Assembly (NCBI GenBank): GCA_050173015.1
Contig: JBFXLE010000009.1
Span: forward strand, 98,913 to 162,912
DNA: 64,000 nucleotides
Source of the DNA: Calditrichaceae bacterium
Lineage (GTDB): Bacteria; Calditrichota; Calditrichia; Calditrichales; JBFXGD01
Direction: 5' to 3'
In this document: piece by piece, positions 1 to 64,000 of the stretch
How the letters are laid out: every line of letters starts with the position of its first letter
Position numbering within the stretch: the first letter of the stretch is position 1
Translations under genes and position numbers: made by a program
Notes under the pieces: generated by a model
What the model saw: only the letters and a program-made list of their open reading frames with translations
The model's database searches: none
Told to the model about the DNA's origin: nothing

Positions 1-292
1 TTTTATCCGGGATTGTAAATATTGCCTTATACCCTCTAACCGCGGCTACAATGGCCAGCCCGGCCCCGGTGTTACCGGATGTGTTCTCGACAATCGTGCC
101 GCCTTTTTTGAGCGCTCCGGTTTTCTCCGCCTTGTTGATGATATGCAGGGCAATACGGTCTTTGATGCTCCCCCCGGGATTCAGAAATTCAAGTTTCGCG
201 TAAACATTTGCTTCGGAAGCGCCGGCTATTTTGTTTAGCCTGACTATTGGTGTCTCACCTATAACATCGAGAATATTATTATATACCTTCAT
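1..292 (-). CDS. PLP-dependent cysteine synthase / cystathionine beta-synthase family protein (N-terminal part; gene runs off the window start)
   Basis: Manual reverse translation from the ATG at 292-290 gives [22 protein letters not shown]...[20 protein letters not shown]...[12 protein letters not shown]. The GGSIKDR lysine motif and the SGNTG loop are hallmarks of the CysK/CBS PLP family. It is absent from the ORF track because the window edge truncates it. Confidence 0.8.
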
Positions 293-706
293 CAAAATTC
301 CTCTGAAATAATTTATATAATGCGGATCATTCTGTTTTGAACAACCACAATAATGTGGAAAATAATCCGTATTAGGCTCTAATTAATTTAGATATTAAGT
401 TAAATTTTCTGCTAAAATAAAGGAATCATATGATTTTTGCACAAAAAAGTTTCCCGAAAGTGATATTTTTTTATAAACCTGATGGTATGAATGGATGTTT
501 TTTGATATCTCATGAGGATATCAGCGGGAAATTGACCATTCAGTATATCGGGGAAAATCATGAAAAATATTTTGCGTCATATCCTTCGACAGGCGTATCT
601 TGTCAAACCAAAATCAATTCAAATTAACCGGATGACATCAATTTATTATTCTTACGATTTAAAATAATTATTTATATTTAATCTTTCTGTCAGGAAAGGA
701 AAAAAG

Positions 707-2176
707 ATGATTTATACGCGCATAATATTAATGATTATCATAGGTGTTAACGGATTATTCGCCGCTTCGAAGGTAAGTTTTAATGATTTTTTCGTTGACC
801 GTACCATGAGGATCGATTATTTCCACATCGGAAACGCGGTGGACGATATCATTACAGTTGACCGCATATACATGGGAGGAGTCTGGGCCGGGAATCCGGA
901 TAAACTGGTAGAAACAGTTAATACGGGAAGATATGTTGTCAAAGTATATGATGAAAAATCAGGGGCTCTTATTTATTCAAAAGGCTACGACAGTTATTTT
1001 GGAGAATATAAAACGACCGCTCCGGCGATAAACGGGATTCAGCGTGTTTACCATGAATCAGCCCTGATCCCTTATCCCAAAAACAAAATTTTGTTTACGA
1101 TCGAGGCACGGGATCGACAAAATAATATGAATGTGATTTTTAAAAACGTCGTGGAGCCGGATAACGTCGGGATCATTAGAGAAAACGCGGACAGCCGTAT
1201 AGAGGTGTATGAAATGGTGAAGAATGGAAATCCGCATAAAAAAGTTGATCTTGCTATCATTGCGGAAGGCTACACTGAAAGTGAAAGAGATAAACTTCAA
1301 AAAGATCTCACGCATTTCACCGAAGTATTTTTCAATAATGAGCCTTATAAATCCTATAAAGATCATTTTAACGTATATGGAGTATTCAGACCCTCCGCGG
1401 AATCGGGATGTGATCAGCCGACGCATAATGTTTACCGGAATACAAGTCTGAACGCAACGTTTAACTCTCTGGAATCACCTCGTTATTTGCTCACAGAAGA
1501 CAATAAAAGTTTACATGATATCGCCTCTGCCGTACCTTATGACGCGTTATTGATTATGGTAAATCATGAGCGCTATGGGGGAGGTGGAATTTATAATTTC
1601 TACCTGACTTTTACTACGGACAATGAATGGCGTGACTATGTGTTTTTACATGAATTTGGTCATTCCTTCGCCGGTCTCGCGGATGAATATTACTCATCTT
1701 CGACGGCATACAATGATTTTTATCCGAAGGGAATAGAACCGGTCGAACCCAATATTACGGCGCTGCTGGATCCTGCTAAACTTAAATGGGGCCATTTGGT
1801 CGAAAAAAATATGCCGGTTCCCACACCCTGGGACAAAGATGCCTATGATGGAGCCGAGATGGACTATCAGAAAAGCCGTAGGGACATCAATGAAAAAATT
1901 GCTGAAATGAACCGTCGTGGAGCACCGGAGGAGGAGATAAAAAAAATGCAGGAAACGGCGATCCTTTTATCAAAAGAAAACTCAAAAAAACTGGATTCAT
2001 TGTTGTATAACAGCAGATACAGCGGTAAAGTTGGCGCGTTTGAAGGCGCCGGATATTCATCAAAAGGACTGTACCGGCCGGCTCTTGATTGTACGATGTT
2101 CAGCAAGGGGAAAAAGGGATTTTGCCCCGTATGCCGGGAAGCGATAATCAGAACAATTGAGTATTACACTGAGTAA
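707..2176 (+). CDS. M64 family (IgA-peptidase-like) zinc metallopeptidase, secreted
   Basis: 489-aa ORF with an N-terminal hydrophobic signal and the zinc motif FLHEFGHSFAGLADEY, typical of peptidase M64. Confidence 0.75.
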   Translation: MIYTRIILMIIIGVNGLFAASKVSFNDFFVDRTMRIDYFHIGNAVDDIITVDRIYMGGVWAGNPDKLVETVNTGRYVVKVYDEKSGALIYSKGYDSYFGEYKTTAPAINGIQRVYHESALIPYPKNKILFTIEARDRQNNMNVIFKNVVEPDNVGIIRENADSRIEVYEMVKNGNPHKKVDLAIIAEGYTESERDKLQKDLTHFTEVFFNNEPYKSYKDHFNVYGVFRPSAESGCDQPTHNVYRNTSLNATFNSLESPRYLLTEDNKSLHDIASAVPYDALLIMVNHERYGGGGIYNFYLTFTTDNEWRDYVFLHEFGHSFAGLADEYYSSSTAYNDFYPKGIEPVEPNITALLDPAKLKWGHLVEKNMPVPTPWDKDAYDGAEMDYQKSRRDINEKIAEMNRRGAPEEEIKKMQETAILLSKENSKKLDSLLYNSRYSGKVGAFEGAGYSSKGLYRPALDCTMFSKGKKGFCPVCREAIIRTIEYYTE

Positions 2177-2267
2177 AAGTCCTTTTGGCATAAAAATTTC
2201 AATAAGGTTATCTGAGCCAGCAGGTTAGATAGAGATTAGACGATCAACCAGAGGAGAAGGAACTAGA

Positions 2268-3494
2268 GTGAATCCGGAATATGATGTCATTATTGTCGGT
2301 GGCGGTCCCGCCGGGGCGACTGCCGCGTTATACGCGAAAAGAGCCGGATTAAAAAGCTTGTTATTGGATAAAGACAAATTTCCCAGAGATAAGATCTGCG
2401 GCGACGCTGTTTCGGGAAAATCAATGAATATTCTGAAAGATCTCGGTTTGCTCGAAAAAGCATGCGCTCTGCCCGGCGCGGAAATCAGATCAATTACATT
2501 TGGCAGTCCCGCCGGCACAACGATCAATATCGGCCTGATGAGTGAAAAGCGGAAGGGGATGCCCGGCGGAATGGTCATCCGAAGGGAAGTGTTTGATCAG
2601 TTTTTACTTGCTGAAGCATCAAGAGCCGCGGATCGGGTGATCCAGGGATTTAAGGTTATAGATGTTGTTAAAGAGAACGGATTTGTACGCGGTGTTCGCG
2701 GAATTAATTCTGAAACGGCCAAAGAAGAAGTTTACCGCGGTAAAATAGTCATTGGAGCGGATGGTTTTAATTCGGTTGTGTCACGAAAAACAGGTCTTTA
2801 CCGGCACGAACCCGGCCACCTGATTATTGCCCTGAGACAGTATTATAAAAATGTTTCAGAGTTATCGGATCAGATAGAAATTCATTATTTAAAAGATGTA
2901 CAGCCGGGGTATTTTTGGGTTTTCCCGCTTGATAACGGCACGGCAAACGTTGGAATAGGAATGCTTCATGAAACGATTACAAAACGTAATATTGATCTCA
3001 AACTTTTGCTCAGGAAAGCCATTACAAGTGATAAATTCAAAGATCGTTTCGCGGAGGCGGAGCCGTTGGAGAGCCCAAAAGGCTGGAATCTTCCGATCGC
3101 CAGTAAACACAGAAAAATTCACGGCAATGGATTTCTGCTGATTGGAGACGCCGCGGGATTGATAGACCCGTTTACCGGAGAAGGTATCGGAAACGCCCTA
3201 TACTCCGCAAAAATAGCTGTCCGCTCCGCGGAGAAAGCAATTTCTTTTGATGATTATAGTGAAAAAATGCTTGCAGAATATGATCATCAGCTTTGGAAAA
3301 CAATGGGAAATGAATTTAAAACCAGTACCCGGTTACAAAAAATCGGACGTTTTCACTTCCTTTTAAATTTTGTTATAAACAGAGCAGCGCGCAGCGCTGA
3401 GGTCAGTGAGATTATCAGTGGAATGATGGCAAATCAAATACCAAAAACGAAACTGGCAAATCCGTTTTTTTATTTAAAAATTTTGTTTAGCTAA
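2268..3494 (+). CDS. Geranylgeranyl reductase family FAD-dependent oxidoreductase
   Basis: GTG start. Contains the N-terminal dinucleotide fold [16 protein letters not shown], then GADGFNSVV and [18 protein letters not shown], the typical GG-reductase family pattern. Confidence 0.75.
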
Positions 3495-3508
3495 ATTTTA
3501 TATCATTT

Positions 3509-3958
3509 ATGATAAGGATATCTAAAATGGAAGAATCTCATTACAGAAAACTCGAAAAAATGTATGCTTCGGCTCCGATCAACCATTTCTATCACCCTGA
3601 AATGGTGGTTAGTAATGGAATAAGTGAGATTACAATAACAAACCGTCCGGATTTCTTTCATGCCGCCCACGCGGTCCACGGCTCCGTATATTTTAAGATG
3701 CTGGATGACGCCGCTTTCTTTGCGGTCAATTCGCTTGTGCCCGATGTATTTGTGCTGACGGTATCATTTAATATCTATCTGATCAGACCTGTAACAGAAG
3801 GACAATTAATCTCCAGGGGCCGCGTTGTGAACGAATCTAAGCGTCTTTATATTGCCGAGTCAGAATTATATGATTCTGAGGGAAGAATCATCGCCCGCGG
3901 CAGCGGAACCTTTATGAAGAGTAAAATACCATTGTCCGCGGAAGTTGGTTACAGATAA
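3509..3958 (+). CDS. PaaI-family hotdog-fold thioesterase
   Basis: 149 aa. The HGSVYFKMLDDAAFFA segment resembles the PaaI/uncharacterized-domain-1 thioesterase core. The true start may be the internal Met at 3527. Confidence 0.55.
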   Translation: MIRISKMEESHYRKLEKMYASAPINHFYHPEMVVSNGISEITITNRPDFFHAAHAVHGSVYFKMLDDAAFFAVNSLVPDVFVLTVSFNIYLIRPVTEGQLISRGRVVNESKRLYIAESELYDSEGRIIARGSGTFMKSKIPLSAEVGYR

Positions 3959-4155
3959 TTTTCATCTTTTAATTGTTTTAAGAGCTGAGGCAAAATTGAC
4001 TATCAGTGTTTTTGATTTTTCTGACAAACTTGTTAAATTCAATAAAGAAGACCAATGGATTTGCACCGGTTCTGAAGAATGTGTTTCAGGTATATTATAT
4101 CCGATAATTTTAAGATTAAAACAGCAAAATAAATTTTCGAGAATGAGGAGAAATC

Positions 4156-5004
4156 ATGATCAAACGTATATTAGTACCCCTTGATCCGTCGCCTTACACC
4201 GATAAAGTGATAGAACTCGCCTGTAAACTGGCCAAAAACAATAAAGCTGAATTAACCGGACTGGTAATTCTTGATATACCCGGTATTGAAAAATCAATTG
4301 GACCGGTACCGGCGGGAGCGCTTTATTATGCTGAAAAACTGGAAAAGAAAAAAGAAACGCAGGCCTCAGAAAGAATAAAGGCGCTTCTTGAAAAATTCGT
4401 AGAATCCTGCAAAGCCTCCGGCGTCACTTGTCATACCGCTCATTCCCAGGGAAGCCCGAGCGAAAGAATTATCGCGGAATCAATATACTATGACGCCATC
4501 ATGGTGGGGCTGCGTACTTTTTACCACTTCCAGGCGGATGACAGGCCCGGGGATTCGCTCACCGAGATCATGAACCATTCAATTACTCCGGTTTATGGAG
4601 TCCCTGAAACATTTTCGGTGCCCGATATCCCTGCCGAAAAACTGAAAGTTCTACTGGCGTTTGACGGAAGTCTGCCGGCGGCAAGGGCCATGCAACGGCT
4701 GGCCCAGTTAGCCAACGCCGATTTAATGGAAGTGATGATTTTGACATCAAACGCGAACAAAGAGACGGCGGATTACTACCTGGATAATGCCGAAGCTTAT
4801 CTCAGGGCGCATAACTTCAAAAATATTCAAAAGACCCGGATTACCGGGAATATTATAGACGCGGTTGAAAAGAAATATCTGGATTGGGCGCACGTCGTGG
4901 TAGTCGGAGCTCACTCAAAGCAGGGTATCTTTGATTTTATGCTTGGGAGTTTGACCAAATTTCTGATCAAGGCAGATAAAAAACCCGTAATCATCGGGCA
5001 GTAG
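4156..5004 (+). CDS. Universal stress protein, tandem UspA domains
   Basis: 282 aa. It starts MIKRILVPLDPS and ends VVVGAHSKQGIFDFMLGSLTKFLIKADKKPVII. Both halves show the Usp pattern. Confidence 0.7.
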   Translation: MIKRILVPLDPSPYTDKVIELACKLAKNNKAELTGLVILDIPGIEKSIGPVPAGALYYAEKLEKKKETQASERIKALLEKFVESCKASGVTCHTAHSQGSPSERIIAESIYYDAIMVGLRTFYHFQADDRPGDSLTEIMNHSITPVYGVPETFSVPDIPAEKLKVLLAFDGSLPAARAMQRLAQLANADLMEVMILTSNANKETADYYLDNAEAYLRAHNFKNIQKTRITGNIIDAVEKKYLDWAHVVVVGAHSKQGIFDFMLGSLTKFLIKADKKPVIIGQ

Positions 5005-5064
5005 ATTTGTAAGAATGAAAGCGACTAATCGTATAAAATTTATTTTTTCGGCACTAAGCGATAA

Positions 5065-6786
5065 ATGAAAAATTTAATTTATTGTAATCCCGGAGTTTAT
5101 AAAAGGAACATGTTTATGAAAAATATTTTATCCTTAATGATGATAACGGTAACCGGATTAACAATTTTCTCGTGCGGCGGGAAACAAGGTGATGAGGTAC
5201 CTATGCTTCAGCAGAAAATTAACCAGTTCGCGTCAACCGAACTAAAATATGATGAATCTCTTCTCGACGACCGCCAAAAAATGGTCGTTGAAAAACTATT
5301 CATGGCGGCAAAAATCATGGATGAAATATACCTGGATCAAGTATATTCAAAAAATAATGATCTAAAAGCAACCCTTATGGAGGCTACAGACGAAAACAGC
5401 CGGCTCATCCTTGATTATTTTGACATCATGTTTGGTCCCTTTGACCGGCTGGACCATGATAAGCCATTTTACGGAAATGCCTCCAAACCCGCGGGCGCGA
5501 ATTTTTATCCGGAAGATATGACCAAGGAAGAATTTCAGGAATGGTTAAAAAATCATCCCGAAGATGAGCCGGCCTTTACATCGGAATTCACCGTCATCCG
5601 TCGGGATGGGGACAAACTTGTTGCCATTCCCTATTCAGAATATTATAAAGAGCCTTTGAGCAGAGCGGCAAAATATCTTCGCCAGGCCGCGGAATATGCC
5701 GATAACGCTTCCCTTAAAAAATATCTGATCACCCGGGCGGATGGATTTGAATCAAATGATTATTTCGAGAGTGACATGGCCTGGATGGATTTAAAAGATC
5801 ATTCTATCGAGTTCATCATTGGTCCCTATGAAGTTTACGAAGACGAATTATTTAACTATAAAGCATCCTTTGAGAGCTTTCTGACCTTGAAAGATCCTGC
5901 TGAAAGCGCGAAACTGGCTGTTTTTGGCAGTTATCTGAATGATATCGAAAAGAATTTGCCAATCCCCGATGAATATAAAAATTTTAGCAGAGGCAGTGAG
6001 TCACCCATTATGGTGGTCCAGGAAGTTTTTTCAGCAGGCGATACAAAGGCGGGAGTCCAGACTCTGGCATTCAATCTGCCCAATGATGAGAGAGTGCGTG
6101 AAGCCAAAGGGTCAAAAAAAGTGATGCTGAAGAATATGCATGAAGCAAAATATAATAAATTACTGTTACCGATCGCCGAGCTGATTATCGCTCCGGATCA
6201 GCTTCAGTATGTCAGTTTTGATGGTTTTTTCAATCATACTTTGATGCATGAGATGTCCCACGGAGTCGGACCGGGCAAAATCACTATTAATGGAAAACAG
6301 ACTGAGGTCAAAAAAGAACTCAAGGAAACCTATTCCAAGCTGGAAGAATGTAAAGCTGATCTCCTTGGTATGTATAACAATATGTTTATGATCAGTAAGG
6401 GCGTTTATCCCGAATCATTTGAAAAGGAAACATGGGTCACATTCCTCGCCGGTACATTTCGCTCAGTACGGTTTGGTATCAATGAAGCGCACGGCGCCGG
6501 CAACGCGATTATTTATAATTTCCTTCTGGAAAAAGGCGCGTATGCATATGATGAGGCAAGCCAGAAAGTCAGCGTCAATTTTGACCGGATATATGATGTG
6601 GTCACCGAGCTTTCTTCTCTTATATTGACAATCCAGGCGGAAGGTGATTATGAAGGGGCAAAAAAACTGATCGAAACATACGCGGTTGAGACACCTTCAA
6701 TGAAAACGCTCAGAGAAAAATTGACCGTGCTTCCGGTTGATATTAAACCGGTCTTCCAGATAGAGAAAACCCTGGCGTCGCGATAG
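5065..6786 (+). CDS. M49 (dipeptidyl-peptidase III)-like zinc peptidase, probable lipoprotein
   Basis: Has HEMSHG (HExxH) plus the downstream EECKAD motif (the EExK/RAE/D second zinc motif of M49). The lipobox-like LTIFSCGG lies near the N-terminus. The real start is probably an internal Met near 5110. Confidence 0.6.
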   Translation: MKNLIYCNPGVYKRNMFMKNILSLMMITVTGLTIFSCGGKQGDEVPMLQQKINQFASTELKYDESLLDDRQKMVVEKLFMAAKIMDEIYLDQVYSKNNDLKATLMEATDENSRLILDYFDIMFGPFDRLDHDKPFYGNASKPAGANFYPEDMTKEEFQEWLKNHPEDEPAFTSEFTVIRRDGDKLVAIPYSEYYKEPLSRAAKYLRQAAEYADNASLKKYLITRADGFESNDYFESDMAWMDLKDHSIEFIIGPYEVYEDELFNYKASFESFLTLKDPAESAKLAVFGSYLNDIEKNLPIPDEYKNFSRGSESPIMVVQEVFSAGDTKAGVQTLAFNLPNDERVREAKGSKKVMLKNMHEAKYNKLLLPIAELIIAPDQLQYVSFDGFFNHTLMHEMSHGVGPGKITINGKQTEVKKELKETYSKLEECKADLLGMYNNMFMISKGVYPESFEKETWVTFLAGTFRSVRFGINEAHGAGNAIIYNFLLEKGAYAYDEASQKVSVNFDRIYDVVTELSSLILTIQAEGDYEGAKKLIETYAVETPSMKTLREKLTVLPVDIKPVFQIEKTLASR

Positions 6787-6864
6787 CGGGTTACTTATCT
6801 GTTATACGCCGGTATCGACATAAGTATTGTATATAAGTTATAAACCGGAGGTTTGTCTTTTTGA

Positions 6865-7130
6865 AGACTCAGGGGTGGAAAGTATTCTGCCACAAGCATA
6901 GCAAATATTTTAAAAAAATCAGCTCAAAAAGCAGGAATAACAAAAACGATAACGCCGCCTACGCGGCGTTCTTGTTTTGCGACGCGGTTGCTTGCGCAGG
7001 GTAGGGATTTAAGGTATATTCAGGAGTAGTTAGGTCAAAATAGTCCCGGGAAGACTGAACTGCACCCGTTTCGAATAAGTCTATTGATTGAATAAGGAAT
7101 TCTGTTGATGATATTTTTGAAAAGGATTAG
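6865..7130 (+). pseudogene. 3' vestige of a tyrosine recombinase (integrase) gene, reading towards the cassette array
   Basis: The frame starting at 6865 reads ...GGKYSATSIANILKKSAQKAGITKTITPPTRRSCFATRLLAQGRDLRYIQE*LGQNSPGKTELH. After a frame shift it continues PVSNKSID*IRNSVDDIFEKD*. This parallels the box II C-terminus of Xer/integrase proteins (HTLRHSFATHLLE.G.DLRYIQELLGH...TTEIYTHVSNK...). It contains stops, has lost the His/Arg positions, and the catalytic Tyr codon is deleted. About three quarters of the gene is missing upstream. Confidence 0.7.
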
Positions 7131-7220
7131 TTAATTGTAAAAAAAATATATAAACAATGGTTCATACACCGCCAATTTGGGGGGATAAGAACAATGGGAT
7201 ATATACGAACGTTATGGGCA
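6951..7220 (+). repeat. Scaffold repeat copy 1: integrase vestige, hairpin, then GTT core (attI-like junction)
   Basis: About 270 bp that aligns with 11399-11669 and 20268-20540. It starts with the perfect hairpin AACGCCGC-ctac-GCGGCGTT followed by cttgtttt. It ends with the hairpin aatggttc..ccgccaatttgggggg..gaacaat and then GTTATGG at 7211. Confidence 0.85.
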
Positions 7221-7342
7221 AGGCAATGAAAGAAAACGCAATGGGAGTAATATTGTCAGGAAATAGAAAGTTGGAGACTAAAAATAGCTAATATAGATGA
7301 ATGTTTTGAGAAAATAAAAATAGATTCTAAAGAGAAAATATT

Positions 7343-7849
7343 ATGAGTATATACACAGATAAAACATATGTTGCTTTTGATGCTGATAATGATATCCACT
7401 ACTACAGATTGATGCAAGCTTGGAAAAAAAATGATAATTCTTCATTTAACTTTTATGATGCTCACGATTTGAATAATTTGATGTCTTGGTCTTCAGAAGA
7501 AACAATAAAAGCGAGACTTGCTGAAAGAATGAAAAACTCAAAAGTCTTTATTTTACTTGTAGGAAATAACACAAAATTTCTATACAAATTTGTTCGATGG
7601 GAAATTGATCAAGCTTTAAAAAGAGAAAAACCTATTATAGTTGTTAACTTAAATAAAAAGAGAAGCAGGGATACCGAACGATGTCCTGCTATTTTAAATA
7701 GTGAATTAGCGGTTCATATAAGTTTTAATCAAAAGATAATTGAATACGCAATAAATAATTGGCCTAGCTCTGAGGAGTATTACCGTAAGAACAATGAAAA
7801 AGGAGATTATTATTACAAAGATTCTGTTTATAAAGAATTAGGAATATGA
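7343..7849 (+). CDS. thsB: ThsB-like TIR domain protein (DUF1863/MTH538 TIR-like), type II Thoeris
   Basis: 168 aa. KTYVAFDADND...SKVFILLVGNNTKF..FVRWEIDQALKREKPIIVVNL matches the DUF1863 TIR-like pattern, including the conserved WEI glutamate. Its stop overlaps the next start (ATGA). Confidence 0.7.
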   Translation: MSIYTDKTYVAFDADNDIHYYRLMQAWKKNDNSSFNFYDAHDLNNLMSWSSEETIKARLAERMKNSKVFILLVGNNTKFLYKFVRWEIDQALKREKPIIVVNLNKKRSRDTERCPAILNSELAVHISFNQKIIEYAINNWPSSEEYYRKNNEKGDYYYKDSVYKELGI

Positions 7850-8751
7850 AAATGGGTATTTACAGATGGTTGTCGAAATATAAATCTATCCTTACAGATT
7901 TGATGTCTGGTATAGGCCTTTTTTGGCTATTTGTTGAAATAGCAAGTTATTCGACAAATGGACAAATTGACAAATACACGAAAAGCATAGCTTTTTTCTT
8001 AGTAGGGTTTGTATTAATCATTATTATAGTGCTAATAAAAAATAGGCCTAGAACATCTTTTTCCTATAAATTACGAGATAAAGATAATTTCATAGAAGTT
8101 AAAGTAGGTGATGCTTTTGATAATAATGGAGCTTTAATAATTCCATTCAATAATTATCTTGATGTATCTCTCGGTGGTAATGTAAAAAAGGCTAATAGTC
8201 TGCAAAACAAACTTATAAAACAATATTATTTTGATAAAGAAGAACATTTAGTTCAAGATATTTTAAAAAAAACAAATCTAACTGCACCATTTGATATTGG
8301 TACGACTGTAGAAATTGAACAAAAAGGTAAAAGTTTTTTTCTACTAGTTAATTCTCATAAAAAAGAAAATAACCGAGTTGTATCGACAGTTGATGACTTC
8401 TTATTGAGTTTATCGAAGGTTTGGGATTTCATTGCTTTGGAATCCGGAAGAAAAAGTATAGTAACAATTCCAATAATAAGTACAAATCACGGCAGAATAA
8501 CAGACTTAAACAGAATGAATGCGATAAAAGAAATTATTAATAGCTACGTTGAGGCTTCAAAGTTTCTAAATATTGCAGATAAATTGATAATCAGCATTTT
8601 TCCAGACGATATAAATAAAGGAAATATTAAACTTGATGAAGTAGATGAATATTTAAAGTTTCAGTGTAATCATTATAGAAAAGTTCATTTTTCACCTAAA
8701 CTAGAAGGTAAAGAAGTAAGTCCTTCAGTTACAAAGGGTATTAATAATTAA
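7846..8751 (+). CDS. thsA: ThsA-like effector: two N-terminal TM helices plus a Macro-like domain (type II Thoeris)
   Basis: 301 aa. Two hydrophobic helices (GIGLFWLFVEIASY and IAFFLVGFVLIIIIVLI) are followed by IEVKVGDAFDNNGALIIPFNN, which resembles the Macro-domain start (GDIT...AIVNAAN). It is translationally coupled to the TIR gene. Confidence 0.6.
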   Translation: MKMGIYRWLSKYKSILTDLMSGIGLFWLFVEIASYSTNGQIDKYTKSIAFFLVGFVLIIIIVLIKNRPRTSFSYKLRDKDNFIEVKVGDAFDNNGALIIPFNNYLDVSLGGNVKKANSLQNKLIKQYYFDKEEHLVQDILKKTNLTAPFDIGTTVEIEQKGKSFFLLVNSHKKENNRVVSTVDDFLLSLSKVWDFIALESGRKSIVTIPIISTNHGRITDLNRMNAIKEIINSYVEASKFLNIADKLIISIFPDDINKGNIKLDEVDEYLKFQCNHYRKVHFSPKLEGKEVSPSVTKGINN

Positions 8752-8811
8752 TTACAAGAATAATAGGAAATACAATAGGAAATTTTAATTAAGGAAATTA
8801 AGAAGCCCAGC

Positions 8812-8942
8812 CCATAACAATGCATATACTTTATGGCGGGTTCCGTTATGAAAATGAGTATTTTAGTTTCAAATATAAATCAGTGTGGACAGAAAGATTT
8901 GTCTTCCAAAGTCCGCCACAAAGCATATGCTTCCCGTTATGC
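8812..8942 (+). repeat. attC-like site 1
   Basis: The left arm cATAACaatgcatatactttatggcgg pairs with the right arm ccgccacaaagcatatgcttcccGTTATgc. It is an imperfect inverted repeat with a bulge and about 75 bp of variable centre. Confidence 0.65.
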
Positions 8943-8967
8943 ACAAGCTAAAAAAAGAATATAGTTA

Positions 8968-9825
8968 ATGATTATAATAAATGACAAGTCAATAGAGAAA
9001 CTCAGAGACCTGATAAATGAAGAAACTGAATATCGGTCAGGTCCGAAACTCATCGAGTTTTTTAAAGACTTGGGCTTCAATGACTCTTATGGTCAAGGAT
9101 TTCCTTCTCGTTGGAAATATACTGATGATCGCCTTCGCAAAATTAACGGTAAACCAGAATTAGATAAGTGCATCAGAAAATTATTCAATCCAGTTAATTT
9201 CATTGGCAAAACTTCTGAACTTGATAACCACATCAAAAATCTGAATCAATATTTAGCTTTTGATAAATGGCAGGTAGTTCGTAATGGTACAGAAATAACT
9301 TTCAAAAAGAAAGATAAGGTTGAACTGCATGATGATTATGCAGAACTGAAAGCAGATGAATTTTTAGATAAAGAATTTGATGATATTTCAATAGATGCTC
9401 TAGGTCTTGATTCTATAGTTTCAGAAGTTCTCAAAATTCGTTTTGTAGAAATAAAGAATTGTTTTGCAGCAAAAGCACATTTGTCGGTCATTTTTCTTTC
9501 AGGCAGTAGTCTTGAAGGAATCCTACTAGGAATTGCTTTGAAGTCACCTACGGAATTCAACCAAGCTAAATCTGCACCTAAAGACAAGGAAGGCAAAGTC
9601 AAACAATTTCCTGATTGGACTTTGAGCCAACTAATTGACGTTACGTTTGAAGTTGGTCTCATCAAGGATGATGTGAAAAAATTTAGTCATGCTCTTCGAG
9701 ACTTCAGAAACTACATTCACCCATATCAGCAAGTAAGCTCGGGATTTAATCCTGATCACCATACAGCAAAAATTTGCTTTCAAGTATTGAAGGCAGGAGT
9801 ATTTCAACTATCAAAAAACAAATAA
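8968..9825 (+). CDS. Possible HEPN-domain protein (Abi-like RNase candidate) with an uncharacterized N-terminal domain
   Basis: 285 aa. The C-terminal helical region contains SHALRDFRNYIHPYQQ, an R-x6-H arrangement compatible with the HEPN Rx4-6H motif. The N-terminus (EYRSGPKLIEFFKDLGFNDSYGQGFPSRWKYT) is reminiscent of N-terminal domains of Abi/HEPN proteins. No search was run. Confidence 0.4.
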   Translation: MIIINDKSIEKLRDLINEETEYRSGPKLIEFFKDLGFNDSYGQGFPSRWKYTDDRLRKINGKPELDKCIRKLFNPVNFIGKTSELDNHIKNLNQYLAFDKWQVVRNGTEITFKKKDKVELHDDYAELKADEFLDKEFDDISIDALGLDSIVSEVLKIRFVEIKNCFAAKAHLSVIFLSGSSLEGILLGIALKSPTEFNQAKSAPKDKEGKVKQFPDWTLSQLIDVTFEVGLIKDDVKKFSHALRDFRNYIHPYQQVSSGFNPDHHTAKICFQVLKAGVFQLSKNK

Positions 9826-10164
9826 ATGGATACTACACAATTTAAAAACGGCTATTTCATTGAGAGAGTTTATCAACCAATCTCAGAAACTGAATTCAAG
9901 TGTCGACTAATAGTTAAATCAAAGGCGAATAATCAAGAAATTACAGGAATAGAGACTAAAATAAATACCGTTGAGATTGGTCAGGGATTAGCAGACTCAC
10001 AATTTAGCGTTAATCCAATAAGTTGGGAGAGATATTTGAACCAGACAATTACAATGTTATTCAACATGTTGATGCTTCGTCTGAATATTACCGACTTGCA
10101 TAATGTTGACGGAGAAGATAAAATTTCTGAATTCTTTGACGAAAATCCGTTTCACCAAAATTAA
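9826..10164 (+). CDS. Hypothetical protein, partner of the putative HEPN protein
   Basis: 112 aa. Its ATG directly abuts the upstream TAA (TAAATG). It lies in the same cassette, between attC-1 and attC-2. I recognise no motif. Confidence 0.5.
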   Translation: MDTTQFKNGYFIERVYQPISETEFKCRLIVKSKANNQEITGIETKINTVEIGQGLADSQFSVNPISWERYLNQTITMLFNMLMLRLNITDLHNVDGEDKISEFFDENPFHQN

Positions 10165-10174
10165 AAAAGCCAGT

Positions 10175-10305
10175 GCCTAACATCGGCTATAGCAAATGCG
10201 GGCTAAAGTGCTATAATGAAAGTAATTACACATAATAAACCAACTGCTAGTCGGACAAGTAAGTACCTTGAAACCCCGCACTTTCCATAGCCATGACCGT
10301 TAGCT
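10175..10305 (+). repeat. attC-like site 2
   Basis: GCCTAACatcggctatagcaaatgcgggc pairs with ccccgcactttccatagccatgaccGTTAGCt. GCCTAAC/GTTAGC is the textbook inverse-core/core pair. Confidence 0.7.
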
Positions 10306-10345
10306 GCAAGGTTAAGAGCGATACTGCAAAATTGAAAATTAAGAA

Positions 10346-11230
10346 ATGATTTTAGACTATTTAAATAAAACATTTAATAACAGAGAAATCGTATTGATTT
10401 CCTATTTGACAATTTTCATTATATGGACACTTACACAGAAAAATATTAGACAGTCCATAGTGTCTGTGATTAAAGCATTTATGGCATGGAAGATACTTGT
10501 TTCAATATTTGTGTTGTTACTATATATTGCATTGATTGCTTTTGGATTATTTAAAATTGGACTTTGGGATAAATCCATGATTAAAGATACTGTTTATTGG
10601 ACTTTTGGGGTCGGATTCATTATTATGATGAATTTTGACAAAGCATTGAAGGAAGAACACTATTTTAAGAACCTTGTCAAAGAAAATTTTAAAGTCCTTA
10701 TAATCATTGAATTTATAGTTGGAATTTATGTTTTTGGTATCATCACTGAATTTATTTTAATGCCATTTGTGATTCTATTTTCAATGTTATTAGGATACAC
10801 TGAAGTTTATAAAGAGCATGGACAAGTTCGCAAATTTTTAAATGGAATCTTTGGCATCATAGGTACGATTTATTTAATTTATTCCGGTTATCATATTTAC
10901 TCTGATTTTACTGGATTTGCAACTCTGGGGAATCTTAAAACATTTTTATTCCCTTTAATAATGTTTGTTCTATTTTTACCATTTGCATATTCCTTTGCAC
11001 TATTGGCTCATTACGAGAGCTTATTCGTTCGATTAGGTTTTTTCCTTAAAGACAAAAAATTGAGAAGATTCGCTAAGTGGAGAATATTATTGTCAGTAAA
11101 TTTTAGCATTTTAAGATTAAAACGAATAACACCTGGAATGTTATTTAGTGACTGTTCTACTAGAGAAGATATAAAAAATGAGATAAAAAATAAAATAAAC
11201 CCAGCAGCTAACACACAATATAGCCAATAA
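10346..11230 (+). CDS. Polytopic membrane protein, unknown function (single-gene cassette)
   Basis: 294 aa with about 7-8 hydrophobic segments (for example IVLISYLTIFIIWTL, ILVSIFVLLLYIALIAFGLF, FILMPFVILFSMLLGY). Its last codons overlap the inverse core of attC-3. Confidence 0.55.
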   Translation: MILDYLNKTFNNREIVLISYLTIFIIWTLTQKNIRQSIVSVIKAFMAWKILVSIFVLLLYIALIAFGLFKIGLWDKSMIKDTVYWTFGVGFIIMMNFDKALKEEHYFKNLVKENFKVLIIIEFIVGIYVFGIITEFILMPFVILFSMLLGYTEVYKEHGQVRKFLNGIFGIIGTIYLIYSGYHIYSDFTGFATLGNLKTFLFPLIMFVLFLPFAYSFALLAHYESLFVRLGFFLKDKKLRRFAKWRILLSVNFSILRLKRITPGMLFSDCSTREDIKNEIKNKINPAANTQYSQ

Positions 11231-11340
11231 GGGTTTCAGTGGTATGCAAAGGGTTGTAGTGTAGCCCGCTCCAACTTTTCGTGTAACTTGATAGGAAATC
11301 ACCCGCAATCCCTTACTGGCCATATTGTCAAGCGTTAGCT
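11207..11340 (+). repeat. attC-like site 3 (subtype Y)
   Basis: GCTAACacacaatatagccaataaggg pairs with cccttactggccatattgtcaagcGTTAGCt. It shares the gcaatcccttac right arm and the gtaacttgata centre with the sites at 20082 and 28024. Confidence 0.7.
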
Positions 11341-11669
11341 CCAAGGCTAAAAAATAGAAACAAAAAGAATAAAATATTTGCCAAAAGGATGAAAATAGAA
11401 CGCCGCCTATGCGGCGTTATTGTTTTGCGACGCGGTTGCTTGCGCAGGGTACGGATTTAAGATATATTCAGGAGTAGTTATGTCATATTAGTCCCGGGAC
11501 GACTGAACTGCACACGTCTCAAATAAGTCAATTGATTGAATAAGGAATTCTGTTGATGATATTTTTGAAAGGGATTAGTTAATCGTAAAAAAAATATATA
11601 AACAATTGTTCATATACCGCTGATTTGGGTGGATAAGAACAATAACATATACACGCACGTTAGGTTGCA
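11341..11669 (+). repeat. Scaffold repeat copy 2: leader, integrase vestige, hairpin, GTT core
   Basis: Starts immediately after the attC-3 core. It translates as TPPMRRYCFATRLLAQGTDLRYIQE*. It carries the hairpin AACGCCGC-ctat-GCGGCGTT followed by attgtttt, and ends GTTAGGT at 11659, 25 bp before the next ATG. Confidence 0.85.
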
Positions 11670-11683
11670 TTAAAAAAGAAACC

Positions 11684-12268
11684 ATGAAACTATATCACAG
11701 ATACAACATAAAGAGAAAACAAGAACATTTATTTTTGGAGTTTATCTTGAATAATATTCCAGGAATAAATTATTTAAAAGAGAATTATCGTCTTACAGAA
11801 AATGAATATGATTCATCAATTGAGATAAAACCCATAATTGATTCATTAAAAAATGACACTTGGTTACCAAAAAAGCGTAAACAAAATTGCATTGACATTT
11901 TACAGGACATTAAACTTAATCATGACAAGGTCGTAGTATTTGAATCGGTTAATAAAATATCATTTGATTTCACTATTAAAATAGATAGTGACTTGTTTTT
12001 CTTTGAATTACACGAAGACCAACACAAGAAGTTAAAAGTAAATAGACAGTCAAAAATATTTGATATCCAAGGAAATGAAATTTTTGTTCCTCGTTATTTA
12101 CAAAGATTATTAAAGGATATTTGGCGCTGGGAGAATCTTGACAACTACAAGATAATTTGGGCTGACTGGTTTATTTCATCATCAAATAAACTTTCTAACT
12201 TGTTGGAAAAAGGAAAAATCGAATACGGAATAGATAATACATTTCAATTTAAAAACTTAGGAATATGA
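11684..12268 (+). CDS. Hypothetical protein, possibly a DUF559/Vsr-like (PD-(D/E)xK-fold) endonuclease
   Basis: 194 aa. SFDFTIKIDSDLFFFELHEDQHKK followed by RYLQRLLKDIWRWENL loosely resembles the DF...(hydrophobic)E.DG..H...D..R..L pattern of DUF559. This is weak, by-eye evidence only. Confidence 0.3.
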   Translation: MKLYHRYNIKRKQEHLFLEFILNNIPGINYLKENYRLTENEYDSSIEIKPIIDSLKNDTWLPKKRKQNCIDILQDIKLNHDKVVVFESVNKISFDFTIKIDSDLFFFELHEDQHKKLKVNRQSKIFDIQGNEIFVPRYLQRLLKDIWRWENLDNYKIIWADWFISSSNKLSNLLEKGKIEYGIDNTFQFKNLGI

Positions 12269-12717
12269 ATATTGAAGAATTGGAACAAAAGATTGCGAAA
12301 CTTAGAAACGAAATAAAAAAGGATACTCTAGAACTTGAGAATGTTCCCGAAAGATTTATTTCAGTAATCAAAGGAGAACTGAAAACAAAAGAAGGTAGAT
12401 TAATTGATTTGGAGTTAAAACTGGATGATTTAATTGAAAATGGAATTACTGATAGGCTGCAAAAGCCAATTGATGAATTACAAGAGAAAATTAAATCGTT
12501 TATTCTTGATTATCAATTTCAATATCCACAGGACAAAGAAATGTTTATCTATCAAATTGCATTTGAAGAAAATGATGATGAACTCTTGATAAGCTTAAAA
12601 CCAAAGGAAAAAACCACAAATCGATTGAACAAATACAACAAGGATTTACTAAAAGTTACAATAGAGAACAAAGTAATACAAGAACCAAAAGCTACTGACC
12701 TTTTATTAAGACTTTAA
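12265..12717 (+). CDS. Hypothetical coiled-coil protein
   Basis: 150 aa. ATGA start/stop overlap with the upstream ORF. The N-terminal 80 aa are heptad-like and charged (EELEQKIAKLRNEIKKDTLELEN...). No motif recognised. Confidence 0.5.
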   Translation: MNIEELEQKIAKLRNEIKKDTLELENVPERFISVIKGELKTKEGRLIDLELKLDDLIENGITDRLQKPIDELQEKIKSFILDYQFQYPQDKEMFIYQIAFEENDDELLISLKPKEKTTNRLNKYNKDLLKVTIENKVIQEPKATDLLLRL

Positions 12718-12792
12718 AGCACTTTTCAATTAAAAAAGTTAAATCACTTGACCTTGTATTCTTAGGAGTTCCCTTAATCGCTGAATATAGCC

Positions 12793-12932
12793 ATGACAAA
12801 TATCAATAGAAACAAATATCAAACAACCTTTTCGTTTTGACTCAGATTTCCAAAGATAAAAAGAAAGAAATTCTTGAATATATTGCAGAAAAATTCAATC
12901 AGAGTATAAAAATCGAATTTGTGAAGAAATAA
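12793..12932 (+). pseudogene. Possible frameshifted small ORF at the end of the cassette
   Basis: ATG at 12793 gives MTNINRNKYQTTFSF then a stop. The -1 frame continues LTQISKDKKKEILEYIAEKFNQSIKIEFVKK*. That stop (12930-12932) lies inside the inverse core of attC-4, mirroring the overlap of the 3' end of ORF 10346-11230 with the inverse core of attC-3. Confidence 0.25.
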
Positions 12933-13074
12933 CGCAACCTAGCACGCAATAAAAAACATAGGGCAGAAAGTGCAAAAATTGAACGACATAACATTTAATA
13001 AACGACTTGGTAACTTGACAGGGAAGTGCTTCGAAATGCCAAACGTTTCATATACGTAACCGATAGCGTTCATT
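12928..13074 (+). repeat. attC-like site 4 (subtype X)
   Basis: AATAACgcaacctagcacgcaataaaaaacatagggca pairs imperfectly with tgccaaacgtttcatatacgtaaccgatagcGTTcATT. It shares aataacgc and gaaatgccaaacg with the site at 21575. The core is weaker than in the other sites. Confidence 0.5.
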
Positions 13075-13149
13075 GTAAGGAGACAAAACAACCGTCAGAA
13101 TAATTATGGTATTTTTGCTGCATGAAGAAAAAAGAAAATATGGAAATAG

Positions 13150-13227
13150 CCACCGCACAAATGGCATATTTGGTTTTTGCCGACGCACAGCCAAACGCTG
13201 AAAAAACCAAAAGAGCCATTTCTTGCC
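13150..13227 (+). repeat. IR-B1: structured inverted repeat of about 75 bp forming the 5' leader of hsdR
   Basis: The arms aaatggcatatttggttttt and aaaaaccaaaagagccattt are 17/20 complementary around a spacer of about 23 nt (gccgacgcacagccaaacgctg). It is homologous to 21722-21795 through to the start codon. Confidence 0.75.
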
Positions 13228-13251
13228 ATCTCACGACTGAAAGATAATGAT

Positions 13252-16098
13252 ATGACAACATATAAAAATCAAAATCCTGAACAAATAGCCAGAGACAAAA
13301 TTGACAAAATGTTAATTGAAGCTGGTTGGATTGTTCAATCTAAAAATGAAGTTGACTTGGGTGCAGGCAGAGGTGTTGCGTTGAGAGAATACCAAACGGA
13401 AACAAAATTTGCGGATTATGTGCTGTTTGTTGACAAAAACCCTGTTGGAATTATTGAGGCAAAAAAAGAAGACGAAGGACATAAACTAACCGTAGCGGAA
13501 GACCAAGCCTCTGAATATGCCAAAGCAAAACTAAAATATTTGGATAACGACCCATTGCCTTTTGTTTTTGAGAGTACCGGAACAATAACCCGTTTTAGAG
13601 ATACACGAGACCCAAAACCAAGAGGGCGACATATTTTTTGGTTTTACCGTCCCGAAACATTGGCGGAATGGCTACAAAAAGATAAAAGTTTAAGAGGTAG
13701 ATTATTAGATATTCCGCAATTAAATGAGACTGGGCTTCGCCCTGCTCAAATTAAGGCGATTAATAACCTTGAACAATCTTTTAAAAAGAACAAGCCAAAA
13801 GCTTTAATACAAATGGCTACCGGAGCAGGTAAAACTTTTACTGCCTGTACTTTTGTGTATCGCTTATTGGAACACGCCAAAGCCAAACGGATTTTATTTT
13901 TGGTTGACACCAAAAACTTAGGAGAACAAGCAGAACAGGAGTTTATGGCTTTTCAGCCCAACGACAGCAATCGCAAATTCACAGAATTGTATAATGTACA
14001 GCGTCTTACTTCAAGCTACATAGCAAGCGATAGTCAGGTTTGTATCTCTACCATTCAACGGATGTATGCCATTTTAAAAGGTGAAGAACTAGACGAAGGA
14101 GCCGAAGATACAAACCCGAACGAATCGACCTGGATGGAACAACAGCGAAATAAAAAACAGGCAATGCCTGTGGAATATTCTGCCAAAGTACCCATTGAAC
14201 AATTCGATTTTATTGTAATTGATGAATGCCACCGCTCTATTTACAATCTTTGGAAACAAGTGTTGGATTATTTCGATGCTTTCCTTATCGGCTTAACTGC
14301 CACACCCGATAAGCGAACTTTTGGCTTTTTTGAGGAAAATGTAGTGAGCGAATATACCTATGAAGAATCTGTGTTGGATGGTGTAAATGTTCCTTACGAT
14401 GTGTACAATATTGAAACTGAAATTTCGCAAAAAGGCAGTGTGATAAAAGCAGGTTGGTTTGTGGACAGACGAGATAAGCTCACCCGAAAAACGCGTTGGC
14501 AACAAGAAGATGAAGACACCGAATATTTGAAAAACGATTTGGATAAAAAGGTCGTTAATCCAAGCCAGATACGGAATATTATTCGCCAATACAAAAAAGC
14601 ATTGGAAACCGAAATTTTCCCGAACAGAAAAGACGAAAATGGAGAATACGAAGTTCCTAAAACACTGGTTTTTGCAAAAACTGACAGCCACGCGGATGAT
14701 ATAATCAAAATCATTCGTAAAGAATTTGACGAAGGCGATGATTTCTGCAAAAAACTGACTTATAAAATAAAAGAAGACCCAAAATCGGTGTTAAACCGTT
14801 TTCGGAATTCATATCATCCCCGCATTGCGGTTACGGTAGATATGATTGCAACGGGAACCGATGTAAAACCTTTGGAAGTGTTGTTGTTTATGCGTGATGT
14901 TAAAAGCACCAACTACTTTGAACAAATGAAGGGTAGAGGAACACGCACCATTAACAAAGATGCTTTTCAGGCAAACAACACCAATGTAAAAGGGGCTTGC
15001 AAAACCCATTTTATTATTGTGGATGCAGTTGGCGTAACAAAGTCGAAGAAAACCGACAGCCGGCCTTTGGAACGCAAACCAACTGTAGCCTTAAAAGATT
15101 TATTGGGAGCGGTAACAATGGGAGTTACCGAAGAAGATTTGTTTCTTTCGCTTGCAAATCGTTTGATACGATTAGAAAAAGAAATTACCGACAAGGAAAA
15201 AGATAAATTACTGGAACATTCCAAAGGCAAAAATCTGAAACAAATCAGCAAAGAATTATTATCGGCTTTTGATAAAGATGAAATTGAAAACAGAGCACAG
15301 GAAAAAATTGAAAAATTCTGTAAAGACGCCCTACAGGGCGTCTCTTCTGCTGCCGATTTATCTCCGGCACAAATAGAATCTTTCCGACAGGACGCACAGA
15401 AAGAATTGATTAATACCGCCGCTTCTACTTTTAACGGAAAGCTGAACGATTATATTGAAAAAGTGCGTATGGAACACGAGCAAATTATCGACAGCCACAA
15501 TATCGACACCGTAACAAAATCGGAATGGGACACCGCTTCGGTGGATAAAGCCAAAGAAACTGTAAAAGATTTTAACGAATACCTCGAAGCCAATCAGGAC
15601 GAGATAAAAGCATTGACCATTTTTTACAAACAACCCTACAACCGCCGAAACATTACCTTTAAAATGATTAAAGATGTGTTTGATAAACTGAAATTGGATA
15701 AACCCACCCTTGCCCCCGATTATGTTTGGGCGGCATACAGCCAATTGGAAGAGGTAAAAAGCAAACAACCGATTGACGAACTCACCGCGTTAATTTCGTT
15801 AATTCGCAGGGCTTGCGGAATTGACAGCGAGTTGAAAGCTTTTGATTCCACCATTGACGAAAATTTCAAAAACTGGATTTTCAAACAAAACGCAGGCAAG
15901 CACAACCGCTTTACAACCGAACAAATGGACTGGCTGCGAGAACTGAAAAATCACGTAGTAAATTCGTATCACATAGAAATTGAAGACCTCGATTATACAC
16001 CCTTTGATGAAAAAGGAGGACGTGGCAAAATGTACCAACTCTTTGGTGCCGAAATGAACGATATTATTAATGAACTTAACGAGGTATTAGCAGCATAA
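13252..16098 (+). CDS. hsdR: Type I restriction enzyme R subunit (HsdR), with an EcoEI-type C-terminal domain
   Basis: The N-terminus KIDKMLIEAGWIV...ADYVLFVD..PVGIIEAKKE is the HsdR_N nuclease fold. It also has helicase motif I (MATGAGKTFT), DECH (IVIDECHRS) and TATP, plus a C-terminal tail like EcoEI_R_C. I prefer the ATG at 13252 over the track start at 13177, which lies inside IR-B1. Confidence 0.85.
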   Translation: MTTYKNQNPEQIARDKIDKMLIEAGWIVQSKNEVDLGAGRGVALREYQTETKFADYVLFVDKNPVGIIEAKKEDEGHKLTVAEDQASEYAKAKLKYLDNDPLPFVFESTGTITRFRDTRDPKPRGRHIFWFYRPETLAEWLQKDKSLRGRLLDIPQLNETGLRPAQIKAINNLEQSFKKNKPKALIQMATGAGKTFTACTFVYRLLEHAKAKRILFLVDTKNLGEQAEQEFMAFQPNDSNRKFTELYNVQRLTSSYIASDSQVCISTIQRMYAILKGEELDEGAEDTNPNESTWMEQQRNKKQAMPVEYSAKVPIEQFDFIVIDECHRSIYNLWKQVLDYFDAFLIGLTATPDKRTFGFFEENVVSEYTYEESVLDGVNVPYDVYNIETEISQKGSVIKAGWFVDRRDKLTRKTRWQQEDEDTEYLKNDLDKKVVNPSQIRNIIRQYKKALETEIFPNRKDENGEYEVPKTLVFAKTDSHADDIIKIIRKEFDEGDDFCKKLTYKIKEDPKSVLNRFRNSYHPRIAVTVDMIATGTDVKPLEVLLFMRDVKSTNYFEQMKGRGTRTINKDAFQANNTNVKGACKTHFIIVDAVGVTKSKKTDSRPLERKPTVALKDLLGAVTMGVTEEDLFLSLANRLIRLEKEITDKEKDKLLEHSKGKNLKQISKELLSAFDKDEIENRAQEKIEKFCKDALQGVSSAADLSPAQIESFRQDAQKELINTAASTFNGKLNDYIEKVRMEHEQIIDSHNIDTVTKSEWDTASVDKAKETVKDFNEYLEANQDEIKALTIFYKQPYNRRNITFKMIKDVFDKLKLDKPTLAPDYVWAAYSQLEEVKSKQPIDELTALISLIRRACGIDSELKAFDSTIDENFKNWIFKQNAGKHNRFTTEQMDWLRELKNHVVNSYHIEIEDLDYTPFDEKGGRGKMYQLFGAEMNDIINELNEVLAA

Positions 16099-17636
16099 TG
16101 AGAGAAGATTGGATTGACGTTGAATTAAAAGATGTTTGCCTAAGTTCAAAGGGAAAGAAACCAAGTGTTTTAGAAAAAAATAATTCTGAAACTGCTAATG
16201 TGCCATATATAAATATCAAAGCTTTTGAGAAAGGTATAATAGAAGAATACACTGATGGTGAAAAATGCAATTTATGTGAAGATGGTGACTTGTTAATGGT
16301 TTGGGATGGTGCAAGGGCTGGGCTTACAGGTAAAGCTAAAAAAGGTGCTGTTGGTTCAACACTAATGAGAATTGAAGAAGTAAAAGGTATTGAAAAGGAA
16401 TATTTATATTATTTTCTTTTATCACTTTTTACAAAGATTAATACAAATCCAAGAGGTGTTGGTATTCCACATGTTGAACCACGAATACTATGGTTGTCAA
16501 AAGTATTAATTGTTAGCAGTCCCATCCAACGAGCAATAGTATCCAAAATCGAAGCCCTGTTTTCCGATTTGGACAACGGCATCGCCAATTTAAAAAAAGC
16601 ACAGGAGCAATTAAAAATATACCGTCAAGCGGTTTTGAAAAAGGCCTTTGAGGGCGAACTCACAAAAGAATGGCGTGAAAAGATTGTACAGACGCCCAAT
16701 TTGGGCGTATCAACGCCCCTGCCAACAGCCGAAGAACTGCTAAAACAAATAAAAGAAGAACGCCAAAACCACTACAACCAACAAATTGAAGACTGGAAAA
16801 AAGCGGTTAAGGAATGGGAGAAAAATGGGAAAGTTGGGAAGAAGCCAAGTAAGCCTAAGCAGCAAAAAGAATTGCCACCTTTAAATGAGGAAGAATTGAA
16901 TGAGCTGCCGAAATTGCCAAAGTCAATGGTATGGACACAACTTGGAAATGTGGTTTGGTCTGTAAAAGATGGACCTCATTTTAGCCCTAAATATTCAAAA
17001 ACTGGTATACCCTTTATCTCAGGTGGGAATATTAGACCAGAAAAAATTGACTTTGAAAAAGTAAAATATATTTCAGAAGAGCTTCATAAGGAACTAAGTC
17101 GAAGATGTAAACCACAATTAGATGACATTCTATACACCAAAGGCGGAACAACTGGAATTGCAAAAGTTAATACATATAAATTTGATTTTAATGTTTGGGT
17201 GCATGTAGCAGTATTAAGACCAATCCAAATGATTTTACCATTATATTTACAACATGTTTTAAATTCTTCTCATTGTTATAAACAATCGCAAGAATATACA
17301 CATGGGGTTGGTAATCAAGATTTAGGTTTAACAAGAATGATTTTAATCACACTGCCTATTTGTTGTAAAGAAGAACAAACCCAAATCGTCCAAGAAATAG
17401 AAAGCCGTTTATCGGTTTGCGACAAAGTAGAGCAAAGCATAACCGAAAGCCTTGAAAAAGCCGAAGCCCTTCGCCAAAGCATTCTTAAAAAAGCATTTGA
17501 GGGCAAATTATTAAGCGAAGCTGAAATAGAACAATGCAAAAAGGCAGCCGATTACGAACCTGCGGCAAAATTGTTGGAACGAATAAAACAGGAAAAAATA
17601 AATAAGGATAATAATAAAAAAACAAAATCAAAATAA
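16098..17636 (+). CDS. hsdS: Type I restriction-modification specificity subunit (HsdS)
   Basis: 512 aa. Two target-recognition halves are each followed by the conserved helix LKKAFEG(E/K)L (at about aa 180 and about aa 470). TAATG overlap with hsdR. The central linker carries a REP-like insertion. Confidence 0.85.
   Translation: MREDWIDVELKDVCLSSKGKKPSVLEKNNSETANVPYINIKAFEKGIIEEYTDGEKCNLCEDGDLLMVWDGARAGLTGKAKKGAVGSTLMRIEEVKGIEKEYLYYFLLSLFTKINTNPRGVGIPHVEPRILWLSKVLIVSSPIQRAIVSKIEALFSDLDNGIANLKKAQEQLKIYRQAVLKKAFEGELTKEWREKIVQTPNLGVSTPLPTAEELLKQIKEERQNHYNQQIEDWKKAVKEWEKNGKVGKKPSKPKQQKELPPLNEEELNELPKLPKSMVWTQLGNVVWSVKDGPHFSPKYSKTGIPFISGGNIRPEKIDFEKVKYISEELHKELSRRCKPQLDDILYTKGGTTGIAKVNTYKFDFNVWVHVAVLRPIQMILPLYLQHVLNSSHCYKQSQEYTHGVGNQDLGLTRMILITLPICCKEEQTQIVQEIESRLSVCDKVEQSITESLEKAEALRQSILKKAFEGKLLSEAEIEQCKKAADYEPAAKLLERIKQEKINKDNNKKTKSK
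16691..16708. repeat. REP-like palindrome a (partial), in frame inside hsdS
   Basis: GACGCCCAATTTGGGCGT, translated as QTPNLGVS in the HsdS central linker. Confidence 0.8.
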
Positions 17637-17687
17637 TTGTGAAACGCGTTGGACGTATTTGTCGCATTTGACGCGTTGGACGCATTG

Positions 17688-17716
17688 GTAGAGACGCCCA
17701 ATTTGGGCGTCTCTAC
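17688..17716. repeat. REP-like palindrome b (29 nt)
   Basis: GTAGAGACGCCCAATTTGGGCGTCTCTAC. It lies between hsdS and the RAYT gene, flanked by cgttggacg motifs and gatccc/gacgac short repeats. Confidence 0.85.
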
Positions 17717-17788
17717 GACGACGATCCCTACGATCCCGATCCCGACGACGACAATATCGTTCACGTTCACAATAACGAAAACAAAAAT

Positions 17789-18400
17789 ATGCCCGATAAA
17801 TTTCAAAACAAATACCGCATACCATCGGCACGATTGCAAACATGGGATTATGGAAGCAATGGAACCTATTTTATAACCATTTGCACCCAAAACCGTGAAC
17901 ATTATTTTGGTGAAATTACAGACGGTAATATGATATTATCCGAAATAGGAATTTTGGCGAACAAATATTGGAATGAAATACCAGAACATTTTCCATTTGT
18001 CAATTTGGATGAATTTGTGGTAATGCCCAACCACGTGCATGGGATTATTATCATTGATAAACCCGATGATGGACGGGATGATGGGCGGGACGTTGGACGG
18101 GACGTTGGACGGGACGTAGAGACGCCCAAATTGGGCGTCTCTACCAATACCAATACCAATACCAATACCAATCATCAAACCGCCACGGCATCCGAAAAAT
18201 GGAAACCGGCATCATTGGGGGTAATTATCAACCAATATAAACGAATGGCAACCATTAAATCGCGTAAAATCCACGCTGATTTTGGTTGGCAATCCCGTTT
18301 TTACGACCAGATCATACGAAACAACGAATCGTATGAAAAAATCAGAAATTATATTGTCAACAACCCATTGAAATGGGAAGAAGATAAATTTTACAATTAA
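17789..18400 (+). CDS. IS200/IS605-family Y1 (HUH) transposase of the REP-associated (RAYT) type
   Basis: 203 aa. NKYRIPSARLQTWDYGSNGTYFITICTQNREHYFG, the HUH motif VVMPNHVHGIIII, and the C-terminal catalytic-Tyr region GWQSRFYDQIIRN. It is interrupted in frame by a low-complexity/REP insert of about 35 aa. Confidence 0.8.
   Translation: MPDKFQNKYRIPSARLQTWDYGSNGTYFITICTQNREHYFGEITDGNMILSEIGILANKYWNEIPEHFPFVNLDEFVVMPNHVHGIIIIDKPDDGRDDGRDVGRDVGRDVETPKLGVSTNTNTNTNTNHQTATASEKWKPASLGVIINQYKRMATIKSRKIHADFGWQSRFYDQIIRNNESYEKIRNYIVNNPLKWEEDKFYN
18071..18172 (+). repeat. Composite in-frame insert in the RAYT gene: 12-mer x4, REP hairpin, hexamer x4.7
   Basis: GGACGGGATGAT/GGGCGGGACGTT/GGACGGGACGTT/GGACGGGACGTA at 18071-18118, the REP palindrome at 18116-18144, and (CAATAC)n at 18145-18172. 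Together these translate as GRDDGRDVGRDVGRDVETPKLGVSTNTNTNTNTN. Confidence 0.9.
18116..18144. repeat. REP-like palindrome c (29 nt), in frame inside the RAYT ORF
   Basis: GTAGAGACGCCCAAATTGGGCGTCTCTAC. Identical to palindrome b except for the flipped centre (aaatt versus aattt). Confidence 0.85.
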
Positions 18401-18415
18401 ATTGAAAGAAATAAT

Positions 18416-19936
18416 ATGTCAGAAAGTGCAATAGTATCAAAAGTGTGGAATTTCGCCAATGTTCTTAGAGACGATGGAGTGGGTTATGGTGATTATTTAG
18501 AGCAAATCACCTATTTGCTTTTCCTAAAAATGGCAGACGAACTTAACAAACCGCCCTACAATAAAGGTTTAAAATTTCCGAAACTCAAAAATGCTGAGGG
18601 TGTTGAATTGCCCGATGCCGAAACCTGCGACTGGCAAACGCTGTCGCAAAAACGTGGTTTGGAATTGGAAAATTTTTACAACCAAATGCTACGAAGTTTG
18701 GGAAGCGAAAAAGGAACGTTGGGGCAAATTTTCGTAAAAAGTCAAAACAAAATACAAGACCCATCAAAACTCTTAAAAATCATTGATATGATTGATAAAG
18801 AGCAATGGAGCTTAATGGGAACCGATGTAAAAGGGAAAATTTACGAAGGTCTTTTAGAGAAAAATGCCGAAGACACCAAAAGCGGTGCAGGGCAATATTT
18901 TACGCCTCGTTCGCTCATCAAAACAATGGTGGCTTGTGTTCGTCCCAAACCCATGAAAACCATTATAGACCCTGCTTGTGGCACTGGCGGTTTCTTTTTG
19001 GCAGCTTACGATTATATCAAAAGTCAGAATTTAGACCAGGAAGAAAAGGAGTTTTTGAAAAACAAAACTTTCTACGGAAACGAAATTGTAGCCAATACAC
19101 GCAGAATGTGTTTGATGAACATGTTTTTGCACAACATTGGCGAAATTGATGGCGAAACACTCATTTCTTCAGCTGATGCTTTGGTTTCGGACAATGGCAT
19201 ACGCTACGATTATGTGCTGGCAAATCCGCCTTTTGGTAAAAAAAGCAGTATGACCATTACCAACGAAGAGGGCAAACTGGAAAAGCAGGATTATACTATC
19301 AATCGTCAGGATTTTGTGGCTACCACAGCCAACAAGCAACTAAACTTTTTGCAACACATAAAAACGCTTTTAAAACTCACAGGCGAAGCAGCCGTTGTAC
19401 TTCCCGATAATGTTTTGTTTGAGGGCGGAGCAGGCGAAACGGTTCGGAAAGAATTGATGAAAACAACCGAATTGCATACAATTTTAAGACTTCCAACAGG
19501 TATATTTTACGCACAAGGTGTAAAAGCAAATGTTTTGTTTTTCGACAACAAACCAGCTTCAAAAGAGGCTTGGACAAAAGATGTTTGGATTTATGATTAT
19601 CGAAGTAACATAAGCCACACATTAAAGAAAAACCCAATGCGATTTGAGCATCTACAGGAATTCGTAAAACTCTACAATCCCGAAAACCGAAATAAAAGAA
19701 CAGAAACGTGGAGCGAAACAAATCCCGAAGGCAGATGGAGAAAGTATAGTTATGCTGAAATCATTGAACGAGATAAAACCAACTTGGATATATTTTGGAT
19801 TAAAGACAAAAGCTTAACCGACTTAGATAATTTACCCGACCCCGATATTTTGGCAAACGAAATCATTGAAAACATTGAAGCCGGATTAAATAGTTTTAAA
19901 GAAATAATGGAAACAATAAACGGAGATGAAAGCTAA
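18416..19936 (+). CDS. hsdM: Type I restriction-modification N6-adenine DNA methyltransferase (HsdM)
   Basis: 506 aa with an HsdM_N-like N-terminus, the SAM motif IIDPACGTGGFF and the catalytic motif LANPPFG. Confidence 0.9.
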   Translation: MSESAIVSKVWNFANVLRDDGVGYGDYLEQITYLLFLKMADELNKPPYNKGLKFPKLKNAEGVELPDAETCDWQTLSQKRGLELENFYNQMLRSLGSEKGTLGQIFVKSQNKIQDPSKLLKIIDMIDKEQWSLMGTDVKGKIYEGLLEKNAEDTKSGAGQYFTPRSLIKTMVACVRPKPMKTIIDPACGTGGFFLAAYDYIKSQNLDQEEKEFLKNKTFYGNEIVANTRRMCLMNMFLHNIGEIDGETLISSADALVSDNGIRYDYVLANPPFGKKSSMTITNEEGKLEKQDYTINRQDFVATTANKQLNFLQHIKTLLKLTGEAAVVLPDNVLFEGGAGETVRKELMKTTELHTILRLPTGIFYAQGVKANVLFFDNKPASKEAWTKDVWIYDYRSNISHTLKKNPMRFEHLQEFVKLYNPENRNKRTETWSETNPEGRWRKYSYAEIIERDKTNLDIFWIKDKSLTDLDNLPDPDILANEIIENIEAGLNSFKEIMETINGDES

Positions 19937-19939
19937 GCC

Positions 19940-20020
19940 CAGCCCAAAAACCATACACATTTGCAATTCGCGCGAGCCAACGCTTGACCAAAAATTGCAA
20001 AAGAGTATGTCTTGCCAACG
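19940..20020 (+). repeat. IR-B2: structured inverted repeat immediately downstream of hsdM
   Basis: The arms catacacatttgcaatt and aattgcaaaagagtatg flank the spacer cgcgcgagccaacgcttgaccaa. The element is preceded by agcccagcccaaaaac and followed by cttgcc. Confidence 0.75.
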
Positions 20021-20081
20021 CACGGACAGAGAATGCAGCAAAAATGAAAGATAAATTGGCTGGAAAAATAAACAACGAAAC

Positions 20082-20209
20082 GCTAACACGCGGTATAAAA
20101 CATTGGGGTTTAAGTATTTATTCGAGCGTTCTACCCCGCATCAAGTTCGGTGTAACTCGACAGGATAGTAGCCCGCAATCCCTTACGAGTCATACACTCA
20201 AAGTTAGTT
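20082..20209 (+). repeat. attC-like site 5 (subtype Y)
   Basis: GCTAACacgcggtataaaacattgggg pairs with cccttacgagtcatacactcaaaGTTAGTt. The centre is homologous to attC-3 and attC-7. Confidence 0.65.
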
Positions 20210-20540
20210 CCAAGCCTAAAAAATAGAAACAACAAGAATAAAATATTTGCCAAAAGGATGAAAATAGAACGCCGCCTATGCGGCGTTATTGTTTTGCAAC
20301 GCGGTTGCTTGCACAGGATAGGGATTTAAGGTATATTCAGGAGTAGTTAGGTCATAATCGTTCCGGGACTACTGAAATTTGCGCACATCTCAAAAAAGTC
20401 TATTGATAAAAACAGTAATCCTACGGATGATATCTTTGAAAGGGATTAGATAATTGTAAAAGAAATATATAAACAATTGTTCATACACCGCCAATTTGGG
20501 CGGATAAGAACAATAGAATATATACGAACGTTGTGTGGCA
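20210..20540 (+). repeat. Scaffold repeat copy 3: leader, integrase vestige, hairpin, GTT core
   Basis: Same order as copy 2. It has the hairpin AACGCCGC-ctat-GCGGCGTT, the integrase-like frame FATRLLAQDRDLRYIQE*, the terminal hairpin ATTGTTC-ataca-CCGCC-aatttg-GGCGG-ataa-GAACAAT, and then GTTGTGT at 20530. Confidence 0.85.
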
Positions 20541-20572
20541 TTAGAAGTAACTTACATAAAAAAGGGTGACTT

Positions 20573-21160
20573 ATGGAAATAAAATTTGATGTGGAAATAC
20601 AAGATGAAGAGAAAGAACTTCTGAAAACGATATTACATTGTGATAATGATGAAGACTTAAATAATCTCTTGAATAAATTAGGCCGTTCTTCATTTGAAGA
20701 TATTAGAAGAATGACAATTGGACAAAAAGTATTTACTCGTGGAAGAGATATTTTAGAATATCGGTTATTTAATTTAATAAAGTTTTTCTTCGATGGGAAA
20801 ATACCAGACGAACAAAAAATATGTGATTTATTCCAAATAACGGCAACTGAAAGTCGAGCATTTATTCGCTCAATAATGTCAAAGTATCAATATGACTTAA
20901 AAGAAACAATATCTTCAACATTAAAAGAACAAGTAGAAAATATTCAAAAAGAAGAAAATGAAGAAGTTTATAAACTTTCCATTCAAAACCAGTATTTCAA
21001 AGATGAATTAAATAGAATATTAGGAACAATAGACACAAGTTTACCGATTATTGAAAAAGAGCGGGGAACTATTTCTACTTATGTAATTCAAACATCATCT
21101 TACCAGAAGTTATGTGAACATTTTGGCATTGAACTAGAAGAAGAAAACAATGAAAACTGA
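20573..21160 (+). CDS. Hypothetical protein (possible HTH-containing regulator or sensor)
   Basis: 195 aa with an acidic N-terminus. The ICDLFQITATESRAFIRSIMSKY segment looks like a helix-turn-helix. No family recognised. Confidence 0.45.
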   Translation: MEIKFDVEIQDEEKELLKTILHCDNDEDLNNLLNKLGRSSFEDIRRMTIGQKVFTRGRDILEYRLFNLIKFFFDGKIPDEQKICDLFQITATESRAFIRSIMSKYQYDLKETISSTLKEQVENIQKEENEEVYKLSIQNQYFKDELNRILGTIDTSLPIIEKERGTISTYVIQTSSYQKLCEHFGIELEEENNEN

Positions 21161-21569
21161 TTTACCTAATTTATTAACTGCATCAAGTATTCTATTGGGA
21201 ATTATTACTGCATTATATGGTTTATTTTTTCCTGCGATTAATTCAATTTTAGTAATAAAATCTAAGCCCCATAAGGTTGATAATAAGAAGGCCTACAGTG
21301 AAAGCAAGGATATTATAAAAGCAAAATATATTCCATTATTAATTGGTTCGTTAGTAATTACATTGATAAACATACCAGAGCTGTTTTCTCAATTAAGAAA
21401 TAGTTTTGTTGCAATAAAAACTAGTGGAATAGAGAACACAACATATGATACGTTAACAGCATCATTTATTGTCGTTTGCCTTTTTATGATTTTCATTACG
21501 ATAATGATGATAGCAACTGGTTTTAAGTTAAGAAAGAAAATAAAAGAACTTAATCCAAATGAACAATAA
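21150..21569 (+). CDS. Small 3-TM membrane protein, unknown function
   Basis: 139 aa. It overlaps the upstream ORF by 11 nt. Hydrophobic helices: SSILLGIITALYGLFFPAI, IPLLIGSLVITLINIP and FIVVCLFMIFITIMMIATGF. Confidence 0.5.
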   Translation: MKTDLPNLLTASSILLGIITALYGLFFPAINSILVIKSKPHKVDNKKAYSESKDIIKAKYIPLLIGSLVITLINIPELFSQLRNSFVAIKTSGIENTTYDTLTASFIVVCLFMIFITIMMIATGFKLRKKIKELNPNEQ

Positions 21570-21574
21570 CGCCA

Positions 21575-21704
21575 CACAACAAAAAATATAGTGCATTTGG
21601 CAGATGGTGCTAAAAATGAAAATGATTGCAATAAATGAACATAGTAGTAAATTGAAAGCTTGGAGCGTTGAAATGCCAAACGCACCATATTCAAACCGTT
21701 GTAT
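21575..21704 (+). repeat. attC-like site 6 (subtype X)
   Basis: CACAACaaaaaatatagtgcatttggca pairs with tgccaaacgcaccatattcaaaccGTTGTAt. It begins 6 nt after the stop of the 139-aa ORF. Confidence 0.6.
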
Positions 21705-21721
21705 GCCATGCTGGAAACGAG

Positions 21722-21795
21722 CTAACCGCACAAATAGCACATTTGGTTATTGCTGACACAAAAGCAAAGGCTGAAAAACTAAAAGAGCTATTTTA
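21722..21795 (+). repeat. IR-B3: structured inverted repeat forming the 5' leader of the STAND gene
   Basis: The arms aaatagcacatttggttatt and aaaaactaaaagagctattt form the repeat. It aligns with IR-B1, including the preceding accgcaca and the following ...acgcaca.agact.aaa...ATG. Confidence 0.7.
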
Positions 21796-21825
21796 TTGTC
21801 AAACGCACATAGACTAAAACTAAAA

Positions 21826-24800
21826 ATGAATGAAGAAATAGTATCAGCAAGTGGAGAAAGAGCAGCAATGGGAGGCTATTTGCCTCAATTTGATGAGTTC
21901 GCTTGGTTTGTCTATTTGAATCTAATAAATAAAAAGCTTGAATGGATACGAATAGCAGACTCCAAGGCTGAAAAACTAGATGATATACAGTATTCTACTC
22001 ATTCAGAAATTCATGCATACCAAGTAAAATGGACTATCGCTGATGCAAATATATCATTTGCAAATTTTACGGATTTGTTTCCTCTTATCACCTCTAGTTG
22101 GAAGAGTTTAAAAACAGCTAATCCTAGCAAAAAAATAATTCCTCATTTAATCACTAACAAACCTATTTCCTCCCACGACAGCTTAAAGGTAGGCGATACA
22201 AAAATCGGTTCATTTCAAGACTTCGTCTCAGAAGTTTGGGTAAAGCTAAAATCAAATCAATCAATTGATGATAAGTGGAAACAAGTTCTTGAGGAACTCA
22301 AAAAGAGTTCAAAACTCAATGATTCTGAATTTGGAGAATTTATCATCTCTTTTGATTTTCAACCAGACTATAAACAAAAACAGTTTAGTATAGGAAATAT
22401 TAAATACTCTAAAGAAGACGAAGACCTTCAACAGATCAGTCGATATATAGTACAAAAAGTTGCTAGCCCGAAAAGAGTCGTTGAATTTACTCGCCAAGAA
22501 ATTATTAAAGAATTAGGTTGGTCTGATAGATTTAAAACAATTTTTAATCACGAGTTAATAGTCGATAGACAAAGATACCAGCCGATTCAATCGACAATTG
22601 ACCTGTTAAATTCAAAGTTAGAGGAGCATAAAAATGGATACCTGTTTTTGCTAGGTGGCCCAGGTTCTGGAAAATCTACCTTATTGAATCAATGGTCAAA
22701 AGGCCTTAAAACACGAATAATACGATACTACGCCTTTGATTTCGTTAATCCATCTTCACACTTAAACTTTTATGAAAGAGGAAATGCTACCCATCTTTTT
22801 TTCGATTTAGTTTTTCAATTAAAGGAAGCTGGAATATATAAAAGAGACATTCTTCCATATAAAGACTTACTTTTTCTAAAAGATGTATTCAATGAGCAAT
22901 TAAGTGCAATTGGAGAGGACTTTGTGACAAATGGTCAATCGACCATAATATTGATTGATGGTCTAGATCATGTTCCTAGGGAATACAAATCAACAACTAA
23001 TAGTTTCCTACGAGAACTTCCTTTACCATCTTCTCTCCCAAACGGGGTCTTCATCATTTTAGGTAGTCAATCTTATGAACTTGAAGACATTCAACAGGAA
23101 ATTAAAACTGAATTTCAGAAAGGAAATAGAACCATTCAAATTGATCCACTTAAAAAGGAGGAAGTATACAAGTACATTGATAATCTTGATACTTCAATTC
23201 AACTTAATGGTTCTCAAAAGCTGCAAATATTTGAGAAATCAGAAGGACACCCGTTATACCTGTCATACTTAATTGAAAAAATCAATAACGCAGATTCTAT
23301 TAACGATACAATCGAATCTTTTGAAGTTATTGATGGTAGTATTGATAATTATTACAAAAAAATATGGGAGCCTATCCAGAAAGAAGATAGCCAAATTCAA
23401 TTCTTAGGTTTAATTGCGAGAATTAATGGTTTGATCAAACTTCAGTTCATTCAGGAATGGGACTTCCAACCGAGTGTTTTAAAGTCCTTTCGTGAAAAGG
23501 CCAGATTTCTGTTTAATGAAACCGAAAAAACTTTGTCTTTCTTTCATAATTCGTTCAAGCAATTCCTTCTTCATCATACCTCTTTAAATTACTTAACAGA
23601 TGAGTTTGATCCGACAATTAACGTCAATTATCATAGTCAACTTACTGATTATTATGTAAAATCAGAGATTGAAAAATCCTGGAAACAGAATCATCACCTA
23701 TTTCAGGCTAAACAATATGATAAGTTTATTTCAGAAGTTACCCCAAATAGTATTACTGAACAGTTACTTAACTTCAGACCAGCAGAAGAAATTAAGCAGG
23801 ATGCAAAATTGGGAGTTGAAATAGCAAGACAGAATAAGGACATTAATACTCTGGTAAGATATCTGTTTTCATTAGCAGAAATTGAAAGAAGATTATTCAA
23901 TATTGATCCCACATCCTTTATAGAAGAACTTTTGTACCTAAATAAATACGACTTAGCAAGGGATTATCTAAGAACTGGCAACACCCTCCATTGTAGCGAA
24001 TCGTACGCATTTAAAGCATGTCGATTGTTTATTGAATCTGGGCACAAATCAGAAGGAGCAACTTTATACAATTTGGCTTATCCAGAAATCATTACAGATT
24101 CCGGGATACATATTGATGATTCTCACAGATATGAAGAAATAAGAGATTCTTTAGAAGAATGGATTTATACTTCTCCCTATTTTGAAGCAACCGAGAATAT
24201 TTTCTCAATAATTGAGAAAATTCAATTCTCAGGTAGCATACGGAAAAACAGGTTTGAAGAAGAAGAATCTGATTTACTTTTAAGGTTACTCTCTAATCTT
24301 GGTTATAGTTTAGTGGATCAAAACAAGTGGGATGATTTTAATAAAGTCATAGAAAAAATAGATTCGAGGTCTTCAAGAGGAAGGAATTCTCTTTTCCAAC
24401 TTATAAAGTACGCTATCGAGCAATGCCTTGACTTAAAAGATAGTAGTCGAGTGAATGAATATCTGTCATTTTTAACCACTCATTTCACAAAAGAGAAGAC
24501 AAAATCCATTGGCAAAATATTCATTGCAGATTTAGTCTATAAAGTCACTAGAGACCTAAATGAAACATATAGTTGGATTAAGGAAGTTGAGCAACCATCT
24601 AATGTGGGTAAAGACCAGCTAGGATATGATGATTCGTTAGACGCCTTTCTTCCATTAATCAAACTTAACAAGTTACTTAACCTATGTGGAAAAGGAGTTT
24701 CGATTACGTCTGCAATTCCATCTGTTGCGAAAGGTACTGATGAAGAAGTTTTAGTGGAGTTTGAACGAATGTTATGTATTACCACTCAAATTCTAGCCGA

Positions 24801-27800
24801 GGGCATTCTTCAAACACCAATGCCAGGTGATCCTATTAAAAGAGTATTTCCAATTGTTCGGTTTTATTACAAAGAAATATCCCACCGAAACAGCTATTGG
24901 TATAAGCTGACACAAGCAAAAGGCCAATATTATGATTTTTTGATTTCGGCGGTGTCTGAATTGGGTACTGAAAAATTAGAATTATTAGGAGATTATTTGT
25001 TCAGTGAGTTTAAGAATATTCCAAAATATTGGAGTACAAGTGTCCAGCGGAAAATCATTAAATCCCTCTTGAATAAAGGGTTTAATGCTAAAAAAGCAGT
25101 AATAAAGTTGAGATCCATAGAGGATTCCATGTTGGAAGGTCACGATATAGATGGCCGTATAACCGAATGCTTGGCCCACTCAAAAGTATGGTTCATTTTA
25201 GGCAAGCTAGATGAAGGTGAAATATGGCTCAAACAGGCTATTCAAGAATCTATTGGAGTAGGATATAGAAAAGATTATCAATTTAGTACATGGATTGAAT
25301 GGTTAAGAAAAATAAACCATAAAGACCCATCAAAAGCTACTGAAAGAATAAAGTGGTTCTTATCTCATTTAAAACATATTAAAGAAACCACGGAGGGAAG
25401 GGCTTATTGGAATGCTTCTGAAGAATTATTAGAAGTCGCATATGAACACAATCTGGAAGATGGCTTAGAGCAGGCTATTTGGCAATTAAAGAACGATCTA
25501 ATAGACTTTAAAGATTCAATTGCTCTTTTCATAAAATATTTTATGATAAAAACAAAAAGTAAAGAAGAGTTCAAAAGTATTGTTCAACTATATAGTGATT
25601 TATATCTGCTTCTTGCTGAATCTGCCAATTCTTCCCTGCTCAAATCTATCTTAGAAAAAGGGCATGAAATTTTAAAAGAAGATTTTTTAGTAGAACATGC
25701 TCAAGCCATTATTTCGGCAATAGAAATTAAAGCTTACGAAGAAACCAGACATTACTTACTATCTGAAATTGATAACTTCTATACATCAAAAGGGCTAAAA
25801 GCAGAAGACTATTATTCACGGTTTAATATACCGGCAAAAAGCGAAAGAAATAGTTCATCAACATCTTCTAACACATTGACTTTAAAGACAGATCATGAAA
25901 AGATTGATGAAAGTGAAGTACTAAAACGAGTTACAAATTTTGAAGATTTCAAAAAAATCATTCAAGAAGAAGATCAGGCAAATTCATTTTTTAATTGGTC
26001 AAAGGTTATAGATAAAATAGCTCCATTATTGTCTTCAAGTCAAATTGAAGAAATCACCAAACTGGCTAGAATAGGAAGGAGAGAGTCAGATTTCTATGCT
26101 AAATTAAGTGAGGCTGCCTTGGAGCTAGAAAACACAGAACTCGCAACTAGTTTAGCCAATAAAAGTATTGAGTTATCGAGCGAATCGGGGTGGGTAAAAT
26201 ATTATGATGGAGGAACAAGAATCAATGCATTTAATGCACTAAAACGAATCAATCCTGCAATATCATCTAATAAGGCATTTGAAGTATTTGCTCATGATAT
26301 AGTAACCAGTAATTATCCAAGTTCATATATCGAACATCTTGAAGACATCGTTCCACTTTTAACAGAAAATTATGTTGAGGAAGAGCTTTGGCATGAAATA
26401 TATGGTTACCTGCAAAGACTGATGTCGAATAGTAAACCGGTTGAGGATTTACCTGTTCTTCCATCATTAAATCGTCCAATCATAGAAACCTTAGTCGATT
26501 ATATGGTGTATTTATCACAGAGTCCCGTCTCAATAATAAAGGAGCAATCTTTACAGCTATTGGCAAAATATATAAATCAAGATAATGACTATGCTTTGAC
26601 TCAATTACTGAATGGACGTTTAGATGATTACTCAAGTATGAACGTGATGATGAAATTAACTGCGTTCAACTCCCCCAAAGTCCATTTGCTTAAATCAAAG
26701 ATCAATAGTTTAGCTATATCAAATGACTATCAATTAAGAGAAAGCTCAAAACAAATACTTTCCTCAATTCAAGAAGAAATTCCAACTCCCAAAAACATCG
26801 AATTATCTAAAGTATACTCTTTCCATATTCCAGAAACTGAAAAACCAGATTTTAGAAAAGAGATTGACCCTTATTTCCCAGAAGTTGATACTAATGACCC
26901 CCGTGATCTGATACGACCATTTGAATTTTTAATCAAAATCTTATCTGAGGAGTCTGGGATTAATGAATCTAACCTTATATATAGAGCCTACTCGATCATG
27001 AAAGAAATTGGTCGAGAGGAGGAATGGTCCGTTGAGTATGAAAAAAAGCTTAGAAATCATTTAGAAGAAATTTACCTAAGATACTCTTACCCTAGACCAA
27101 GGGTAATTGCGGCTCGAAGAGCCATAATGCATGTCACCAATGAATTAATAGATTCTGGAACAATTGATGATGAGCGAATTCAGAAACCTTTTATATCACA
27201 TGATTATGCGGTTCTGTTTTTTAATGAAATAGCAAAACCTGAATTCATTCAAACTATTAAAGAGAGAGATTTTGGAGGAGTTGGCAATGATTGGTTAGAT
27301 CGAATAGGTGAATCAGAAAGATTAAACGAATCAATATTAGACTATAATGATAACTTCAAGATTATTGCAGAATATAATCAAGTTAAAAATTTAGATTGGG
27401 GTTCTCCTACTGAAGAATACATGTACCAAATTGCGGTTAATGAGGAGTTGGATGAAGAAGATAATTACATTTTTGGCTCTGTTTTTCACCAATTAAGCAG
27501 TAACTATCATGATTTGAGAAGTGGTGGACATTTTATTGTTGTAGTCAGGGATCATAGATTTGACCAATTTGATCTGAAATCTAAGTGGATTGCAATTAAC
27601 CCTGTTTTGGCTAGATACTTAGGATGGGAGCCTGAAACAACCAAATTATTTGCTTGGAAAAACTCGCAAGGTGAATTGATGGCGGAATCAATTTATTGGT
27701 CAAATGGAAATATTAACATGACACCTCGTAAGGATGGAGAAGTCGGGGAAGGGTGGTTTGTTATTGTTTCCAAAGATGGATTAGAGAAGATAAAATCTAT

Positions 27801-27897
27801 CGAGAAGAAATTGTTTCTGCAAAAGAAATTAACAAGATCTAAATTTGAAGATTCAGTTCTAATGAATAATCAAGCAATTAGTGTGACAAAAATTTGA
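21826..27897 (+). CDS. Giant STAND-type P-loop NTPase with an N-terminal Cap4/DUF4297-like PD-(D/E)xK nuclease and a long helical-repeat C-terminus (Avs-like antiviral ATPase candidate)
   Basis: The N-terminus SGERAAMGGYLPQFDEFAW...AEKLDDIQYS..EIHAYQVKW matches the DUF4297 pattern (GG..GF.YQ ... E..DD ... QVK). Walker A is FLLGGPGSGKSTLLNQW and Walker B is TIILIDGLDHV, followed by about 1500 aa of helical sequence. I prefer the ATG at 21826 over the TTG at 21796. Confidence 0.65.
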   Translation: MNEEIVSASGERAAMGGYLPQFDEFAWFVYLNLINKKLEWIRIADSKAEKLDDIQYSTHSEIHAYQVKWTIADANISFANFTDLFPLITSSWKSLKTANPSKKIIPHLITNKPISSHDSLKVGDTKIGSFQDFVSEVWVKLKSNQSIDDKWKQVLEELKKSSKLNDSEFGEFIISFDFQPDYKQKQFSIGNIKYSKEDEDLQQISRYIVQKVASPKRVVEFTRQEIIKELGWSDRFKTIFNHELIVDRQRYQPIQSTIDLLNSKLEEHKNGYLFLLGGPGSGKSTLLNQWSKGLKTRIIRYYAFDFVNPSSHLNFYERGNATHLFFDLVFQLKEAGIYKRDILPYKDLLFLKDVFNEQLSAIGEDFVTNGQSTIILIDGLDHVPREYKSTTNSFLRELPLPSSLPNGVFIILGSQSYELEDIQQEIKTEFQKGNRTIQIDPLKKEEVYKYIDNLDTSIQLNGSQKLQIFEKSEGHPLYLSYLIEKINNADSINDTIESFEVIDGSIDNYYKKIWEPIQKEDSQIQFLGLIARINGLIKLQFIQEWDFQPSVLKSFREKARFLFNETEKTLSFFHNSFKQFLLHHTSLNYLTDEFDPTINVNYHSQLTDYYVKSEIEKSWKQNHHLFQAKQYDKFISEVTPNSITEQLLNFRPAEEIKQDAKLGVEIARQNKDINTLVRYLFSLAEIERRLFNIDPTSFIEELLYLNKYDLARDYLRTGNTLHCSESYAFKACRLFIESGHKSEGATLYNLAYPEIITDSGIHIDDSHRYEEIRDSLEEWIYTSPYFEATENIFSIIEKIQFSGSIRKNRFEEEESDLLLRLLSNLGYSLVDQNKWDDFNKVIEKIDSRSSRGRNSLFQLIKYAIEQCLDLKDSSRVNEYLSFLTTHFTKEKTKSIGKIFIADLVYKVTRDLNETYSWIKEVEQPSNVGKDQLGYDDSLDAFLPLIKLNKLLNLCGKGVSITSAIPSVAKGTDEEVLVEFERMLCITTQILAEGILQTPMPGDPIKRVFPIVRFYYKEISHRNSYWYKLTQAKGQYYDFLISAVSELGTEKLELLGDYLFSEFKNIPKYWSTSVQRKIIKSLLNKGFNAKKAVIKLRSIEDSMLEGHDIDGRITECLAHSKVWFILGKLDEGEIWLKQAIQESIGVGYRKDYQFSTWIEWLRKINHKDPSKATERIKWFLSHLKHIKETTEGRAYWNASEELLEVAYEHNLEDGLEQAIWQLKNDLIDFKDSIALFIKYFMIKTKSKEEFKSIVQLYSDLYLLLAESANSSLLKSILEKGHEILKEDFLVEHAQAIISAIEIKAYEETRHYLLSEIDNFYTSKGLKAEDYYSRFNIPAKSERNSSSTSSNTLTLKTDHEKIDESEVLKRVTNFEDFKKIIQEEDQANSFFNWSKVIDKIAPLLSSSQIEEITKLARIGRRESDFYAKLSEAALELENTELATSLANKSIELSSESGWVKYYDGGTRINAFNALKRINPAISSNKAFEVFAHDIVTSNYPSSYIEHLEDIVPLLTENYVEEELWHEIYGYLQRLMSNSKPVEDLPVLPSLNRPIIETLVDYMVYLSQSPVSIIKEQSLQLLAKYINQDNDYALTQLLNGRLDDYSSMNVMMKLTAFNSPKVHLLKSKINSLAISNDYQLRESSKQILSSIQEEIPTPKNIELSKVYSFHIPETEKPDFRKEIDPYFPEVDTNDPRDLIRPFEFLIKILSEESGINESNLIYRAYSIMKEIGREEEWSVEYEKKLRNHLEEIYLRYSYPRPRVIAARRAIMHVTNELIDSGTIDDERIQKPFISHDYAVLFFNEIAKPEFIQTIKERDFGGVGNDWLDRIGESERLNESILDYNDNFKIIAEYNQVKNLDWGSPTEEYMYQIAVNEELDEEDNYIFGSVFHQLSSNYHDLRSGGHFIVVVRDHRFDQFDLKSKWIAINPVLARYLGWEPETTKLFAWKNSQGELMAESIYWSNGNINMTPRKDGEVGEGWFVIVSKDGLEKIKSIEKKLFLQKKLTRSKFEDSVLMNNQAISVTKI

Positions 27898-27904
27898 CCA
27901 TGAA

Positions 27905-27990
27905 TCCAAACGCTCGCATCCATACACATTGGCAAATCGCACAGGACAGCCACACCAGCCAAAATTTGCCAAAGAGTATGGCTGCACCAA
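27905..27990 (+). repeat. IR-B4: structured inverted repeat immediately downstream of the STAND gene
   Basis: The arms catacacattggcaaat and atttgccaaagagtatg form the repeat. Relative to IR-B2, both arms changed together (tttgcaatt/aattgcaaa became ttggcaaat/atttgccaa). Confidence 0.75.
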
Positions 27991-28023
27991 CGCCGCCAGA
28001 AAAGAAAATGAAAAAGCACGGGC

Positions 28024-28145
28024 ATACAACAATGTGTATAATTCATAAGGGTTTCAGCGGATTGCAAGCCGTATCACCCGCATCAAATTCGGGTGGTAAC
28101 TTGATAAGTAAAAAGTTCGCAATCCCTTACGAATCATAGTTAGCT
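28024..28145 (+). repeat. attC-like site 7 (subtype Y), last in the array
   Basis: catACAACaatgtgtataattcataaggg pairs with cccttacgaatcataGTTAGCt. The centre (gggtttcagcgg...ggtaacttgataag) is homologous to attC-3. Confidence 0.6.
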
Positions 28146-28285
28146 CCAAGGCTAAAAAATAGAAACAAAAAGAATAAAATGTTTGCCAAAAGAATAGAAA
28201 TAAAAGCCACCGCACAGTAAGCACATTTGCAATTCGCGCGAGCCGGCGCGAAAACCAAAAATTGCAAAAGATTGCAATCTTGCCG
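28146..28285 (+). repeat. Terminal scaffold leader plus IR-B5 (no cargo)
   Basis: ccaaggctaaaaaatagaaacaaaaagaataaaatgtttgccaaaag matches the leader of scaffold copies 2 and 3. It is followed not by the integrase vestige but by gccaccgcaca..cacatttgcaattcgcgcgagccggcgcgaaaaccaaaaattgcaaaag..cttgcc. That sequence combines the left edge of IR-B1/B3 with the body of IR-B2. Confidence 0.7.
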
Positions 28286-28659
28286 GCGCGTGACTGAATA
28301 CGAATAGAAAACTATATAATTTGGAATTGAACTAATGAAATTATCACCCGCGCGATTAGAGAACTTGATCCCGGAATTTATCGGATATCTTATCCGTTAA
28401 GTATAAATAATATCGAAATTATAACTGTACGACATAACACTTTTATCAGAAACAGATCCTAAAAAATAAATCAAAGGCGATACAACAACACAATCAAGGT
28501 AACAAAAAAGCGGTTACTGTAGATTGTCTCCCTATTATTACACACCGTGGTAGATCATCAGAAACCCGACAAGCGCCGGACGCCGGTTTTTTGCGCCAAA
28601 ACGTGGAGGTGATACCTTATGCAAAAAACGATTTTAAAAAATAGTACAGGATTTAAACT

Positions 28660-30057
28660 ATGATAAAAACGATCATTTTTCTCATCGCCATAAGTATTGC
28701 ATCGCAACTCAATGCTCAAAGCAAAGAATCTCTTTCTCCAATAATATTTATTTATGATGCCAGTGGCTCTATGTGGGGTCGGATACAAGGCGAAACAAAA
28801 ATGGAGATTGGCGCTGATGTCTTATCTGCCGCTGTAAATAGCCTTCCCGATAATCAAAAAACAGGATTTGTCGTCTACGGTCACCGTAAGGAGGGTGATT
28901 GCGCCGATGTGGAGTTTCTGGTTGATGTTGAAAGTGGAACAAAAGCTGATGTTATTCAAGCGGTTAAGGGGATAAAGCCGCTCGGAAAAACGCCTTTGGC
29001 ATATTCCGCTTTACAGGTGATGAATAGAATGCGTCAAACCAAATTTAAAGCAACCATTATATTAATTACTGATGGAATAGAATCTTGTGACGGAGATATT
29101 TGTGATGTGATACAAGCTGCTAAAAAAGAAGGTATTGATTTTAAACTTCATATAGTTGGGTTTGGTTTAAAAGACGCAGATACCCGGCAATTAAAATGCG
29201 CTGCCGACGCGGGAGGCGGAAATTATTATAACGCGGAAGATGCCGGTGGTTTAGGTGATGTTTTAGGTGAAGCGTCTAGTATGACTGTTGACGAGCCGAA
29301 AGGAAATTTTTCGGTATTTGCCGGAAAAAATGGTGTGGCTATAGATGCCTGGGTAAAAGCCTTTGATATTGTAAGCAAACGAAAGCCGGTCATGGTTCGA
29401 ACCTACCAGGATACCGCCTATTTTTATTTACCTCCCGGTACATACAATTTTGAAGTGGTCCCTTTGGAGGGGAGTGATATGGATATGATAACCGTTTCTA
29501 ACATTGAAAGTTTTGAAAATAAAATGACGCATCAAACCATTTCTTTCGATGGAGGAAAACTTGGTATTACCACAACCAACAATGGAAAAAACTGGGATTG
29601 TATCGTGAAATTAATCGACCAAAAAGGAAAGGTCGCCGCGTCAGTTCGAACCTACTCCGCGCCAAAAGAAGTGGAAGTAAATCCAGGCTCTTATAAAGTT
29701 TCCATTCAGGCATTAGCTATGGAAGGAATAAATACCTATACAGAATTAGAAAATAATGTTATCCGGGCTGGCGGTATGACACCGGTTTCGTATGATTTCA
29801 AAACCGGTAATTTTGAAATATTTACAAAAGCAGGTAATGAAAATATAGACGCTGCTGTCTCCTTAAAAGAAATGATTTCCGGTAAAAGCGTCGCCGGGTC
29901 ACGTACCTACACGAAAGGGGCAAAATTTCTGCTCAATCCCGGCACATATGAAGTAAAAGTTGTGCCGCTGGGATCTCATAAGGGTAAAGACGCTCAAATA
30001 TTTACTATACAGGTAAAACAAGGTGAACTTACCACTAAAGAAGTGAAATTTTTCTGA
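28660..30057 (+). CDS. Secreted von Willebrand factor type A (vWA) domain protein
   Basis: Signal peptide, the MIDAS motif IFIYDASGSMWG, ILITDGIESCDG, and a repetitive beta-rich C-terminus. Confidence 0.75.
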   Translation: MIKTIIFLIAISIASQLNAQSKESLSPIIFIYDASGSMWGRIQGETKMEIGADVLSAAVNSLPDNQKTGFVVYGHRKEGDCADVEFLVDVESGTKADVIQAVKGIKPLGKTPLAYSALQVMNRMRQTKFKATIILITDGIESCDGDICDVIQAAKKEGIDFKLHIVGFGLKDADTRQLKCAADAGGGNYYNAEDAGGLGDVLGEASSMTVDEPKGNFSVFAGKNGVAIDAWVKAFDIVSKRKPVMVRTYQDTAYFYLPPGTYNFEVVPLEGSDMDMITVSNIESFENKMTHQTISFDGGKLGITTTNNGKNWDCIVKLIDQKGKVAASVRTYSAPKEVEVNPGSYKVSIQALAMEGINTYTELENNVIRAGGMTPVSYDFKTGNFEIFTKAGNENIDAAVSLKEMISGKSVAGSRTYTKGAKFLLNPGTYEVKVVPLGSHKGKDAQIFTIQVKQGELTTKEVKFF

Positions 30058-30479
30058 TGAAAAAAGGATTTAAACCAGCCGGTATTGCCTTTTATTTTTT
30101 AACGCTTATTGTATTTTTTATTATTGGGATTTACATAGCGGGATTTGTCGGAGCAGGAAAGAATCAAATGTTAGCCGGGGGAGCCATCGTTGTAGGATGG
30201 GGAGTTTTATTTGCCGCTATTGCCTTTTTTGCTTCTTTCTTTATCGCTTATTATGCGCAGCACAGGAACATCGTACGCCTTAATTGGATATTATTAGTGT
30301 TGTTAGTGATTCTCTACGGAATTACTCAGTATCGTTATATCGAACGTCAAAAAGAAAAGAAAAATGAGGAGATCAGGAAAGAACAGCCCCAAAAGAAAAC
30401 GACAAAGTCTGTTCCTGTGGAGCCATCTTCAATGACCTATGAAAAAATTGCATTGAAAAAGAGTCCCATTGAAATATAG
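30057..30479 (+). CDS. Small membrane protein
   Basis: 140 aa. TGATG overlap with the vWA gene. Four hydrophobic helices and a charged C-terminal tail. Confidence 0.55.
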   Translation: MKKGFKPAGIAFYFLTLIVFFIIGIYIAGFVGAGKNQMLAGGAIVVGWGVLFAAIAFFASFFIAYYAQHRNIVRLNWILLVLLVILYGITQYRYIERQKEKKNEEIRKEQPQKKTTKSVPVEPSSMTYEKIALKKSPIEI

Positions 30480-30555
30480 CCCGAAGCATTTCAGGTTTGA
30501 GATTCAATAATGGGAATTGGTTTCTTTAGCCAACAATTATTTGAACATTCCAGTT

Positions 30556-32418
30556 TTATTGTCGTTCCATTGTTTTTTTTCCGAATTCCGAATCAAGTGG
30601 TATCAAAGTCAGCAAAATAAATCCGGGAATCGTGGCCAGCAGAATCCATATAAAAAAGTGCTGGTAACCAATAAGTTCCTGCAGCCAGCCGCTAAACATG
30701 CCCGGTATCATCATGCCAAGAGCCATAAATCCTGTTGTAATGGCAAAATGAGCCGTTTTATGAGTCCCTTCCGAAACATAGATCATATATAACATAAAGG
30801 CTGTAAATCCAAAACCGTAACCGAATTGTTCGATCGCGACACATAGATTGATTATCAGGAAATTATCCGGTTGGGCATAAGCGAGATAGATATAAACAAC
30901 ATTTGGCAGATTCATGGCGATTGCCATAGGCCACAACCAGAATTTTAATCCGTGCCGGGCGGCGACAAATCCACCCAGTAATCCCCCGGCAACAAGCATA
31001 ATTAATCCGGCGGTTCCATATACAACCCCCACCTGACCTGTTGTCAGAGCCAGACCTCCCGCTTCCTGGCTATCCAGCAGAAACGGCGCGGCGAGTTTCA
31101 CAAGCTGTGCTTCCGCAAAACGGTACAATAAAAGAAAACTGATAATTATGATAATTTTATCTTTTTTGAAAAATACCAGAAAAGTTTGAAAAAAATCCCG
31201 GATAAAGTCATCAGCTTTTCCTCTTTTTGCCGCGCGATCAGAATCAGGAAAGGGCAGCATATATTTATGATATATAAAAAAGATAACAAAAAGTACGGTG
31301 AGTATTGTGAAAGTCAGCGACCAGGCCAGCGGGATATTTCCCGACTGCGCTTTAAAATAAGCGCCGGCGGAGTGCTTTAGCCTGTGATCCGCCTGTATGA
31401 CCGCCACGGCAGGCCGGTTCCAGTTTGATTGATTAAAGACAAACCGGTTTTCGCCCGGGAGTGAAATACTTTTATCGCCTGATTCCCTTCCGAAATTAAC
31501 AACCACTTCCTTACCCGGTTCCGGAGGAGCGGAAAGTTTTAAAAAAATCAATCCGGCATTATCCGCCAGATCAGCATTTTTTTTAGGTTTTGTCTTGCCA
31601 AAATATTTTTTCAGAAAGGTCTCGATCCGGGATGATTTATCGGTTTTTGCGGCTTCCGGGGGATCTGAACCAGATATTTCGGGATTCTGTAGAACCTCGA
31701 TCTTTGCATGTCCGTTCAAGCTGTTTTGTAATTTGGCAAAATGAATCAGGGAGTCGATTACTTCTTTTGGACGCGGGATCGAACTGATCGTCAACACTTT
31801 AGGAGTTATGATAATTCCGTTTTGATCCTCCACGGTCAAATCCGGTATTTTATCCGGTGTCTGCTCCCGGGCAAGTTCCTGATTGACGGTTTTGACAACA
31901 ACTCCGGTATCAGGGAATCCGCTGTGGCTTTCAATGAATCCGGCAAAAATGATTAAAACACCCTGACCGGTAATCATCGCCAGGCGGTAAAATGTACTGC
32001 GCACTCCCACAAACCAGGCTTGCTGATGTTTGGTGAGACCGAGCATATAAAATCCATCGGCTGCGATGTCATGCGTTGCCGAACTAAACGCCAGTAACCA
32101 GAGAAATCCCAGTGTAAATTTAAAAAATCCGGGTAAAGGAAGAGTAAGGGCAACTCCTCCGAGTCCGGCGCCGATGATCAGCTGCATGGAAATAATCCAT
32201 AATCGCCTTGTTTTCAGAAGATCGACTACAGGGCTCCATAACGGTTTGATTACCCAGGGGAGATACAGCCAGCTGGTATATAGCGCGATATCAGTATTTG
32301 AAATACCCATCCTTTTGTACATAACCACCGATACCATCATCACAACGACATAGGGCATACCTTCGGCATAATAAAGAGATGGCAGCCACCACCAGGGTGA
32401 CCGTTTGTCTGAAGCCAT
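30556..32418 (-). CDS. AmpG-family MFS permease (muropeptide transporter-like) with a large hydrophilic central insert
   Basis: The N-terminus WWWLPSLYYAEGMPYVVV...YTSWLYLPWVIKPLWSPVVD is typical of AmpG. It is 620 aa, with about 200 hydrophilic residues between the two six-helix halves. Confidence 0.7.
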   Translation of the reverse strand: MASDKRSPWWWLPSLYYAEGMPYVVVMMVSVVMYKRMGISNTDIALYTSWLYLPWVIKPLWSPVVDLLKTRRLWIISMQLIIGAGLGGVALTLPLPGFFKFTLGFLWLLAFSSATHDIAADGFYMLGLTKHQQAWFVGVRSTFYRLAMITGQGVLIIFAGFIESHSGFPDTGVVVKTVNQELAREQTPDKIPDLTVEDQNGIIITPKVLTISSIPRPKEVIDSLIHFAKLQNSLNGHAKIEVLQNPEISGSDPPEAAKTDKSSRIETFLKKYFGKTKPKKNADLADNAGLIFLKLSAPPEPGKEVVVNFGRESGDKSISLPGENRFVFNQSNWNRPAVAVIQADHRLKHSAGAYFKAQSGNIPLAWSLTFTILTVLFVIFFIYHKYMLPFPDSDRAAKRGKADDFIRDFFQTFLVFFKKDKIIIIISFLLLYRFAEAQLVKLAAPFLLDSQEAGGLALTTGQVGVVYGTAGLIMLVAGGLLGGFVAARHGLKFWLWPMAIAMNLPNVVYIYLAYAQPDNFLIINLCVAIEQFGYGFGFTAFMLYMIYVSEGTHKTAHFAITTGFMALGMMIPGMFSGWLQELIGYQHFFIWILLATIPGFILLTLIPLDSEFGKKTMERQ

Positions 32419-32459
32419 GGTTTCTCCTGAATTAATCGTTAAGCAACAGCGGGGAAAAT

Positions 32460-33818
32460 TTATTCATAAATCCTTTTAAGATGGGCGCCGGGGTAGTAGT
32501 GAGAGAGAATCTGTTCTGTAGAATGGTTGCTTAGCGCCATTCCCAGAGCGCCGATTTGACATAATCCTACCCCATGGCCCCAACCGGCACCCTGTAAGGA
32601 AAAACTGACAGGAATCCCGGTCTGTCCCTCAATAGCGGTGACATTGAAAGCGGAACTATATAAAAACTTCCTGTATAATGACTGCCGGATTAAATATTCG
32701 CTATTCAGGACCAGATCTTTTTTTACGCGGTTTTGATCCAGATATTTGATTGCTAATTGTGTTATCCGGCCTGAATGTCCCCGTTTAAGGGGCTTTATAG
32801 ACAAAATGTATTTGGCGGAGATTTGATTAAATCGGTTAATTACAGAAGTGATTTCAACCTGCGGAATGGTAATGTTCCATCTGAAATATTGTCCCGATTC
32901 ATCCACTGTCCCAAGGAACTCTCCAAGCCGGTTTTCAGGTATGGTTAATGAACTGCAAAACGTTTCCGGTGTGTTCTCTACCCATTTCTGAAAAAAACGA
33001 TCATCGGTCAGCGGTCCTTCTAACTGAGGCGGTTTCGTTTCCGCGTCAATGATAGAAGTAAGATAGGGGACAGCCTCACCATTCCACAAGGATTCAAATG
33101 ACTCGGTAATGCCCCCACAGCTTTTTGAGTAACGGGCATCGCAAATATAGTCCTTAAACATCAGAACCAGTCCGGCGGTATTTTTGGCGCCATCAACGGA
33201 TTGATTTGTGAGTTGACCGGTGCCCTGGTAGCGTTGACAGCAGTCATCGTTACATACATCCATGTCCAGACTTCTGTGTTTCTGTTCGATATTGGCCAGT
33301 AGCCAGGAACGCGCGGCGATTGTTTGCGATTCAATCAGCGCGGAAGGGCAGGATGCTCCCATTTCCGATGTGGCCACGCACATAAGATACTCTTCAAGTC
33401 TCAGTTCATTTATCAATATTAAACGATCTTTATACGGTCTTATCTTTAGGCTGCCGGGCAAAAACACATCAATGTATTTATTCCAGTGAAAACCGCGTCC
33501 GGCAATGATGTTTTTAATGCGGATACCGTCTCCGGATTTTATTTTAGGGTCAGTTTTGGCGGGAAAAATGAAAACTTCTTGCTCGAATTTGTATTCTTTG
33601 CCCTGAAGCCGGAAATGGATCGATCCTTTTTCCAGGCGAAAATATATATCTTCTTCCGGGGGAATGGGGATACTACGCTCATAAAACTTTACAAGATAAG
33701 CCTTATCGGCCGGTGTCCTTATCGCGACCGAGGTAAAATCATCTTCAGGCAGAATAATGCCGACATTGATAATCGGTTCTGTTGAGGGTATAACATCCGG
33801 TGTAAGCATCTCCATCAA
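32460..33818 (-). CDS. SpoIID/LytB domain protein
   Basis: VCNDDCCQRYQG and GWGHGVGLCQIGA motifs. Confidence 0.8.
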   Translation of the reverse strand: MMEMLTPDVIPSTEPIINVGIILPEDDFTSVAIRTPADKAYLVKFYERSIPIPPEEDIYFRLEKGSIHFRLQGKEYKFEQEVFIFPAKTDPKIKSGDGIRIKNIIAGRGFHWNKYIDVFLPGSLKIRPYKDRLILINELRLEEYLMCVATSEMGASCPSALIESQTIAARSWLLANIEQKHRSLDMDVCNDDCCQRYQGTGQLTNQSVDGAKNTAGLVLMFKDYICDARYSKSCGGITESFESLWNGEAVPYLTSIIDAETKPPQLEGPLTDDRFFQKWVENTPETFCSSLTIPENRLGEFLGTVDESGQYFRWNITIPQVEITSVINRFNQISAKYILSIKPLKRGHSGRITQLAIKYLDQNRVKKDLVLNSEYLIRQSLYRKFLYSSAFNVTAIEGQTGIPVSFSLQGAGWGHGVGLCQIGALGMALSNHSTEQILSHYYPGAHLKRIYE

Positions 33819-35011
33819 TCCTTCTTTTGTTGTTTCCAGTTCAGAAAAGCGTCAATTCCCGCTCCAATAGCCGGCGCGTCGCGCAATTCGGAAATTTGAA
33901 TAAGCCTGCCGGGAGATTTGTAATATTCCTTCGCCGAGGAGTCGAGCGCGGGTTCTTTTTGGATTAAATCCTCCAGTGTCTTTTCAACCGGAACCCGGAT
34001 CAGCTTTTCTCCGGCCGGAGAATTCCACAATTCACCAAGCCGTTGACCGATGACAATCCGGTCAAGAATTTTCCCGCGGTACGGATGATTTTTTTTCGGC
34101 ATCTGCCGTCCCGGATTCAAAAAGGTGAACTTTGAGAGCCATCCGACATAGAGGGTAGTGATACGCTCAAATAAAAGCATGGCAAGATTTTCTGATATCT
34201 GACTAAACGTTTCCTGTGCCGCGGAATCTCCATTGATGGCGCGTATAGCTATCTCACTCGGGAATATATTCTTTTCTGTTATTTCAGCCGGTTCAATCCC
34301 CAGGTTGGCAGCGTATAATTTTTGAATACCCCCTGCGGAAGCAAATTGCTCCATCGAAATATTTTTGGAGTTTTTCATTTCCCAGGATTTCGCCATCCAG
34401 TCTTTAATTCCGTCAAAAGGGAAAAGCTCATTGTCTATTTTTAAGGCATCGGCGGCACCCGTGCCCCCTCCAAGATAATATGCGGTGGATACGTCCCTGA
34501 AAAGTCCGTCCTGAGAAAAATTCTCACCGATTCCGCAATAATCAGCATCACTCCCCAATTGATGAACAGGAGTAATAAAATTAATTGATCTCATCTTCAA
34601 CCGTTTTTCGAGCAACTCCGAAAAATGTACCATTCTCGGTCCGTTGGCCATTGCTTCTATGCCTCGTTTATCGCCGGTTTTCAGACCGGGAAAGCCGATA
34701 CCGGCAATGATATTCTTATGACCGCTTTTTTGAGTGATTGCCTCGATTGCCTGAGCACAGGCCTCGACGATTACCGCGCCTTGCTGCTCTTCTTCGGGAG
34801 TTGGTTTGACGGAATGATTCTCCCGTTCAAATAATTGTGCGCGTATGTCTACGGGAGTAAAATTACTAAGATAGCCTGGTATTTCCGAATACGCTAATTC
34901 AACAGAAAAATTTCCGCGTGAAAATAGTTTTGATTGATTTACATTGATAACACAGGCATTGATTTTCGTAGCTCCCCCGTCAACACCGATAAGTAAATAA
35001 TGATCAGGCAT
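33815..35011 (-). CDS. BadF/BadG/BcrA/BcrD-type ATPase (N-acetylglucosamine kinase-like)
   Basis: LIGVDGGATK phosphate-1 motif, GLGGGTGA-like YLGGGTGAAD, 398 aa. It overlaps the SpoIID gene by 4 nt. Confidence 0.6.
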   Translation of the reverse strand: MPDHYLLIGVDGGATKINACVINVNQSKLFSRGNFSVELAYSEIPGYLSNFTPVDIRAQLFERENHSVKPTPEEEQQGAVIVEACAQAIEAITQKSGHKNIIAGIGFPGLKTGDKRGIEAMANGPRMVHFSELLEKRLKMRSINFITPVHQLGSDADYCGIGENFSQDGLFRDVSTAYYLGGGTGAADALKIDNELFPFDGIKDWMAKSWEMKNSKNISMEQFASAGGIQKLYAANLGIEPAEITEKNIFPSEIAIRAINGDSAAQETFSQISENLAMLLFERITTLYVGWLSKFTFLNPGRQMPKKNHPYRGKILDRIVIGQRLGELWNSPAGEKLIRVPVEKTLEDLIQKEPALDSSAKEYYKSPGRLIQISELRDAPAIGAGIDAFLNWKQQKKD

Positions 35012-35041
35012 ATATTTTACCTTTACTCAATTTGCAGAGAT

Positions 35042-36604
35042 TTAATCCTGATTTTCGTTGCGTTCAGCTCTGCGCAGCATCGCCTCAAATCGCATGAAAT
35101 CTTTTGCTTCGTCATTTCGGTCAATTGTAATCTGATCTATGCTGTGATCGGTCCCACCGGAGTGCCTGATGACTTCATAGATAGGTTCCCATACGCGGCC
35201 GATGCGGTGTGTTTCGCTTATTTTTAGCACCATGGCATAATCTTCACCGTAATTACGCGCGAAGGGTTCCTCGTTTAAACCAAAACCGATTTGACGAATA
35301 AGGCTTATAGGTATTGATCGCGGCGCGCCGGCGCCGTTTATCCTTAAAAGATTGTTTCTGCCGTTTTCTTCGGTCCACTCATCATGCGTTACCACCGGTA
35401 TGTCACTCAGTCGTTTAATGCTGTCATCAGCTTGTTTCTCCCAGACTTCGTACGAACCGATTACCATTCCGATCAATGGATCGGATTCATAGACCTTGAG
35501 TATTTTTTCCACCGCATCCGGCTTCAAACGGTCATCCGAGTCAAGCTGGACGTAATATTCACCGCGCGCCGCCTTGGCGCCCATATTCAGACACAGACCG
35601 ATATTATTGATGTCGTAAACCAGAAGTACCACTTCAGGTAGAGATTCATCATAGCAATCTCCGCCCGGCATATGGCGCCTGACCTGCGCGGTTGTGGGAT
35701 CCGAAACGCCTCCATTGACCACGACAATGACTTCAATCTCCTTCACCGTTTGATTTTGTACACTTTCAATAGCGGCGCTGATAAATTCAGGACGATTGTT
35801 CACCGGGATGATAACCGATGCCTTTAGTGTCGCTTCTGCCGATGGGGAGGGGCGGGGGACAAAGTGTTTTCCCGGAGCAAGGTATGAACCTATCCGCTTC
35901 AGATGTTCCGTTAGCACCATTTCAGCTTCAAGCTGACTTTCTTTGCTTGCCATTAGATAATCAAAGACGTTATGTCTTTGGCCTTTTGCAACAACACGAT
36001 AGGCCGAACCCGCGTATCGGCTGGCAATATGGATTAATTCATAATTTTCAGAAATTTTTAAACGCAAATCATAAAGGGTCGCGTACTTGAGTGATTTATC
36101 AATATATCCGATATCCTGAAGAATACGTTTCCTAAAAAAATAAACTTTTCCAAAATCCTGATTATCCCGAACACGTCCAAAGTGGTGTTTGAGCAAGTGA
36201 ATATCTCTTGTCTGCCCATTTTCTTCAAGCTCGTAATCTGAATAAATCATACCTGCATTTCTATTACGCTTCGCGGCCGATAAAAACAAATCAATTGCCC
36301 CGTATTTCAGAAAAATCGGGATTTTCCTGTTATCCATATACAAGATAAAGGGAGTCTCGGCTTGTTTGAAGACCTGATAGAGAGAATCGCTATAGGAATT
36401 TTTCCCTGAAAAGAAGAACTTGACAGAGAACGATTCAGTGTTGATTTCGGAAACACTTCGTTTGAGTCTCTCATCCGGTTCCGCACCAATGATCAACACT
36501 TCAAAGTTGTTATTCGTTTGACCGAAAACGGTTTGAAGCAATTTAAGAAAAATGTCCTGTGGCTCTGAATAGTGCAAAACAATTGCAACACCTTTATCTG
36601 ACAT
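35042..36604 (-). CDS. Family 2 glycosyltransferase (two GT-A-like halves)
   Basis: SVIIPVNNRPEFISAAIESVQNQT and YVQLDSDD motifs. The N-terminal half also looks GT-like. Confidence 0.7.
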   Translation of the reverse strand: MSDKGVAIVLHYSEPQDIFLKLLQTVFGQTNNNFEVLIIGAEPDERLKRSVSEINTESFSVKFFFSGKNSYSDSLYQVFKQAETPFILYMDNRKIPIFLKYGAIDLFLSAAKRNRNAGMIYSDYELEENGQTRDIHLLKHHFGRVRDNQDFGKVYFFRKRILQDIGYIDKSLKYATLYDLRLKISENYELIHIASRYAGSAYRVVAKGQRHNVFDYLMASKESQLEAEMVLTEHLKRIGSYLAPGKHFVPRPSPSAEATLKASVIIPVNNRPEFISAAIESVQNQTVKEIEVIVVVNGGVSDPTTAQVRRHMPGGDCYDESLPEVVLLVYDINNIGLCLNMGAKAARGEYYVQLDSDDRLKPDAVEKILKVYESDPLIGMVIGSYEVWEKQADDSIKRLSDIPVVTHDEWTEENGRNNLLRINGAGAPRSIPISLIRQIGFGLNEEPFARNYGEDYAMVLKISETHRIGRVWEPIYEVIRHSGGTDHSIDQITIDRNDEAKDFMRFEAMLRRAERNENQD

Positions 36605-36826
36605 TGGATTCTCCTAAAATTCATCTTTGTAAGTTATAACTATGAATGCTGTGAATTTGAATTGCCGGTATCAGTCGTCATGATTTAAATCTGAATGTAA
36701 TCGGTCTATTCCTGAAATGATGATCAATGCTAAATAAAACAAATTAAATACCAATCCAATATTAATAATAACTTGGCTAAAATTCAAAAAGAATCATACA
36801 CAAACGATACTTCAAGTAAATAAATA

Positions 36827-38032
36827 TTAAAACACTCTGATACAATATCCCTTCAAATAAGCGGATTCAGGAAAGCTGGCGCTTACCGGATGATCCAGTC
36901 CCGCCCCAAATCCTTTAACATAGTGCAGATTGCGTCCTGATTCGACGCCTGCCGAGTGCAGCACCTGGCGGAATAGTTTTTCATCCATAAAATGAGAGCA
37001 GGAGAAAGTGAATAGCAATCCATCTTTCTTTAGCAGCTTCATCGCCAAACGGTTAAGATTTTGATAACCGCGGGCGCCGGCCTGAATTTGTGTCCTTTTC
37101 TTTATAAATGCCGGAGGATCAAGAATAATAATATCAAATTCACCGTCCTGCTTCCCGTTCAGATACTGGAAAACATCCCGAACGATAAGTTCATGTTTAG
37201 AAGGATCCTGCTCATTGCTCTCAATATTTGCCTTTGCCAGTTCGATAGCCTGAGAGGATGAATCTACTGAAATGACATTTCGGGCGCCGCCTGCGACAGC
37301 GTAAATAGAGAATCCGGCGCTGTAACTGAAACAGTTCAATATTTGAGTATCGTCGCAAAACTGACGAAGTATTTGCCGGTTTTCCCTCTGGTCCAAAAAA
37401 AATCCTGTTTTTTGACCTGCGGAAACATCGACTATAAAGTTCAGATCATTTTCTTTTATCGTAATCAGGGGAGTGTGCAATGTACCGCTGAGCAGGCCCT
37501 GAAATGGTTTAAATCCTTCGAGAAGGGCGGCTTTTTCATCCGCGTGCTCTAAAATAGCCGTTGGATGGAACATATCATTCAGGATTTGGATGACAACGGG
37601 TTTAATACGCTGCGCGCCCGCCGATAAAAACTGGCATGACAAAACATCGTTATACTTATCAATGATGACACCCGGAATTCCATCACTTTCGGAGAAAAAT
37701 AATCTGAATGAATCCGTTTTTGTCGGATCAATGTGACGATTCCTGAACGAATAGGCTGAATGGATTTGTTCTTTAAAATAATTTTCATCCGGTTCACCGG
37801 TTCCGAAGGTGACGATACGAGCGCGGATTTGAGAATTCGGGCTGTAGAATCCCGTCCCGAGCAGTTCTCCGGAAGAGCTTGTTATCCTAATATAGTCTCC
37901 GTTATCCGGTGTCCCTTTGAGCGAATGTATCGCGCCTGAAAAGATCCATGGATGCCTGTTTATGACAGATTTTTCCCGGCCTTTTTTCAATATCAGTGTA
38001 GGAGACATATAATCCCTTTCTTCAAAAATCAC
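36827..38032 (-). CDS. rlmI: Class I SAM-dependent 23S rRNA (cytosine-C5) methyltransferase, RlmI-like
   Basis: PUA-like N-terminus LKKGREKSVINRHPWIFSGAI, the methyltransferase core NCFSYSAGFS and DIIILDPPAF. The start may be the internal Met at 38008. Confidence 0.7.
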   Translation of the reverse strand: MIFEERDYMSPTLILKKGREKSVINRHPWIFSGAIHSLKGTPDNGDYIRITSSSGELLGTGFYSPNSQIRARIVTFGTGEPDENYFKEQIHSAYSFRNRHIDPTKTDSFRLFFSESDGIPGVIIDKYNDVLSCQFLSAGAQRIKPVVIQILNDMFHPTAILEHADEKAALLEGFKPFQGLLSGTLHTPLITIKENDLNFIVDVSAGQKTGFFLDQRENRQILRQFCDDTQILNCFSYSAGFSIYAVAGGARNVISVDSSSQAIELAKANIESNEQDPSKHELIVRDVFQYLNGKQDGEFDIIILDPPAFIKKRTQIQAGARGYQNLNRLAMKLLKKDGLLFTFSCSHFMDEKLFRQVLHSAGVESGRNLHYVKGFGAGLDHPVSASFPESAYLKGYCIRVF

Positions 38033-38214
38033 TTTTCTTTGCGAATAAGTTACAAAATTAAAAAAGCATAGATAATTAAACCATTATTTATTATATTTTT
38101 GTAGGCGCACTTTAATATATGCAAGAAAAAAATCAGACAAAATATCTTTATAAGCAGAATTGAACGGAAATGGTTAATTCCCGAATTTTTATTTAATTAG
38201 AATCGGAAAATGTT

Positions 38215-41200
38215 GTGAATTTTAAAATATTGGTTATAACACACAAATCTGCCATCGATGAAAATATCATAGAAGATCTTATTAAAAATAGTAGTGATAT
38301 CGAATATCTCTCTTATGAATCAATTGAAGAGTTACCATTAAGATACGACAACAAGTTATATGCCGGTATCATTTTTTTACGCAAAGAAATTGATAAAGAT
38401 ATCGTGAGGTACATTGATCTACTTAGAGCTGAGCACAATAAACACACTATATACGTTGTCGGAAAACCAATTGGAAAAGCAGTTTATCTGTCATTTGCCA
38501 AGTTCACAGATACGTTCCTGTTCGAAGCATCTGAATTTTTGTATGAGCAACTAAAATATATTGTTCAGCATCTGAAAAATATTTTTGACACAAAAATAAA
38601 ATATCAAAACAGGTATGATAAGTATTTAGGATTAATTCAGGAAAGTCCCATGCCTGTTCTCGCCGTTAAAAGGTCCGGAAAAATTGAATATACAAATAAA
38701 GCCTTTTTGAAATTATTTAAGTATGAGCCGAAGCTTTTATCTGAAGTCAATCTTGAAAATTGCGTACCCGCGAACATTTATGAAGAAATATCAGCCGGTT
38801 TTTTAAGCTCATCCGATCACAATTCGATCTATCTGCGGGAAACGACCTTCCTTGACGGTAAACAAAGCCTGATTCCATGCGGCATTTATGCAGTTTTTGA
38901 AAAGTTTTTAGATGAACCGCTTTGTTTTCTTTTCCTTTCTGATCACCGGCAATCTGATTCGGGACGTCAGGAACTGAAAAACCGGGTTGAGACTTTTAAA
39001 GAAGTTGCGGAGATTATAAAGATTATTTCTTTGACCCATGAACTGCAGTTTCCTCTGAAATCCCTTGCTGAACGTATAAAAAAAGTATTCAAAAGTGATT
39101 TTCTGCTCGTAAATATGGTAAATGATGATGAAACATCCCTTATGCGGAATCAGGAAGACAAAAATAATAATCATTTGCTTGATGATTTTGAAGAAATCAT
39201 TCTGAGCGGAGCAAAAACGATTGATGTCTGTTTGATCCATAAAAACAGGTTTCCTGCAGAAAAGGTAAATAAATCAAACATAAGCAGTATTATGATTTTG
39301 CCGCTTTCAGCAGGTGATAAGTTATATGGCGTCATTACTCTGTTTTTTGTCAATCCATATGAGGATCAAAAAAGCTGGTATGAGCCGGCGACAATCATAG
39401 GTAGAATAATTTCACTTGGAATAGCAAAATCACGTCTTATTTCTGAGCTCAGTATTTCAAGACAAAATTATAGGGAAATAGTGGAAAACGCTCTGGACGG
39501 AATATATAGAAGCAGCCCGGACGGAAAAATTCTCTATGCCAATCCCGCACTGCTCAAAATGCTTGAATATGATTCATTGGAAGACCTTCAGCAGTTACCC
39601 ATTGAAGACGCGCTGTACAGGGATGCCGTACAGAGGGAACAATTCACAACCGAAATTGAAAAAAATCAGAAAGTCCGGAATTATGTGCTCAATTTAAAAA
39701 CAAAAAATAATAGAGAACTGAAAGTTATTGAGCATGCCCATGTGATCACCGGAGCAAACGGCGCAAAGTTTTATGAGGGGATTATACGTGACATCACCGA
39801 ATATGCAGAACTCGAAAAGTCGTTAAAAAACACACAGAATTTCGCGGATGAACTTATTGAAAAAGCCAGTATCATTATGAATGCGTTCGATTCGGAAGGC
39901 AATATCATCATCTGGAATAAAAAAGCAGAAGAAATTACCGGTTATAAAAAAGAGGAAGTTCTGGGCCGGAAAGATTTTTTAAAAAAAATATATCGGGATC
40001 AATCATATTATCGCTATGTGATGGAATCTTCTGAAATTTCTAATAAGGATAATCTTAACGATCCTATTGAATATACGCTTACCGCGAAAAATGGTGAAGA
40101 AAAAAAGATTCGCTGGACAGGTATGCGGATCAAATCGGAACCTTACGGGGAAGTGGATGTCAGCTTCGGAGTGGACATGACGGAGACCCGTCGGTTAGAA
40201 AAAAGACTGCTCGACGCGCAAAAAATTGAAACTTACAGCTCTATATCGGCAAGTATCGCTGAAGATTTTAACCAGGTGCTCCGGTCAATAATTGAAAATG
40301 TCTCGAACGCCAAAGTCAATCTTGGCAGCGAAAATACTCTTTTAAAACATTTGGAACTCATAGACGAATCGGTTCACACCGGCGGCCAATTGACCGGTCA
40401 GCTTCTCAGCCTGACTCAAAAATCAGAGCCAAGGCTTATAATCGTTGATCCCAATCAGATAATTGAGCAGTCCGTAAATGTAATTGAACATACCATTCCG
40501 GAAGGAATTGAGATGGAGGCGGAACTGCAGACCAGGGATTATATTATGGTGGATCCGGCACAATTAAATCAGGTTATATTAAATCTGGCATTAAATTCTG
40601 TTGAGGCCATGCCTGAGGGCGGCAAGATTGTGATTCGGTCTGAATCGGTTAAAACCGCTCAGGAGGCGCGACTTACGGAAAATCATGCAGCCGGTGATCA
40701 ATATGTGAAGATTTCGGTTTCGGATACCGGTACAGGTATGAGCGATGATGTCAAAAATCGTCTTTTCGAACCGTTTTTCTCGACAAAAAAGGGTACTAGT
40801 TCAAAAGGTCTCGGATTATCATTGATTTACCGCGTCGTCAGCAGTCATAAAGGATTTATCTTTTTTGACTCGACAATAGGGAAGGGGACCGAATTTTCTC
40901 TCTACTTTCCCACCGCCTGGAAAAACCATGAAGAGGAACCAAAAAAACAGGTAAAATATACAATCCTGGTGGTTGACGATGAATCCATTATACGTGACTT
41001 AATACGTGATGTTCTTGTCACTAATGATTTCGATGTACTGTTAGCGGATGACGGATTGACGGGACTCGAATTGTTTGAGAAAAATATGGAAAAAATTGAT
41101 CTCGTGATATTGGATATCATCATGCCGAATATGGACGGACTTGCTCTTTATAACAAAATTAAAAAGATAAAACCTTCTGCCAGGGTACTTATTACATCGG

Positions 41201-41316
41201 GATACAGCAAATCTGATGTTAAAAATGAACTCGTGACAAGGGGAATAGACGGTTTTTTGCCAAAACCGTTTAATATTCGGAGTCTTATGGATATGATATC
41301 CAATATTTTGAAATAA
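38215..41316 (+). CDS. Hybrid sensor histidine kinase / response regulator with PAS and GAF-like domains
   Basis: 1033 aa. PAS-like segments, HATPase_c motifs (LNLALNSVEAM, DTGTGM, GLGLSL) and a C-terminal receiver (ILVVDDE...LDIIMPNMDG...KP). Confidence 0.8.
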   Translation: MNFKILVITHKSAIDENIIEDLIKNSSDIEYLSYESIEELPLRYDNKLYAGIIFLRKEIDKDIVRYIDLLRAEHNKHTIYVVGKPIGKAVYLSFAKFTDTFLFEASEFLYEQLKYIVQHLKNIFDTKIKYQNRYDKYLGLIQESPMPVLAVKRSGKIEYTNKAFLKLFKYEPKLLSEVNLENCVPANIYEEISAGFLSSSDHNSIYLRETTFLDGKQSLIPCGIYAVFEKFLDEPLCFLFLSDHRQSDSGRQELKNRVETFKEVAEIIKIISLTHELQFPLKSLAERIKKVFKSDFLLVNMVNDDETSLMRNQEDKNNNHLLDDFEEIILSGAKTIDVCLIHKNRFPAEKVNKSNISSIMILPLSAGDKLYGVITLFFVNPYEDQKSWYEPATIIGRIISLGIAKSRLISELSISRQNYREIVENALDGIYRSSPDGKILYANPALLKMLEYDSLEDLQQLPIEDALYRDAVQREQFTTEIEKNQKVRNYVLNLKTKNNRELKVIEHAHVITGANGAKFYEGIIRDITEYAELEKSLKNTQNFADELIEKASIIMNAFDSEGNIIIWNKKAEEITGYKKEEVLGRKDFLKKIYRDQSYYRYVMESSEISNKDNLNDPIEYTLTAKNGEEKKIRWTGMRIKSEPYGEVDVSFGVDMTETRRLEKRLLDAQKIETYSSISASIAEDFNQVLRSIIENVSNAKVNLGSENTLLKHLELIDESVHTGGQLTGQLLSLTQKSEPRLIIVDPNQIIEQSVNVIEHTIPEGIEMEAELQTRDYIMVDPAQLNQVILNLALNSVEAMPEGGKIVIRSESVKTAQEARLTENHAAGDQYVKISVSDTGTGMSDDVKNRLFEPFFSTKKGTSSKGLGLSLIYRVVSSHKGFIFFDSTIGKGTEFSLYFPTAWKNHEEEPKKQVKYTILVVDDESIIRDLIRDVLVTNDFDVLLADDGLTGLELFEKNMEKIDLVILDIIMPNMDGLALYNKIKKIKPSARVLITSGYSKSDVKNELVTRGIDGFLPKPFNIRSLMDMISNILK

Positions 41317-41427
41317 ATAAAAATTAATGGAAAAAATTGATTTTCCTTGGTATCTTTATTGATAGTTTACGTATTGTATTGTTTGGTACTTTTGAAGCGA
41401 CAGATCTGTAAGACGGAGAATCTATAA

Positions 41428-41847
41428 ATGAAAAGGGTGTTGGTGCTTGGAACGGATAATGCCTGCATCAGCCAGATGATGGCCGCACTTCTGAAACATA
41501 TTACTTTTAATCGTGTAGAAGTTGCTAGCGCAGGTGTAACACCAAAAAAAATTGACAAGACTTTGATTAAGGTATTGCAGGAAATAGGAATAGATCTTTC
41601 AAAAGAAAAATCAAAAATGTTTAATGAATTTGTGCATAACCGATTTGAGATAATAATTTCTACATCCGAAGAATCACGACCGCTTGTAGATCATTTTGTG
41701 GGCAGCATCACCAAAATTCATAAAGAGTTTGATGATCCGAGATATTTTAAGGGGAACTCACTTGAAAAAACCAATGAGTTTAGGAGACTTCGGGATGAAA
41801 TGAATGAATGGTTAAACGATTTTGTTTCGAGACACCGGTTGGTTTAA
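41428..41847 (+). CDS. LMW phosphotyrosine phosphatase / ArsC-fold protein with a degenerate active-site loop
   Basis: 139 aa. RVLVLGTDNACISQMMAAL aligns with the canonical (I/V)LFVCTGNSCRSQMAE P-loop, but the catalytic Cys is replaced by Gly and the Arg by Ile. Confidence 0.55.
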   Translation: MKRVLVLGTDNACISQMMAALLKHITFNRVEVASAGVTPKKIDKTLIKVLQEIGIDLSKEKSKMFNEFVHNRFEIIISTSEESRPLVDHFVGSITKIHKEFDDPRYFKGNSLEKTNEFRRLRDEMNEWLNDFVSRHRLV

Positions 41848-41987
41848 CCCATTAATAATTTAAAATTAATTGGAATATTATCTGAACTTTTGATAAAATT
41901 TGTAGTTTAGAACAGAATTGTTTTTGGTTATCTCGAACTTCAAAAAACTTCTGAGATTGAATTTCCTGTAATTTTCTGGAGGCGACA

Positions 41988-43514
41988 ATGAGTTTTCGTT
42001 TTGGTAGCGGATTGCGGACCGCGATAATTTATACTTTTCTATTCATTTTACCAGTTTTGGCAAATAATCCCGATAACGTCGCCGCATCGGCGGAAGGTGA
42101 CACCGTTCAAGCGAATGCAGTGATAGAACATTCCACGGATGGACATTCGGAAGGCCCCGCATTAGGTGAACAATTGGCTTTATGGACAACGATACCATTT
42201 ATTGGGATTCTGCTCTCAATCGCCTTGTTTCCATTAATCGCGCCGCATTTTTGGCATAAACATTTCCCAAAAGTCTCAGCATTTTGGGCGCTGCTGTTTG
42301 CAATCCCATTTTTGATCGCGTATAAGGATCAAGCCATCTATCAAATCCTGCACATATATTTACTGGATTACATTCCTTTTATCATATTGCTGTGGGGATT
42401 ATTTACCGTCTCGGGTGGCATTCTTGTCAAAGGTACCCTTAAAGGCACGCCCGTTGTCAATGTATTATTGATTCTCATAGGCACACTTCTCTCATCCTGG
42501 ATCGGAACAACAGGATCGGCAATGGTCATGATCAGACCTCTGATACGCGCGAACGAGCATAGAAAACACAAGGTTCACCTTATCGTGTTTTTTATCTTTC
42601 TTGTCGCCAATATTGGTGGATCGTTAACACCTCTTGGTGATCCGCCGCTCTTTCTGGGATTTTTGCATGGAGTCAGTTTCTTCTGGACGTTCAATCTCTT
42701 CCCGGATATGATGGTCGCGTCGGGTATCTTGTTAATTCTTCTGTACGCGTTTGACACCTACTATTACCGGAAAGAAAAGAATTTACCCACAGATCCGGAA
42801 GAAAAATCTCCGATTCGAATCGAAGGAGCATATAATTTTCTGATGCTTGGGGGAATTATTGCCGGTGTTTTGTTCAGCGGATTTGTCCACCTGCCACATG
42901 TAAATGTATTTGGCGTTCATATGGCGCTTCAGGGTATTGTAAGAGATGTCTGGATTATTTTTATGGGACTGCTTTCCCTTAAATTGACTTCAAAAGATAT
43001 CCGTGAAGGTAACGGATTCAGTTGGTTTCCCATTCAGGAAGTCGCTTATCTCTTTGCCGGTATTTTTATGACGATCATTCCGGCGCTGGCTATTCTGCAG
43101 GCCGGAGATAAGGGAGCGTTTGCTGCTTTGGTAAATGCTGTAAAAGAGCCGTCTCATTATTTCTGGGTCACAGGCGGCCTTTCGAGTTTTCTCGATAACG
43201 CACCGACATATCTCACGTTTTTTAATAGCGCCCTGGGAAAACTTGGCCTTACTGAGATGCAGATAAGGGAAGCCTTTATTGCCGGAGACGTGACCGCCAA
43301 ATTCCCGGAATTTATTTCCTATCTTAAAGCAATTTCTGTTGGCGCCGTATTTATGGGAGCCAATACATATATAGGAAACGCTCCGAATTTTATGGTGAAA
43401 TCCATTGCGGAAGAATCCGGCATATCAATGCCGAGCTTCTTTGGATATATTCTCAAATATTCCCTACCTATCCTGATTCCGGTATTTATTATCATTACGA
43501 TAATATTCTTCTAG
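41988..43514 (+). CDS. ArsB/NhaD-superfamily permease (sodium:proton antiporter-like)
   Basis: 508 aa and polytopic. The motifs GGSLTPLGDPPLFLGF and LDNAPTYLTF are typical of this family. Confidence 0.6.
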   Translation: MSFRFGSGLRTAIIYTFLFILPVLANNPDNVAASAEGDTVQANAVIEHSTDGHSEGPALGEQLALWTTIPFIGILLSIALFPLIAPHFWHKHFPKVSAFWALLFAIPFLIAYKDQAIYQILHIYLLDYIPFIILLWGLFTVSGGILVKGTLKGTPVVNVLLILIGTLLSSWIGTTGSAMVMIRPLIRANEHRKHKVHLIVFFIFLVANIGGSLTPLGDPPLFLGFLHGVSFFWTFNLFPDMMVASGILLILLYAFDTYYYRKEKNLPTDPEEKSPIRIEGAYNFLMLGGIIAGVLFSGFVHLPHVNVFGVHMALQGIVRDVWIIFMGLLSLKLTSKDIREGNGFSWFPIQEVAYLFAGIFMTIIPALAILQAGDKGAFAALVNAVKEPSHYFWVTGGLSSFLDNAPTYLTFFNSALGKLGLTEMQIREAFIAGDVTAKFPEFISYLKAISVGAVFMGANTYIGNAPNFMVKSIAEESGISMPSFFGYILKYSLPILIPVFIIITIIFF

Positions 43515-43643
43515 ATTTATTAAGGCGGATTGATGAAAATCAATCCGCTTTTTCCTACTTTCGATTTTCATTGCATTGCTATTTTATTTATATTTCACGT
43601 GGTTTCGAAAAGCGAATCCCGCAAACACAATTTTATTACAGGC

Positions 43644-45473
43644 ATGGATATGATTTCAGATCAGAAAGAAGTCAGAAATAAAATAAAAATTCTCCCGCAG
43701 AATTTAGCAAATAAAATAGCTGCCGGCGAAGTCGTTGAGCGTCCCGCCTCAGTCGTGAAAGAACTTGTCGAGAACGCCATTGATGCCGGTGCGACAAAGA
43801 TATCAGTTGTCATTGAAACGGGTGGAAAAAAGCTCATTCAGATTATTGATAACGGCAGCGGTATGAGCGTATCCGATTTAACACTGGCATTTGAGCGCCA
43901 TGCAACCAGTAAAATTCAGGATGAATCGGATCTTGGCCATATATTGACTCTTGGCTTTCGCGGAGAAGCTCTTCCCAGTATCGCCTCTGTTTCTCAGATT
44001 GAGATAAAAACACGCCGCAAAGAAGACAATATGGGAAGCGTTTTTACACTGAACGGCGGGAGAGATGGACAGATGAAAAAAATTGCAGCGAATGTCGGCA
44101 CCGGCATCTCTGTAAAAAATCTGTTTTTCAATACGCCGGCCAGAAGAAATTTTCTTCGCGCCGACAGTACGGAGAATCAGCAGATATTGATTGTCTTAAA
44201 AAGGTTTTTTTTAGCTTATCCTGACATCGCGTTTGATGTAGTTATTGATGACAAGCAGTTGTTTGATCTGAAAAGCGGCATGATTGATCAGCGGGTCAGG
44301 GATATTTTCGGCGATCAGATTTTTCCCGGATTGATTCCTTTGTCTGCAAGTGTCGGCGGCATCGAATTGACGGGATTTATAAGCCGTCCGGATGTGGTGA
44401 GGCGGTCAAGAGGAAACCAGCATCTGTATCTGAATGGCAGGCCCATTCAGGATAAAAGCCTTAACCATGCTGTTTTTCAGGGATACGCTAACCTGATTTC
44501 ACCGGGAGAGTACCCCATTTATGTGCTTTTTCTTGAAATAGACCCGGGCATGGTGGATGTAAATGTCCATCCCACGAAAATGGAAGTCCGTTTTTCCAAT
44601 GACAGAAGTTTGTACTATTTCTTTATGAGTACGGTAAAGAACGCTCTGAATAAAGAGGGGGTCATTCCCGAACTGAATGAAGGATTGACGGGGAGCGCTA
44701 TTCAAAAATCTCTGCAGGATTCGTCTTTCCCGACTGAAAACAAGCCCAGGGATATCATTGATGAATTAAAGACAAAAAACCGTTCCATGGCCAGGTATTC
44801 AGGCGATCAATTGAGCCTGACATACTTCAAACCGGATGTTAAAAAAGACGAGAATGAACAAAAGAATAACTGGGCGCCGGACAAGATTACTTTAGACAAT
44901 GTCGATGTTACCTTCTGGCAAATACACAGACGATATATTGTTTCTGAGATTAAAAGCGGTCTCGTAATAATAGATCAGCATGTGGCGCACGAGAGAATTC
45001 TTTTTGAACGTATCATGCATGTATTGAGGGAAGGCGGTCAGTCATTTGGACAAAAATTGCTCTTTCCACAAAAAATAACACTGGCGTATGATGATTTTAT
45101 GGTATTTAAAGACATATATCAGGTGTTGAATAAAATAGGTTTTAGTATAAAAGTCTTTAGCGGCACGACTATTGTAATCGAAGCAATGCCGGCTGACGTT
45201 AAAGTGGGTAGAGAATCTCAGATATTATTGGATATCATCGATTATTACCGGAATGAGCCTCTCCGGGATTTTGATCAGTATGAAAAAATCGGCGCTGCTT
45301 TTGCCTGTAAAAATGCCATAAAATCAGGCGAAGTTTTGTCTAAAGTTGAAATGCATAATATGGTGGATCAATTGTTTGCCTGCGAAACCCCGTTTTTTTG
45401 CCCGCATGGCCGGCCGGTGATCATTACGATAGACACCGAAGAACTGGATCGCAAATTTAAGCGGATTCCTTAG
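43644..45473 (+). CDS. mutL: DNA mismatch repair protein MutL
   Basis: IKILPQNLANKIAAGEVVERPASVVKELVENAIDAG, GFRGEAL and the C-terminal FACKNAIK...CPHGRP. I prefer the Met at 43644 over the track start at 43530. Confidence 0.9.
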   Translation: MDMISDQKEVRNKIKILPQNLANKIAAGEVVERPASVVKELVENAIDAGATKISVVIETGGKKLIQIIDNGSGMSVSDLTLAFERHATSKIQDESDLGHILTLGFRGEALPSIASVSQIEIKTRRKEDNMGSVFTLNGGRDGQMKKIAANVGTGISVKNLFFNTPARRNFLRADSTENQQILIVLKRFFLAYPDIAFDVVIDDKQLFDLKSGMIDQRVRDIFGDQIFPGLIPLSASVGGIELTGFISRPDVVRRSRGNQHLYLNGRPIQDKSLNHAVFQGYANLISPGEYPIYVLFLEIDPGMVDVNVHPTKMEVRFSNDRSLYYFFMSTVKNALNKEGVIPELNEGLTGSAIQKSLQDSSFPTENKPRDIIDELKTKNRSMARYSGDQLSLTYFKPDVKKDENEQKNNWAPDKITLDNVDVTFWQIHRRYIVSEIKSGLVIIDQHVAHERILFERIMHVLREGGQSFGQKLLFPQKITLAYDDFMVFKDIYQVLNKIGFSIKVFSGTTIVIEAMPADVKVGRESQILLDIIDYYRNEPLRDFDQYEKIGAAFACKNAIKSGEVLSKVEMHNMVDQLFACETPFFCPHGRPVIITIDTEELDRKFKRIP

Positions 45474-45475
45474 CG

Positions 45476-46423
45476 ATGGAAAAAATTGTTCCGTTTATAG
45501 TTGGTCCGACAGGAGTGGGGAAAACCGGACTTTCAGTATTGCTTGCGGATCGTTTGCCAGTCGAGATCGTTTCGGCCGATTCGCGTCAAATTTACAGATA
45601 TATGAATATTGGTACCGCAAAACCGGGCGAAGATATATTAAAAAGAATTCCGCATCATTTTATTGACACACTGGATCCTGAAGACTATTATAGCTCCGGC
45701 ATGTATTCTGATGAAGCCAGAAAAGTCATCGATGAGATTTTTGACCGGGGAAAACTGCCGGTAGTGGTGGGAGGGTCCGGTTTTTACATTAATTCGCTTA
45801 TGGACGGCATCTGCAAACTGGACGCGCGGGATGAAAAAGTGCGCGTATCACTCAGGCATCGGATCATGCAGGAAGGCGTTCATGCCTTATATGAAGAACT
45901 GGCGGGAATAGACCCTGATTTTGCGCGATCCATCACTCCATCAGACCGGCAAAGAATTATCCGAGGATTGGAAGTTTTCATTGTTACCGGAAAAAAACTT
46001 TCGGAATGGCATGAAGACGATGGCGAGGCGGCCGGTTTCAAGCCGATGATCATTGGTCTCCATACAGACAGAAAACTTTTATACGAAAGAATAAACAATC
46101 GGGTGGATCAAATGATGGAGGATGGTCTGATTGTTGAAGTTACGCGCCTTGAAAAAATGGGATACGGTCCGGAATTAAATTCATTGAATACGGTTGGCTA
46201 CAAAGAAGTATTTCAATATTTTCAGAATGAGATTACCTTAGAGGAAATGATAGAATTAATTAAGCGCAATACGAGACACTATTCCAAGCGGCAAATGACC
46301 TGGTTTAAAAAAGATGATCGGATTTCCTGGAAAGAAATATGGGATGAGAATTCTGTCAAAAGCCTTTCTGAAGAGCTGATACCGATACTGGAATCGATCT
46401 TAGAACAAAATAATAAAGAATAA
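45476..46423 (+). CDS. miaA: tRNA dimethylallyltransferase
   Basis: GPTGVGKT P-loop, SADSRQIYRYMNIGTAKP and YSKRQMTWFK. Confidence 0.9.
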   Translation: MEKIVPFIVGPTGVGKTGLSVLLADRLPVEIVSADSRQIYRYMNIGTAKPGEDILKRIPHHFIDTLDPEDYYSSGMYSDEARKVIDEIFDRGKLPVVVGGSGFYINSLMDGICKLDARDEKVRVSLRHRIMQEGVHALYEELAGIDPDFARSITPSDRQRIIRGLEVFIVTGKKLSEWHEDDGEAAGFKPMIIGLHTDRKLLYERINNRVDQMMEDGLIVEVTRLEKMGYGPELNSLNTVGYKEVFQYFQNEITLEEMIELIKRNTRHYSKRQMTWFKKDDRISWKEIWDENSVKSLSEELIPILESILEQNNKE

Positions 46424-46496
46424 TTACAGAAAATAGCAAACACAATAAATCAATCCCGATCATAATAACGTGATCGTAAAAATACGAGAAATAGAT

Positions 46497-47906
46497 ATGA
46501 AATTAAATAATTTAATCCGCATATCCATCGGCTTGATGGCAGCCCTTTCGTTTGGACACGCGAATGAACCGCTCAGTTCCGGAATGCGAGGAAATGTATT
46601 TAACAGCGCTTATCTCTCTGCTGACAGCCTGGAACAGATCGCTCTGCCGGAGAACAGCGATGACTACGGCCAAAGTGAAACAAAAAAATCAAAAATGAGC
46701 ATTACCGCTCTTCCGTTTGGTGTTTACAGTGAAATATTTAAATGGGGGGTTGGAGCTTTTGTTGGGATTCAGGGACTCTCACAGGAAAATATGTCTCTTT
46801 ATATGGGGGGACTGATCAGCACCAATGATACCCGCTATGGTTTTATACAATTCAGGGAATTTTATCTGCCGTTTTTTCCGAGACTGTATTTTGAACCGGA
46901 TATCCTTGGAGGCTATTTTGGTATTCTGAAAATGTACAGAGACATGCCCGGCATGTTTCCGGATGCTGAGGCCAGGCCCGGAAGTAATGAATCAGATGAA
47001 GATGACTATATGGAAGTCAGCGGATCTGATCAATGGTATGAATTCAATATTCGCTATCTTCTTCCCATCGGGCATGGTAAAGAGAAAGCGCGTTTTCATC
47101 CTATCTTGAAAAACGGTATTTTGGTGTCAGGTGAAACCGGAGGAACGCACTGGAATCCGCTGAAAAGCGGACGCACTTTTATCGATTTGATGCCCTTTTA
47201 CAGAAAACGGATTTCATTCGCCACAACCGGTCTTGAATTCGCTTTGACACATGAGAATATGGATTTTTTCAATAATCCTACCAGGGGTAGTTACAAAAAG
47301 TTCGCGCTCCGGAGGGACTGGGGAGCGTTTGATAGCTCAGCGCCATGGACAGTGGTAGAAACCGACTGGAGATGGTATCTTCCGTTGAATGAGATCCTTT
47401 TCGGTTACAGCCAGGACGACCCCTCTAAGCCTTTACCGCGTGTGCTTGCCCTGAACTTCTGGACTATTCAGACATTAACCTGGGATGCCTGGCATATAGA
47501 CGGCACTAATCCGGATGGATCGCCAAAAGTAGTATATCACCGTCCGCCATCATATACGGGCGCCTATCTCGGTGGCCGTTACCGTATGCGGGCATTTTAT
47601 GAAGGACGATTTAATGACCGGGCGGCAATTTACTACGGAGCGGAATACCGGCAAATTATTAAATGGAATCCATTCAATTCATGGTCATTAACGAGAAAAT
47701 TAAAGATACAGTGGGTCCAGCTTGCCGCGTTCGGAGAGCTGGGGAGAGTCGCGCCGGAATGGAAACCATCTACTCTGCATGAGGATATGAAATGGAGCGC
47801 CGGCGGCGGTTTCCGGATAATGATGAACAATCTTGTGCTTAGAGTTGACGCCGGGATAAGCAGGGAAGGTCTTCTGACACAGATGTATGTGGATCATGCA
47901 TTCTAA
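46497..47906 (+). CDS. Outer-membrane beta-barrel protein (Omp85/surface-antigen-like)
   Basis: Signal peptide MKLNNLIRISIGLMAALSFGHA, an aromatic-rich alternating pattern, and a C-terminal ...VDHAF ending in Phe. Confidence 0.5.
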   Translation: MKLNNLIRISIGLMAALSFGHANEPLSSGMRGNVFNSAYLSADSLEQIALPENSDDYGQSETKKSKMSITALPFGVYSEIFKWGVGAFVGIQGLSQENMSLYMGGLISTNDTRYGFIQFREFYLPFFPRLYFEPDILGGYFGILKMYRDMPGMFPDAEARPGSNESDEDDYMEVSGSDQWYEFNIRYLLPIGHGKEKARFHPILKNGILVSGETGGTHWNPLKSGRTFIDLMPFYRKRISFATTGLEFALTHENMDFFNNPTRGSYKKFALRRDWGAFDSSAPWTVVETDWRWYLPLNEILFGYSQDDPSKPLPRVLALNFWTIQTLTWDAWHIDGTNPDGSPKVVYHRPPSYTGAYLGGRYRMRAFYEGRFNDRAAIYYGAEYRQIIKWNPFNSWSLTRKLKIQWVQLAAFGELGRVAPEWKPSTLHEDMKWSAGGGFRIMMNNLVLRVDAGISREGLLTQMYVDHAF

Positions 47907-47926
47907 AATAAGGATATGGTATTGAG

Positions 47927-49354
47927 ATGAATAAATCACACTTTATGGAAAAAAGAGCCAAAATGGTCTGTACCATTGGACCGGCGAGTCAGTCAGAGGA
48001 AATAATGACACAACTGATTATGGCCGGTATGGATGTGGCGCGTTTAAATTTTTCGCACGGAACTCACGATGAACACCTGAAAAGTATTGAAATGATCCGT
48101 CGGGTATCCGATAAACTCAATAAACCAATTGCCATTTTACAGGACCTTCAGGGGCCTAAAATAAGAATCGGGAAATTTAGCGATGGACCGGTTACTATCC
48201 AGCAGGGTGATGAATTCACTATATCTACCAAGGATCGGCCGGGTGATTCAAAAGGTGTCAGTACAACCTACAAAAATCTCTCCAATGATGTGTCCGCGGG
48301 TGACACTATTCTTATCAATGATGGATTGATAAAGCTCAATGTTAAAGAAAAAAACGAAACCGATGTAATATGTATCGTAGTTAACGGCGGTGTCTTGTAT
48401 GATCATAAGGGTATCAATCTTCCCGGTGTTAAGATATCGGAACCATCTTTGACGAAGAAAGATGAGAAGGATCTGAAATTTGGGCTTGAACACGGTATTG
48501 ATTATGTGGCGTTATCCTTTGTGCGGAATGCGGAAATTCTTCGGGAAATCAAAAGGAAAATGGGAAATAATGTCATTCCCGTAGTCGCGAAGCTGGAAAA
48601 ACCGGAAGCTCTCGAAAATCTGGATGAAATTATTGAAGAAGCAGATGTGATAATGGTCGCGAGGGGTGATCTTGGGGTTGAGATTTTACCTGAGAAAGTA
48701 CCTGTCGTCCAGAAACAAATCATCGAAAAGTGCAGATCAGCGGGAGTACCGGTGATCACGGCGACACAAATGCTCGATTCCATGATGGTAAATCCGGTTC
48801 CTACACGCGCTGAGGCATCAGATGTGGCAAATGCCATATTTGATGGTTCGGATGCAGTGATGCTGTCCGGTGAAACCGCATTCGGAAAATATCCTGTTGA
48901 ATCAGTGCAGATGATGCACCGCATTATCTGTGAAGCGGAGAAGGGGAAATACTTTCGTCTGAATAGTGATATTCTTCAGCGAGAGAAGCCGGATTCATTT
49001 TCGGAATCGATCTGCCATTCCGCGGCGGTCAGCGCCCGCGATATTAATGCCCGATACATTGTGGTTTTTACCGAGAGCGGATATACGGCAAAAATCATGT
49101 CAAAATTCCGGCCGTGCGTTCCTGTCCTGGCCTTAACGCGTCATTCGAAAACCTTGAGACGTCTGGCTTTATATTGGGGAACGGTACCGCTGCATATGGA
49201 CAAAAAGGTGGAAGTGAAACAGGGGCTTGAAAATCTGGAAAACCGTCTTTCTCAGGATAATTTAATAAGTAGTGATGACACACTGGTAATTATCGCGGGT
49301 TCTATGATGGAAGAGGGTGGCACAAATATGATGCGTCTCCATCGAGTGAAATAA
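47927..49354 (+). CDS. pyk: Pyruvate kinase
   Basis: KMVCTIGPAS, ARLNFSHG, MVARGDLGVE and the rest of the pattern. The start may be 47945. Confidence 0.9.
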   Translation: MNKSHFMEKRAKMVCTIGPASQSEEIMTQLIMAGMDVARLNFSHGTHDEHLKSIEMIRRVSDKLNKPIAILQDLQGPKIRIGKFSDGPVTIQQGDEFTISTKDRPGDSKGVSTTYKNLSNDVSAGDTILINDGLIKLNVKEKNETDVICIVVNGGVLYDHKGINLPGVKISEPSLTKKDEKDLKFGLEHGIDYVALSFVRNAEILREIKRKMGNNVIPVVAKLEKPEALENLDEIIEEADVIMVARGDLGVEILPEKVPVVQKQIIEKCRSAGVPVITATQMLDSMMVNPVPTRAEASDVANAIFDGSDAVMLSGETAFGKYPVESVQMMHRIICEAEKGKYFRLNSDILQREKPDSFSESICHSAAVSARDINARYIVVFTESGYTAKIMSKFRPCVPVLALTRHSKTLRRLALYWGTVPLHMDKKVEVKQGLENLENRLSQDNLISSDDTLVIIAGSMMEEGGTNMMRLHRVK

Positions 49355-49368
49355 ATGATTTGTACATC

Positions 49369-50379
49369 ATGAGCAATAAATTTAAGAAACTGTTTTTTAT
49401 TGATAATATGGATCAAATGGATCCTGCGGTTAATCTTGCCATCGAGGAATTTTCTGTCAGGAACCTGAGTATTGAAAATGATTACTTTTTTGTTTATCGA
49501 AATAACCCTTCCGTTATTGTAGGCAGACATCAGAATATTTTTGAGGAAGTCGATCAAAAGTATGCCCGGTTGACTAAAACTCCTGTATTTAGAAGAATTT
49601 CAGGCGGAGGCACGGTCTATCACGACCCGGGAAATATTAATTTCACATATATAACCCGCCACACTTTCGAAAAATTTAATAATTATCGTATGTTTATAAC
49701 GCCGGTGATCCGCTCATTGAAAGAGATGTCCGTCCCGGCCGTTTTAAACAACAGAAACGATATTATGGTTGAAAATAAAAAGGTATCAGGAAACGCGCAG
49801 TTTACCAGCAGGGACCGCATGATGAGTCATGGGACTCTATTGTTCGATACGGATTTAGCGCGTCTTCGGAAAGCGTTAAAAAAAACTGACGGCGAAATAG
49901 AATCAAAGAGTACAAAATCCGTTCGAAGCTCGGTTACTAATATTCGGGAATATTTTAGTCAAAAAATCGATATAAATACATTTACGCGACTATTGATAAA
50001 TAATGTCTCAAGCGAATGGCATGACTTTTCAATATATAAGTTTGATGACGCGCAATGGGATGAGATTTACCGACTGGCCAGGAATAAATATGATTCCTGG
50101 GACTGGAATTACGGTCAATCTCCAAAATTTAAAATAAAGAAATGTGATTACATCTCGGGAACACAGATTAAAGCAGAACTTGAGATACTGAACGGAATAA
50201 TTCATAGTTGTTTGTTAATATCTTCCGCTGACCAAATGGCTGATATGAATGAACTGGGACAACTTTTTAACGGTCACAGATATTATTATGACGATATCTG
50301 GCATCTGTTAAGCGGTGTCGATTTAAAGCACTACTTTAAGAATGTGACAAATATTGAATTTATCAATTTGCTATGTTAG
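49369..50379 (+). CDS. lplA: Lipoate-protein ligase A
   Basis: NLAIEE, VVGRHQN, RRISGGGTVYHDPGN and KVSGNAQ motifs. I prefer the ATG at 49369 over the TTG at 49360. Confidence 0.8.
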   Translation: MSNKFKKLFFIDNMDQMDPAVNLAIEEFSVRNLSIENDYFFVYRNNPSVIVGRHQNIFEEVDQKYARLTKTPVFRRISGGGTVYHDPGNINFTYITRHTFEKFNNYRMFITPVIRSLKEMSVPAVLNNRNDIMVENKKVSGNAQFTSRDRMMSHGTLLFDTDLARLRKALKKTDGEIESKSTKSVRSSVTNIREYFSQKIDINTFTRLLINNVSSEWHDFSIYKFDDAQWDEIYRLARNKYDSWDWNYGQSPKFKIKKCDYISGTQIKAELEILNGIIHSCLLISSADQMADMNELGQLFNGHRYYYDDIWHLLSGVDLKHYFKNVTNIEFINLLC

Positions 50380-50403
50380 GATCCATAATACAGAAGGTGT
50401 GGA

Positions 50404-51156
50404 ATGAGACCATTGGCAATCATTACAGGCGCGGGCTCCGGCATAGGAAAAGCGCTCACTCTTCGTCTTGCGGAAAAAAATGTGGATGTGATCGCGGTGG
50501 GCAGGAGAATATCAAAACTTGAGTCAACTCAAAAGGAAAATCCGGCGCGAATAAAAATTGTACAGGCGGATGTGGGTAACGATGATGGCCGTGAAAAAAT
50601 TGTCAAAGCCATTCCTTCAGGTCAGACGTTAAAATATCTTGTCCATAACGCGGCGGTGTTGGATCCGGTCATTCCTCTTAGCAGAATCAATATTAATGAC
50701 TGGAGAATTCATCAGGCGATTAATGTGGAGGGGCCGCTATTTCTCACACAAAAACTATTACCATCCATTAACGGCGGAAGAATCTTACATATATCATCAG
50801 GGGCGGCGCATCATCCTTACTCCGGCTGGGGAGCATACAGTACGTCCAAAGCGGCTCTTTATATGTTGTATCTTGTATTACGCGAGGAACTTAAGGACTC
50901 TGATATTCGAATAGGCAGTATTCGCCCCGGTGTGGTTGATACGCCGATGCAGGATAAAATCAGGGAAGTTCCTGAATCCGATTTCCCGGCATTACAAAAA
51001 TTTATCAATCTCAAAGAGCAAAATAAGTTGAGCGCGCCATCGATTGTCGCCAAATTCATATCATGGATTCTTTTGGAAACAGCGGATGACGAATTTTCAG
51101 CGCGGGAATGGGATATCCGGGATGAATCGCATCAGGAATTCTGGATGGAAGATTAG
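50404..51156 (+). CDS. SDR family oxidoreductase
   Basis: ITGAGSGIGKAL cofactor motif and YSTSKAAL catalytic motif. Confidence 0.8.
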   Translation: MRPLAIITGAGSGIGKALTLRLAEKNVDVIAVGRRISKLESTQKENPARIKIVQADVGNDDGREKIVKAIPSGQTLKYLVHNAAVLDPVIPLSRININDWRIHQAINVEGPLFLTQKLLPSINGGRILHISSGAAHHPYSGWGAYSTSKAALYMLYLVLREELKDSDIRIGSIRPGVVDTPMQDKIREVPESDFPALQKFINLKEQNKLSAPSIVAKFISWILLETADDEFSAREWDIRDESHQEFWMED

Positions 51157-51188
51157 AAATCTTATTCATTAAAACAACCGGGAGAGAA

Positions 51189-51662
51189 ATGAAATACTGG
51201 CTGCTTAAAACGGAACCTAACGCGTTTTCATGGTCTGATTTAAGAAACGAAACAGACTTGTCAACATCCTGGGAGGGTGTTCGTAATTATCAGGCGCGGA
51301 ATTATATCCGCGATGATATGAAAAAGGGTGATTTGGCATTTATTTATCATAGTGTTGTTAAACCAATGGCCATTATGGGGATTTCTAAAATAATTAAAGA
51401 AGCGTATCCTGACCATTTTGCTTTTGATCCGGGGCATAAGTATTTCGATCCAAAAAGCAAACCGGAAAATCCGGCCTGGATGATGGTTGACATCCGGGCA
51501 TACAAGGAATTTGAGTCACCCGTTACACTGGATGAATTAAAAACCATCCCGGGTTTGGAAGACATGGTATTGCTGCAAAAAGGCAGCCGGTTATCCGTAC
51601 AGCCCGTCTCCGAAAAGGAATGGAATATAATCATTTCCATCAGAAAATTACTTGATCTCTGA
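51189..51662 (+). CDS. EVE domain protein
   Basis: MKYWLLKTEPNAFSWSDL...GVRNYQARNYIRD, typical of the EVE/PUA-like fold. Confidence 0.75.
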   Translation: MKYWLLKTEPNAFSWSDLRNETDLSTSWEGVRNYQARNYIRDDMKKGDLAFIYHSVVKPMAIMGISKIIKEAYPDHFAFDPGHKYFDPKSKPENPAWMMVDIRAYKEFESPVTLDELKTIPGLEDMVLLQKGSRLSVQPVSEKEWNIIISIRKLLDL

Positions 51663-51733
51663 GAATTATTTTTAGGATCAGGTTTTGATATTAAATGAGA
51701 CAATCAATTTTATCTGTGATCTGAAAGGTTTTT

Positions 51734-52261
51734 ATGGGGGAAGAGTTTCGTAAGGTTGAAGCATCGTCAAAAAAAGACATATACGATTTACTGGTAAGGC
51801 AAGTAAAAAGTCTGCTGGAAAGCGAAAGGGATTTAATCGCCAATATGGCGAATATTTCCTCTGTCCTTTATCATACTTTATCAGATATAAACTGGGCCGG
51901 ATTTTATCTGCTGAAAGATAATCAGCTTGTTCTCGGACCATTTCAGGGGCTGCCCGCCTGTGTCCGGCTGCCGATGGGCGGGGGAGTGTGCGGTAAAAGC
52001 GCGGAAAGCGGGAAGACGGTTATTGTACCGAATGTGCATGAATTTGAAGGCCATATAGCCTGTGACAGCGCGTCAAATTCGGAAATTGTCGTGCCCGTCA
52101 TCTCGGAAAAGGGATTGTTCGGGGTACTGGATTTGGATAGCCCGAAGATTGCCACCTTTGATGAAACAGATAAAACGGGTCTTGAGGAAATTATATCTGT
52201 TTTTATACGTCATACGGATTTTGGAGGAAGAAAAAATCTTACTACCCGGAAGTCTAAATGA
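51734..52261 (+). CDS. msrC: GAF domain protein, free methionine-(R)-sulfoxide reductase-like
   Basis: NWAGFYL...LGPFQGLPACVRLPMGGGVCG...HIACDSASNSEIVVP matches the fRMsr family. Confidence 0.7.
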   Translation: MGEEFRKVEASSKKDIYDLLVRQVKSLLESERDLIANMANISSVLYHTLSDINWAGFYLLKDNQLVLGPFQGLPACVRLPMGGGVCGKSAESGKTVIVPNVHEFEGHIACDSASNSEIVVPVISEKGLFGVLDLDSPKIATFDETDKTGLEEIISVFIRHTDFGGRKNLTTRKSK

Positions 52262-52803
52262 ATTACTGCAGTAATTGCGGAGAAAAAGTTGCTCTCATGA
52301 TTCCGGCCGGAGACACCATTCCAAGATTTGTCTGTGAATCCTGCGGCGCCATCCATTACATTAATCCCAGGATGATTGTTGGGTGCATTCCTGTACTCAA
52401 TGATCAAATTATGCTTTGCAGGAGATCCATTGAACCGTGCATGGGGTTGTGGACTATTCCAGCGGGATTTATGGAGAATGATGAAACCGTTGAGGAAGGG
52501 GCTGTCAGGGAGACCATTGAAGAAACAAATTCACTGATAGAAATTGAGCGATTACACACGGTTTACAGTATCCCTCAGATAAATCAGGTTTATTTATTGT
52601 TTTTGGCAAAAATAAATAATTTTATTGAAAAACCAGGGCATGAATGTTCCGAGGTAAAATTATTTCATATTACAGAAATCCCCTGGGATCATATTGCTTT
52701 TAGCGCGGTAAAATACGCGCTTAGAAAATATATCGAGGACAATGACTCAAATAGCAAATCCATGGGAAACCAAGCGGTTCATCTTGGTGTACATGAAGAC
52801 TGA
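52258..52803 (+). CDS. NUDIX hydrolase with an N-terminal zinc ribbon
   Basis: CSNCG...CESCG, and the Nudix box GFMENDETVEEGAVRETIEET. Confidence 0.8.
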   Translation: MNYCSNCGEKVALMIPAGDTIPRFVCESCGAIHYINPRMIVGCIPVLNDQIMLCRRSIEPCMGLWTIPAGFMENDETVEEGAVRETIEETNSLIEIERLHTVYSIPQINQVYLLFLAKINNFIEKPGHECSEVKLFHITEIPWDHIAFSAVKYALRKYIEDNDSNSKSMGNQAVHLGVHED

Positions 52804-52820
52804 ATGGAGATTATAACGGG

Positions 52821-53852
52821 ATGATGTCTGAAAAAAGTTTCGCCAGTGATAATAATTCCGGTGTTCATAAAAACATCATGAACGCTATCTTAAAATGTAA
52901 TTCCGGACATACGATTGGTTATGGGGAGGATCCATATACTGAATCAGCGATCAAAAAATTCAAGACTGTTTTTGGCGAAGACGCGGATATTTATTTCGTG
53001 TATGGAGGTACCGGCGCCAATGTGCTGGGTTTGACGGCGGCGACTCAAACATATAATTCAATCATTTGCGCGGAAACCGCTCATATTAATGTTGATGAAT
53101 GCGGGGCGCCGGAAAAATTCAGCGGATGTAAGCTGTTGTCTATTCCTACCGAAGACGGGAAAATCCGGATCGGCCAGATAAAACCCCATATGCATGGATT
53201 CGGCTTTCCGCACCATTCGCAGCCCGGAGTGATCTCCATAACTCAGCCAACTGAAATGGGAACCCTGTATACCATCGATGAAATCAGAGAAATTGCGGAA
53301 TTTGCGCACCACTATGGTCTTTTTCTTCATATGGACGGAGCCAGAATATCAAATGCCGCTGCTGCGATGAACACCGGATTTAGAGAGATGACGCGGGATG
53401 CAGGTGTGGATTTACTGTCATTTGGCGGAACAAAAAATGGTCTCATGTTTGGTGAAGCAGTTATTTTTTTTCACAAAAACATGTCCGAAAATTTCAAATA
53501 TATCAGAAAGCAGGGAATGCAGCTGCACTCAAAAATGAGGTATATAGCCGTTCAGTTTGAAGCATTTTTGTCGGAGGATCTCTGGCTAAAAAATGCCCGG
53601 CATGCTAACAGCATGGCCGCGTTGCTGGCCATGAAACTTAAGGGTTTTGATCAAATCATTTTGACCCAACCGGTTCAGACAAACGCCGTTTTTGCAGTAA
53701 TCCCTAAAAATATTATAAAACCGTTGCAAAACGAGTATTTCTTTTATGTCTGGAATGAGAATACCAATGAAGTAAGATGGATGACTTCGTATGATACGGA
53801 AGAACAAGACGTGGACCGTTTTGTGATGTCCATAAAACACCATTTAAAATAA
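52821..53852 (+). CDS. ltaE: Low-specificity L-threonine aldolase
   Basis: FASDNNSGVH, HMDGARISNA and SFGGTKNG (PLP lysine). Confidence 0.8.
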   Translation: MMSEKSFASDNNSGVHKNIMNAILKCNSGHTIGYGEDPYTESAIKKFKTVFGEDADIYFVYGGTGANVLGLTAATQTYNSIICAETAHINVDECGAPEKFSGCKLLSIPTEDGKIRIGQIKPHMHGFGFPHHSQPGVISITQPTEMGTLYTIDEIREIAEFAHHYGLFLHMDGARISNAAAAMNTGFREMTRDAGVDLLSFGGTKNGLMFGEAVIFFHKNMSENFKYIRKQGMQLHSKMRYIAVQFEAFLSEDLWLKNARHANSMAALLAMKLKGFDQIILTQPVQTNAVFAVIPKNIIKPLQNEYFFYVWNENTNEVRWMTSYDTEEQDVDRFVMSIKHHLK

Positions 53853-53881
53853 AAAAAGCCGCTGAAACTATCAACGGCTTT
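53848..53881 (-). terminator. Rho-independent terminator downstream of tRNA-Ala
   Basis: On the minus strand: aaagccgttga-tagtt-tcagcggcttt, an 11-bp stem with one G-U pair, followed by a T run. Confidence 0.7.
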
Positions 53882-53885
53882 GATG

Positions 53886-53958
<73 letters not shown>

Positions 53959-54020
53959 AAAAGAGATGCCAAATATAAAGAAGGAATAAATTTGAGTCAA
54001 GAATATTTTTGTTGATTTTA

Positions 54021-54356
54021 CTATTTATAAATTTTGGTCTTTGCGCGCGCATTGTTGATGTAAATGATTTGATCCACACTCTCCCGAAGTCGCGCGAAAG
54101 ATTTTTTGCTTGAAAAAACAATTTCTTCCCTGTATTTCATCCCGTGTCGCTGTACATCAGACGCGTCGGCATAAAACAAAATTTTAGCATGATAAATTTG
54201 CTCCCAATACGCGTCAGACAAAAAATATACTCCATTATCTTCAAAATATATGTGAAGCAATTTTTTAGAACCGAGGTTCTCCTGAATAATTTTTAGTACT
54301 GATTTAACGCCGGAGTTGGTAGGTTGGGCATTTATAATAAATAAAATCTGTTTCAT
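54021..54356 (-). CDS. DsrE/DsrH (TusB)-like family protein
   Basis: 111 aa. LLHIYFEDNGVYFL...ILFYADASDVQRHGM loosely matches the DsrH/TusB pattern (DGVY ... D..aRG). This is a by-eye call. Confidence 0.35.
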   Translation of the reverse strand: MKQILFIINAQPTNSGVKSVLKIIQENLGSKKLLHIYFEDNGVYFLSDAYWEQIYHAKILFYADASDVQRHGMKYREEIVFSSKKSFARLRESVDQIIYINNARAKTKIYK

Positions 54357-54584
54357 TGTCCTAATTTTCCAATTAATTGAAAGTGACAGAAAAATAATTT
54401 GACTGGTCAGTTTGTATATTTGTTTTACATATAAAATTTCTCAAACAATTCAGTTCCATTTATACCTTGCTTCTGTTTTTTATTGAGTAGAAGTGGCAAG
54501 AAGTGTACCAAAAAAACAGGAAATAGATGATCGCTGATTAGAGTTTAATGAACATCGAATTGTTAAAAATAACCTAAAAAAATC

Positions 54585-54613
54585 TTGACAGATTTAGTTA
54601 ATCACTTTATATT
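54585..54613 (+). promoter_or_regulatory. Sigma-70-type promoter of the Rrf2-suf operon
   Basis: TTGACA, a 17-nt spacer, then TATATT, located about 95 bp upstream of the Rrf2 ATG. Confidence 0.6.
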
Positions 54614-54616
54614 TAG

Positions 54617-54686
54617 AAATGCGACAAAATTAGTCGGGTATCTGTCCCGATATTTTTTGGGAGCTAAATGCGACAAATTTGGTCGG
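54617..54686 (+). promoter_or_regulatory. Two direct copies of a palindromic operator candidate (Rrf2 binding sites)
   Basis: AAATGCGACAAAATTAGTCGG at 54617-54637 and AAATGCGACAAATTTGGTCGG at 54666-54686. Each contains CGAC-N7-GTCG dyad symmetry. Both lie between the promoter and the start codon. Confidence 0.55.
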
Positions 54687-54704
54687 ATATGGAGTGATTA
54701 AAAA

Positions 54705-55169
54705 ATGTTGAAATTGAGCAAAAAAATTGAATATGCGTTAATTGCAATGCTGGATCTGGCAAATCGTAATAAATACGACCTTGTGACCACAAAATTTCTG
54801 GCTAACAATTATCATATTCCTCAGGAAATTTTGGGAAAAGTATTGCAGTCATTGTCAAAAAAAGGACTGCTTGAATCAGTGCAGGGTGTTAAAGGCGGAT
54901 ATCTGCTATCCGGATCGATCGATGAAATTAATATTCGCGATGTCATCGAAGCCGTGGAAGGGCCGATTTCACTGATTTCGTGCAGTACGGGAAACATATG
55001 TGATTGTGAGCAAATAGCGAGGTGTAATATCAAAACACCCATGGAAATAATTCAGTATGAACTGGCCGAATTTTTTGGGGAAATTTCTTTAAGGGATGTA
55101 AAAGATCGGTATAAAAATATATTTCCGGTTAAATATTACGGTGTTGAAGGATCAACAAGTACTAACTAG
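54705..55169 (+). CDS. Rrf2 family transcriptional regulator (IscR/SufR-like)
   Basis: MLKLSKKIEYALIAMLDLA...LESVQGVKGGYLL, plus a Cys cluster (CSTGNICDCEQIARC). Confidence 0.8.
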   Translation: MLKLSKKIEYALIAMLDLANRNKYDLVTTKFLANNYHIPQEILGKVLQSLSKKGLLESVQGVKGGYLLSGSIDEINIRDVIEAVEGPISLISCSTGNICDCEQIARCNIKTPMEIIQYELAEFFGEISLRDVKDRYKNIFPVKYYGVEGSTSTN

Positions 55170-55197
55170 ACAGACTATATGCAGGAGATGATTTAGT

Positions 55198-55509
55198 ATG
55201 ACTACTGAACAAGAAATATTAGAATCCATGATGGTTGTTTATGACCCTGAAATTCGTGTGAATATTGTGGATCTCGGGTTGATATACAGTGTTGATTTAG
55301 CAGAAAACGGCCATGTTAAAATACGAATGACGCTCACATCGCCGGGGTGTCCGGTAAGCGGGCAAATTGAACGGGATATAAAAAAAGTAGTCAAACAGCA
55401 GGATGGTGTGCAGGATGTTGAAATTGAATTTGTCTGGGATCCGCCATGGGGTCCGGCAATGATGAGTGATGAAGCCAAATTGATGCTCGGCTATGATGTT
55501 GATATGTAA
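55198..55509 (+). CDS. DUF59/SufT-like Fe-S assembly protein (copy 1)
   Basis: VYDPEIRVNIVDLGLIY...MTLTSPGCP, the MIP18/DUF59 motif. Confidence 0.75.
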   Translation: MTTEQEILESMMVVYDPEIRVNIVDLGLIYSVDLAENGHVKIRMTLTSPGCPVSGQIERDIKKVVKQQDGVQDVEIEFVWDPPWGPAMMSDEAKLMLGYDVDM

Positions 55510-55536
55510 TCATTTAAACAAAAAGGCCATCATTAT

Positions 55537-56982
55537 ATGAGTAGTGAAGTAGAAAAATTAGAATCCCTGGCTAACAGGGAGTATAAATACGGTTTTATAA
55601 CCGATATTGAAACGGATTCCTTGCCACCCGGCTTAAACGAAGATGTAATTCGGGCCATTTCCGCAAAGAAAAATGAGCCGGAATTTATGCTTGAATGGCG
55701 GTTAAAAGGCTATCGTAACTGGCTTAATATGAATGAACCCAATTGGGCGAAGGTGAAATATCCAAAAATTGATTATCAGGATATGGTTTATTATTCAGCG
55801 CCCAGGAAGAAACCGAAATATGAGAGCCTTGATGAGGTTGATCCTGAGTTGCTTAAAACCTATGAAAAACTCGGAATTCCCCTAAAAGAACAGGAAATGC
55901 TCGCCGGTGTTGCCGTGGACGCGGTTTTTGACAGTGTCTCTGTCGCGACAACCTTTAAGGGGAAATTGTCCGAAATGGGCATCATCTTTTGCTCAATGAG
56001 CGATGCGATTCAGAATCACCCGGATTTGGTGAAGGAATATCTTGGTTCAGTGGTTCCCACGACAGATAATTTTTTTGCGGCCCTGAATTCAGCGGTTTTT
56101 AGCGACGGATCGTTTATATATATCCCGAAGGGCGTTCATTGTCCGATGGAGCTTTCAACTTATTTCAGAATAAACGCCGCGGATACGGGACAGTTTGAAA
56201 GAACGCTTATCATCGCGGATGAAGGAAGTTATGTAAGTTATCTCGAGGGATGTACCGCTCCCATGCGTGATGAGAATCAGCTTCATGCCGCGGTTGTTGA
56301 GCTTGTCGCCTTAAAGGACGCTAAAATTAAATATTCGACCGTACAAAACTGGTATCCCGGTGATAAGGACGGGAAAGGCGGAATTTATAATTTTGTAACT
56401 AAGCGCGGTATCTGTAAAGGTGACAATTCAAAGATCTCCTGGACGCAGGTTGAAACCGGTTCGGCAATTACATGGAAATACCCGAGTGTCATTCTGAAGG
56501 GTAATAATTCGGTTGGAGAATTTTATTCCGTTGCTCTGACGAACAACTATCAGCAGGCGGATACGGGTACAAAAATGATTCATTTAGGTAAAAATACAAA
56601 AAGCACGATTGTATCAAAGGGAATTTCCGCCGGGAAGAGCAATAATTCCTATCGCGGTTTGGTAAAAGTGACAAAAAACGCAACCAACGCGCGAAATTAC
56701 TCACAGTGCGATTCACTTCTGATAGGTGACAAATGCGGGGCGCATACTTTCCCTTATATCGAAGTCAAAAATACGAGTTCACAGATTGAGCATGAAGCAA
56801 CGACTTCAAAAATCAGCGAAGATCAGGTTTTCTACTGCAATCAGAGAGGAATATCCACTGAAGATGCCGTTTCAATGATTGTAAACGGTTATTGTAAAGA
56901 AGTATTTCGAGAATTACCAATGGAGTTTGCGGTCGAAGCTCAAAATCTGCTTAGCGTAAGCCTTGAGGGCAGTGTCGGTTAA
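55537..56982 (+). CDS. sufB: Fe-S cluster assembly scaffold SufB
   Basis: 481 aa with family-typical sequence throughout ([29 protein letters not shown]). Confidence 0.9.
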
Positions 56983-57016
56983 GTTGTTATGAAAATTTGA
57001 ATTGGAGAAAAATCGA

Positions 57017-57754
57017 ATGTTAGAAATAAAGAATTTGCATGCTTCAGTAGAAGGCAATGAGATACTGAAAGGTATCGATCTGAAGGTAAACGCGGGCGAA
57101 ATACATGCCATAATGGGGCCGAACGGATCCGGAAAAAGCACTTTGGCTAATGTGCTGGCCGGGAAGGAAGAGTATGAAGTAACAGCGGGAGAAGTGATCT
57201 ATAATAACACGGACCTGCTGGATTTGGCGGCGGAAGACCGCGCAAAGAGTGGAATATTTCTCGCGTTCCAATATCCGGTCGAAATACCCGGAGTCAGTAA
57301 TATCTATTTTTTGAAAACAGCGTTAAACGAGGTTAGAAAATTCAAAGGTATGGAAGAAATTGATGCCGCTGACTTTCTCGCGCTCGTCAAAGAAAAATCC
57401 GCTTTTGTGGAAATGGATCGCAGCCTGCTTAACCGATCAGTCAATGAGGGATTTTCAGGCGGCGAAAAGAAAAGAAATGAAATTTTTCAAATGGCTATAC
57501 TTGAACCAAAACTGGCTATTCTTGACGAAACGGATTCGGGTCTGGATATTGACGCGCTTAAAATTGTCGCAAACGGTGTAAATAAATTAAAAAGCAAGGA
57601 AAACGCGACGGTGGTCGTGACCCATTACCAGCGTTTGCTTGATTACATCATTCCTGATTTTGTGCATGTTCTTTATAAAGGGCGCATCATTAAATCAGGC
57701 GGCAAAGAACTCGCGCTTGAACTGGAAGAAAAAGGATACGATTGGTTAAAATAA
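57017..57754 (+). CDS. sufC: Fe-S cluster assembly ATPase SufC
   Basis: MLEIKNLHASV, GPNGSGKST, the SGGEKKRNEI signature and ILDETDSGLD. I prefer the ATG at 57017 over the TTG at 57002. Confidence 0.9.
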   Translation: MLEIKNLHASVEGNEILKGIDLKVNAGEIHAIMGPNGSGKSTLANVLAGKEEYEVTAGEVIYNNTDLLDLAAEDRAKSGIFLAFQYPVEIPGVSNIYFLKTALNEVRKFKGMEEIDAADFLALVKEKSAFVEMDRSLLNRSVNEGFSGGEKKRNEIFQMAILEPKLAILDETDSGLDIDALKIVANGVNKLKSKENATVVVTHYQRLLDYIIPDFVHVLYKGRIIKSGGKELALELEEKGYDWLK

Positions 57755-57782
57755 CTCAAATCCCTTGAATTGAGGATCTAAG

Positions 57783-59105
57783 ATGTCGAAAGAAATAAAA
57801 GAAACAGAAACATATATAAGAAATTTTGCAGAATTTGAGAAGGATCTGGACGAACAGGCGACCGGAGAAATTCACAATATGCGAAGAAATGCCATAAACC
57901 TGTTCAGTAAAGTCGGTTTTCCCGGTACGCGGGAAGAAGAATGGCGCTACACCAATGTGGCTCCGATCGCCAAAACCGAATTTATGCTTTTTAATGATTA
58001 TGACCGCCACGATCTTGATGTTGCCAGTATGGATAAGCTATATTTTAAGAACTGGCAGGGCTGGGTCCTGGTTTTTATAAACGGATTTTTCTCTGAAGAA
58101 TTTTCAAAATTGGAAAACATTCCGGATGGAATTAAGATCCTGAACATGGCGGAAGCTCTTCGGTCGGATTCTGAGATCGTCAGGGAAAACCTGAACAAAA
58201 GCGCGGGATATGAAAATGATCCATTTTTTGCTCTCAATACGGCATTCATGCGTGATGGGGCATTCATTACAGTCGCCGATAATACAGTTATTGAAAAAGA
58301 CATACATTTGATGTTTGTCTCCACGGAATCGAAAACAAAAGCTCATATGGCTTATCCAAGGAATCTTATCTCTGTGGGCCGGAACAGCCGTTTACAGGTG
58401 GTGGAAACGTACGTCGGAATTTCGGATAATATCTATTTTAATAATCATGCCACTGAAATTTTTCTTGACGAGAACGCGCAATTAGAATATAACAGAATTC
58501 AAAACGAGAGCCGGAATGCGTTTCATATCGAAAATATCAACATTCATCAGAAACGTTCAAGCGTGTTCCATTCAAATTCAATCGATTTTGGCGGGGCGCT
58601 TGTAAGGAATAACATATATAACACGCTCGACGCTGAAGGGGCCGAGACGACTTTGAACGGAATATATGTGGGAAGCGGTCAACAGCATATTGACAATCAC
58701 ACTTTTATTGATCATGCAAAACCCTATTGCAACAGTAAGGAATTATATCGGGGTATTCTGGATGACAAATCCGGAGGCGTGTTCAGCGGAAAGATTATGG
58801 TGCGTCAGGACGCGCAAAAAACAGACGCGAATCAATCAAATAACTGCCTGCTGCTTTCTGAAGACGCCACGATAGATTCTAAACCACAGCTTGAGATTTA
58901 TGCGGATGACGTGCGTTGTACGCACGGGGCAACGGTTGGGCAACTGGACAAGGATGCCATATTCTATCTTAAATCGCGCGGCATTTCCGAGAAACAGGCG
59001 CACAGCATCCTGACTTATGCCTTTGTGAAGGAAGTAATCGACCATATAAAAATTGATTCTGTCAGAGAATCGATTGATGAGATTCTACGTGATCGGCTGG
59101 CGTAA
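57783..59105 (+). CDS. sufD: Fe-S cluster assembly protein SufD
   Basis: 440 aa, positioned after sufC, with the C-terminal beta-helix pattern (LEIYADDVRCTHGATVGQLD). Confidence 0.85.
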   Translation: MSKEIKETETYIRNFAEFEKDLDEQATGEIHNMRRNAINLFSKVGFPGTREEEWRYTNVAPIAKTEFMLFNDYDRHDLDVASMDKLYFKNWQGWVLVFINGFFSEEFSKLENIPDGIKILNMAEALRSDSEIVRENLNKSAGYENDPFFALNTAFMRDGAFITVADNTVIEKDIHLMFVSTESKTKAHMAYPRNLISVGRNSRLQVVETYVGISDNIYFNNHATEIFLDENAQLEYNRIQNESRNAFHIENINIHQKRSSVFHSNSIDFGGALVRNNIYNTLDAEGAETTLNGIYVGSGQQHIDNHTFIDHAKPYCNSKELYRGILDDKSGGVFSGKIMVRQDAQKTDANQSNNCLLLSEDATIDSKPQLEIYADDVRCTHGATVGQLDKDAIFYLKSRGISEKQAHSILTYAFVKEVIDHIKIDSVRESIDEILRDRLA

Positions 59106-59224
59106 AAAGCTTTTTTGAGTGTGTTCAATAAATGTCATTGATAATTTCCATAATTGGAATTTATTATTTACATTTGTCGAATCATAAATTATGAAAAACT
59201 AAATATAGCAAAGGCATTTATCTG

Positions 59225-59677
59225 ATGGATGAGTTTCGGGAATTATATCAGGAAATCATCATGGATCACAACCGGTCGCCAAAAAATTTTCGAAAAATCG
59301 AGAACGCGGGCCGGGTGATTGATGGTACCAATCCGCTTTGCGGAGATCATTATACAATCTACCTTGTTTTGGAGAACGGTGTCATAAAGGATATTAGTTT
59401 TCAGGGCGCGGGGTGCGCTATATCCAAGGCGTCTGCATCGGTTATGAGCGAAACGCTAAAGGGCAAAACGGTCCGGGAAGCTGAACATTTGTTCGAACTG
59501 TTTCATGGTATTATAACCGGGGAAAAGGAAGCGGCGGAATTTGCAGATGAACTCGGTAAATTAATCGCGTTCGCCGGGGTCGCTGAATTTCCGGTGCGTG
59601 TAAAATGCGCAACTCTTCCCTGGCATACAATGCATACCGCGCTTAATAGTGAGGCCGGTACAATATCAACGGAATAG
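59225..59677 (+). CDS. sufU: SUF-type NifU/IscU-like scaffold (SufU)
   Basis: NPLCGD, GAGCAISKASAS and VKCATLPW motifs. Confidence 0.8.
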   Translation: MDEFRELYQEIIMDHNRSPKNFRKIENAGRVIDGTNPLCGDHYTIYLVLENGVIKDISFQGAGCAISKASASVMSETLKGKTVREAEHLFELFHGIITGEKEAAEFADELGKLIAFAGVAEFPVRVKCATLPWHTMHTALNSEAGTISTE

Positions 59678-59679
59678 CA

Positions 59680-60003
59680 GTGAAGCGCATGAGTGCAAAA
59701 ACGATGATCAAGACAGATGATATCATTGGTGTTTTGAAAAGTATATTCGATCCGGAGATCCCTGTTAACATTTACGAACTCGGACTAATCTACGATATCA
59801 AAATTGAAGCATCTGATATCAAAATCCAGATGACATTAACTTCTCCGAACTGTCCGGCAGCGCAGTCGTTGCCTGTTGAGGTTAAGAATAAAGTTGCTGA
59901 ATTGTCCGGAGTAAGTGACGTAAAAGTTGATATTGTCTGGGAACCCGGATGGGGGCCCGAAATGATGTCGGATGCCGCGAAACTGCAATTAGGATTTATG
60001 TAA
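59680..60003 (+). CDS. DUF59/SufT-like Fe-S assembly protein (copy 2)
   Basis: IFDPEIPVNIYELGLIY...MTLTSPNCP. Paralogous to 55198-55509. Confidence 0.75.
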   Translation: MKRMSAKTMIKTDDIIGVLKSIFDPEIPVNIYELGLIYDIKIEASDIKIQMTLTSPNCPAAQSLPVEVKNKVAELSGVSDVKVDIVWEPGWGPEMMSDAAKLQLGFM

Positions 60004-60050
60004 TTTATTTTGATACCATCAAGTTTATTCAATAATTAAAGGCGATTATC

Positions 60051-61316
60051 ATGGAAGTTATGAGACGCATAGAGGATAAATCAAATATCAGTGAAAAATT
60101 TGAAACGAATCAAATAAGAGCGGATTTTCCCATTCTAAATGAGCTGATTCACGGTAAGCCTCTGGTTTATTTTGATAACGCAGCGACAACTCATAAACCC
60201 AAAAGTGTGATTGACCGAATAGTTAATTACTATGAACATGAAAATGCCAATGTACATCGCGCTATTCATCAATTGGGCGAGCGCGCCACTTTGGGATATG
60301 AAAATGCAAGACAAATAGTCGCCCGCTTTATCGGGGCAAAGTCGGGAAAACAGATTGTCTTTACAAAGGGAACAACTGACGCCATTAATCTTGTCGCCAC
60401 CGCGTGGGGGAGAAAATTTATCGGCCAGGGCGACGAAATCATACTCAGCGAAATGGAACATCACAGCAACCTGATACCCTGGCAGCTCCTGGCAAAAGAT
60501 GTCGGAGCCACTCTCAGATTTATTCCCTTCAGGGAAGACGGTTCGCTTGAATTTCCTGTATTTGAACAGATATTATCAAATAAAACGAAGATCATCTCTA
60601 TCACTCACATGTCCAATGTCTTTGGCACCATAAATCCCGTTAAAAAAATCATCCGGATGGCTCATGACAGAGGTATCCCTGTGATGTTGGATGCGGCTCA
60701 AAGTGTGCCCCATTTACCCATCAATGTTGAACATCTGGATTGTGATTTTCTGGCGTTTTCCGGGCATAAGATGCTTGGTCCCACCGGAATCGGAGTGCTG
60801 TATGCAAAGGCCAGGATTTTAGAAAACATGAATCCCTACCAGGGTGGGGGAGAGATGATAAATTCCGTCTGGCTTGAAAATGCCACATGGAATGAAATTC
60901 CACATAAATTTGAAGCCGGAACACCCAATATCGCCGGCGCGATAGGCTTTTCGGCGGCGGTTGAATACCTCGAAAATATTGGCATGAACGCGATAACCAT
61001 GTACGAACAGGATATCACTACCTATGCTCTTGATAAGATGAGAGAACTTGAGAACATCAAAATTTACGGATCTGCCCCGGAACGCGGCGGCGTGATCTCG
61101 TTTAATCTCGGAAACATTCATCCTCACGATCTTTCTCATTTTCTGGACCAACAGGGAATTGCGGTCAGAGCCGGTCACCATTGCGCTCAGCCGATTATGC
61201 GCAAACTGGATATAGCCGCTACGACGAGAGCCAGTTTTTATTTTTATAATACCTTTGAGGAAGTTGATTATTTTATCGATCAATTACAAAAGGCCCAGAA
61301 ATTTTTCAAATTTTAA
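60051..61316 (+). CDS. sufS: Cysteine desulfurase SufS
   Basis: YFDNAATT, MEHHSN, SGHKMLGPTG (PLP lysine) and RAGHHCAQP. Confidence 0.9.
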   Translation: MEVMRRIEDKSNISEKFETNQIRADFPILNELIHGKPLVYFDNAATTHKPKSVIDRIVNYYEHENANVHRAIHQLGERATLGYENARQIVARFIGAKSGKQIVFTKGTTDAINLVATAWGRKFIGQGDEIILSEMEHHSNLIPWQLLAKDVGATLRFIPFREDGSLEFPVFEQILSNKTKIISITHMSNVFGTINPVKKIIRMAHDRGIPVMLDAAQSVPHLPINVEHLDCDFLAFSGHKMLGPTGIGVLYAKARILENMNPYQGGGEMINSVWLENATWNEIPHKFEAGTPNIAGAIGFSAAVEYLENIGMNAITMYEQDITTYALDKMRELENIKIYGSAPERGGVISFNLGNIHPHDLSHFLDQQGIAVRAGHHCAQPIMRKLDIAATTRASFYFYNTFEEVDYFIDQLQKAQKFFKF

Positions 61317-61340
61317 TGTTAAATTTTAACCATATTTATG

Positions 61341-61370
61341 AAATGCGCAGGTATTGCGCATTTCTTTTAA
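61341..61370 (+). terminator. Rho-independent terminator of the suf operon
   Basis: aaatgcgca-ggtat-tgcgcattt (9-bp stem) followed by cttttaagtttg. Confidence 0.7.
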
Positions 61371-61488
61371 GTTTGTTGCTTCTCCGACCGAAAATTAGCT
61401 TTATGATACTATCCCCCGATTATATTTTAAATAAAGTGACTCCGGGAACTTTAGTGTTGATTGAGTAATTCCACTTTACTATATTACA

Positions 61489-62670
61489 TTGCTGAAATCT
61501 GGCTGGAGGTTTGGTTTGGATTCAAAGCGAAAACTGAGTCATAGTGAGCAGAAAAAGTATATCTCATTAAGAAGAGCATTTAACAAACCCGTCATTGGGA
61601 TCACCGGTTATCTTGGAAAATCCACAACGCTGGAGATGCTGAGTACGATACTGGAATCAAGGGGAAAAGTACTCAAAAACGCTCACGGATTCGGCAACTG
61701 GCAGAATAATATTGCCACTCTCGAAAAATTAAATTCCGAATATGATTATGCCTTATTTGAGTTTGATTATCAACGCGGAAATCATTTTAGTGAGATTCTA
61801 CGGCTGATCAAGCCTACAATTGGTATTGTCACAAACATCGGTGATGCGCATTTGAATTACCTCGGGAATATGATGGAAATAGCGCTTGAAAAATCCGCTG
61901 TGGTAAAATATCTCGCAAGGGACGGAGTTGCCATTCTTAATAAGGATGATGAATTAAGCTCATCACTTGCAAATTATATTACAAAGGCAAAAGTTGTAAA
62001 ATACGGACTTAGCCCAAACTCCGATTACTTTGCGACGGATATCAGACAAGTGGGGCCGGAAGGTATAAATTTCCGTCTGAACGGCCACTATGAAATAACT
62101 TTACCCTTGTTTAGCGTACCTGATGTTTATAATTTCCTCGGAGCGGCTGCATCCGCTGTAAATCTTGGCTTCTCATTGCAGGAAATCGTCAATATTTTTA
62201 AGTCCGGTTACCAGATGTCAAGAGGGCGCGGCCGACTGATAAAAATAAACAATTTTTATGTCCTTGATGAAAGTTACGTCGGGACTCCCCGTTCCGTAAG
62301 CAAAGCGGCACGATCTTTGATAGCTTTTAAACCATATTCTAAAAAATTGATATATATTGTTGGCGACATGACGGAATCTGGGCCAAATATTGAGGAGCAG
62401 CATTTGAATATGGGTTATTTTTTATCCGCGCTGCCTATTGATTATCTGATTACTGTAGGTGAGTATGCCGGGTACATCGCCAAAGGAGCATCTCTCATCA
62501 TGACAAATCACAAAAAGATATTTTCATTAAATACAATTGATGAAATTTTATCGGTTCTTGATGATATCGTGGATGATAACGCGGCCATCTCCGTAAAAGG
62601 CATCGGATCGGTCGCCATGCACAGAATTGAAAAATATTTACAAACCCGTTTAGAAAGTGTTCATTTATAG
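61489..62670 (+). CDS. Mur ligase family protein lacking the usual N-terminal domain (MurF-like)
   Basis: VIGITGYLGKSTT P-loop about 35 aa from the start, and IGIVTNIGDAHL. TTG start and 393 aa. Confidence 0.55.
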   Translation: MLKSGWRFGLDSKRKLSHSEQKKYISLRRAFNKPVIGITGYLGKSTTLEMLSTILESRGKVLKNAHGFGNWQNNIATLEKLNSEYDYALFEFDYQRGNHFSEILRLIKPTIGIVTNIGDAHLNYLGNMMEIALEKSAVVKYLARDGVAILNKDDELSSSLANYITKAKVVKYGLSPNSDYFATDIRQVGPEGINFRLNGHYEITLPLFSVPDVYNFLGAAASAVNLGFSLQEIVNIFKSGYQMSRGRGRLIKINNFYVLDESYVGTPRSVSKAARSLIAFKPYSKKLIYIVGDMTESGPNIEEQHLNMGYFLSALPIDYLITVGEYAGYIAKGASLIMTNHKKIFSLNTIDEILSVLDDIVDDNAAISVKGIGSVAMHRIEKYLQTRLESVHL

Positions 62671-62696
62671 ATCGGATACAAGTGAGAGAGGAATGT

Positions 62697-64000
62697 ATGA
62701 GGAAATTTAATAAAAACTGGCTGTTTTCAATACTGATTCTGATTTCTACAGGTAATATCGCATTCGCGCAAATGTCACCTAAAGATAAGTTTTTTCAGGA
62801 TTATGAGAAACTGATCGAGGAAGTGCGCGCGCAGAACGGTGAGATACTTTCTCCAAAAAATTTTAAAAAAGCAATTGAGAAATATGAAGAGGCGAGTCGG
62901 GATTATGATTCCAAGAAGAGTATTAAAACCGTCAGGGAGAGTCTCGATGAAGCGTCCAAATATGCAAACAGAACTCTGGAAGTGATTAATCTGGCGAAGG
63001 TATCCCTCGCTTCGGCTATAGAAGCCCGCGATGCCGCGTTGTCAGCTGAAGCGCCTTTATATTCGGAAAAAAACTGGGAGGAAGCTGAGAAAAAATTCAG
63101 TGACGCTGCGCGGGAGCTTGAAGATGATGATATGAACGGAGCCCGAAAAAAGGGAAACGAATCTATCACCCTATACAAAAAAGCTGAACTGCTGGCTATT
63201 AAGAACGGAATATTGGGAGAAGCGAGGGAGCAGATCGCTCTTGCGGAAGAGGCAAATGCTAAAGAGTATTGTTTCCATACACTGAGCAATGCGCAAAATC
63301 TTCTCGCACAGGCTGAGCAGACTTTAAACAGAGACCGTTACGCCAGAGATGAAGCGATCAAAAAAGCTCAGGAAGCGGCCTATCAGGGACGTCATGCGCA
63401 ATATCTTGCAAAAACCATCAGCGTTTTGACAAAAAAACAACAAAACTGGGAAAATGTGATTCTTAAATTTGAAGAAATACTAACCAATCTAAGTTCTCTT
63501 TTTAATTATCAGCCGTCTTTTGAAGCAGGCATGGATAACGGGGTTAAATCCTTAACCGCCTACATTCAAAGTTTAAAAGAAGAGAAAAAAAGGCTGGTGG
63601 AGGAAAATTCAGAACTTGAAGAAGAACTCAATGCCGTGAGAGAGAGAGAAGCCAATTATTCTGCAGAGCTTCAGAAAAAGCTTAACCGCGAGAAGAAAAT
63701 TGAGAAAGTAAAATCTCTGTTTACTCCTGAAGAAGCAAAAGTGATTTATGAAGGAGATAATCTGATTATTCGTCTCGCCGGTTTTAATTTTCCGTCAGGG
63801 CAGGCTATTATTCAACCGGAATATTTTTCTCTACTCACAAAGATTCAGCGCGCGATAAATGAATTTCCGGGGAGTCACATACTTATTGAAGGGCATACCG
63901 ACTCGGTAGGAGATGCATACAAAAACAAAGTTTTGTCTGAACAGCGCGCGGGGGCTGTAAGAGAATATCTATTGGCGAATATGGATGTTCAGCCTGAGCA
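62697..64000 (+). CDS. OmpA-family protein with a long coiled-coil N-terminal region (C-terminus beyond the window)
   Basis: Manual translation gives MRKFNKNWLFSILILISTGNIAFAQ (signal peptide). The end of the window reads LIEGHTDSVGDAYKNKVLSEQRAGAVREYL, the OmpA_C motif. It is absent from the ORF track because it is open at the window edge. Confidence 0.75.
   Translation, partial: MRKFNKNWLFSILILISTGNIAFAQMSPKDKFFQDYEKLIEEVRAQNGEILSPKNFKKAIEKYEEASRDYDSKKSIKTVRESLDEASKYANRTLEVINLAKVSLASAIEARDAALSAEAPLYSEKNWEEAEKKFSDAARELEDDDMNGARKKGNESITLYKKAELLAIKNGILGEAREQIALAEEANAKEYCFHTLSNAQNLLAQAEQTLNRDRYARDEAIKKAQEAAYQGRHAQYLAKTISVLTKKQQNWENVILKFEEILTNLSSLFNYQPSFEAGMDNGVKSLTAYIQSLKEEKKRLVEENSELEEELNAVREREANYSAELQKKLNREKKIEKVKSLFTPEEAKVIYEGDNLIIRLAGFNFPSGQAIIQPEYFSLLTKIQRAINEFPGSHILIEGHTDSVGDAYKNKVLSEQRAGAVREYLLANMDVQPE

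Follow-up and report, generated by a model that had tools for sequence, protein, structure and literature searches.

The window, the whole 64,000-nucleotide stretch of a Calditrichaceae genome that was analysed, carries an accessory island of about 24 kb (6787 to about 30555). The island is probably, with a likelihood of roughly 0.7, a degenerate and immobilised integron-like cassette array made of three head-to-tail sub-arrays and belonging to a lineage of domain-less tyrosine recombinases of about 280 aa. Each sub-array begins with a module, composed of the 3' end of a dead recombinase gene and an attI-like site, and continues with cassettes that each end in a structured site of about 127 nt. 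In its workings the island resembles an integron, and the label CALIN would be given to it, yet two features that define canonical integrons are missing. A preliminary description of the same DNA had read it as a CALIN; the cassette array and the absence of a working integrase stood, whereas the canonical attC geometry did not, and the recombinase lineage whose remnants lie in the island lacks the IntI-specific domain.

The island is AT-rich, as had been described, with a GC content of 0.29-0.38 against 0.416 in both flanks. An M49 peptidase gene (5065-6786) adjoins its left end, and all 14 long ORFs between this gene and a vWA gene (28660-30057) lie on the + strand, in agreement with the earlier reading. 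The closest relative (L001), known at this junction from one 5.3-kb MAG contig, lacked the entire island, vWA gene included: its empty site consists of an M49 homologue (92%), 145 bp, and then a homologue (91%) of window positions 30556-32418. The end of the island had been placed at 28560; compared with this genome, the insertion continues to about 30555 and takes in the vWA gene. The exact M49 protein had no match on record, and the sole match of the exact ThsB protein was a 4-kb contig of the same population. At the gathering threshold Rfam, which has no attC family, gave a tRNA and nothing else.

The seven inverted repeats that had been described were all recovered in place as attC-type sites:

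8812 to 8942, - strand (the bottom strand folds): site 1, covariance model 118.7 bits
10175 to 10305, - strand: site 2, 130.2 bits
11207 to 11340, - strand: site 3, 120.5 bits
12938 to 13068, - strand: site 4, 112.2 bits, both cores mutated
20082 to 20209, - strand: site 5, 112.4 bits
21575 to 21704, - strand: site 6, 125.3 bits
28024 to 28145, - strand: site 7, 101 bits

A covariance model built from these seven sites found exactly the same seven in the 64 kb, at 101-130 bits on one strand; the opposite strand of the sites scored at most 22 bits and everything else in the window at most 12 bits. Syntenic DNA of 80 relatives, 1.37 Mb in all, contained no further sites by this model except one weak match, which led to locus L032. 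For the seven sites of the window RNAalifold gave a structure of 24 pairs, of which 13 showed compensatory changes, and the bottom-strand fold was stabler than the top in six of the seven. Across 139 related sites 96% of cells were paired (72% after shuffling), changes on both sides were seen in 17 of the 24 pairs, and the covariation score was 0.578, compared with 0.136 for shuffled sites and at most 0.11 with slid partners.

The arms pair as a box of 6 bp and, beyond an asymmetric internal loop, an unbroken stem of 18 bp; the small bulges reported earlier were not seen. The centre is variable, as had been noted, with total lengths of 118-192 nt (median 127), and the spacer is asymmetric (4-5 versus 2 nt). 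The hairpin, unpaired spacer and bottom-strand bias foreseen for attC folding were thus present, but not the extrahelical bases: none occurred, and insert columns in the stem were filled in at most 3 of the 139 sites. The stem carries two conserved G·T wobbles; among 51 sites that the search pattern had not selected beforehand, 43 had the one and 50 the other. As for the consensus RYYYAAC/GTTRRRY invoked earlier, AAC/GTT (134-136 of 139 sites) and a purine at position 4 were conserved and the remainder was not. Six of the window sites fit the AAC/GTT cores. The exception, attC-4, was previously assigned the cores AATAAC/GTTcATT; its actual cores are the degenerate pair CCTAGC (12938-12943) and GATAGC (13062-13067), and with both mutated the site is probably inactive. 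Since AATAAC is not its core, the claim that a decayed ORF has its stop there falls. The ORF at 10346-11230 does stop within attC-3, as stated before. Descent of attC-3, -5 and -7 from one site was considered and found weak, their identity of 66-69% being close to the 55-67% of other pairs.

The repeat family also forms arrays elsewhere, in many phyla and with other cargo. Polarity was uniform in all 40 loci with at least two sites, and the ORF abutting a site was co-oriented with it in 110 of 117 cases.

Three modules of about 330 bp lie within the island (6787-7211, 11335-11659 and 20204-20530), each comprising a dead tyrosine-recombinase C-terminus and an attI-like site, and the island therefore divides into three head-to-tail sub-arrays. 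The preliminary description overlooked these modules. Their features are as follows:

6787 to 7131, + strand: module 1a, decayed tyrosine-recombinase gene end (C-terminal ~100 codons), interrupted by in-frame stops, with substitutions at the catalytic H, H and Y, and the end ...DDIFEKD followed by a stop
6951 to 6970, + strand: terminator-like hairpin AACGCCGCCTACGCGGCGTT plus T tract, from former codons ITPHxLRHSFATH
7132 to 7211, + strand: attI-like site 1, a pair of direct repeats of ~17 bp with the crossover ...ACGAAC G↓TT at 7211
11335 to 11659, + strand: module 2, a 66-bp flank, the hairpin-bearing core of a dead integrase, attI-like site 2 (crossover G at 11659)
20204 to 20530, + strand: module 3, a 66-bp flank, dead integrase core, attI-like site 3 (crossover G at 20530)
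28140 to 28205, + strand: 66-bp flank without a core, repeating the sequence with which modules 2 and 3 open

The remnant in module 1 was 68-75% identical to intact fragments P0001-P0004. Copies of its hairpin were found at 11399-11418 by scanning and at about 20268-20287 in the alignment of the three modules, the latter missed by the scan. The attI-like site 1 matches the attI located 3' of an intact integrase in L204 and is, by eye, near-identical to the copy in module 3. The flank at 28140-28205 probably marks where the array platform ends on the right. All three dead recombinase copies share the same lesions, which indicates that decay preceded triplication. A sigma-70 scan of the modules found no promoter, so a cassette promoter supplied by the module is unsupported. 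The window contains dead remnants and no intact recombinase, as the earlier claim of no working integrase had it; with the seven sites given by the covariance model built from them, the island would probably correspond to the arrangement called CALIN (at least two attC by the IntegronFinder model and no intI within 4 kb). With three dead recombinase copies and mutated cores in attC-4, the array is frozen unless a recombinase encoded elsewhere in the genome acts in trans. Such action in trans may come from a canonical IntI.

The attI-like and attC-type sites delimit seven cassettes, which a tail follows:

7212 to 8936, + strand: cassette 1, type II Thoeris, ThsB TIR (7343-7849) and ThsA (7846-8751)
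8937 to 10299, + strand: cassette 2, 285-aa HEPN-like protein (8968-9825) and 112-aa partner (9826-10164)
10300 to 11334, + strand: cassette 3, 294-aa protein (10346-11230), multi-pass membrane by eye, no assigned function
11660 to 13062, + strand: cassette 4, two ORFs without annotation (11684-12268 and 12265-12717)
13063 to 20203, + strand: cassette 5, 7.1 kb, type I R-M, hsdR (13177-16098), hsdS (16098-17636), RAYT-like ORF (17789-18400), hsdM (18416-19936)
20531 to 21698, + strand: cassette 6, unannotated, 195-aa soluble protein (20573-21160) and 139-aa membrane protein by eye (21150-21569)
21699 to 28139, + strand: cassette 7, 6.4 kb, 2033-aa NACHT/STAND NTPase (21796-27897)
28206 to 30555, + strand: insertion tail without attC, vWA protein (28660-30057) and 140-aa membrane ORF (30057-30479), both missing from L001

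Each of the seven cassettes begins with sequence complementary to the far end of its own site. When the first 11 nt past GTT were compared with the reverse complement of the own far end, 7-10 positions matched (mean 8.6; cassette 1, 9/11; cassettes 4 and 6, 10/11 each), against 3.4 for non-own pairs; one of 5040 permutations reached the observed value. This own-end complementarity is the scar of a circular cassette. The scars back the attI crossover at three places in the window, and the same scar was found at attI in L205, L206, L212 and L170 and read by eye in L101, L134 and L032. The same attI precedes different cargo in L032, L201 and L204-L206. The own-end scars, the strict polarity and the absence of the island from L001 support the first proposal of an array of co-oriented cassettes, here discrete mobile units whose boundaries lie at G↓TT. 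A tblastn search for the window cassette proteins in 750 kb of other array loci returned distant R-M relatives only.

Profile searches, PADLOC among them, bore out the defence cargo that had been named. ThsB matched PF08937 (2e-21) and PDLC00429 (1e-73); ThsA matched PF20016 (8e-28) and PDLC00414 (2e-39) and has a Macro domain and, by eye in the translation, two N-terminal hydrophobic TM helices. A TIR-containing ThsB next to a ThsA with TM helices and a Macro domain marks cassette 1 as a type II Thoeris system. Cassette 5 likewise holds HsdR, HsdS and HsdM together, in the order R-S-(RAYT-like)-M, which marks it as a type I R-M system. The NTPase of cassette 7 has a NACHT match (2.7e-06) and an Avs1b match (2.4e-39) over residues 269-597 of 2033 only, and its NTPase module would best be called Avs-like, since Avs proteins join a STAND NTPase to an N-terminal effector and a C-terminal sensor of phage proteins. 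AbiJ-like HEPN proteins are marked by a four-helix fold and an Rx4-6H motif; in the 285-aa protein of cassette 2, LRDFRNYIHPY was invariant in 24 homologues. The best fold matches of its predicted model (pLDDT 84.6) were HEPN proteins (1UFB, probability 0.99, target TM 0.65), with all E-values above 0.3; weak PADLOC matches were to the AbiJ/Stk2 N-terminus, and one UniRef name contained HEPN. Cassettes 3, 4 and 6 had no match in Pfam, NCBIfam or PADLOC. With its Thoeris II, HEPN-like, type I R-M, Avs-like and three unannotated cassettes the array serves as a defence island, and a role in defence is a reasonable guess for the unannotated ones.

The raw 76-aa remnant retrieved four fragments only, whereas a consensus probe retrieved more than 7500 clusters, the full-length members among the 120 listed being 274-284 aa. 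Intact relatives scored 204-223 bits in two stretches against TIGR02249 (cutoff 265) and 227-245 bits against NF040815 (cutoff 220). Residues 206-244 of VchIntIA have no counterpart in them; by both comparisons, the IntI-specific insertion near patch III is absent. The sequences would place the family between IntI and XerA. Messier and Roy (2001), as cited in PMC9668308, held this insertion necessary for folded sites. Co-oriented arrays follow the recombinase in L205, L206, L212 and L213, and conserved attI sites with cassette scars lie 58-91 nt past the recombinase stop codon. Orientation is not uniform, the short recombinase of L134 having the classical divergent arrangement. Hosts include Calditrichota, Ignavibacteriota, Deferribacterota, Desulfobacterota, Cloacimonadota and others, and the array-heading recombinases of about 280 aa are 77-93% identical across phyla.

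The findings could in principle describe an ordinary CALIN, built by a canonical IntI that was later lost, with the short remnants as unrelated passengers, for example of IS91 type. The AAC/GTT cores, hairpins and co-oriented cassettes fit integrons in general, both Ignavibacteriae and Chlorobi are known to have canonical IntI integrons (PMC9024848), and related short recombinases are paired with IS91 transposases inside arrays in L136, L150 and L165. We nevertheless consider this unlikely: at three places in the window the remnants lie exactly 5' of conserved attI-like sites with scar-confirmed crossovers, and the same arrangement, with genes intact or cut, recurs in L205, L206, L212 and L170. 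An IntI1 tblastn search of about 612 kb of array-rich loci (L081-L200) and of the window gave short recombinases only, no IS91 transposase is present in the window, and the sites lack the extrahelical bases bound by the IntI insertion.

Even less probable is an origin of the sub-arrays in which a unit delimited by the hairpin and the 66-bp flank was multiplied by replication, through a rolling circle (IS91-type) or otherwise, and not duplicated by the recombinase or by homologous exchange. The identical left junctions of modules 2 and 3, the 66-bp flank repeated without a core after attC-7, the pairs of integrase and IS91 transposase in related arrays and a tandem three-cassette duplication in L212 speak for it; however, the window has no IS91-type HUH transposase, its RAYT-like ORF lies inside the R-M cassette and off any boundary, and plain unequal crossing-over at repeated attC/flank sequences gives the same pattern. 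That the repeats are REP/MITE-like or terminator hairpins between convergently terminated operons of a conventional defence island, as the RAYT-like gene at 17789-18400 might suggest, is largely refuted by the unit-specific own-end complementarity reaching 7-10 nt past the core, the strict polarity, the lack of other copies in the window or in the 1.37 Mb of relatives, which is unlike REPs, the arrays with differing cargo in many phyla and the attI junctions.

Under the preferred reading of a degenerate integron-like array, and by analogy with integrons, the recombinase would act at G↓TT on two folded bottom-strand hairpins, recombining them to excise a cassette as a circle, which would then be inserted at attI, 58-91 nt 3' of the stop codon of a recombinase gene transcribed towards the cassettes. 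The recombinase of about 280 aa would itself catalyse these reactions. The strand may be chosen by the two G·T wobbles, whose top-strand counterparts would be C·A mismatches, together with the asymmetric spacer.

Whether these elements constitute a second, very widespread integron lineage is evenly balanced in our view. Such a lineage would have a recombinase of about 280 aa in which the IntI domain was never acquired or was lost, attC sites that use G·T wobbles instead of extrahelical bases for strand choice, and an integrase directed towards the cassettes. No description of a domain-less, reverse-oriented integron lineage was found in the literature searched, coverage of which was incomplete. 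If it exists, complete elements are being scored as CALINs, since current tools require the IntI domain; this would explain part of the unexplained CALIN excess outside Proteobacteria, and the window would be a dead, triplicated example stockpiling full-size defence systems. It is held in integron biology that folded sites can recombine by virtue of the IntI-specific insertion and the extrahelical bases that it binds. A large lineage in nature with neither feature yet with clear scars would make this dogma directly testable and provide a minimal recombinase/site pair for synthetic cassette shuffling. Single cassettes of 6-7 kb here accommodate a whole type I R-M system or a STAND protein of 2033 aa, which shows that defence cassettes are not always bound by the small size reported for them. 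For defence screens, cassettes 3, 4 and 6 offer candidates, as does the HEPN-like family of 285 aa, which is widely shared.

Like sedentary chromosomal integrons and CALINs of the Vibrio type, the island has co-oriented cassettes, each ending in a structured AAC...GTT site with a G↓TT recombination point, bottom-strand folding bias and variable centre; attI adjoins the recombinase gene, cassette stop codons fall inside the site, and the cargo is defensive, as already published for integron cassettes (bioRxiv 10.1101/2024.07.02.601686, 10.1101/2024.07.02.601719). It differs in a recombinase lineage without the ~39-residue IntI-specific insertion, in sites with a 4-5 versus 2 nt spacer and no extrahelical bases, and in three attI modules within one array; two of its cassettes (6.4 and 7.1 kb) depart from integron defence cassettes described as streamlined.

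The reverse integron of Treponema denticola, according to Coleman et al. (2004) as cited in PMC4909258 and PMC4889954, shares an integrase co-directional with the cassettes and an attI 3' of the gene. Its IntI is detected by IntegronFinder, which needs an IntI-specific profile match (PMC4889954), whereas the ~280-aa family lacks the insertion. The host range, from Calditrichota and Ignavibacteriota to Deferribacterota, Desulfobacterota and Cloacimonadota, is also different.

Xer proteins resolve chromosome dimers at dif, whereas the recombinases described here are accessory and head cassette arrays. Archaeal XerA/Xer (PDB 4A8E, 5HXY) was nevertheless their best solved-structure match (E 3e-45, one full-length stretch), with the same length and domain set, and they pass the NCBIfam model NF040815. 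IS91-family elements can carry an accessory tyrosine recombinase, and those adjoining IS91 transposases in L136, L150 and L165 are 33-45% identical to the array-associated ones; an array-heading recombinase, however, is followed by attI and not by a transposase. As in defence islands, Thoeris, R-M, STAND and HEPN genes are clustered in an AT-rich accessory region missing from a close relative, but here the mechanism of clustering, cassette-by-cassette site-specific insertion, is visible.

The region that extends from the M49 peptidase gene (5065-6786) to the vWA gene (28660-30057) was AT-rich and unidirectional, as the preliminary description had stated. GC content was 0.29-0.38 in 7.0-28.5 kb versus 0.416 on either side, and all 14 long ORFs between the two genes were on the + strand. 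The comparison of the M49 junction proposed there showed that a relative lacks the island. The M49 protein was 92% identical to its homologue on a Calditrichaceae MAG contig (L001), on which a homologue (91%) of window 30556-32418 followed on the minus strand 145 bp after the M49 gene. The proximity of the two homologues in L001 places the insertion at about 6787-30555 and marks the island as accessory. Within this insertion lay the vWA gene and a short ORF for a membrane protein, neither with an attC-type site of its own. In 28206-30555, the vWA protein and this 140-aa membrane ORF, both absent from the closest relative, were preceded by a 450-bp non-coding stretch.

All seven inverted repeats of the preliminary description (attC-1 to attC-7, at the ends of cassettes 1 to 7) were recovered at the places given there. 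Folded as single strands, the bottom strand was more stable than the top strand in six of them, and the alignment of the seven bottom strands contained 24 consensus pairs, 13 with compensatory changes. A covariance model built from these bottom strands matched precisely these seven sites in the 64 kb, at 101-130 bits and on one strand throughout. The opposite strand scored at most 22 bits at the seven sites, and no other match exceeded 12 bits. In the syntenic regions of 80 relatives, 1.37 Mb in total, the model gave a single weak match. The repeats are thus real, polar and local.

In a unit that once existed as a circle closed by one complete site, the first bases after G|TT must be reverse-complementary to those that precede ...AAC at the far end of that unit. 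Such own-end scars matched at 7-10 of 11 positions beyond GTT in all seven units (mean 8.6), while non-own pairs matched at 3.4 positions on average. Among 5040 permutations, only the true assignment reached the observed sum. The scar was present even in the 7.1-kb type I restriction-modification (R-M) unit and the 6.4-kb NACHT unit. These scars identify the seven units as discrete mobile cassettes, in agreement with the array first proposed. One detail of that proposal was corrected by own-end matching: AATAAC/GTTcATT was ruled out as the core pair of attC-4 in favour of CCTAGC (12938-12943) and GATAGC (13062-13067), each mutated.

Defence genes were confirmed among the cargo. Cassette 1 was a type II Thoeris system, with a ThsB TIR protein and a ThsA protein carrying two TM helices and a Macro domain. 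Cassette 5 was a type I R-M system whose hsdS and hsdM genes flanked a RAYT-like ORF. This 203-aa ORF (17789-18400) resembled REP-associated tyrosine (Y1/HUH) transposases, at 59.9 bits to NF047646, below the cutoff of 80, and its match to Pfam Y1_Tnp was weak. Cassette 7 encoded a 2033-aa NACHT protein with an Avs1b-like NTPase module. The 285-aa protein of cassette 2 (8968-9825) contained an invariant LRDFRNYIHPY motif, and the nearest solved neighbours of its predicted fold (pLDDT 84.6) were HEPN proteins, with no match significant. Its family comprised more than 4700 clusters, of which the best 120, from many phyla, were 65-95% identical to it. Hosts of this HEPN-like family included Bacteroidota, Calditrichia, Cloacimonadota, Zixibacteria, Marinimicrobia, Gracilibacteria, a Eubacteriales MAG and a Helarchaeota MAG, a distribution that, at this level of identity, points to a wide and very recent horizontal spread. 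Profile searches with cassettes 3, 4 and 6 returned no match.

The absence of a working integrase was borne out. Three decayed copies of a tyrosine-recombinase C-terminus were found in the window, each within a module of about 330 bp:

6865-7092, + strand, decayed tyrosine-recombinase C-terminus (module 1)
11373-11540, + strand, decayed tyrosine-recombinase C-terminus (module 2)
20242-20400, + strand, decayed tyrosine-recombinase C-terminus (module 3)

The modules were 86-91% identical across a 265-bp core. One stop codon and the loss of the catalytic His and Tyr were common to all three, so decay preceded triplication. Each module ended at its 3' side in ...ACGAAC G|TT, and the next cassette bore the scar of its own site; the module ends are therefore attI-like insertion points. 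On the left, modules 2 and 3 started at G|TT in the site before them with a 66-bp stretch, which recurred after attC-7, there without the core. With three recombinase/attI modules, the island consists of three head-to-tail sub-arrays. The former active-site codons ITPHxLRHSFATH now formed a perfect 8-bp GC-rich hairpin followed by a T tract, with a terminator-like score on both strands:

6951-6970, terminator-like hairpin in the remnant of module 1
11399-11418, terminator-like hairpin in the remnant of module 2
about 20268-20287, corresponding hairpin in the remnant of module 3, from the alignment of the modules

With this hairpin, a pseudogene may have been co-opted to insulate the sub-arrays from one another.

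The window remnant was 68-75% identical to four metagenomic fragments, and a consensus of these relatives was used as probe for intact enzymes. The search returned more than 7500 clusters. The best 120 were all 77-93% identical to the probe, their full-length proteins were 274-284 aa, and the sources named among them included Deferribacteraceae, Desulfuromonas, Ignavibacteria, Cloacimonadota and Desulfothermus. These short recombinases passed NCBIfam NF040815 (227-245 bits, cutoff 220). On TIGR02249, the model for integron integrases, they matched in two stretches and scored 204-223 bits, below the cutoff of 265. The best solved structure was P. abyssi XerA (4A8E), aligned in one stretch with E 3e-45. 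VchIntIA (2A3V) aligned in two stretches that left residues 206-244, the IntI-specific insertion, without counterpart; an approximate IntI1 sequence gave the same gap.

Each of the four long contexts with DNA (L205, from 85717-106553 of the complete Deferribacteraceae chromosome CP063375.1, and L206, L212 and L213) contained, after the intact gene and in its orientation, an array of the site family found in the window. The crossover lay 74-91 nt past the recombinase stop codon, with an exact scar of 9-10 nt. An attI sequence with two direct repeats of about 17 bp was conserved across these loci and, read by eye, was near-identical in module 3 and contig L204. This association makes the 280-aa enzyme the candidate for catalysing the recombination. 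The layout of the window was repeated in two related loci (L170 and L101), and in another (L134) the short recombinase occupied the classical divergent position. A Melioribacteraceae chromosome (L032, OZ245062.1) carried at 14589-17082 a solo attI-like module and one cassette without recombinase. The cassette was a type II R-M system (C5 methylase and SacI-like endonuclease) with a weak site. This solo module occupied the same neighbourhood as the window island, 3 kb downstream from the M49 peptidase gene of its genome.

Several further features of these loci were recorded. Besides a NERD-domain protein, the array behind the intact recombinase of L213 (10884-20849) encoded a complete type I R-M system, so large R-M cassettes recur in this lineage. 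In L212, a tandem duplication behind the recombinase gene comprised a three-cassette block (10963-17969; 301 aa, 128 aa and an S41 peptidase) whose sites scored identically. Many contigs with intact recombinases (L204, L207-L211) stopped about 200 bp after the stop codon, just beyond attI, a pattern that variation of the first cassette within the populations sampled would produce. In L204 a perfect hairpin without ORF, GTTGAGCCGTCAT...ATGACGGCTCAAC (10923-10960), immediately followed attI, and then came a GC-rich site of another type. Some arrays of the same site family contained, in either orientation, a related short tyrosine recombinase paired with an IS91-family transposase (NF033538, 430 bits):

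L136, 1237-3335, recombinase and IS91 transposase pair
L150, 1-1926, recombinase and IS91 transposase pair
L165, 4234-6353, recombinase and IS91 transposase pair

A 22-base degenerate pattern derived from the window sites matched at least 120 metagenome contigs, in which the covariance model found 249 sites. Over the best 139 sites, pairing was seen in 96% of cells versus 72% after shuffling, 17 of 24 pairs had double changes, and the covariation score was 0.578 versus 0.136 for shuffled and at most 0.11 for slid partners. Polarity was uniform in all 40 loci with at least two sites, and the ORF abutting a site was co-oriented in 110 of 117 cases. On the bottom strand, a 6-bp box was separated from a continuous 18-bp stem by an asymmetric spacer, which measured 4-5 nt on its 5' side and 2 nt on its 3' side. 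The unpaired spacer expected in the preliminary description was thus present, but the extrahelical bases were not, since stem insert columns were filled in at most 3 of the 139 sites. Two G·T wobbles were retained in 43/51 and 50/51 sites of a subset not preselected by pattern, and may replace the extrahelical bases.

The earlier interpretation was right in function, as a cassette array with defence cargo and no working integrase. It was wrong in family detail, because two defining integron features, the extrahelical bases and the IntI-specific insertion, were lacking. The most plausible reading of the island is that of a dead and triplicated member of an integron-like lineage that lacks the IntI-specific domain and is mostly reverse-oriented. 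We found no description of this lineage of short-recombinase arrays in the literature searched, coverage of which was incomplete. In the field, IntI is defined by its insertion. Smyshlyaev et al. described this insertion as incompletely conserved in their integron-like subgroup (PMC8138268). Integrases pointing toward the cassettes are already known in Treponema (PMC4909258). Defence systems in integron cassettes have likewise been published, and were described as streamlined for small cassettes (bioRxiv 10.1101/2024.07.02.601686, 10.1101/2024.07.02.601719).

Follow-up and report, generated by a model that had tools for sequence, protein, structure and literature searches.

The closest described relatives of the locus reported here are two type II Thoeris systems in which ThsA combines transmembrane (TM) helices with a Macro domain. 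In the Firmicute B. amyloliquefaciens Y2 (BaThs), one TIR protein with a tyrosine-containing active site (ThsB) is paired with one ThsA bearing two TM helices and a Macro domain, and residues N133, S194 and R240 of BaThsA contact histidine-ADPR (His-ADPR) (Sabonis et al., 10.1101/2024.01.03.573942). In E. coli CFT073, EcThsA is accompanied by two ThsB proteins, the PH-domain-bearing EcThsB1 and EcThsB2 (PMC11204291). ThsB proteins of "subfamily 9", which are marked by a tyrosine in the active site and a C-terminal tail ~20 residues long, are exclusive to TM-Macro ThsA systems, and the His-ADPR-producing ThsB of B. amyloliquefaciens falls in the tyrosine-containing class (Shi et al., 2024; PMC11204291).

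Compact defence operons located between recombination sites, in arrays that constitute defence islands, have been described both for mobile integrons (BRiCs; Kieffer et al., 10.1101/2024.07.02.601719) and for sedentary chromosomal integrons (Darracq et al., 10.1101/2024.07.02.601686). The former include the two-gene cassettes brc22/brc23, "Tragantia", in which a ThsB homologue precedes a TM protein ~300 aa long (Kieffer et al., 10.1101/2024.07.02.601719); likeness to the pair described below is by description only. Thoeris, TIR and Macro are not mentioned in the study of sedentary integrons (Darracq et al., 10.1101/2024.07.02.601686). A tblastn search of 72,556 plasmids yielded no integron-borne relative of the present ThsA, and only eight distant macro-domain proteins (25–34% identity), none of them visibly in an integron.

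In the window, i.e., the whole 64-kb stretch of DNA from a Calditrichaceae bacterium that was analysed, a thsB–thsA pair (thsBA) lies between an attI-like crossover (G↓TT at 7211, the arrow marking the crossover point) and its own attC-like site, and stands at the head of a low-GC array of defence genes, ~21 kb in length. Very probably, the pair amounts to a type II Thoeris anti-phage system that is both complete and minimal and that is carried as a single cassette; its defence activity is presumed from that of homologues. The system cleanly exemplifies a kind already known and does not represent a new one. The relevant features are as follows.

6870–7080, + strand: 3′-end pseudogene relic of a tyrosine recombinase, copy 1 of 3, with an in-frame stop and with the catalytic tyrosine motif EIYTH changed to ELHPF.
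6951–6970, + strand: terminator-like element, a GC-rich hairpin and the T-run after it; each of the three window copies of the repeated block has it at its 5′ edge.
7139–7213, + strand: attI-like recombination core with the crossover …ACG↓TT (G7211↓T7212) at its end; conserved in copies.
7212–8936, + strand: thsBA cassette, comprising a 131-nt leader, thsB, thsA and attC, with G↓TT at both ends (junction, attC and homology limits).
7343–7849, + strand: thsB, 168 aa, predicted to be a TIR-like sensor that also synthesises the signal, in the "subfamily 9" class of EcThsB2 (Pfam, PADLOC, PDB 8V6T).
7846–8751, + strand: thsA, 301 aa (299 aa from 7852), with two predicted N-terminal TM helices (residues ~12–36 and 48–65) and a C-terminal ThsA-type Macro domain (~80–260) (Pfam, PADLOC, PDB, AlphaFold2, Foldseek, hydropathy).
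8812–8942, + strand: attC-like site of the thsBA cassette, a 131-nt imperfect palindrome (R″ CCATAAC … R′ GTTATGC).
10175–10305, + strand: attC-like site of the next cassette, which holds a pair of 285-aa and 112-aa proteins.
11206–11340, + strand: attC-like site of the third cassette, directly followed by copy 2 of the relic and attI-like block (11392–11663).
20261–20535: copy 3 of the relic and attI-like block.

The upstream gene had been read, from the sequence only, as encoding a 168-aa DUF1863-type TIR protein with the segments VFILLVGNNTKF (residues 68–79 of the translated ORF) and RWEIDQA (residues 85–91). A Pfam profile search confirms this: the protein matches ThsB_TIR (PF08937, formerly DUF1863) with 76.5 bits against a cut-off of 21.2, over profile positions 1–99 of 100. 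It also matches the PADLOC ThsB profile at full length (E = 1e-73), and in a sequence search of the PDB its residues 4–168 align end to end with the crystal structure of EcThsB2 (8V6T; E = 5e-33), to which it is ~45% identical over the full length. The relation to BaThsB is more distant, with 168 aa compared with 195 aa in the solved chain 9UV0 and a similarity of only E = 3e-8. E87, in RWEIDQA, aligns with the glutamate of HEID in EcThsB2 and is the sole invariant glutamate in an alignment of ThsB, EcThsB2 and six homologues; judged from alignment and conservation, it is the predicted catalytic-position glutamate of the TIR active site, which is thus retained. Y9 (in KTYVAF) and Y156, Y158 and Y163 of the tyrosine-rich C-terminal tail (residues 156–163) are, like E87, invariant in the seven contexts and EcThsB2, and by its aligned position Y9 is the putative class-specific active-site tyrosine.

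For the downstream gene, two N-terminal TM helices and a Macro-like domain had been proposed, the latter from a stretch, VKVGDAFDNNGALIIPFNN, that corresponds to residues 85–103 of the translated 301-aa ORF. Both parts of this proposal hold. Kyte–Doolittle hydropathy gives only two hydrophobic segments, peaking at residue ~24 (1.68) and at residues 52–60 (up to 2.95), with no value above 1.05 beyond residue 80, and the AlphaFold2 model (pLDDT 83.5) has helices at residues 12–36 and 48–65, such that ThsA is predicted to carry two N-terminal TM helices. The protein matches Pfam ThsA_Macro (PF20016) with 97.8 bits against a cut-off of 25, over profile positions 1–182 of 183, and the PADLOC ThsA profile at near full length (E = 1.7e-39); its sequence matches in the PDB are 8V6Q, 9UUZ, 8R66 and 8V6S. 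In a Foldseek search with the model, the best eight matches are crystal structures of the EcThsA, PcThsA and BaThsA macro domains (target TM-score 0.69–0.78), and macroH2A and MacroD domains come next. The best match among structures is EcThsA (8V6Q, E = 5.7e-12), and the fold of BaThsA (8R66) is matched with a target TM-score of 0.69–0.71. The Macro fold is thus found by profile and by structure comparison alike, although identity to the solved ThsA macro domains, including that of BaThsA, is only ~20%.

In an alignment at this ~20% identity, the His-ADPR contacts S194 and R240 of BaThsA correspond to S170 and R217, and the third, N133 (N114 in EcThsA), is conservatively replaced by Q120. Across 37 homologues Q120 and S170 are nearly invariant and R217 is invariant. 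D83 and D100 of EcThsA correspond to D89 and D106, both invariant. The same low-identity alignment indicates four changes in the pocket, i.e., Q120 for asparagine, T213 for serine, G216 for threonine and D255 for lysine. The last is the invariant counterpart of EcThsA K262, and the ligand loop reads STNHGR where that of EcThsA reads GSGITR; residues 214–217 of this loop have a pLDDT below 50 in the AlphaFold2 model.

The order of the two genes, thsB before thsA, is real and is kept in every homologous locus that was examined, in all of which the two are adjacent in one operon. The proposed ATGA overlap is also confirmed, the ATG of thsA overlapping the stop codon of thsB at 7846–7849. An alternative ATG at 7852 is the start chosen in the NCBI record (299 aa) and is better spaced from the AGGA at 7840–7843, so that the overlap may not contain the start in use; the genes are either overlapping by 4 nt or separated by 2 nt, and in both cases no more than 2 nt apart. 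This gene order, the compact arrangement and the carriage as a cassette distinguish the pair from BaThs. Compared with the E. coli CFT073 system, it is a two-gene minimal version that lacks the second, PH-domain-bearing ThsB1. The ThsB_TIR and ThsA_Macro matches, together with the near full-length PADLOC ThsB and ThsA matches, bear out the assignment as a complete two-gene type II Thoeris; in an NCBIfam search, neither protein was matched or named by any model. Exact matches to the 301-aa protein were confined to two short metagenome contigs that share its neighbours.

By analogy with characterised homologues, a ThsB of the EcThsB2/BaThsB class would sense infection and consume NAD+ to produce an ADPR-derived signal, most likely His-ADPR. 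Binding of this signal to the cytoplasmic Macro domain would cause ThsA to oligomerise and its two-helix membrane anchors to cluster, thereby damaging the membrane, and the infected cell would die before the phage cycle is completed. In this scheme, it is published work on the homologues that supplies the signal's identity, the oligomerisation of ThsA, the damage to the membrane, abortive infection and any activity in defence at all.

The same architecture might operate with a different signal, if the substrate of ThsB were not NAD+ (but, e.g., a 2′-deoxynucleotide) or the conjugated base were not histidine, and if the divergent ThsA pocket bound another ADPR-like molecule. NADase activity was undetectable in vitro for EcThsB2, the closest solved homologue, and its Tyr–Glu pair resembles that of 2′-deoxyribosyltransferases and DNPH1 (Shi et al., 2024; PMC11204291). 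The exchange of asparagine for Q120, the invariant D255 in place of K262, the altered ligand loop and the low identity to the solved Macro domains point in the same direction. However, the single ThsB of the His-ADPR-making B. amyloliquefaciens system has the same tyrosine-containing active site (PMC11204291), the counterpart of BaThsA R240, the arginine in contact with the carboxylate of histidine, is the invariant R217, and the adenine-side aspartate D89 and S170 are also kept. A different signal is therefore rather unlikely, and the His-ADPR scheme is preferred.

Whether the operon is bounded as a cassette was assessed from its two ends. The two motifs on which the sequence-only reading had relied are present, a GTTATGG core at 7211–7217 and an inverted CCATAAC…GTTATGC pair at 8812–8942. 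With 12 occurrences in the window against 13.1 expected, the GTTATGS heptamer shows no enrichment; as this is the chance level, the motif alone is no evidence of a junction and the motif count was dropped, and support for the junction comes from comparison with other copies. The attI-like junction is conserved in 23 copies, three in the window and 20 in external loci, and in all 12 aligned core copies sequence identity ends immediately after ACGTT. Homology to the copy in loci L003–L005 also gives limits: it amounts to 82% nucleotide identity over 7200–8843 and is absent beyond, beginning 11 nt before the junction and stopping inside the attC-like site, the 5′ part of which is homologous to the attC of L003. 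GC content is 0.28–0.30 in the cassette and 0.40–0.45 in the flanks.

Candidate attC sites were sought as AAC…GTT pairs ranked by an arm-pairing score against a control distribution; this replaced a strict expression (RYYYAAC…GTTRRRY), which had returned one spurious site only, inside hsdS. The site at 8812–8942 has 23 terminal arm pairs, exceeding all 150 control windows (maximum 20), and folds more stably as the bottom strand (−19.5 kcal/mol) than as the top strand (−16.1 kcal/mol). The attC-like palindromes of the window begin with …AAC, end with GTT…, are 131–135 nt long, follow directly on the cassette ORFs and share the bottom-strand bias; folding of these sites gave stems with no obvious extrahelical bases.

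Orthologous loci place the pair in canonical integrons. In three loci of the SUP05 clade of thiotrophic symbionts (L008, L009 and L010), an orthologous thsBA, 65% identical in protein and 71% in nucleotide sequence over the coding region, has the same gene order and overlapping stop and start codons and forms a single cassette bounded by G↓TT sites. In each locus the pair begins at the same G↓TTATGTG, and the attC upstream of it is different in all three. Its own 103-nt attC is common to L008 and L009, and the contig of L010 ends inside it. Divergently oriented canonical integrases adjoin the arrays in L008 and L010 and pass the TIGR02249 model (430 and 442 bits), whereas the window has none. 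The SUP05 pair also differs in its leader and attC, which are unrelated to those of the window (attC of 103 nt compared with 131 nt), and in its position, being third in L008 and second in L010 but first in the window.

These comparisons bear on the alternative that thsBA, as a Thoeris operon, belongs to an ordinary defence island and is no integron-type cassette, its palindromes being terminators or REP-like repeats and its core an unrelated Xer-type module. Consistent with this are the absence of an integrase from the window, the stems without clear extrahelical bases, and the intact relative of the upstream relic, which falls short of the integron-integrase model but satisfies one of XerA type (see below). 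The same gene pair also occurs without attC near transposases, inside a type I restriction–modification (R-M) operon and in a serine-recombinase element; near the Zixibacteria and serine-recombinase-element homologues (L020, L022), no attC scored above the control range. Against it, the 12 aligned cores diverge exactly at the integron crossover position, the palindromes share their AAC/GTT termini, length, placement behind ORFs and strand bias, block copies 2 and 3 start exactly at the GTT of the preceding attC, homology to L003 ends within attC, and canonical integrons demonstrably carry the orthologous pair as a cassette. An ordinary island is thus improbable, and carriage as a single cassette is favoured.

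Of the earlier proposal of a single integron cassette, then, the part that concerns one cassette stands, by the junction, the attC-like site, the L003–L005 limits and the SUP05 arrays; the term "integron" calls for some reserve, as the window has no integrase. A search of the 64 kb revealed, in place of an integrase gene, only three degraded 3′ (C-terminal) relics, and the thsBA cassette may for this reason no longer be mobilisable here. By the definitions of IntegronFinder the array would be a CALIN, i.e., an attC cluster lacking an integrase, and not a complete integron. It was very probably built by site-specific recombination, with a recombinase gene that is now dead in the window. The integrons of the two published surveys are of class 1 or Vibrio type with canonical IntI, unlike this array, whose platform recombinase is different and shorter.

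When translated with Leu at the stop codon, relic copy 1 matches Pfam Phage_integrase (E = 1.6e-7). It is also matched by genuine integron integrases in tblastn (E = 2e-6 to 2e-3) and is homologous to the C-terminus of an intact 277-aa recombinase in locus L016. The latter fails TIGR02249 (206 bits, cut-off 265, in two stretches, the best covering model positions 1–175 of 315) and passes the XerA-type model NF040815 (233 bits, cut-off 220). A recently inactivated canonical intI was considered for the relic and rejected, on the grounds that the L016 recombinase is no canonical IntI and that the array contains the relic in three copies.

Expression was considered with a sigma-70 consensus scan against a shuffled background, a consensus that may not be that of Calditrichota. 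Promoter-like sites upstream of thsB are not above chance (10 found, 11.5 expected), nor is any sigma-70 site on the + strand of 6980–7343; given this and the terminator-like hairpin at 6951–6970, expression of thsBA is unproven, and a promoter is presumed, as are the signal molecule and the defence activity. That the pair is a decayed relic, unexpressed or with another ADPR-linked membrane function unrelated to phage, as the undetected promoter, the hairpin and the dead recombinase might suggest, is nevertheless very improbable: both ORFs are intact, the neighbours are defence genes (including, further down the array, a type I R-M system and a NACHT NTPase), all characterised members of both families are anti-phage, and the catalytic and pocket residues are invariant among homologues of 52–89% identity in several phyla, which indicates purifying selection.

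As type II Thoeris and defence integron cassettes are both established, what is gained is a documented example from the poorly studied Calditrichota. The same thsB–thsA operon, at 71% nucleotide identity, is associated with wholly unrelated leaders and attCs in Calditrichota-type arrays and in SUP05 integrons; in transposon, R-M and serine-recombinase contexts it moves without an attC. thsBA thus offers a tangible example for asking how cassettes arise and how their attCs come to match the host array. The cassette is compact (~1.7 kb) and directly clonable as a minimal one-ThsB type II Thoeris.

More novel as a lead than the Thoeris pair is the unusual platform of recombinase and attI-like element, which may merit a study of its own; a literature search on SUP05 integrons or Calditrichota integrons returned nothing relevant. 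Tentatively, the array could be an undescribed integron-like platform made up of a Xer/XerA-like recombinase, an attI-like core, attC-like sites and recurring relic modules. If so, the Thoeris cassette would have been captured by a system that is integron-like in outcome and recognises its sites differently. The MAG contigs that carry it have mainly been assigned to bins of Calditrichota and Ignavibacteria-type lineages. The recombinase of this platform is short (277 aa), Xer/XerA-like, without the IntI-specific domain and in the same orientation as the cassettes, and its attI-like core is a conserved element of ~75 nt with ACG↓TT at its end. Modules composed of the recombinase relic, the terminator-like hairpin and the attI-like core recur inside the arrays as if they were cassettes themselves.

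By family, both proteins are members of TM-Macro Thoeris: the active-site residues are in place, as are the fold, the membrane helices and most residues of the pocket; the finding of a Thoeris cassette is correct and well supported. The sequence-only reading had proposed a complete two-gene type II Thoeris system on a single integron cassette, formed by the following genes.

7343–7849, + strand: thsB, 168 aa
7846–8751, + strand: thsA, 301 aa

The peptides quoted in that reading map to ThsB residues 68–79 and 85–91 and ThsA residues 85–103, and the ATGA start/stop overlap is present at 7846–7849. An alternative thsA start, ATG 7852, is the choice of the NCBI record (299 aa); AGGA at 7840–7843 lies 8 nt from ATG 7852 and only 2 nt from ATG 7846, a spacing better suited to 7852. 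Depending on the thsA start, the two genes either overlap or lie 2 nt apart.

ThsA matches Pfam ThsA_Macro (PF20016, 97.8 bits, cut-off 25, profile positions 1–182 of 183) and, over nearly its full length, the PADLOC Macro-type ThsA (1.7e-39), and a sequence search with it finds four solved ThsA macro domains (8V6Q, 9UUZ, 8R66 and 8V6S). Hydropathy places two hydrophobic segments within residues 1–65 and none later, and the AlphaFold2 model, built on 37 homologues (mean pLDDT 83.5), has helices at 12–36 and 48–65 followed by an alpha/beta domain, which together with PF20016 bears out the proposed two N-terminal TM helices plus Macro domain. The Macro fold is also recovered by structure comparison: the eight best Foldseek matches in the PDB are macro-domain crystal structures of EcThsA (E. 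coli CFT073), PcThsA and BaThsA (B. amyloliquefaciens), with E = 6e-12 to 9e-9 and target TM-scores of 0.69–0.78, and MacroH2A, PARP14 and MacroD-type domains stand lower on the list. Pocket residues were mapped via HMMER alignments, with conservation scored in the 37 homologues.

BaThsA N133 (EcThsA N114): Q120 here, nearly invariant
BaThsA S194: S170 here, nearly invariant
BaThsA R240, which contacts the histidine carboxylate of His-ADPR (10.1101/2024.01.03.573942): R217 here, invariant
EcThsA D83: D89 here, invariant
EcThsA D100: D106 here, invariant
EcThsA K262: D255 here, invariant

In the ligand loop, STNHGR takes the place of GSGITR, and this loop is the sole low-confidence stretch of the model. 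With its residues partly kept and this loop altered, the pocket appears recognisably ThsA-type yet not identical, as judged from a mapping at ~20% identity. A 469-aa protein 63% identical to the window ThsA, P0058, carries both ThsA_Macro and ThsB_TIR Pfam domains and appears to be a fusion of the two; if true, this would back a functional link between the ThsA and ThsB parts.

The TIR-like identity of ThsB is upheld by Pfam ThsB_TIR (PF08937, 76.5 bits, cut-off 21.2), by a nearly full-length PADLOC ThsB match (1e-73) and by the match of residues 4–168 to the solved structure of EcThsB2 of E. coli CFT073 (8V6T, E = 5e-33); no NCBIfam model matches ThsB or ThsA. EcThsB2 represents ThsB 'subfamily 9', which makes up 73.8% of the ThsBs accompanying TM-Macro ThsA and is marked by a Tyr hydrogen-bonded to the catalytic Glu and by a C-terminal tail of ~20 residues; the B. 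amyloliquefaciens system, which makes His-ADPR, has a single ThsB with this same active site (Shi et al. 2024, PMC11204291). Tyr9 (KTYVAF), Glu87 (RWEIDQA) and the tail residues Y156, Y158 and Y163 are invariant when the window protein is aligned with EcThsB2 and six homologues, each taken from an independent genomic context. Glu87 is the only invariant Glu, and the Glu at the catalytic position is kept.

By analogy with published homologues, ThsB would sense infection and use NAD+ to make an ADPR conjugate, with His-ADPR as the likeliest product. Binding of this signal by the Macro domain would cause ThsA to oligomerise, whereupon the two-helix anchors would cluster and perturb the membrane, and the infected cell would die before the phage cycle is complete (abortive infection). 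The identity of the signal is the main mechanistic uncertainty, because EcThsB2 is inactive on NAD+ in vitro (PMC11204291) and two pocket positions differ here.

Counting from the first attI-like core, the Thoeris cassette comes first; a chromosomal M49 peptidase gene lies upstream. The elements that delimit it and its neighbours are as follows.

6945–7213, 11392–11663 and 20261–20535: three copies of a ~270-bp block (GC-rich hairpin with a T-run, recombinase relic, conserved core)
8812–8942: attC-like site of the Thoeris cassette, a 131-nt imperfect palindrome with a CCATAAC…GTTATGC inverted pair (beginning …ATAAC, ending GTTAT…)
10175–10305 and 11206–11340: attC-like sites after the next cassettes

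GTTATGG is present at 7211–7217, but the heptamer GTTATGS occurs in the window at chance level (12 observed, 13.1 expected) and so is no evidence alone. Directly upstream of the cassette lies the decayed 3′ fragment of a tyrosine recombinase (~6870–7080, + strand), which has an in-frame stop and ELHPF in place of the catalytic motif EIYTH. The three block copies are near-identical up to ACG|TT and unrelated straight after. Copies 2 and 3 behave like ~325-bp cassettes themselves, since each starts precisely at the GTT of the attC before it. A core-pattern scan of public genomes and metagenomes found 20 further loci, and in a 12-copy alignment a core of ~75 nt is conserved and identity stops exactly after ACGTT in every copy. 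Divergence of this kind is what marks a site-specific recombination junction, here at the position where integrons classically cross over; as it recurs in all aligned copies, the left boundary G7211 | T7212 is real. At the other end, the 8812–8942 palindrome has 23 terminal arm pairs against a maximum of 20 in 150 control stretches of 216 nt, drawn at random from the half of the window outside the array; only one control reached 18. The proposed placement of the pair between the GTTATGG core (7211) and the first attC is therefore sustained by the junction and by a site exceeding all controls.

In each of the three attC-like sites, folding is more stable for the bottom strand than for the top, as in canonical SUP05 integron attCs, and A·C mismatches of the top strand become G·T pairs in the bottom strand. 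The bottom-strand stems are nearly continuous (~18–19 bp) with no obvious extrahelical bases; SUP05 attCs have the classic single bulged base.

In another genome, the pair's nearest relative (89% protein and 82% nucleotide identity; L003/L004, 5350–7090) stands alone between pyruvate-phosphate dikinase (PPDK) and TauE genes. Homology covers window positions 7200–8843 only, starting 11 nt ahead of the crossover and stopping inside the attC. Its surroundings hold no recombinase and its R'' is degenerate (ATAAT); this copy may have decayed, or may be a lone cassette that inserted away from any array. In SUP05-clade Gammaproteobacteria, a 65%-identical pair occurs in three arrays (L008, L009 and L010), always beginning at the same G|TTATGTGTCAAAG after attCs that all differ (100, 57 and 58 nt). 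L008 and L009 share a 103-nt attC at the end of the pair, after which the neighbours differ; L010 breaks off 46 nt inside this attC, and those 46 nt are identical. The divergently oriented integrases of L008 and L010 pass the NCBI integron-integrase model TIGR02249 (430 and 442 bits, cut-off 265). Occupying third place in L008 and second place in L010, the pair is thus demonstrably a mobile integron cassette in SUP05. Cassettes are only one of several vehicles for the thsBA module, as more distant homologues lack attC sites.

L007: beside transposases and a relaxase
L020: alone among housekeeping genes
L021, 4501–5900: 61%-identical thsB–thsA in a type I R-M operon, placed between hsdS and hsdR with hardly any space separating the genes
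L022: in a serine-recombinase element

Of the proposed single integron cassette, the cassette boundaries stand, whereas 'integron' has to be qualified: tblastn found no intact integrase in the 64-kb window, which makes the array a CALIN in IntegronFinder terminology (PMC9024848). Intact or near-intact relatives of the relic occur at L016 (424–1257, − strand, 277 aa), L027 and L025. The gene for this 277-aa recombinase has the orientation of the cassettes, and its stop codon precedes the core by ~60–110 nt; the protein passes a XerA-type model and fails TIGR02249 (206 bits, cut-off 265; two stretches, the best covering model positions 1–175 of 315). Its length (277 aa against 328–347 aa) and the split match suggest that the IntI-specific insert is absent. 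Among the 20 external core loci (L011–L019, L023–L033), the gene is intact or nearly so in three, survives as a relic with truncations or internal deletions in 11, and is missing in six, which have only the core; the bins that hold their contigs belong to Calditrichota, Ignavibacteriaceae, Melioribacteraceae and other phyla, a binning that is doubtful for such short contigs. The array is integron-like in logic, and site recognition may differ.

Type II Thoeris is already well characterised, and defence systems on integron cassettes were reported in 2024–2025 (10.1101/2024.07.02.601719; 10.1101/2024.07.02.601686), including two-gene cassettes led by a ThsB homologue (brc22/brc23, 'Tragantia'; 10.1101/2024.07.02.601719). 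The literature searched holds no explicit report of TM-Macro Thoeris as an integron cassette, Tragantia being compared by description only. Of the two leads, the integron-like platform has the greater novelty.

The DNA comes from a Calditrichaceae MAG (168-kb contig; NCBI protein 100% identical). GC content falls from 0.40–0.45 in the flanks to 0.28–0.30 over the cassette and stays low up to ~28 kb. A terminator-like hairpin lies at 6951–6970, and no sigma-70-like promoter for the cassette scores above chance, although the sigma-70 consensus may not be that of the host. The array is a defence island, which also holds several further small operons without family assignment.

8968–10164: second cassette, abutting genes for 285 aa and 112 aa
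13177–19936: complete type I R-M (hsdR 13177–16098, hsdS 16098–17636, hsdM 18416–19936)
21796–27897: NACHT/STAND P-loop NTPase of 2033 aa (domain at residues ~270–460), a candidate Avs- or NACHT-type defence gene

The 285-aa/112-aa pair has no Pfam family; PADLOC matches it weakly to the N-terminus of Stk2 (5e-10), it contains the motif RDFRNYIH (Rx6H, HEPN-like), and metagenome contigs L001 and L002 likewise carry it together with thsBA. Between hsdS and hsdM, a 203-aa ORF with no family assigned (17789–18400) contains 12-nt tandem repeats (18053–18112) and is flanked by two identical perfect 14-nt palindromes (17688–17716 and 18116–18144).

Follow-up and report, generated by a model that had tools for sequence, protein, structure and literature searches.

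A probable abortive-infection HEPN protein and its clade-restricted partner in a mobile attC cassette of a Calditrichaceae bacterium

Results

A gene pair with zero spacing

The window analyzed here is a 64,000-nt stretch of the genome of a Calditrichaceae bacterium (GCA_050173015.1, contig JBFXLE010000009.1, positions 98,913 to 162,912), and the coordinates below are counted from its first nucleotide. Two genes lie end to end on its plus strand. ORF285 (8968..9825) encodes a two-domain protein of 285 aa, which NCBI annotates as a 284-aa hypothetical protein (MGD9488106.1). ORF112 (9826..10164) encodes a small acidic protein of 112 aa (pI 4.8), an accessory restricted to a single clade within the HEPN family described below. 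The TAA stop codon of ORF285 (9823-9825) is followed without a gap by the ATG of ORF112 (TAAATG), which agrees with the ORF sizes and zero spacing given in the initial annotation of this DNA.

The pair lies in a mobile attC cassette

The initial annotation had also placed both ORFs between two attC sites as one cassette, and the sites as well as the homology breakpoints bear this out. The upstream attC (8812..8942, plus strand; R'' CCATAAC, R' GTTATGC, crossover between G8936 and T8937) ends the preceding Thoeris cassette. The cassette itself (8937..10299, plus strand, ~1363 bp) is made up of a 31-nt leader, ORF285, ORF112 and its own attC (10175..10305, plus strand; R'' GCCTAAC, R' GTTAGCT, crossover between G10299 and T10300). 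Both flanking sites are 131-nt imperfect palindromes whose 5' end carries ..TAAC and whose 3' end carries GTTA... They were recovered with relaxed scoring (strict scoring returned none), and the relaxed attC scan placed a third site at 11206-11340. At all three sites the bottom strand, which in attC sites recombines in folded form, was more stable than the top strand (-21.3 vs. -16.1, -17.9 vs. -11.2, and -23.0 vs. -18.0 kcal/mol), with a z of -3.2 for the bottom-strand fold of the site at 8812-8942.

DNA homology to a Brumimicrobium salinarum locus (L001, 92.7% identity) extends over 8935-10308, between consecutive R' GTT sites, and homology to L002, L003, L006, and L081-84 begins at 8933-8934. 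At the nucleotide level, Bacteroidota loci are 92-93% identical to the Calditrichaceae window. The neighbors of the cassette differ in L001-L003, L005, L006, and L089. Flanking attC sites were also present in L002, L005, L006, and L089, and in L001 and L091 the pair is followed by the same attC as in the window. The pair is a discrete unit bounded at R' GTT; since the homology starts and ends at attC crossover sites, we concluded that the pair moves as one cassette between phyla.

No IntI, and no adjacent IntI/attI arrangement, was found among the larger ORFs scanned in the 64-kb window, where decayed tyrosine-recombinase fragments (340-nt repeat) were the sole recombinase traces. The array behaves like an attC cluster without an integrase, or else its integrase is located outside the window. 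A scan of 6800-13200 against Rfam detected no RNA family. On the plus strand of the cassette a sigma-70 scan detected no promoter, whereas shuffled sequences gave more, with the caveat that the promoter type of the host may differ.

ORF285 has an AbiJ-NTD1-like N-terminal domain

The AlphaFold2 model of ORF285 (mean pLDDT 93.8) shows two domains with a disordered linker (residues 120-147) between them. The N-terminal domain (aa 1-118; 8968..9321, plus strand) is built of helices plus a beta-hairpin and is AbiJ-NTD1-like. Residues 19-117 matched model positions 20-127 of PADLOC Stk2 (PDLC02375) at E 5e-10, and a match to PADLOC AbiJ (E 0.003) was confined to model positions 9-113. In BLASTP, ORF285 was 37% identical (E 5e-21) over ~110 aa at the N-terminus to an Abi_C protein from an Acinetobacter plasmid, and the alignment was restricted to residues 4-107. 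These three comparisons indicate an AbiJ-type N-terminal domain, which is predicted to be a sensor or regulatory domain. The Abi_C-type HEPN (PF14355) was not detected in the C-terminal half of ORF285, which gave no Pfam match to it and remained unaligned with the Acinetobacter protein. PHROG profiles of phage proteins match the N-terminal domain; searches of ORF285 against Pfam, NCBIfam, and PHROGs returned nothing above threshold.

The C-terminal domain is HEPN-type and carries a conserved motif

The C-terminal domain (aa 145-285; 9400..9822, plus strand) was assigned as DUF4145-like HEPN from Foldseek and from PF13643 matches in homologues. In the AlphaFold2 model it forms a four-helix bundle (residues 149-167, 171-192, 234-250, and 264-283) with an insert between helices 2 and 3 (194-228), as is frequent in HEPN proteins. 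PDB neighbors in Foldseek included 1ufb (probability 0.99, target TM 0.68), HepT (6m6u/7bxo), sacsin (3o10), and 2hsb, and the substrate-binding HEPN domain 1jog was among the top structural neighbors. Matches with a target TM of 0.5-0.68 were all HEPN proteins, at weak E-values (at least 0.6), and no non-HEPN fold was returned among the structurally meaningful PDB matches.

The R-x6-H motif noticed in the initial annotation is located in the all-helical C-terminal domain, at the end of the predicted HEPN helix 3 (9697..9720, plus strand). It reads R244-D-F-R247-N248-Y-I-H251 within the peptide ALRDFRNYIHPYQQ, with the R244 codon at 9697-9699 and the H251 codon at 9718-9720, and it is of catalytic type. 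This position agrees with the location of Rx4-6H in HEPN domains reported in a previous work (PMC3710099). One Rx4-6H is expected by chance ~0.74 times in a protein of this composition, so the motif by itself proves nothing and the argument is carried by conservation. Among 72 homologues (identity down to 33%), R247, N248, and H251 are invariant (72/72) and R244 is retained in 69 (96%). The canonical Rx6H spacing needs R244; the invariant residues R247-N248-x2-H251 correspond to Rx3H, a non-canonical spacing. The polar residue after the arginine and an acidic residue in helix 2 are both present: E183 (helix 2) is invariant, and R158 and E161 are conserved in helix 1.

Weak matches to PF13643 (DUF4145) were obtained for 35 of the 72 homologues at E ≤0.1 (best 7.5e-06), always in the same region. 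Full-length ORF285 gave no match, and its isolated domain scored 12.5 bits (E 0.15) against a gathering cut-off of 23.1 bits; ORF285 is thus a divergent DUF4145 relative and not a member by the curated threshold. A profile search of PDB sequences with the ORF285 and ORF112 family alignments returned nothing at E ≤10. The motif kept in homologues, the HEPN-only structural matches and the weak DUF4145 matches together support a HEPN-type domain with a conserved catalytic-type motif, a call that had been offered tentatively from the short motif. By analogy with characterized HEPN proteins, ORF285 is probably an RNase.

Defense context of the ORF285 family

The ORF285 family comprises 4770 clusters at 90% identity (1862 at 50%) and is widely transferred. 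R-M operons of type I and type IIG contain homologues together with RhuM, GmrSD, and Schlafen genes. In the window, the cassettes adjoining the pair encode a type II Thoeris system, a type I R-M system, and a NACHT protein. The neighboring defense cassettes and R-M operons support a defense context for ORF285, in line with the defense role first proposed for the pair. No ORF285 homologues were found in GenBank phages, and the PD-T7-4 model in PADLOC did not match ORF285 at E ≤1.

ORF112 is a small, clade-restricted partner

ORF112 belongs to a family of 36 clusters, all of ~112 aa, with a conserved C-terminal tail, FFxENPFH. The AlphaFold2 model (pLDDT 88.6) has a beta-beta-beta-alpha-alpha topology. 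No relatives were found in Pfam, NCBIfam, PHROGs, or PDB, and no homologues in IMG/VR or GenBank phages; a profile search for distant relatives added eight clusters of 112 aa and zero fusions. Foldseek against PDB gave partial overlaps with Endonuclease V only (query TM ≤0.44) and against BFVD uncharacterized proteins only, both of which we regarded as uninformative. A PADLOC CARF3 match (E 5e-4, 45 residues) was rejected because the model fold did not support it. A 111-aa ORF downstream of the ORF285 homologue in L007 proved unrelated; it encodes a regulator of the ArsR type.

Among 80 genomic ORF285 homologues, ORF112 is present in five and absent from 75, and it is confined to one clade. 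Within that clade the genes are closely tied. In every paired locus they adjoin without a gap or share 4 nt (ATGA). Zero spacing or this overlap was seen in 20 of the 24 informative loci, and the junction is kept across ~11 distinct pairs in which ORF112 identity drops to 47%. The two proteins co-diverge (r = 0.79; 1 of 2000 Mantel permutations was as high). A functional link between ORF112 and ORF285 within the clade is therefore likely. The effector-plus-modulator pair of the initial annotation stands to this extent, namely coupling, co-divergence, and recurrence of the pair in one clade; a general or obligatory partnership does not, given the 75 homologues without ORF112.

Several loci depart from the paired arrangement. 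L004 (80% identity) branches within the paired clade and keeps all catalytic residues without ORF112. L099 and L089 have an intact ORF285 beside a frameshifted ORF112; both frameshifts may be assembly errors, and the split in L089, which comes down to one frameshift in a long-read assembly at 9x, was down-weighted as evidence of loss. At least three loci (L087/L088, L096, and L098) carry ORF112 without ORF285. In L087/L088 a GTTAT-like site is found ~30 nt upstream of the solitary gene. The upstream junction of ORF112 in L096 and L098 contains AAAAATAAATTATGAC, which resembles the 3' end of ORF285, so these two loci may be deletion derivatives of the pair. The solitary homologues are also compatible with an independent function of ORF112.

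Discussion

The results above establish which domains ORF285 has, that its motif is conserved, where the cassette begins and ends, that it is mobile, and that the two genes co-occur asymmetrically. The joint reading that we favor, and consider probable, is that ORF285 is an Abi-type sensor-effector, ORF112 is its coupled accessory, and the pair is a mobile promoterless integron cassette. ORF285 would combine an AbiJ-NTD1-like domain, a flexible linker, and a DUF4145-like HEPN ribonuclease domain in one chain. By analogy with related systems, the HEPN domains would pair or oligomerize to form a composite active site of R244/R247, N248, and H251, and the N-terminal domain would keep the protein inactive until a phage or plasmid component, its presumed trigger, is met. 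RNA cleavage would then stop translation and abort the infection. ORF112, translationally coupled to ORF285, appears to have been gained once, by one clade of the family. Its most likely role is to bind ORF285 and adjust how readily that protein is activated, whether by adding a further brake or by serving as an adaptor that alters what is sensed; it would not be an indispensable antitoxin. The cassette is one member of an attC array of defense cassettes, and its transfer between Calditrichota and Bacteroidota was recent.

We further propose, tentatively and with less confidence, that ORF112 is the first member of a novel class of HEPN regulators, a small acidic protein that docks on an AbiJ-NTD1/DUF4145 effector, for example via FFxENPFH, and acts as an antitoxin-like brake or trigger adaptor. 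If true, ORF112 would turn an Abi protein that is complete as a single gene into a module of two components, suited to a promoterless cassette that hops between phyla.

The pair might instead be a toxin-first type II toxin-antitoxin module similar to RnlA-RnlB or LsoA-LsoB, in which a constitutively dangerous ORF285 is neutralized through binding by a labile, acidic ORF112, and which stabilizes the attC array and fires upon host translation shut-off. Toxin-antitoxin modules are common in chromosomal integron arrays, and the antitoxin genes rnlB and lsoB are located downstream of their HEPN toxin genes. The toxin-first order, the tight coupling (TAAATG or ATGA), the small size and low pI of ORF112, its conserved C-terminal tail, which could plug a site, and the co-divergence of the two proteins all suit such a module. 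The distribution of ORF112 does not: the 75 of 80 genomic loci without it also have no conserved downstream substitute, L004 retains its catalytic residues unpaired, and two intact ORF285 genes adjoin frameshifted ORF112 copies (possible assembly errors). ORF112 also lacks a DNA-binding domain and resembles neither RnlB nor any known antitoxin, and no phage-encoded mimic of it was found in IMG/VR or GenBank phages. Obligate co-occurrence is thus lacking; clade restriction, nested loss, and solitary ORF112 fit poorly with an obligatory toxin-antitoxin pair, and we regard this explanation as unlikely. Less likely again is that ORF112 is an unrelated passenger, brought next to ORF285 when two cassettes fused via loss of the intervening attC. 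Integrons are known to undergo cassette fusion, the HEPN family elsewhere works without ORF112, and ORF112 occurs without ORF285 in L087/L088 (with the GTTAT-like site), L096, and L098. However, an exact junction (0 nt or the 4-nt ATGA overlap) in ~11 distinct pairs is not expected from simple attC deletion, ORF112 is almost never found elsewhere (36 clusters in all), and L096 and L098 may derive from the pair by deletion, as indicated by AAAAATAAATTATGAC.

We consider it very improbable that the HEPN-like domain of ORF285 is a non-nuclease module with a binding or regulatory role, as in nucleotidyltransferase-linked or MtlR HEPN. Inactive HEPN families exist (PMC3710099, table), the invariant arginine has the non-canonical Rx3H spacing, and substrate-binding 1jog is among the top structural neighbors. 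Against these points stand the absolutely invariant R-N-x-x-H and the conserved helix-2 glutamate, which make up a catalytic HEPN signature, and the defense island and R-M operon context. In addition, the DUF4145 domain of RAZR loses defense when its R or H is mutated (PMC13017515).

The pair had been described as having no obvious match to a named system. This has to be revised, because the AbiJ-NTD1 plus DUF4145-family HEPN architecture was already catalogued by Anantharaman et al. (2013; PMC3710099). That class has the same two-domain architecture and the same association with R-M operons and defense islands as ORF285, and a full-length Shewanella homologue (L015, 61% identity) is probably its gi 113972064. 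It was defined by comparative genomics, without a system name, partner gene, or integron-cassette form, and ORF285 falls below the DUF4145 threshold. AbiJ of Lactococcus lactis and the Abi_C proteins share with ORF285 the homologous N-terminal domain, the sensor-then-HEPN plan, and a similar size (281 vs. 285 aa), but their C-terminal HEPN belongs to another family. Stk2, a Staphylococcus kinase defense protein, also has this N-terminal domain, yet its effector is a Ser/Thr kinase and not a HEPN domain, so the same putative sensor is joined to different effectors. In RnlA-RnlB and LsoA-LsoB a HEPN RNase gene is followed by a small partner gene, as in ORF285-ORF112, whereas ORF112 has no sequence or fold similarity to RnlB, ORF285 does not have the RnlA domain layout, and the partner is missing from most of the ORF285 family.

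A defense role of DUF4145 HEPN domains is known from experiments on RAZR (PMC13017515), BxaP, and Ishtar. RAZR (PD-T7-4), which assembles into rings on phage triggers, requires its conserved R and H and causes abortive infection via ssRNA cleavage (PMC13017515). Like ORF285 it is a single-gene protein with a DUF4145-type HEPN effector and a non-catalytic N-terminal domain; unlike in ORF285, that N-terminal domain is a zinc finger and the motif is R146...H154. Integron cassettes with one or two defense genes, including the HEPN/AbiJ-like Taranis and Esos, have been described (Darracq et al., 2024, bioRxiv 10.1101/2024.07.02.601686). Those cassettes are from Vibrio superintegrons with an IntI gene, whereas the present array is from a Calditrichaceae MAG with no IntI found in 64 kb, and its 131-nt attC sites and different protein family set it apart.

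The pair is a modest variation on known bacterial immunity and not a new kind of system, and it does not overturn current understanding. The architecture was predicted in 2013 as a sensor plus suicide RNase, and the cassette offers a compact, naturally portable form of it for testing. The clade-restricted ORF112 provides a natural experiment in how a single-chain Abi protein gains an extra regulator. The Calditrichaceae array, which also contains cassettes for Thoeris, a NACHT protein, and type I R-M, is further evidence that outside the Proteobacteria, too, attC arrays stockpile defense systems and exchange them across phyla.

ORF285 is a predicted HEPN protein with an AbiJ-type N-terminal domain

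The predicted HEPN protein of 285 aa (ORF285, 8968-9825, + strand) abuts its 112-aa partner (ORF112, 9826-10164, + strand), its TAA stop running directly into the ATG of the second gene. Both ORFs were confirmed, as was the R-x6-H peptide ALRDFRNYIHPYQQ (nt 9697-9720, + strand; R244, R247, N248, and H251) on which the initial annotation had based its tentative HEPN assignment. Since about 0.74 Rx4-6H motifs per protein are expected by chance at an ORF285-like composition, the motif alone carries no weight and its conservation had to be tested. In a 72-sequence alignment of homologues reaching down to 33% identity, R158, E161, E183, R247, N248, H251, and T266 were invariant, and R244 was kept in 69 of 72. 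The spacing is unusual: the strictly invariant arginine forms Rx3H (R-N-Y-I-H), and the canonical Rx6H spacing is supplied by the 96%-conserved R244.

The AlphaFold2 model of ORF285 is confident (mean pLDDT 93.8) and has two domains, with a disordered linker (residues 120-147) between them. The C-terminal domain is built of four long helices, and an insert separates helix 2 from helix 3. Helix 3 ends with the R...H motif and helix 2 contains E183, which agrees with the published description of HEPN domains (PMC3710099). Foldseek E-values against the PDB were weak (0.6 or higher), yet the matches whose target TM-score was reasonable (0.5-0.68) were all HEPN proteins: TT1696 (1ufb), the HepT toxin of MntA-HepT (6m6u, 7bxo), AF_0298 (2hsb), and the sacsin HEPN domain (3o10). 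The ORF285 of the window fell below every Pfam threshold. Sub-threshold to marginal matches to DUF4145 (PF13643), a family of the HEPN clan (PMC3710099), were found in 35 of the 72 homologues, always from helix 1 to helix 3. The HEPN assignment is supported by the conserved motif, the model, the HEPN-only meaningful Foldseek matches, and the marginal DUF4145 matches.

The N-terminal domain matched the N-terminal parts of the PADLOC models Stk2 (E 5e-10) and AbiJ (E 0.003). Its identity to the N-terminus of an "abortive infection family protein" from an Acinetobacter plasmid is 37% (E 5e-21); the C-terminal part of that plasmid protein is Abi_C, the AbiJ-type HEPN domain. It was reported previously that AbiJ-NTD1 is fused to AbiJ-type HEPN, DUF4145 HEPN, Ser/Thr/Tyr kinases, and other effectors (Anantharaman et al., 2013, PMC3710099). 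Given this modularity, ORF285 is predicted from sequence and model to be an AbiJ-NTD1 + DUF4145-like HEPN protein. The architecture is catalogued, and no experimental test of it was found in the literature searched.

The ORF285 family is widespread and linked to defence

The ORF285 family is very large: one search gave 4770 clusters at 90% identity, and an exhaustive search gave 1862 at 50%. Relatives of 65-70% identity occur in MAGs that have been assigned to a wide range of phyla, among them Bacteroidota, Calditrichota, Chloroflexota, Zixibacteria, Patescibacteria, and an Asgard archaeon, a spread that points to extensive horizontal transfer. The defence context of the family is robust, since homologues are embedded in R-M operons. 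In type I systems some of them separate hsdS from hsdR; others adjoin type IIG Eco57I/MmeI-like enzymes, with RhuM, GmrSD, and Schlafen genes. Examples of DUF4145-type HEPN proteins with a demonstrated role in defence are RAZR/PD-T7-4 (PMC13017515), BxaP, and Ishtar. In one metagenomic lineage (L085/L086), the HEPN pair (ORF285 and ORF112) lies 48 nt downstream of a gene for a 511-aa reverse transcriptase (RVT_1), which may be a defence-associated cassette neighbour or an operon partner.

The pair lies in an attC array of defence cassettes

The proposed enclosure of the pair by two attC sites was borne out: 131-nt imperfect palindromes (starting ..TAAC and ending GTTA..) lie at 8812-8942 and 10175-10305. 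A third such site occupies 11206-11340, and more are present near 20.1, 21.6, and 28.1 kb. As attC sites should, all three sites tested have a more stable fold in the bottom strand than in the top strand. The array (~6.9-28.2 kb) has a low GC content (34%) and is flanked by genes for a peptidase M49 and a VWA protein. NCBI lists ORF285 and ORF112 as hypothetical proteins; the contig, from a Calditrichaceae MAG, is 167,860 bp long. A scan of the larger ORFs of the window turned up no integron integrase gene.

Directly upstream of the pair is a complete type II Thoeris cassette with a 4-nt gene overlap (ThsB TIR, 7343-7849, PADLOC E 1e-73; ThsA TM-Macro, 7846-8751, E 1.7e-39). The next cassette, between the second and third attC sites, encodes a 294-aa multi-pass membrane protein (10346-11230) to which no family could be assigned; its sole match was a weak one to PADLOC 2TM-TIR (E 0.03). 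A type I R-M system inside the array (13177-19936) consists of HsdR, HsdS, a 203-aa ORF without assignment, and HsdM. A 30-nt palindrome, GTAGAGACGCCCAATTTGGGCGTCTCTAC, is present three times (16686, 17688, and 18116), inside hsdS and after its end, and could serve in shuffling or phase variation of hsdS. A 2033-aa NACHT/STAND NTPase (21796-27897) with attC-like flanks at 21574-21704 and about 28030-28145 appears to form a single very large cassette (21574-28145).

The 5' ends of several cassettes carry a ~340-nt repeat (6886-7227, 11334-11675, 20203-20546, and 28134-28205; copies 83-93% identical). Copies 2-4 start exactly at the GTTAG of R', the attC end motif with the crossover at GTT. Translated conceptually, the repeat gives the decayed C-terminus of a tyrosine recombinase, with a match to PF00589 positions 118-162 that falls just short of the threshold (E 1.2e-5); the repeat could be a duplicated attI/integrase remnant or a mobile element that bears a promoter.

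The HEPN pair travels as one cassette

The window and the Brumimicrobium salinarum locus (L001) share 92.7% DNA identity over 8935-10308, from the upstream attC R' GTT to just past the downstream R' GTT. In four other Bacteroidota or Ignavibacteria loci homology starts at 8933-8934, and the genes upstream of the pair vary among homologous loci. On both sides of the pair there are attC-like sites of 130-132 nt in L002, L005, L006/L081, and L089, and L001 and L091 retain the attC that belongs to the cassette. At 76 genomic loci the upstream sequence was long enough to look for an attC-like site immediately upstream; one was detected only in members of the paired clade described below and at one other locus. 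We concluded that the HEPN-pair cassette moves as a unit. The 92-93% DNA identity of the Calditrichaceae MAG cassette to Bacteroidota cassettes (L001, L002, and L003) implies a recent cross-phylum transfer. L089, a 3.57-Mb metagenome contig, carries at 1-10195 an attC array of defence cassettes with 132-nt sites: two type II R-M systems (Tsp45I-like and HinP1I-like, with methylases), GmrSD proteins, a reverse transcriptase, and the HEPN pair.

ORF112 is a conserved partner of one ORF285 lineage

ORF112 is a real, conserved protein (AlphaFold2 pLDDT 88.6). It is acidic (pI 4.8), and its family of 36 clusters (47-96% identity) shares a conserved C-terminal FFxENPFH tail. No relatives were detectable in Pfam, NCBIfam, PDB sequences, PDB folds, viral folds, or phage genomes, and no fusions were found in the family search.

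ORF112 directly follows an ORF285 homologue at 20 of 24 informative ORF112 loci, with 0-nt spacing or a 4-nt overlap. In a neighbour-joining tree the paired ORF285 proteins form one clade, with L095 as a paired outlier. Within the clade the two proteins co-diverge (r = 0.79 of pairwise distances, reached by 1 of 2000 Mantel permutations), ORF112 evolving ~1.6x faster. The suggestion of an effector-plus-modulator pair stood in part: the genes are coupled and co-diverging inside one clade, but the association is asymmetric, as ORF112 is present beside only 5 of 80 genomic ORF285 homologues and the other 75 have heterogeneous downstream genes. L004, nested in the paired clade, is unpaired, 80% identical, and intact in its catalytic residues. 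Frameshifted ORF112 genes beside intact ORF285 were seen at L099 and L089, where assembly error is possible. ORF112 stands alone at L087/L088, L096, and, as a pseudogene, L098. At L096 (380-1100) and L098 (2350-3100) the homologue follows a short K/P/T-rich ORF in a unit that is repeated locally. The similarity of the junction AAAAATAAATTATGAC to the ORF285 3' end suggests that these two loci may derive from the pair by deletion.

Interpretation

On the most economical reading, ORF285 would be a self-contained sensor-effector Abi protein, a role proposed for AbiJ-NTD proteins in 2013 (Anantharaman et al., PMC3710099); one of its lineages would have gained ORF112 as a translationally coupled accessory gene; this ORF112-bearing lineage would be the one circulating as an integron cassette; and ORF112 would probably not be an indispensable antitoxin. 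We rank a regulatory or accessory role for ORF112, for instance as a brake or an adaptor, first. A role as antitoxin, placed second, could draw on the coupling and co-divergence of the two genes, but an indispensable antitoxin is unlikely because the effector persists without ORF112 across the family and inside the clade. Third is a passenger that is merely tightly packed behind ORF285.

Several known entities come closest to this locus: the AbiJ-NTD1 + DUF4145 class (Anantharaman et al., PMC3710099); AbiJ/Abi_C proteins, which have the N-terminal domain in common with ORF285 and differ in their HEPN domain; RAZR, which belongs to the same HEPN family and differs in its N-terminal domain; RnlAB and LsoAB, which have only the gene order in common with ORF285-ORF112; and integron-borne defence cassettes (Darracq et al., 2024, bioRxiv 10.1101/2024.07.02.601686). 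Effector and carrier each belong to a known type; the new details are the 112-aa partner family and a cassette form that crosses phyla.
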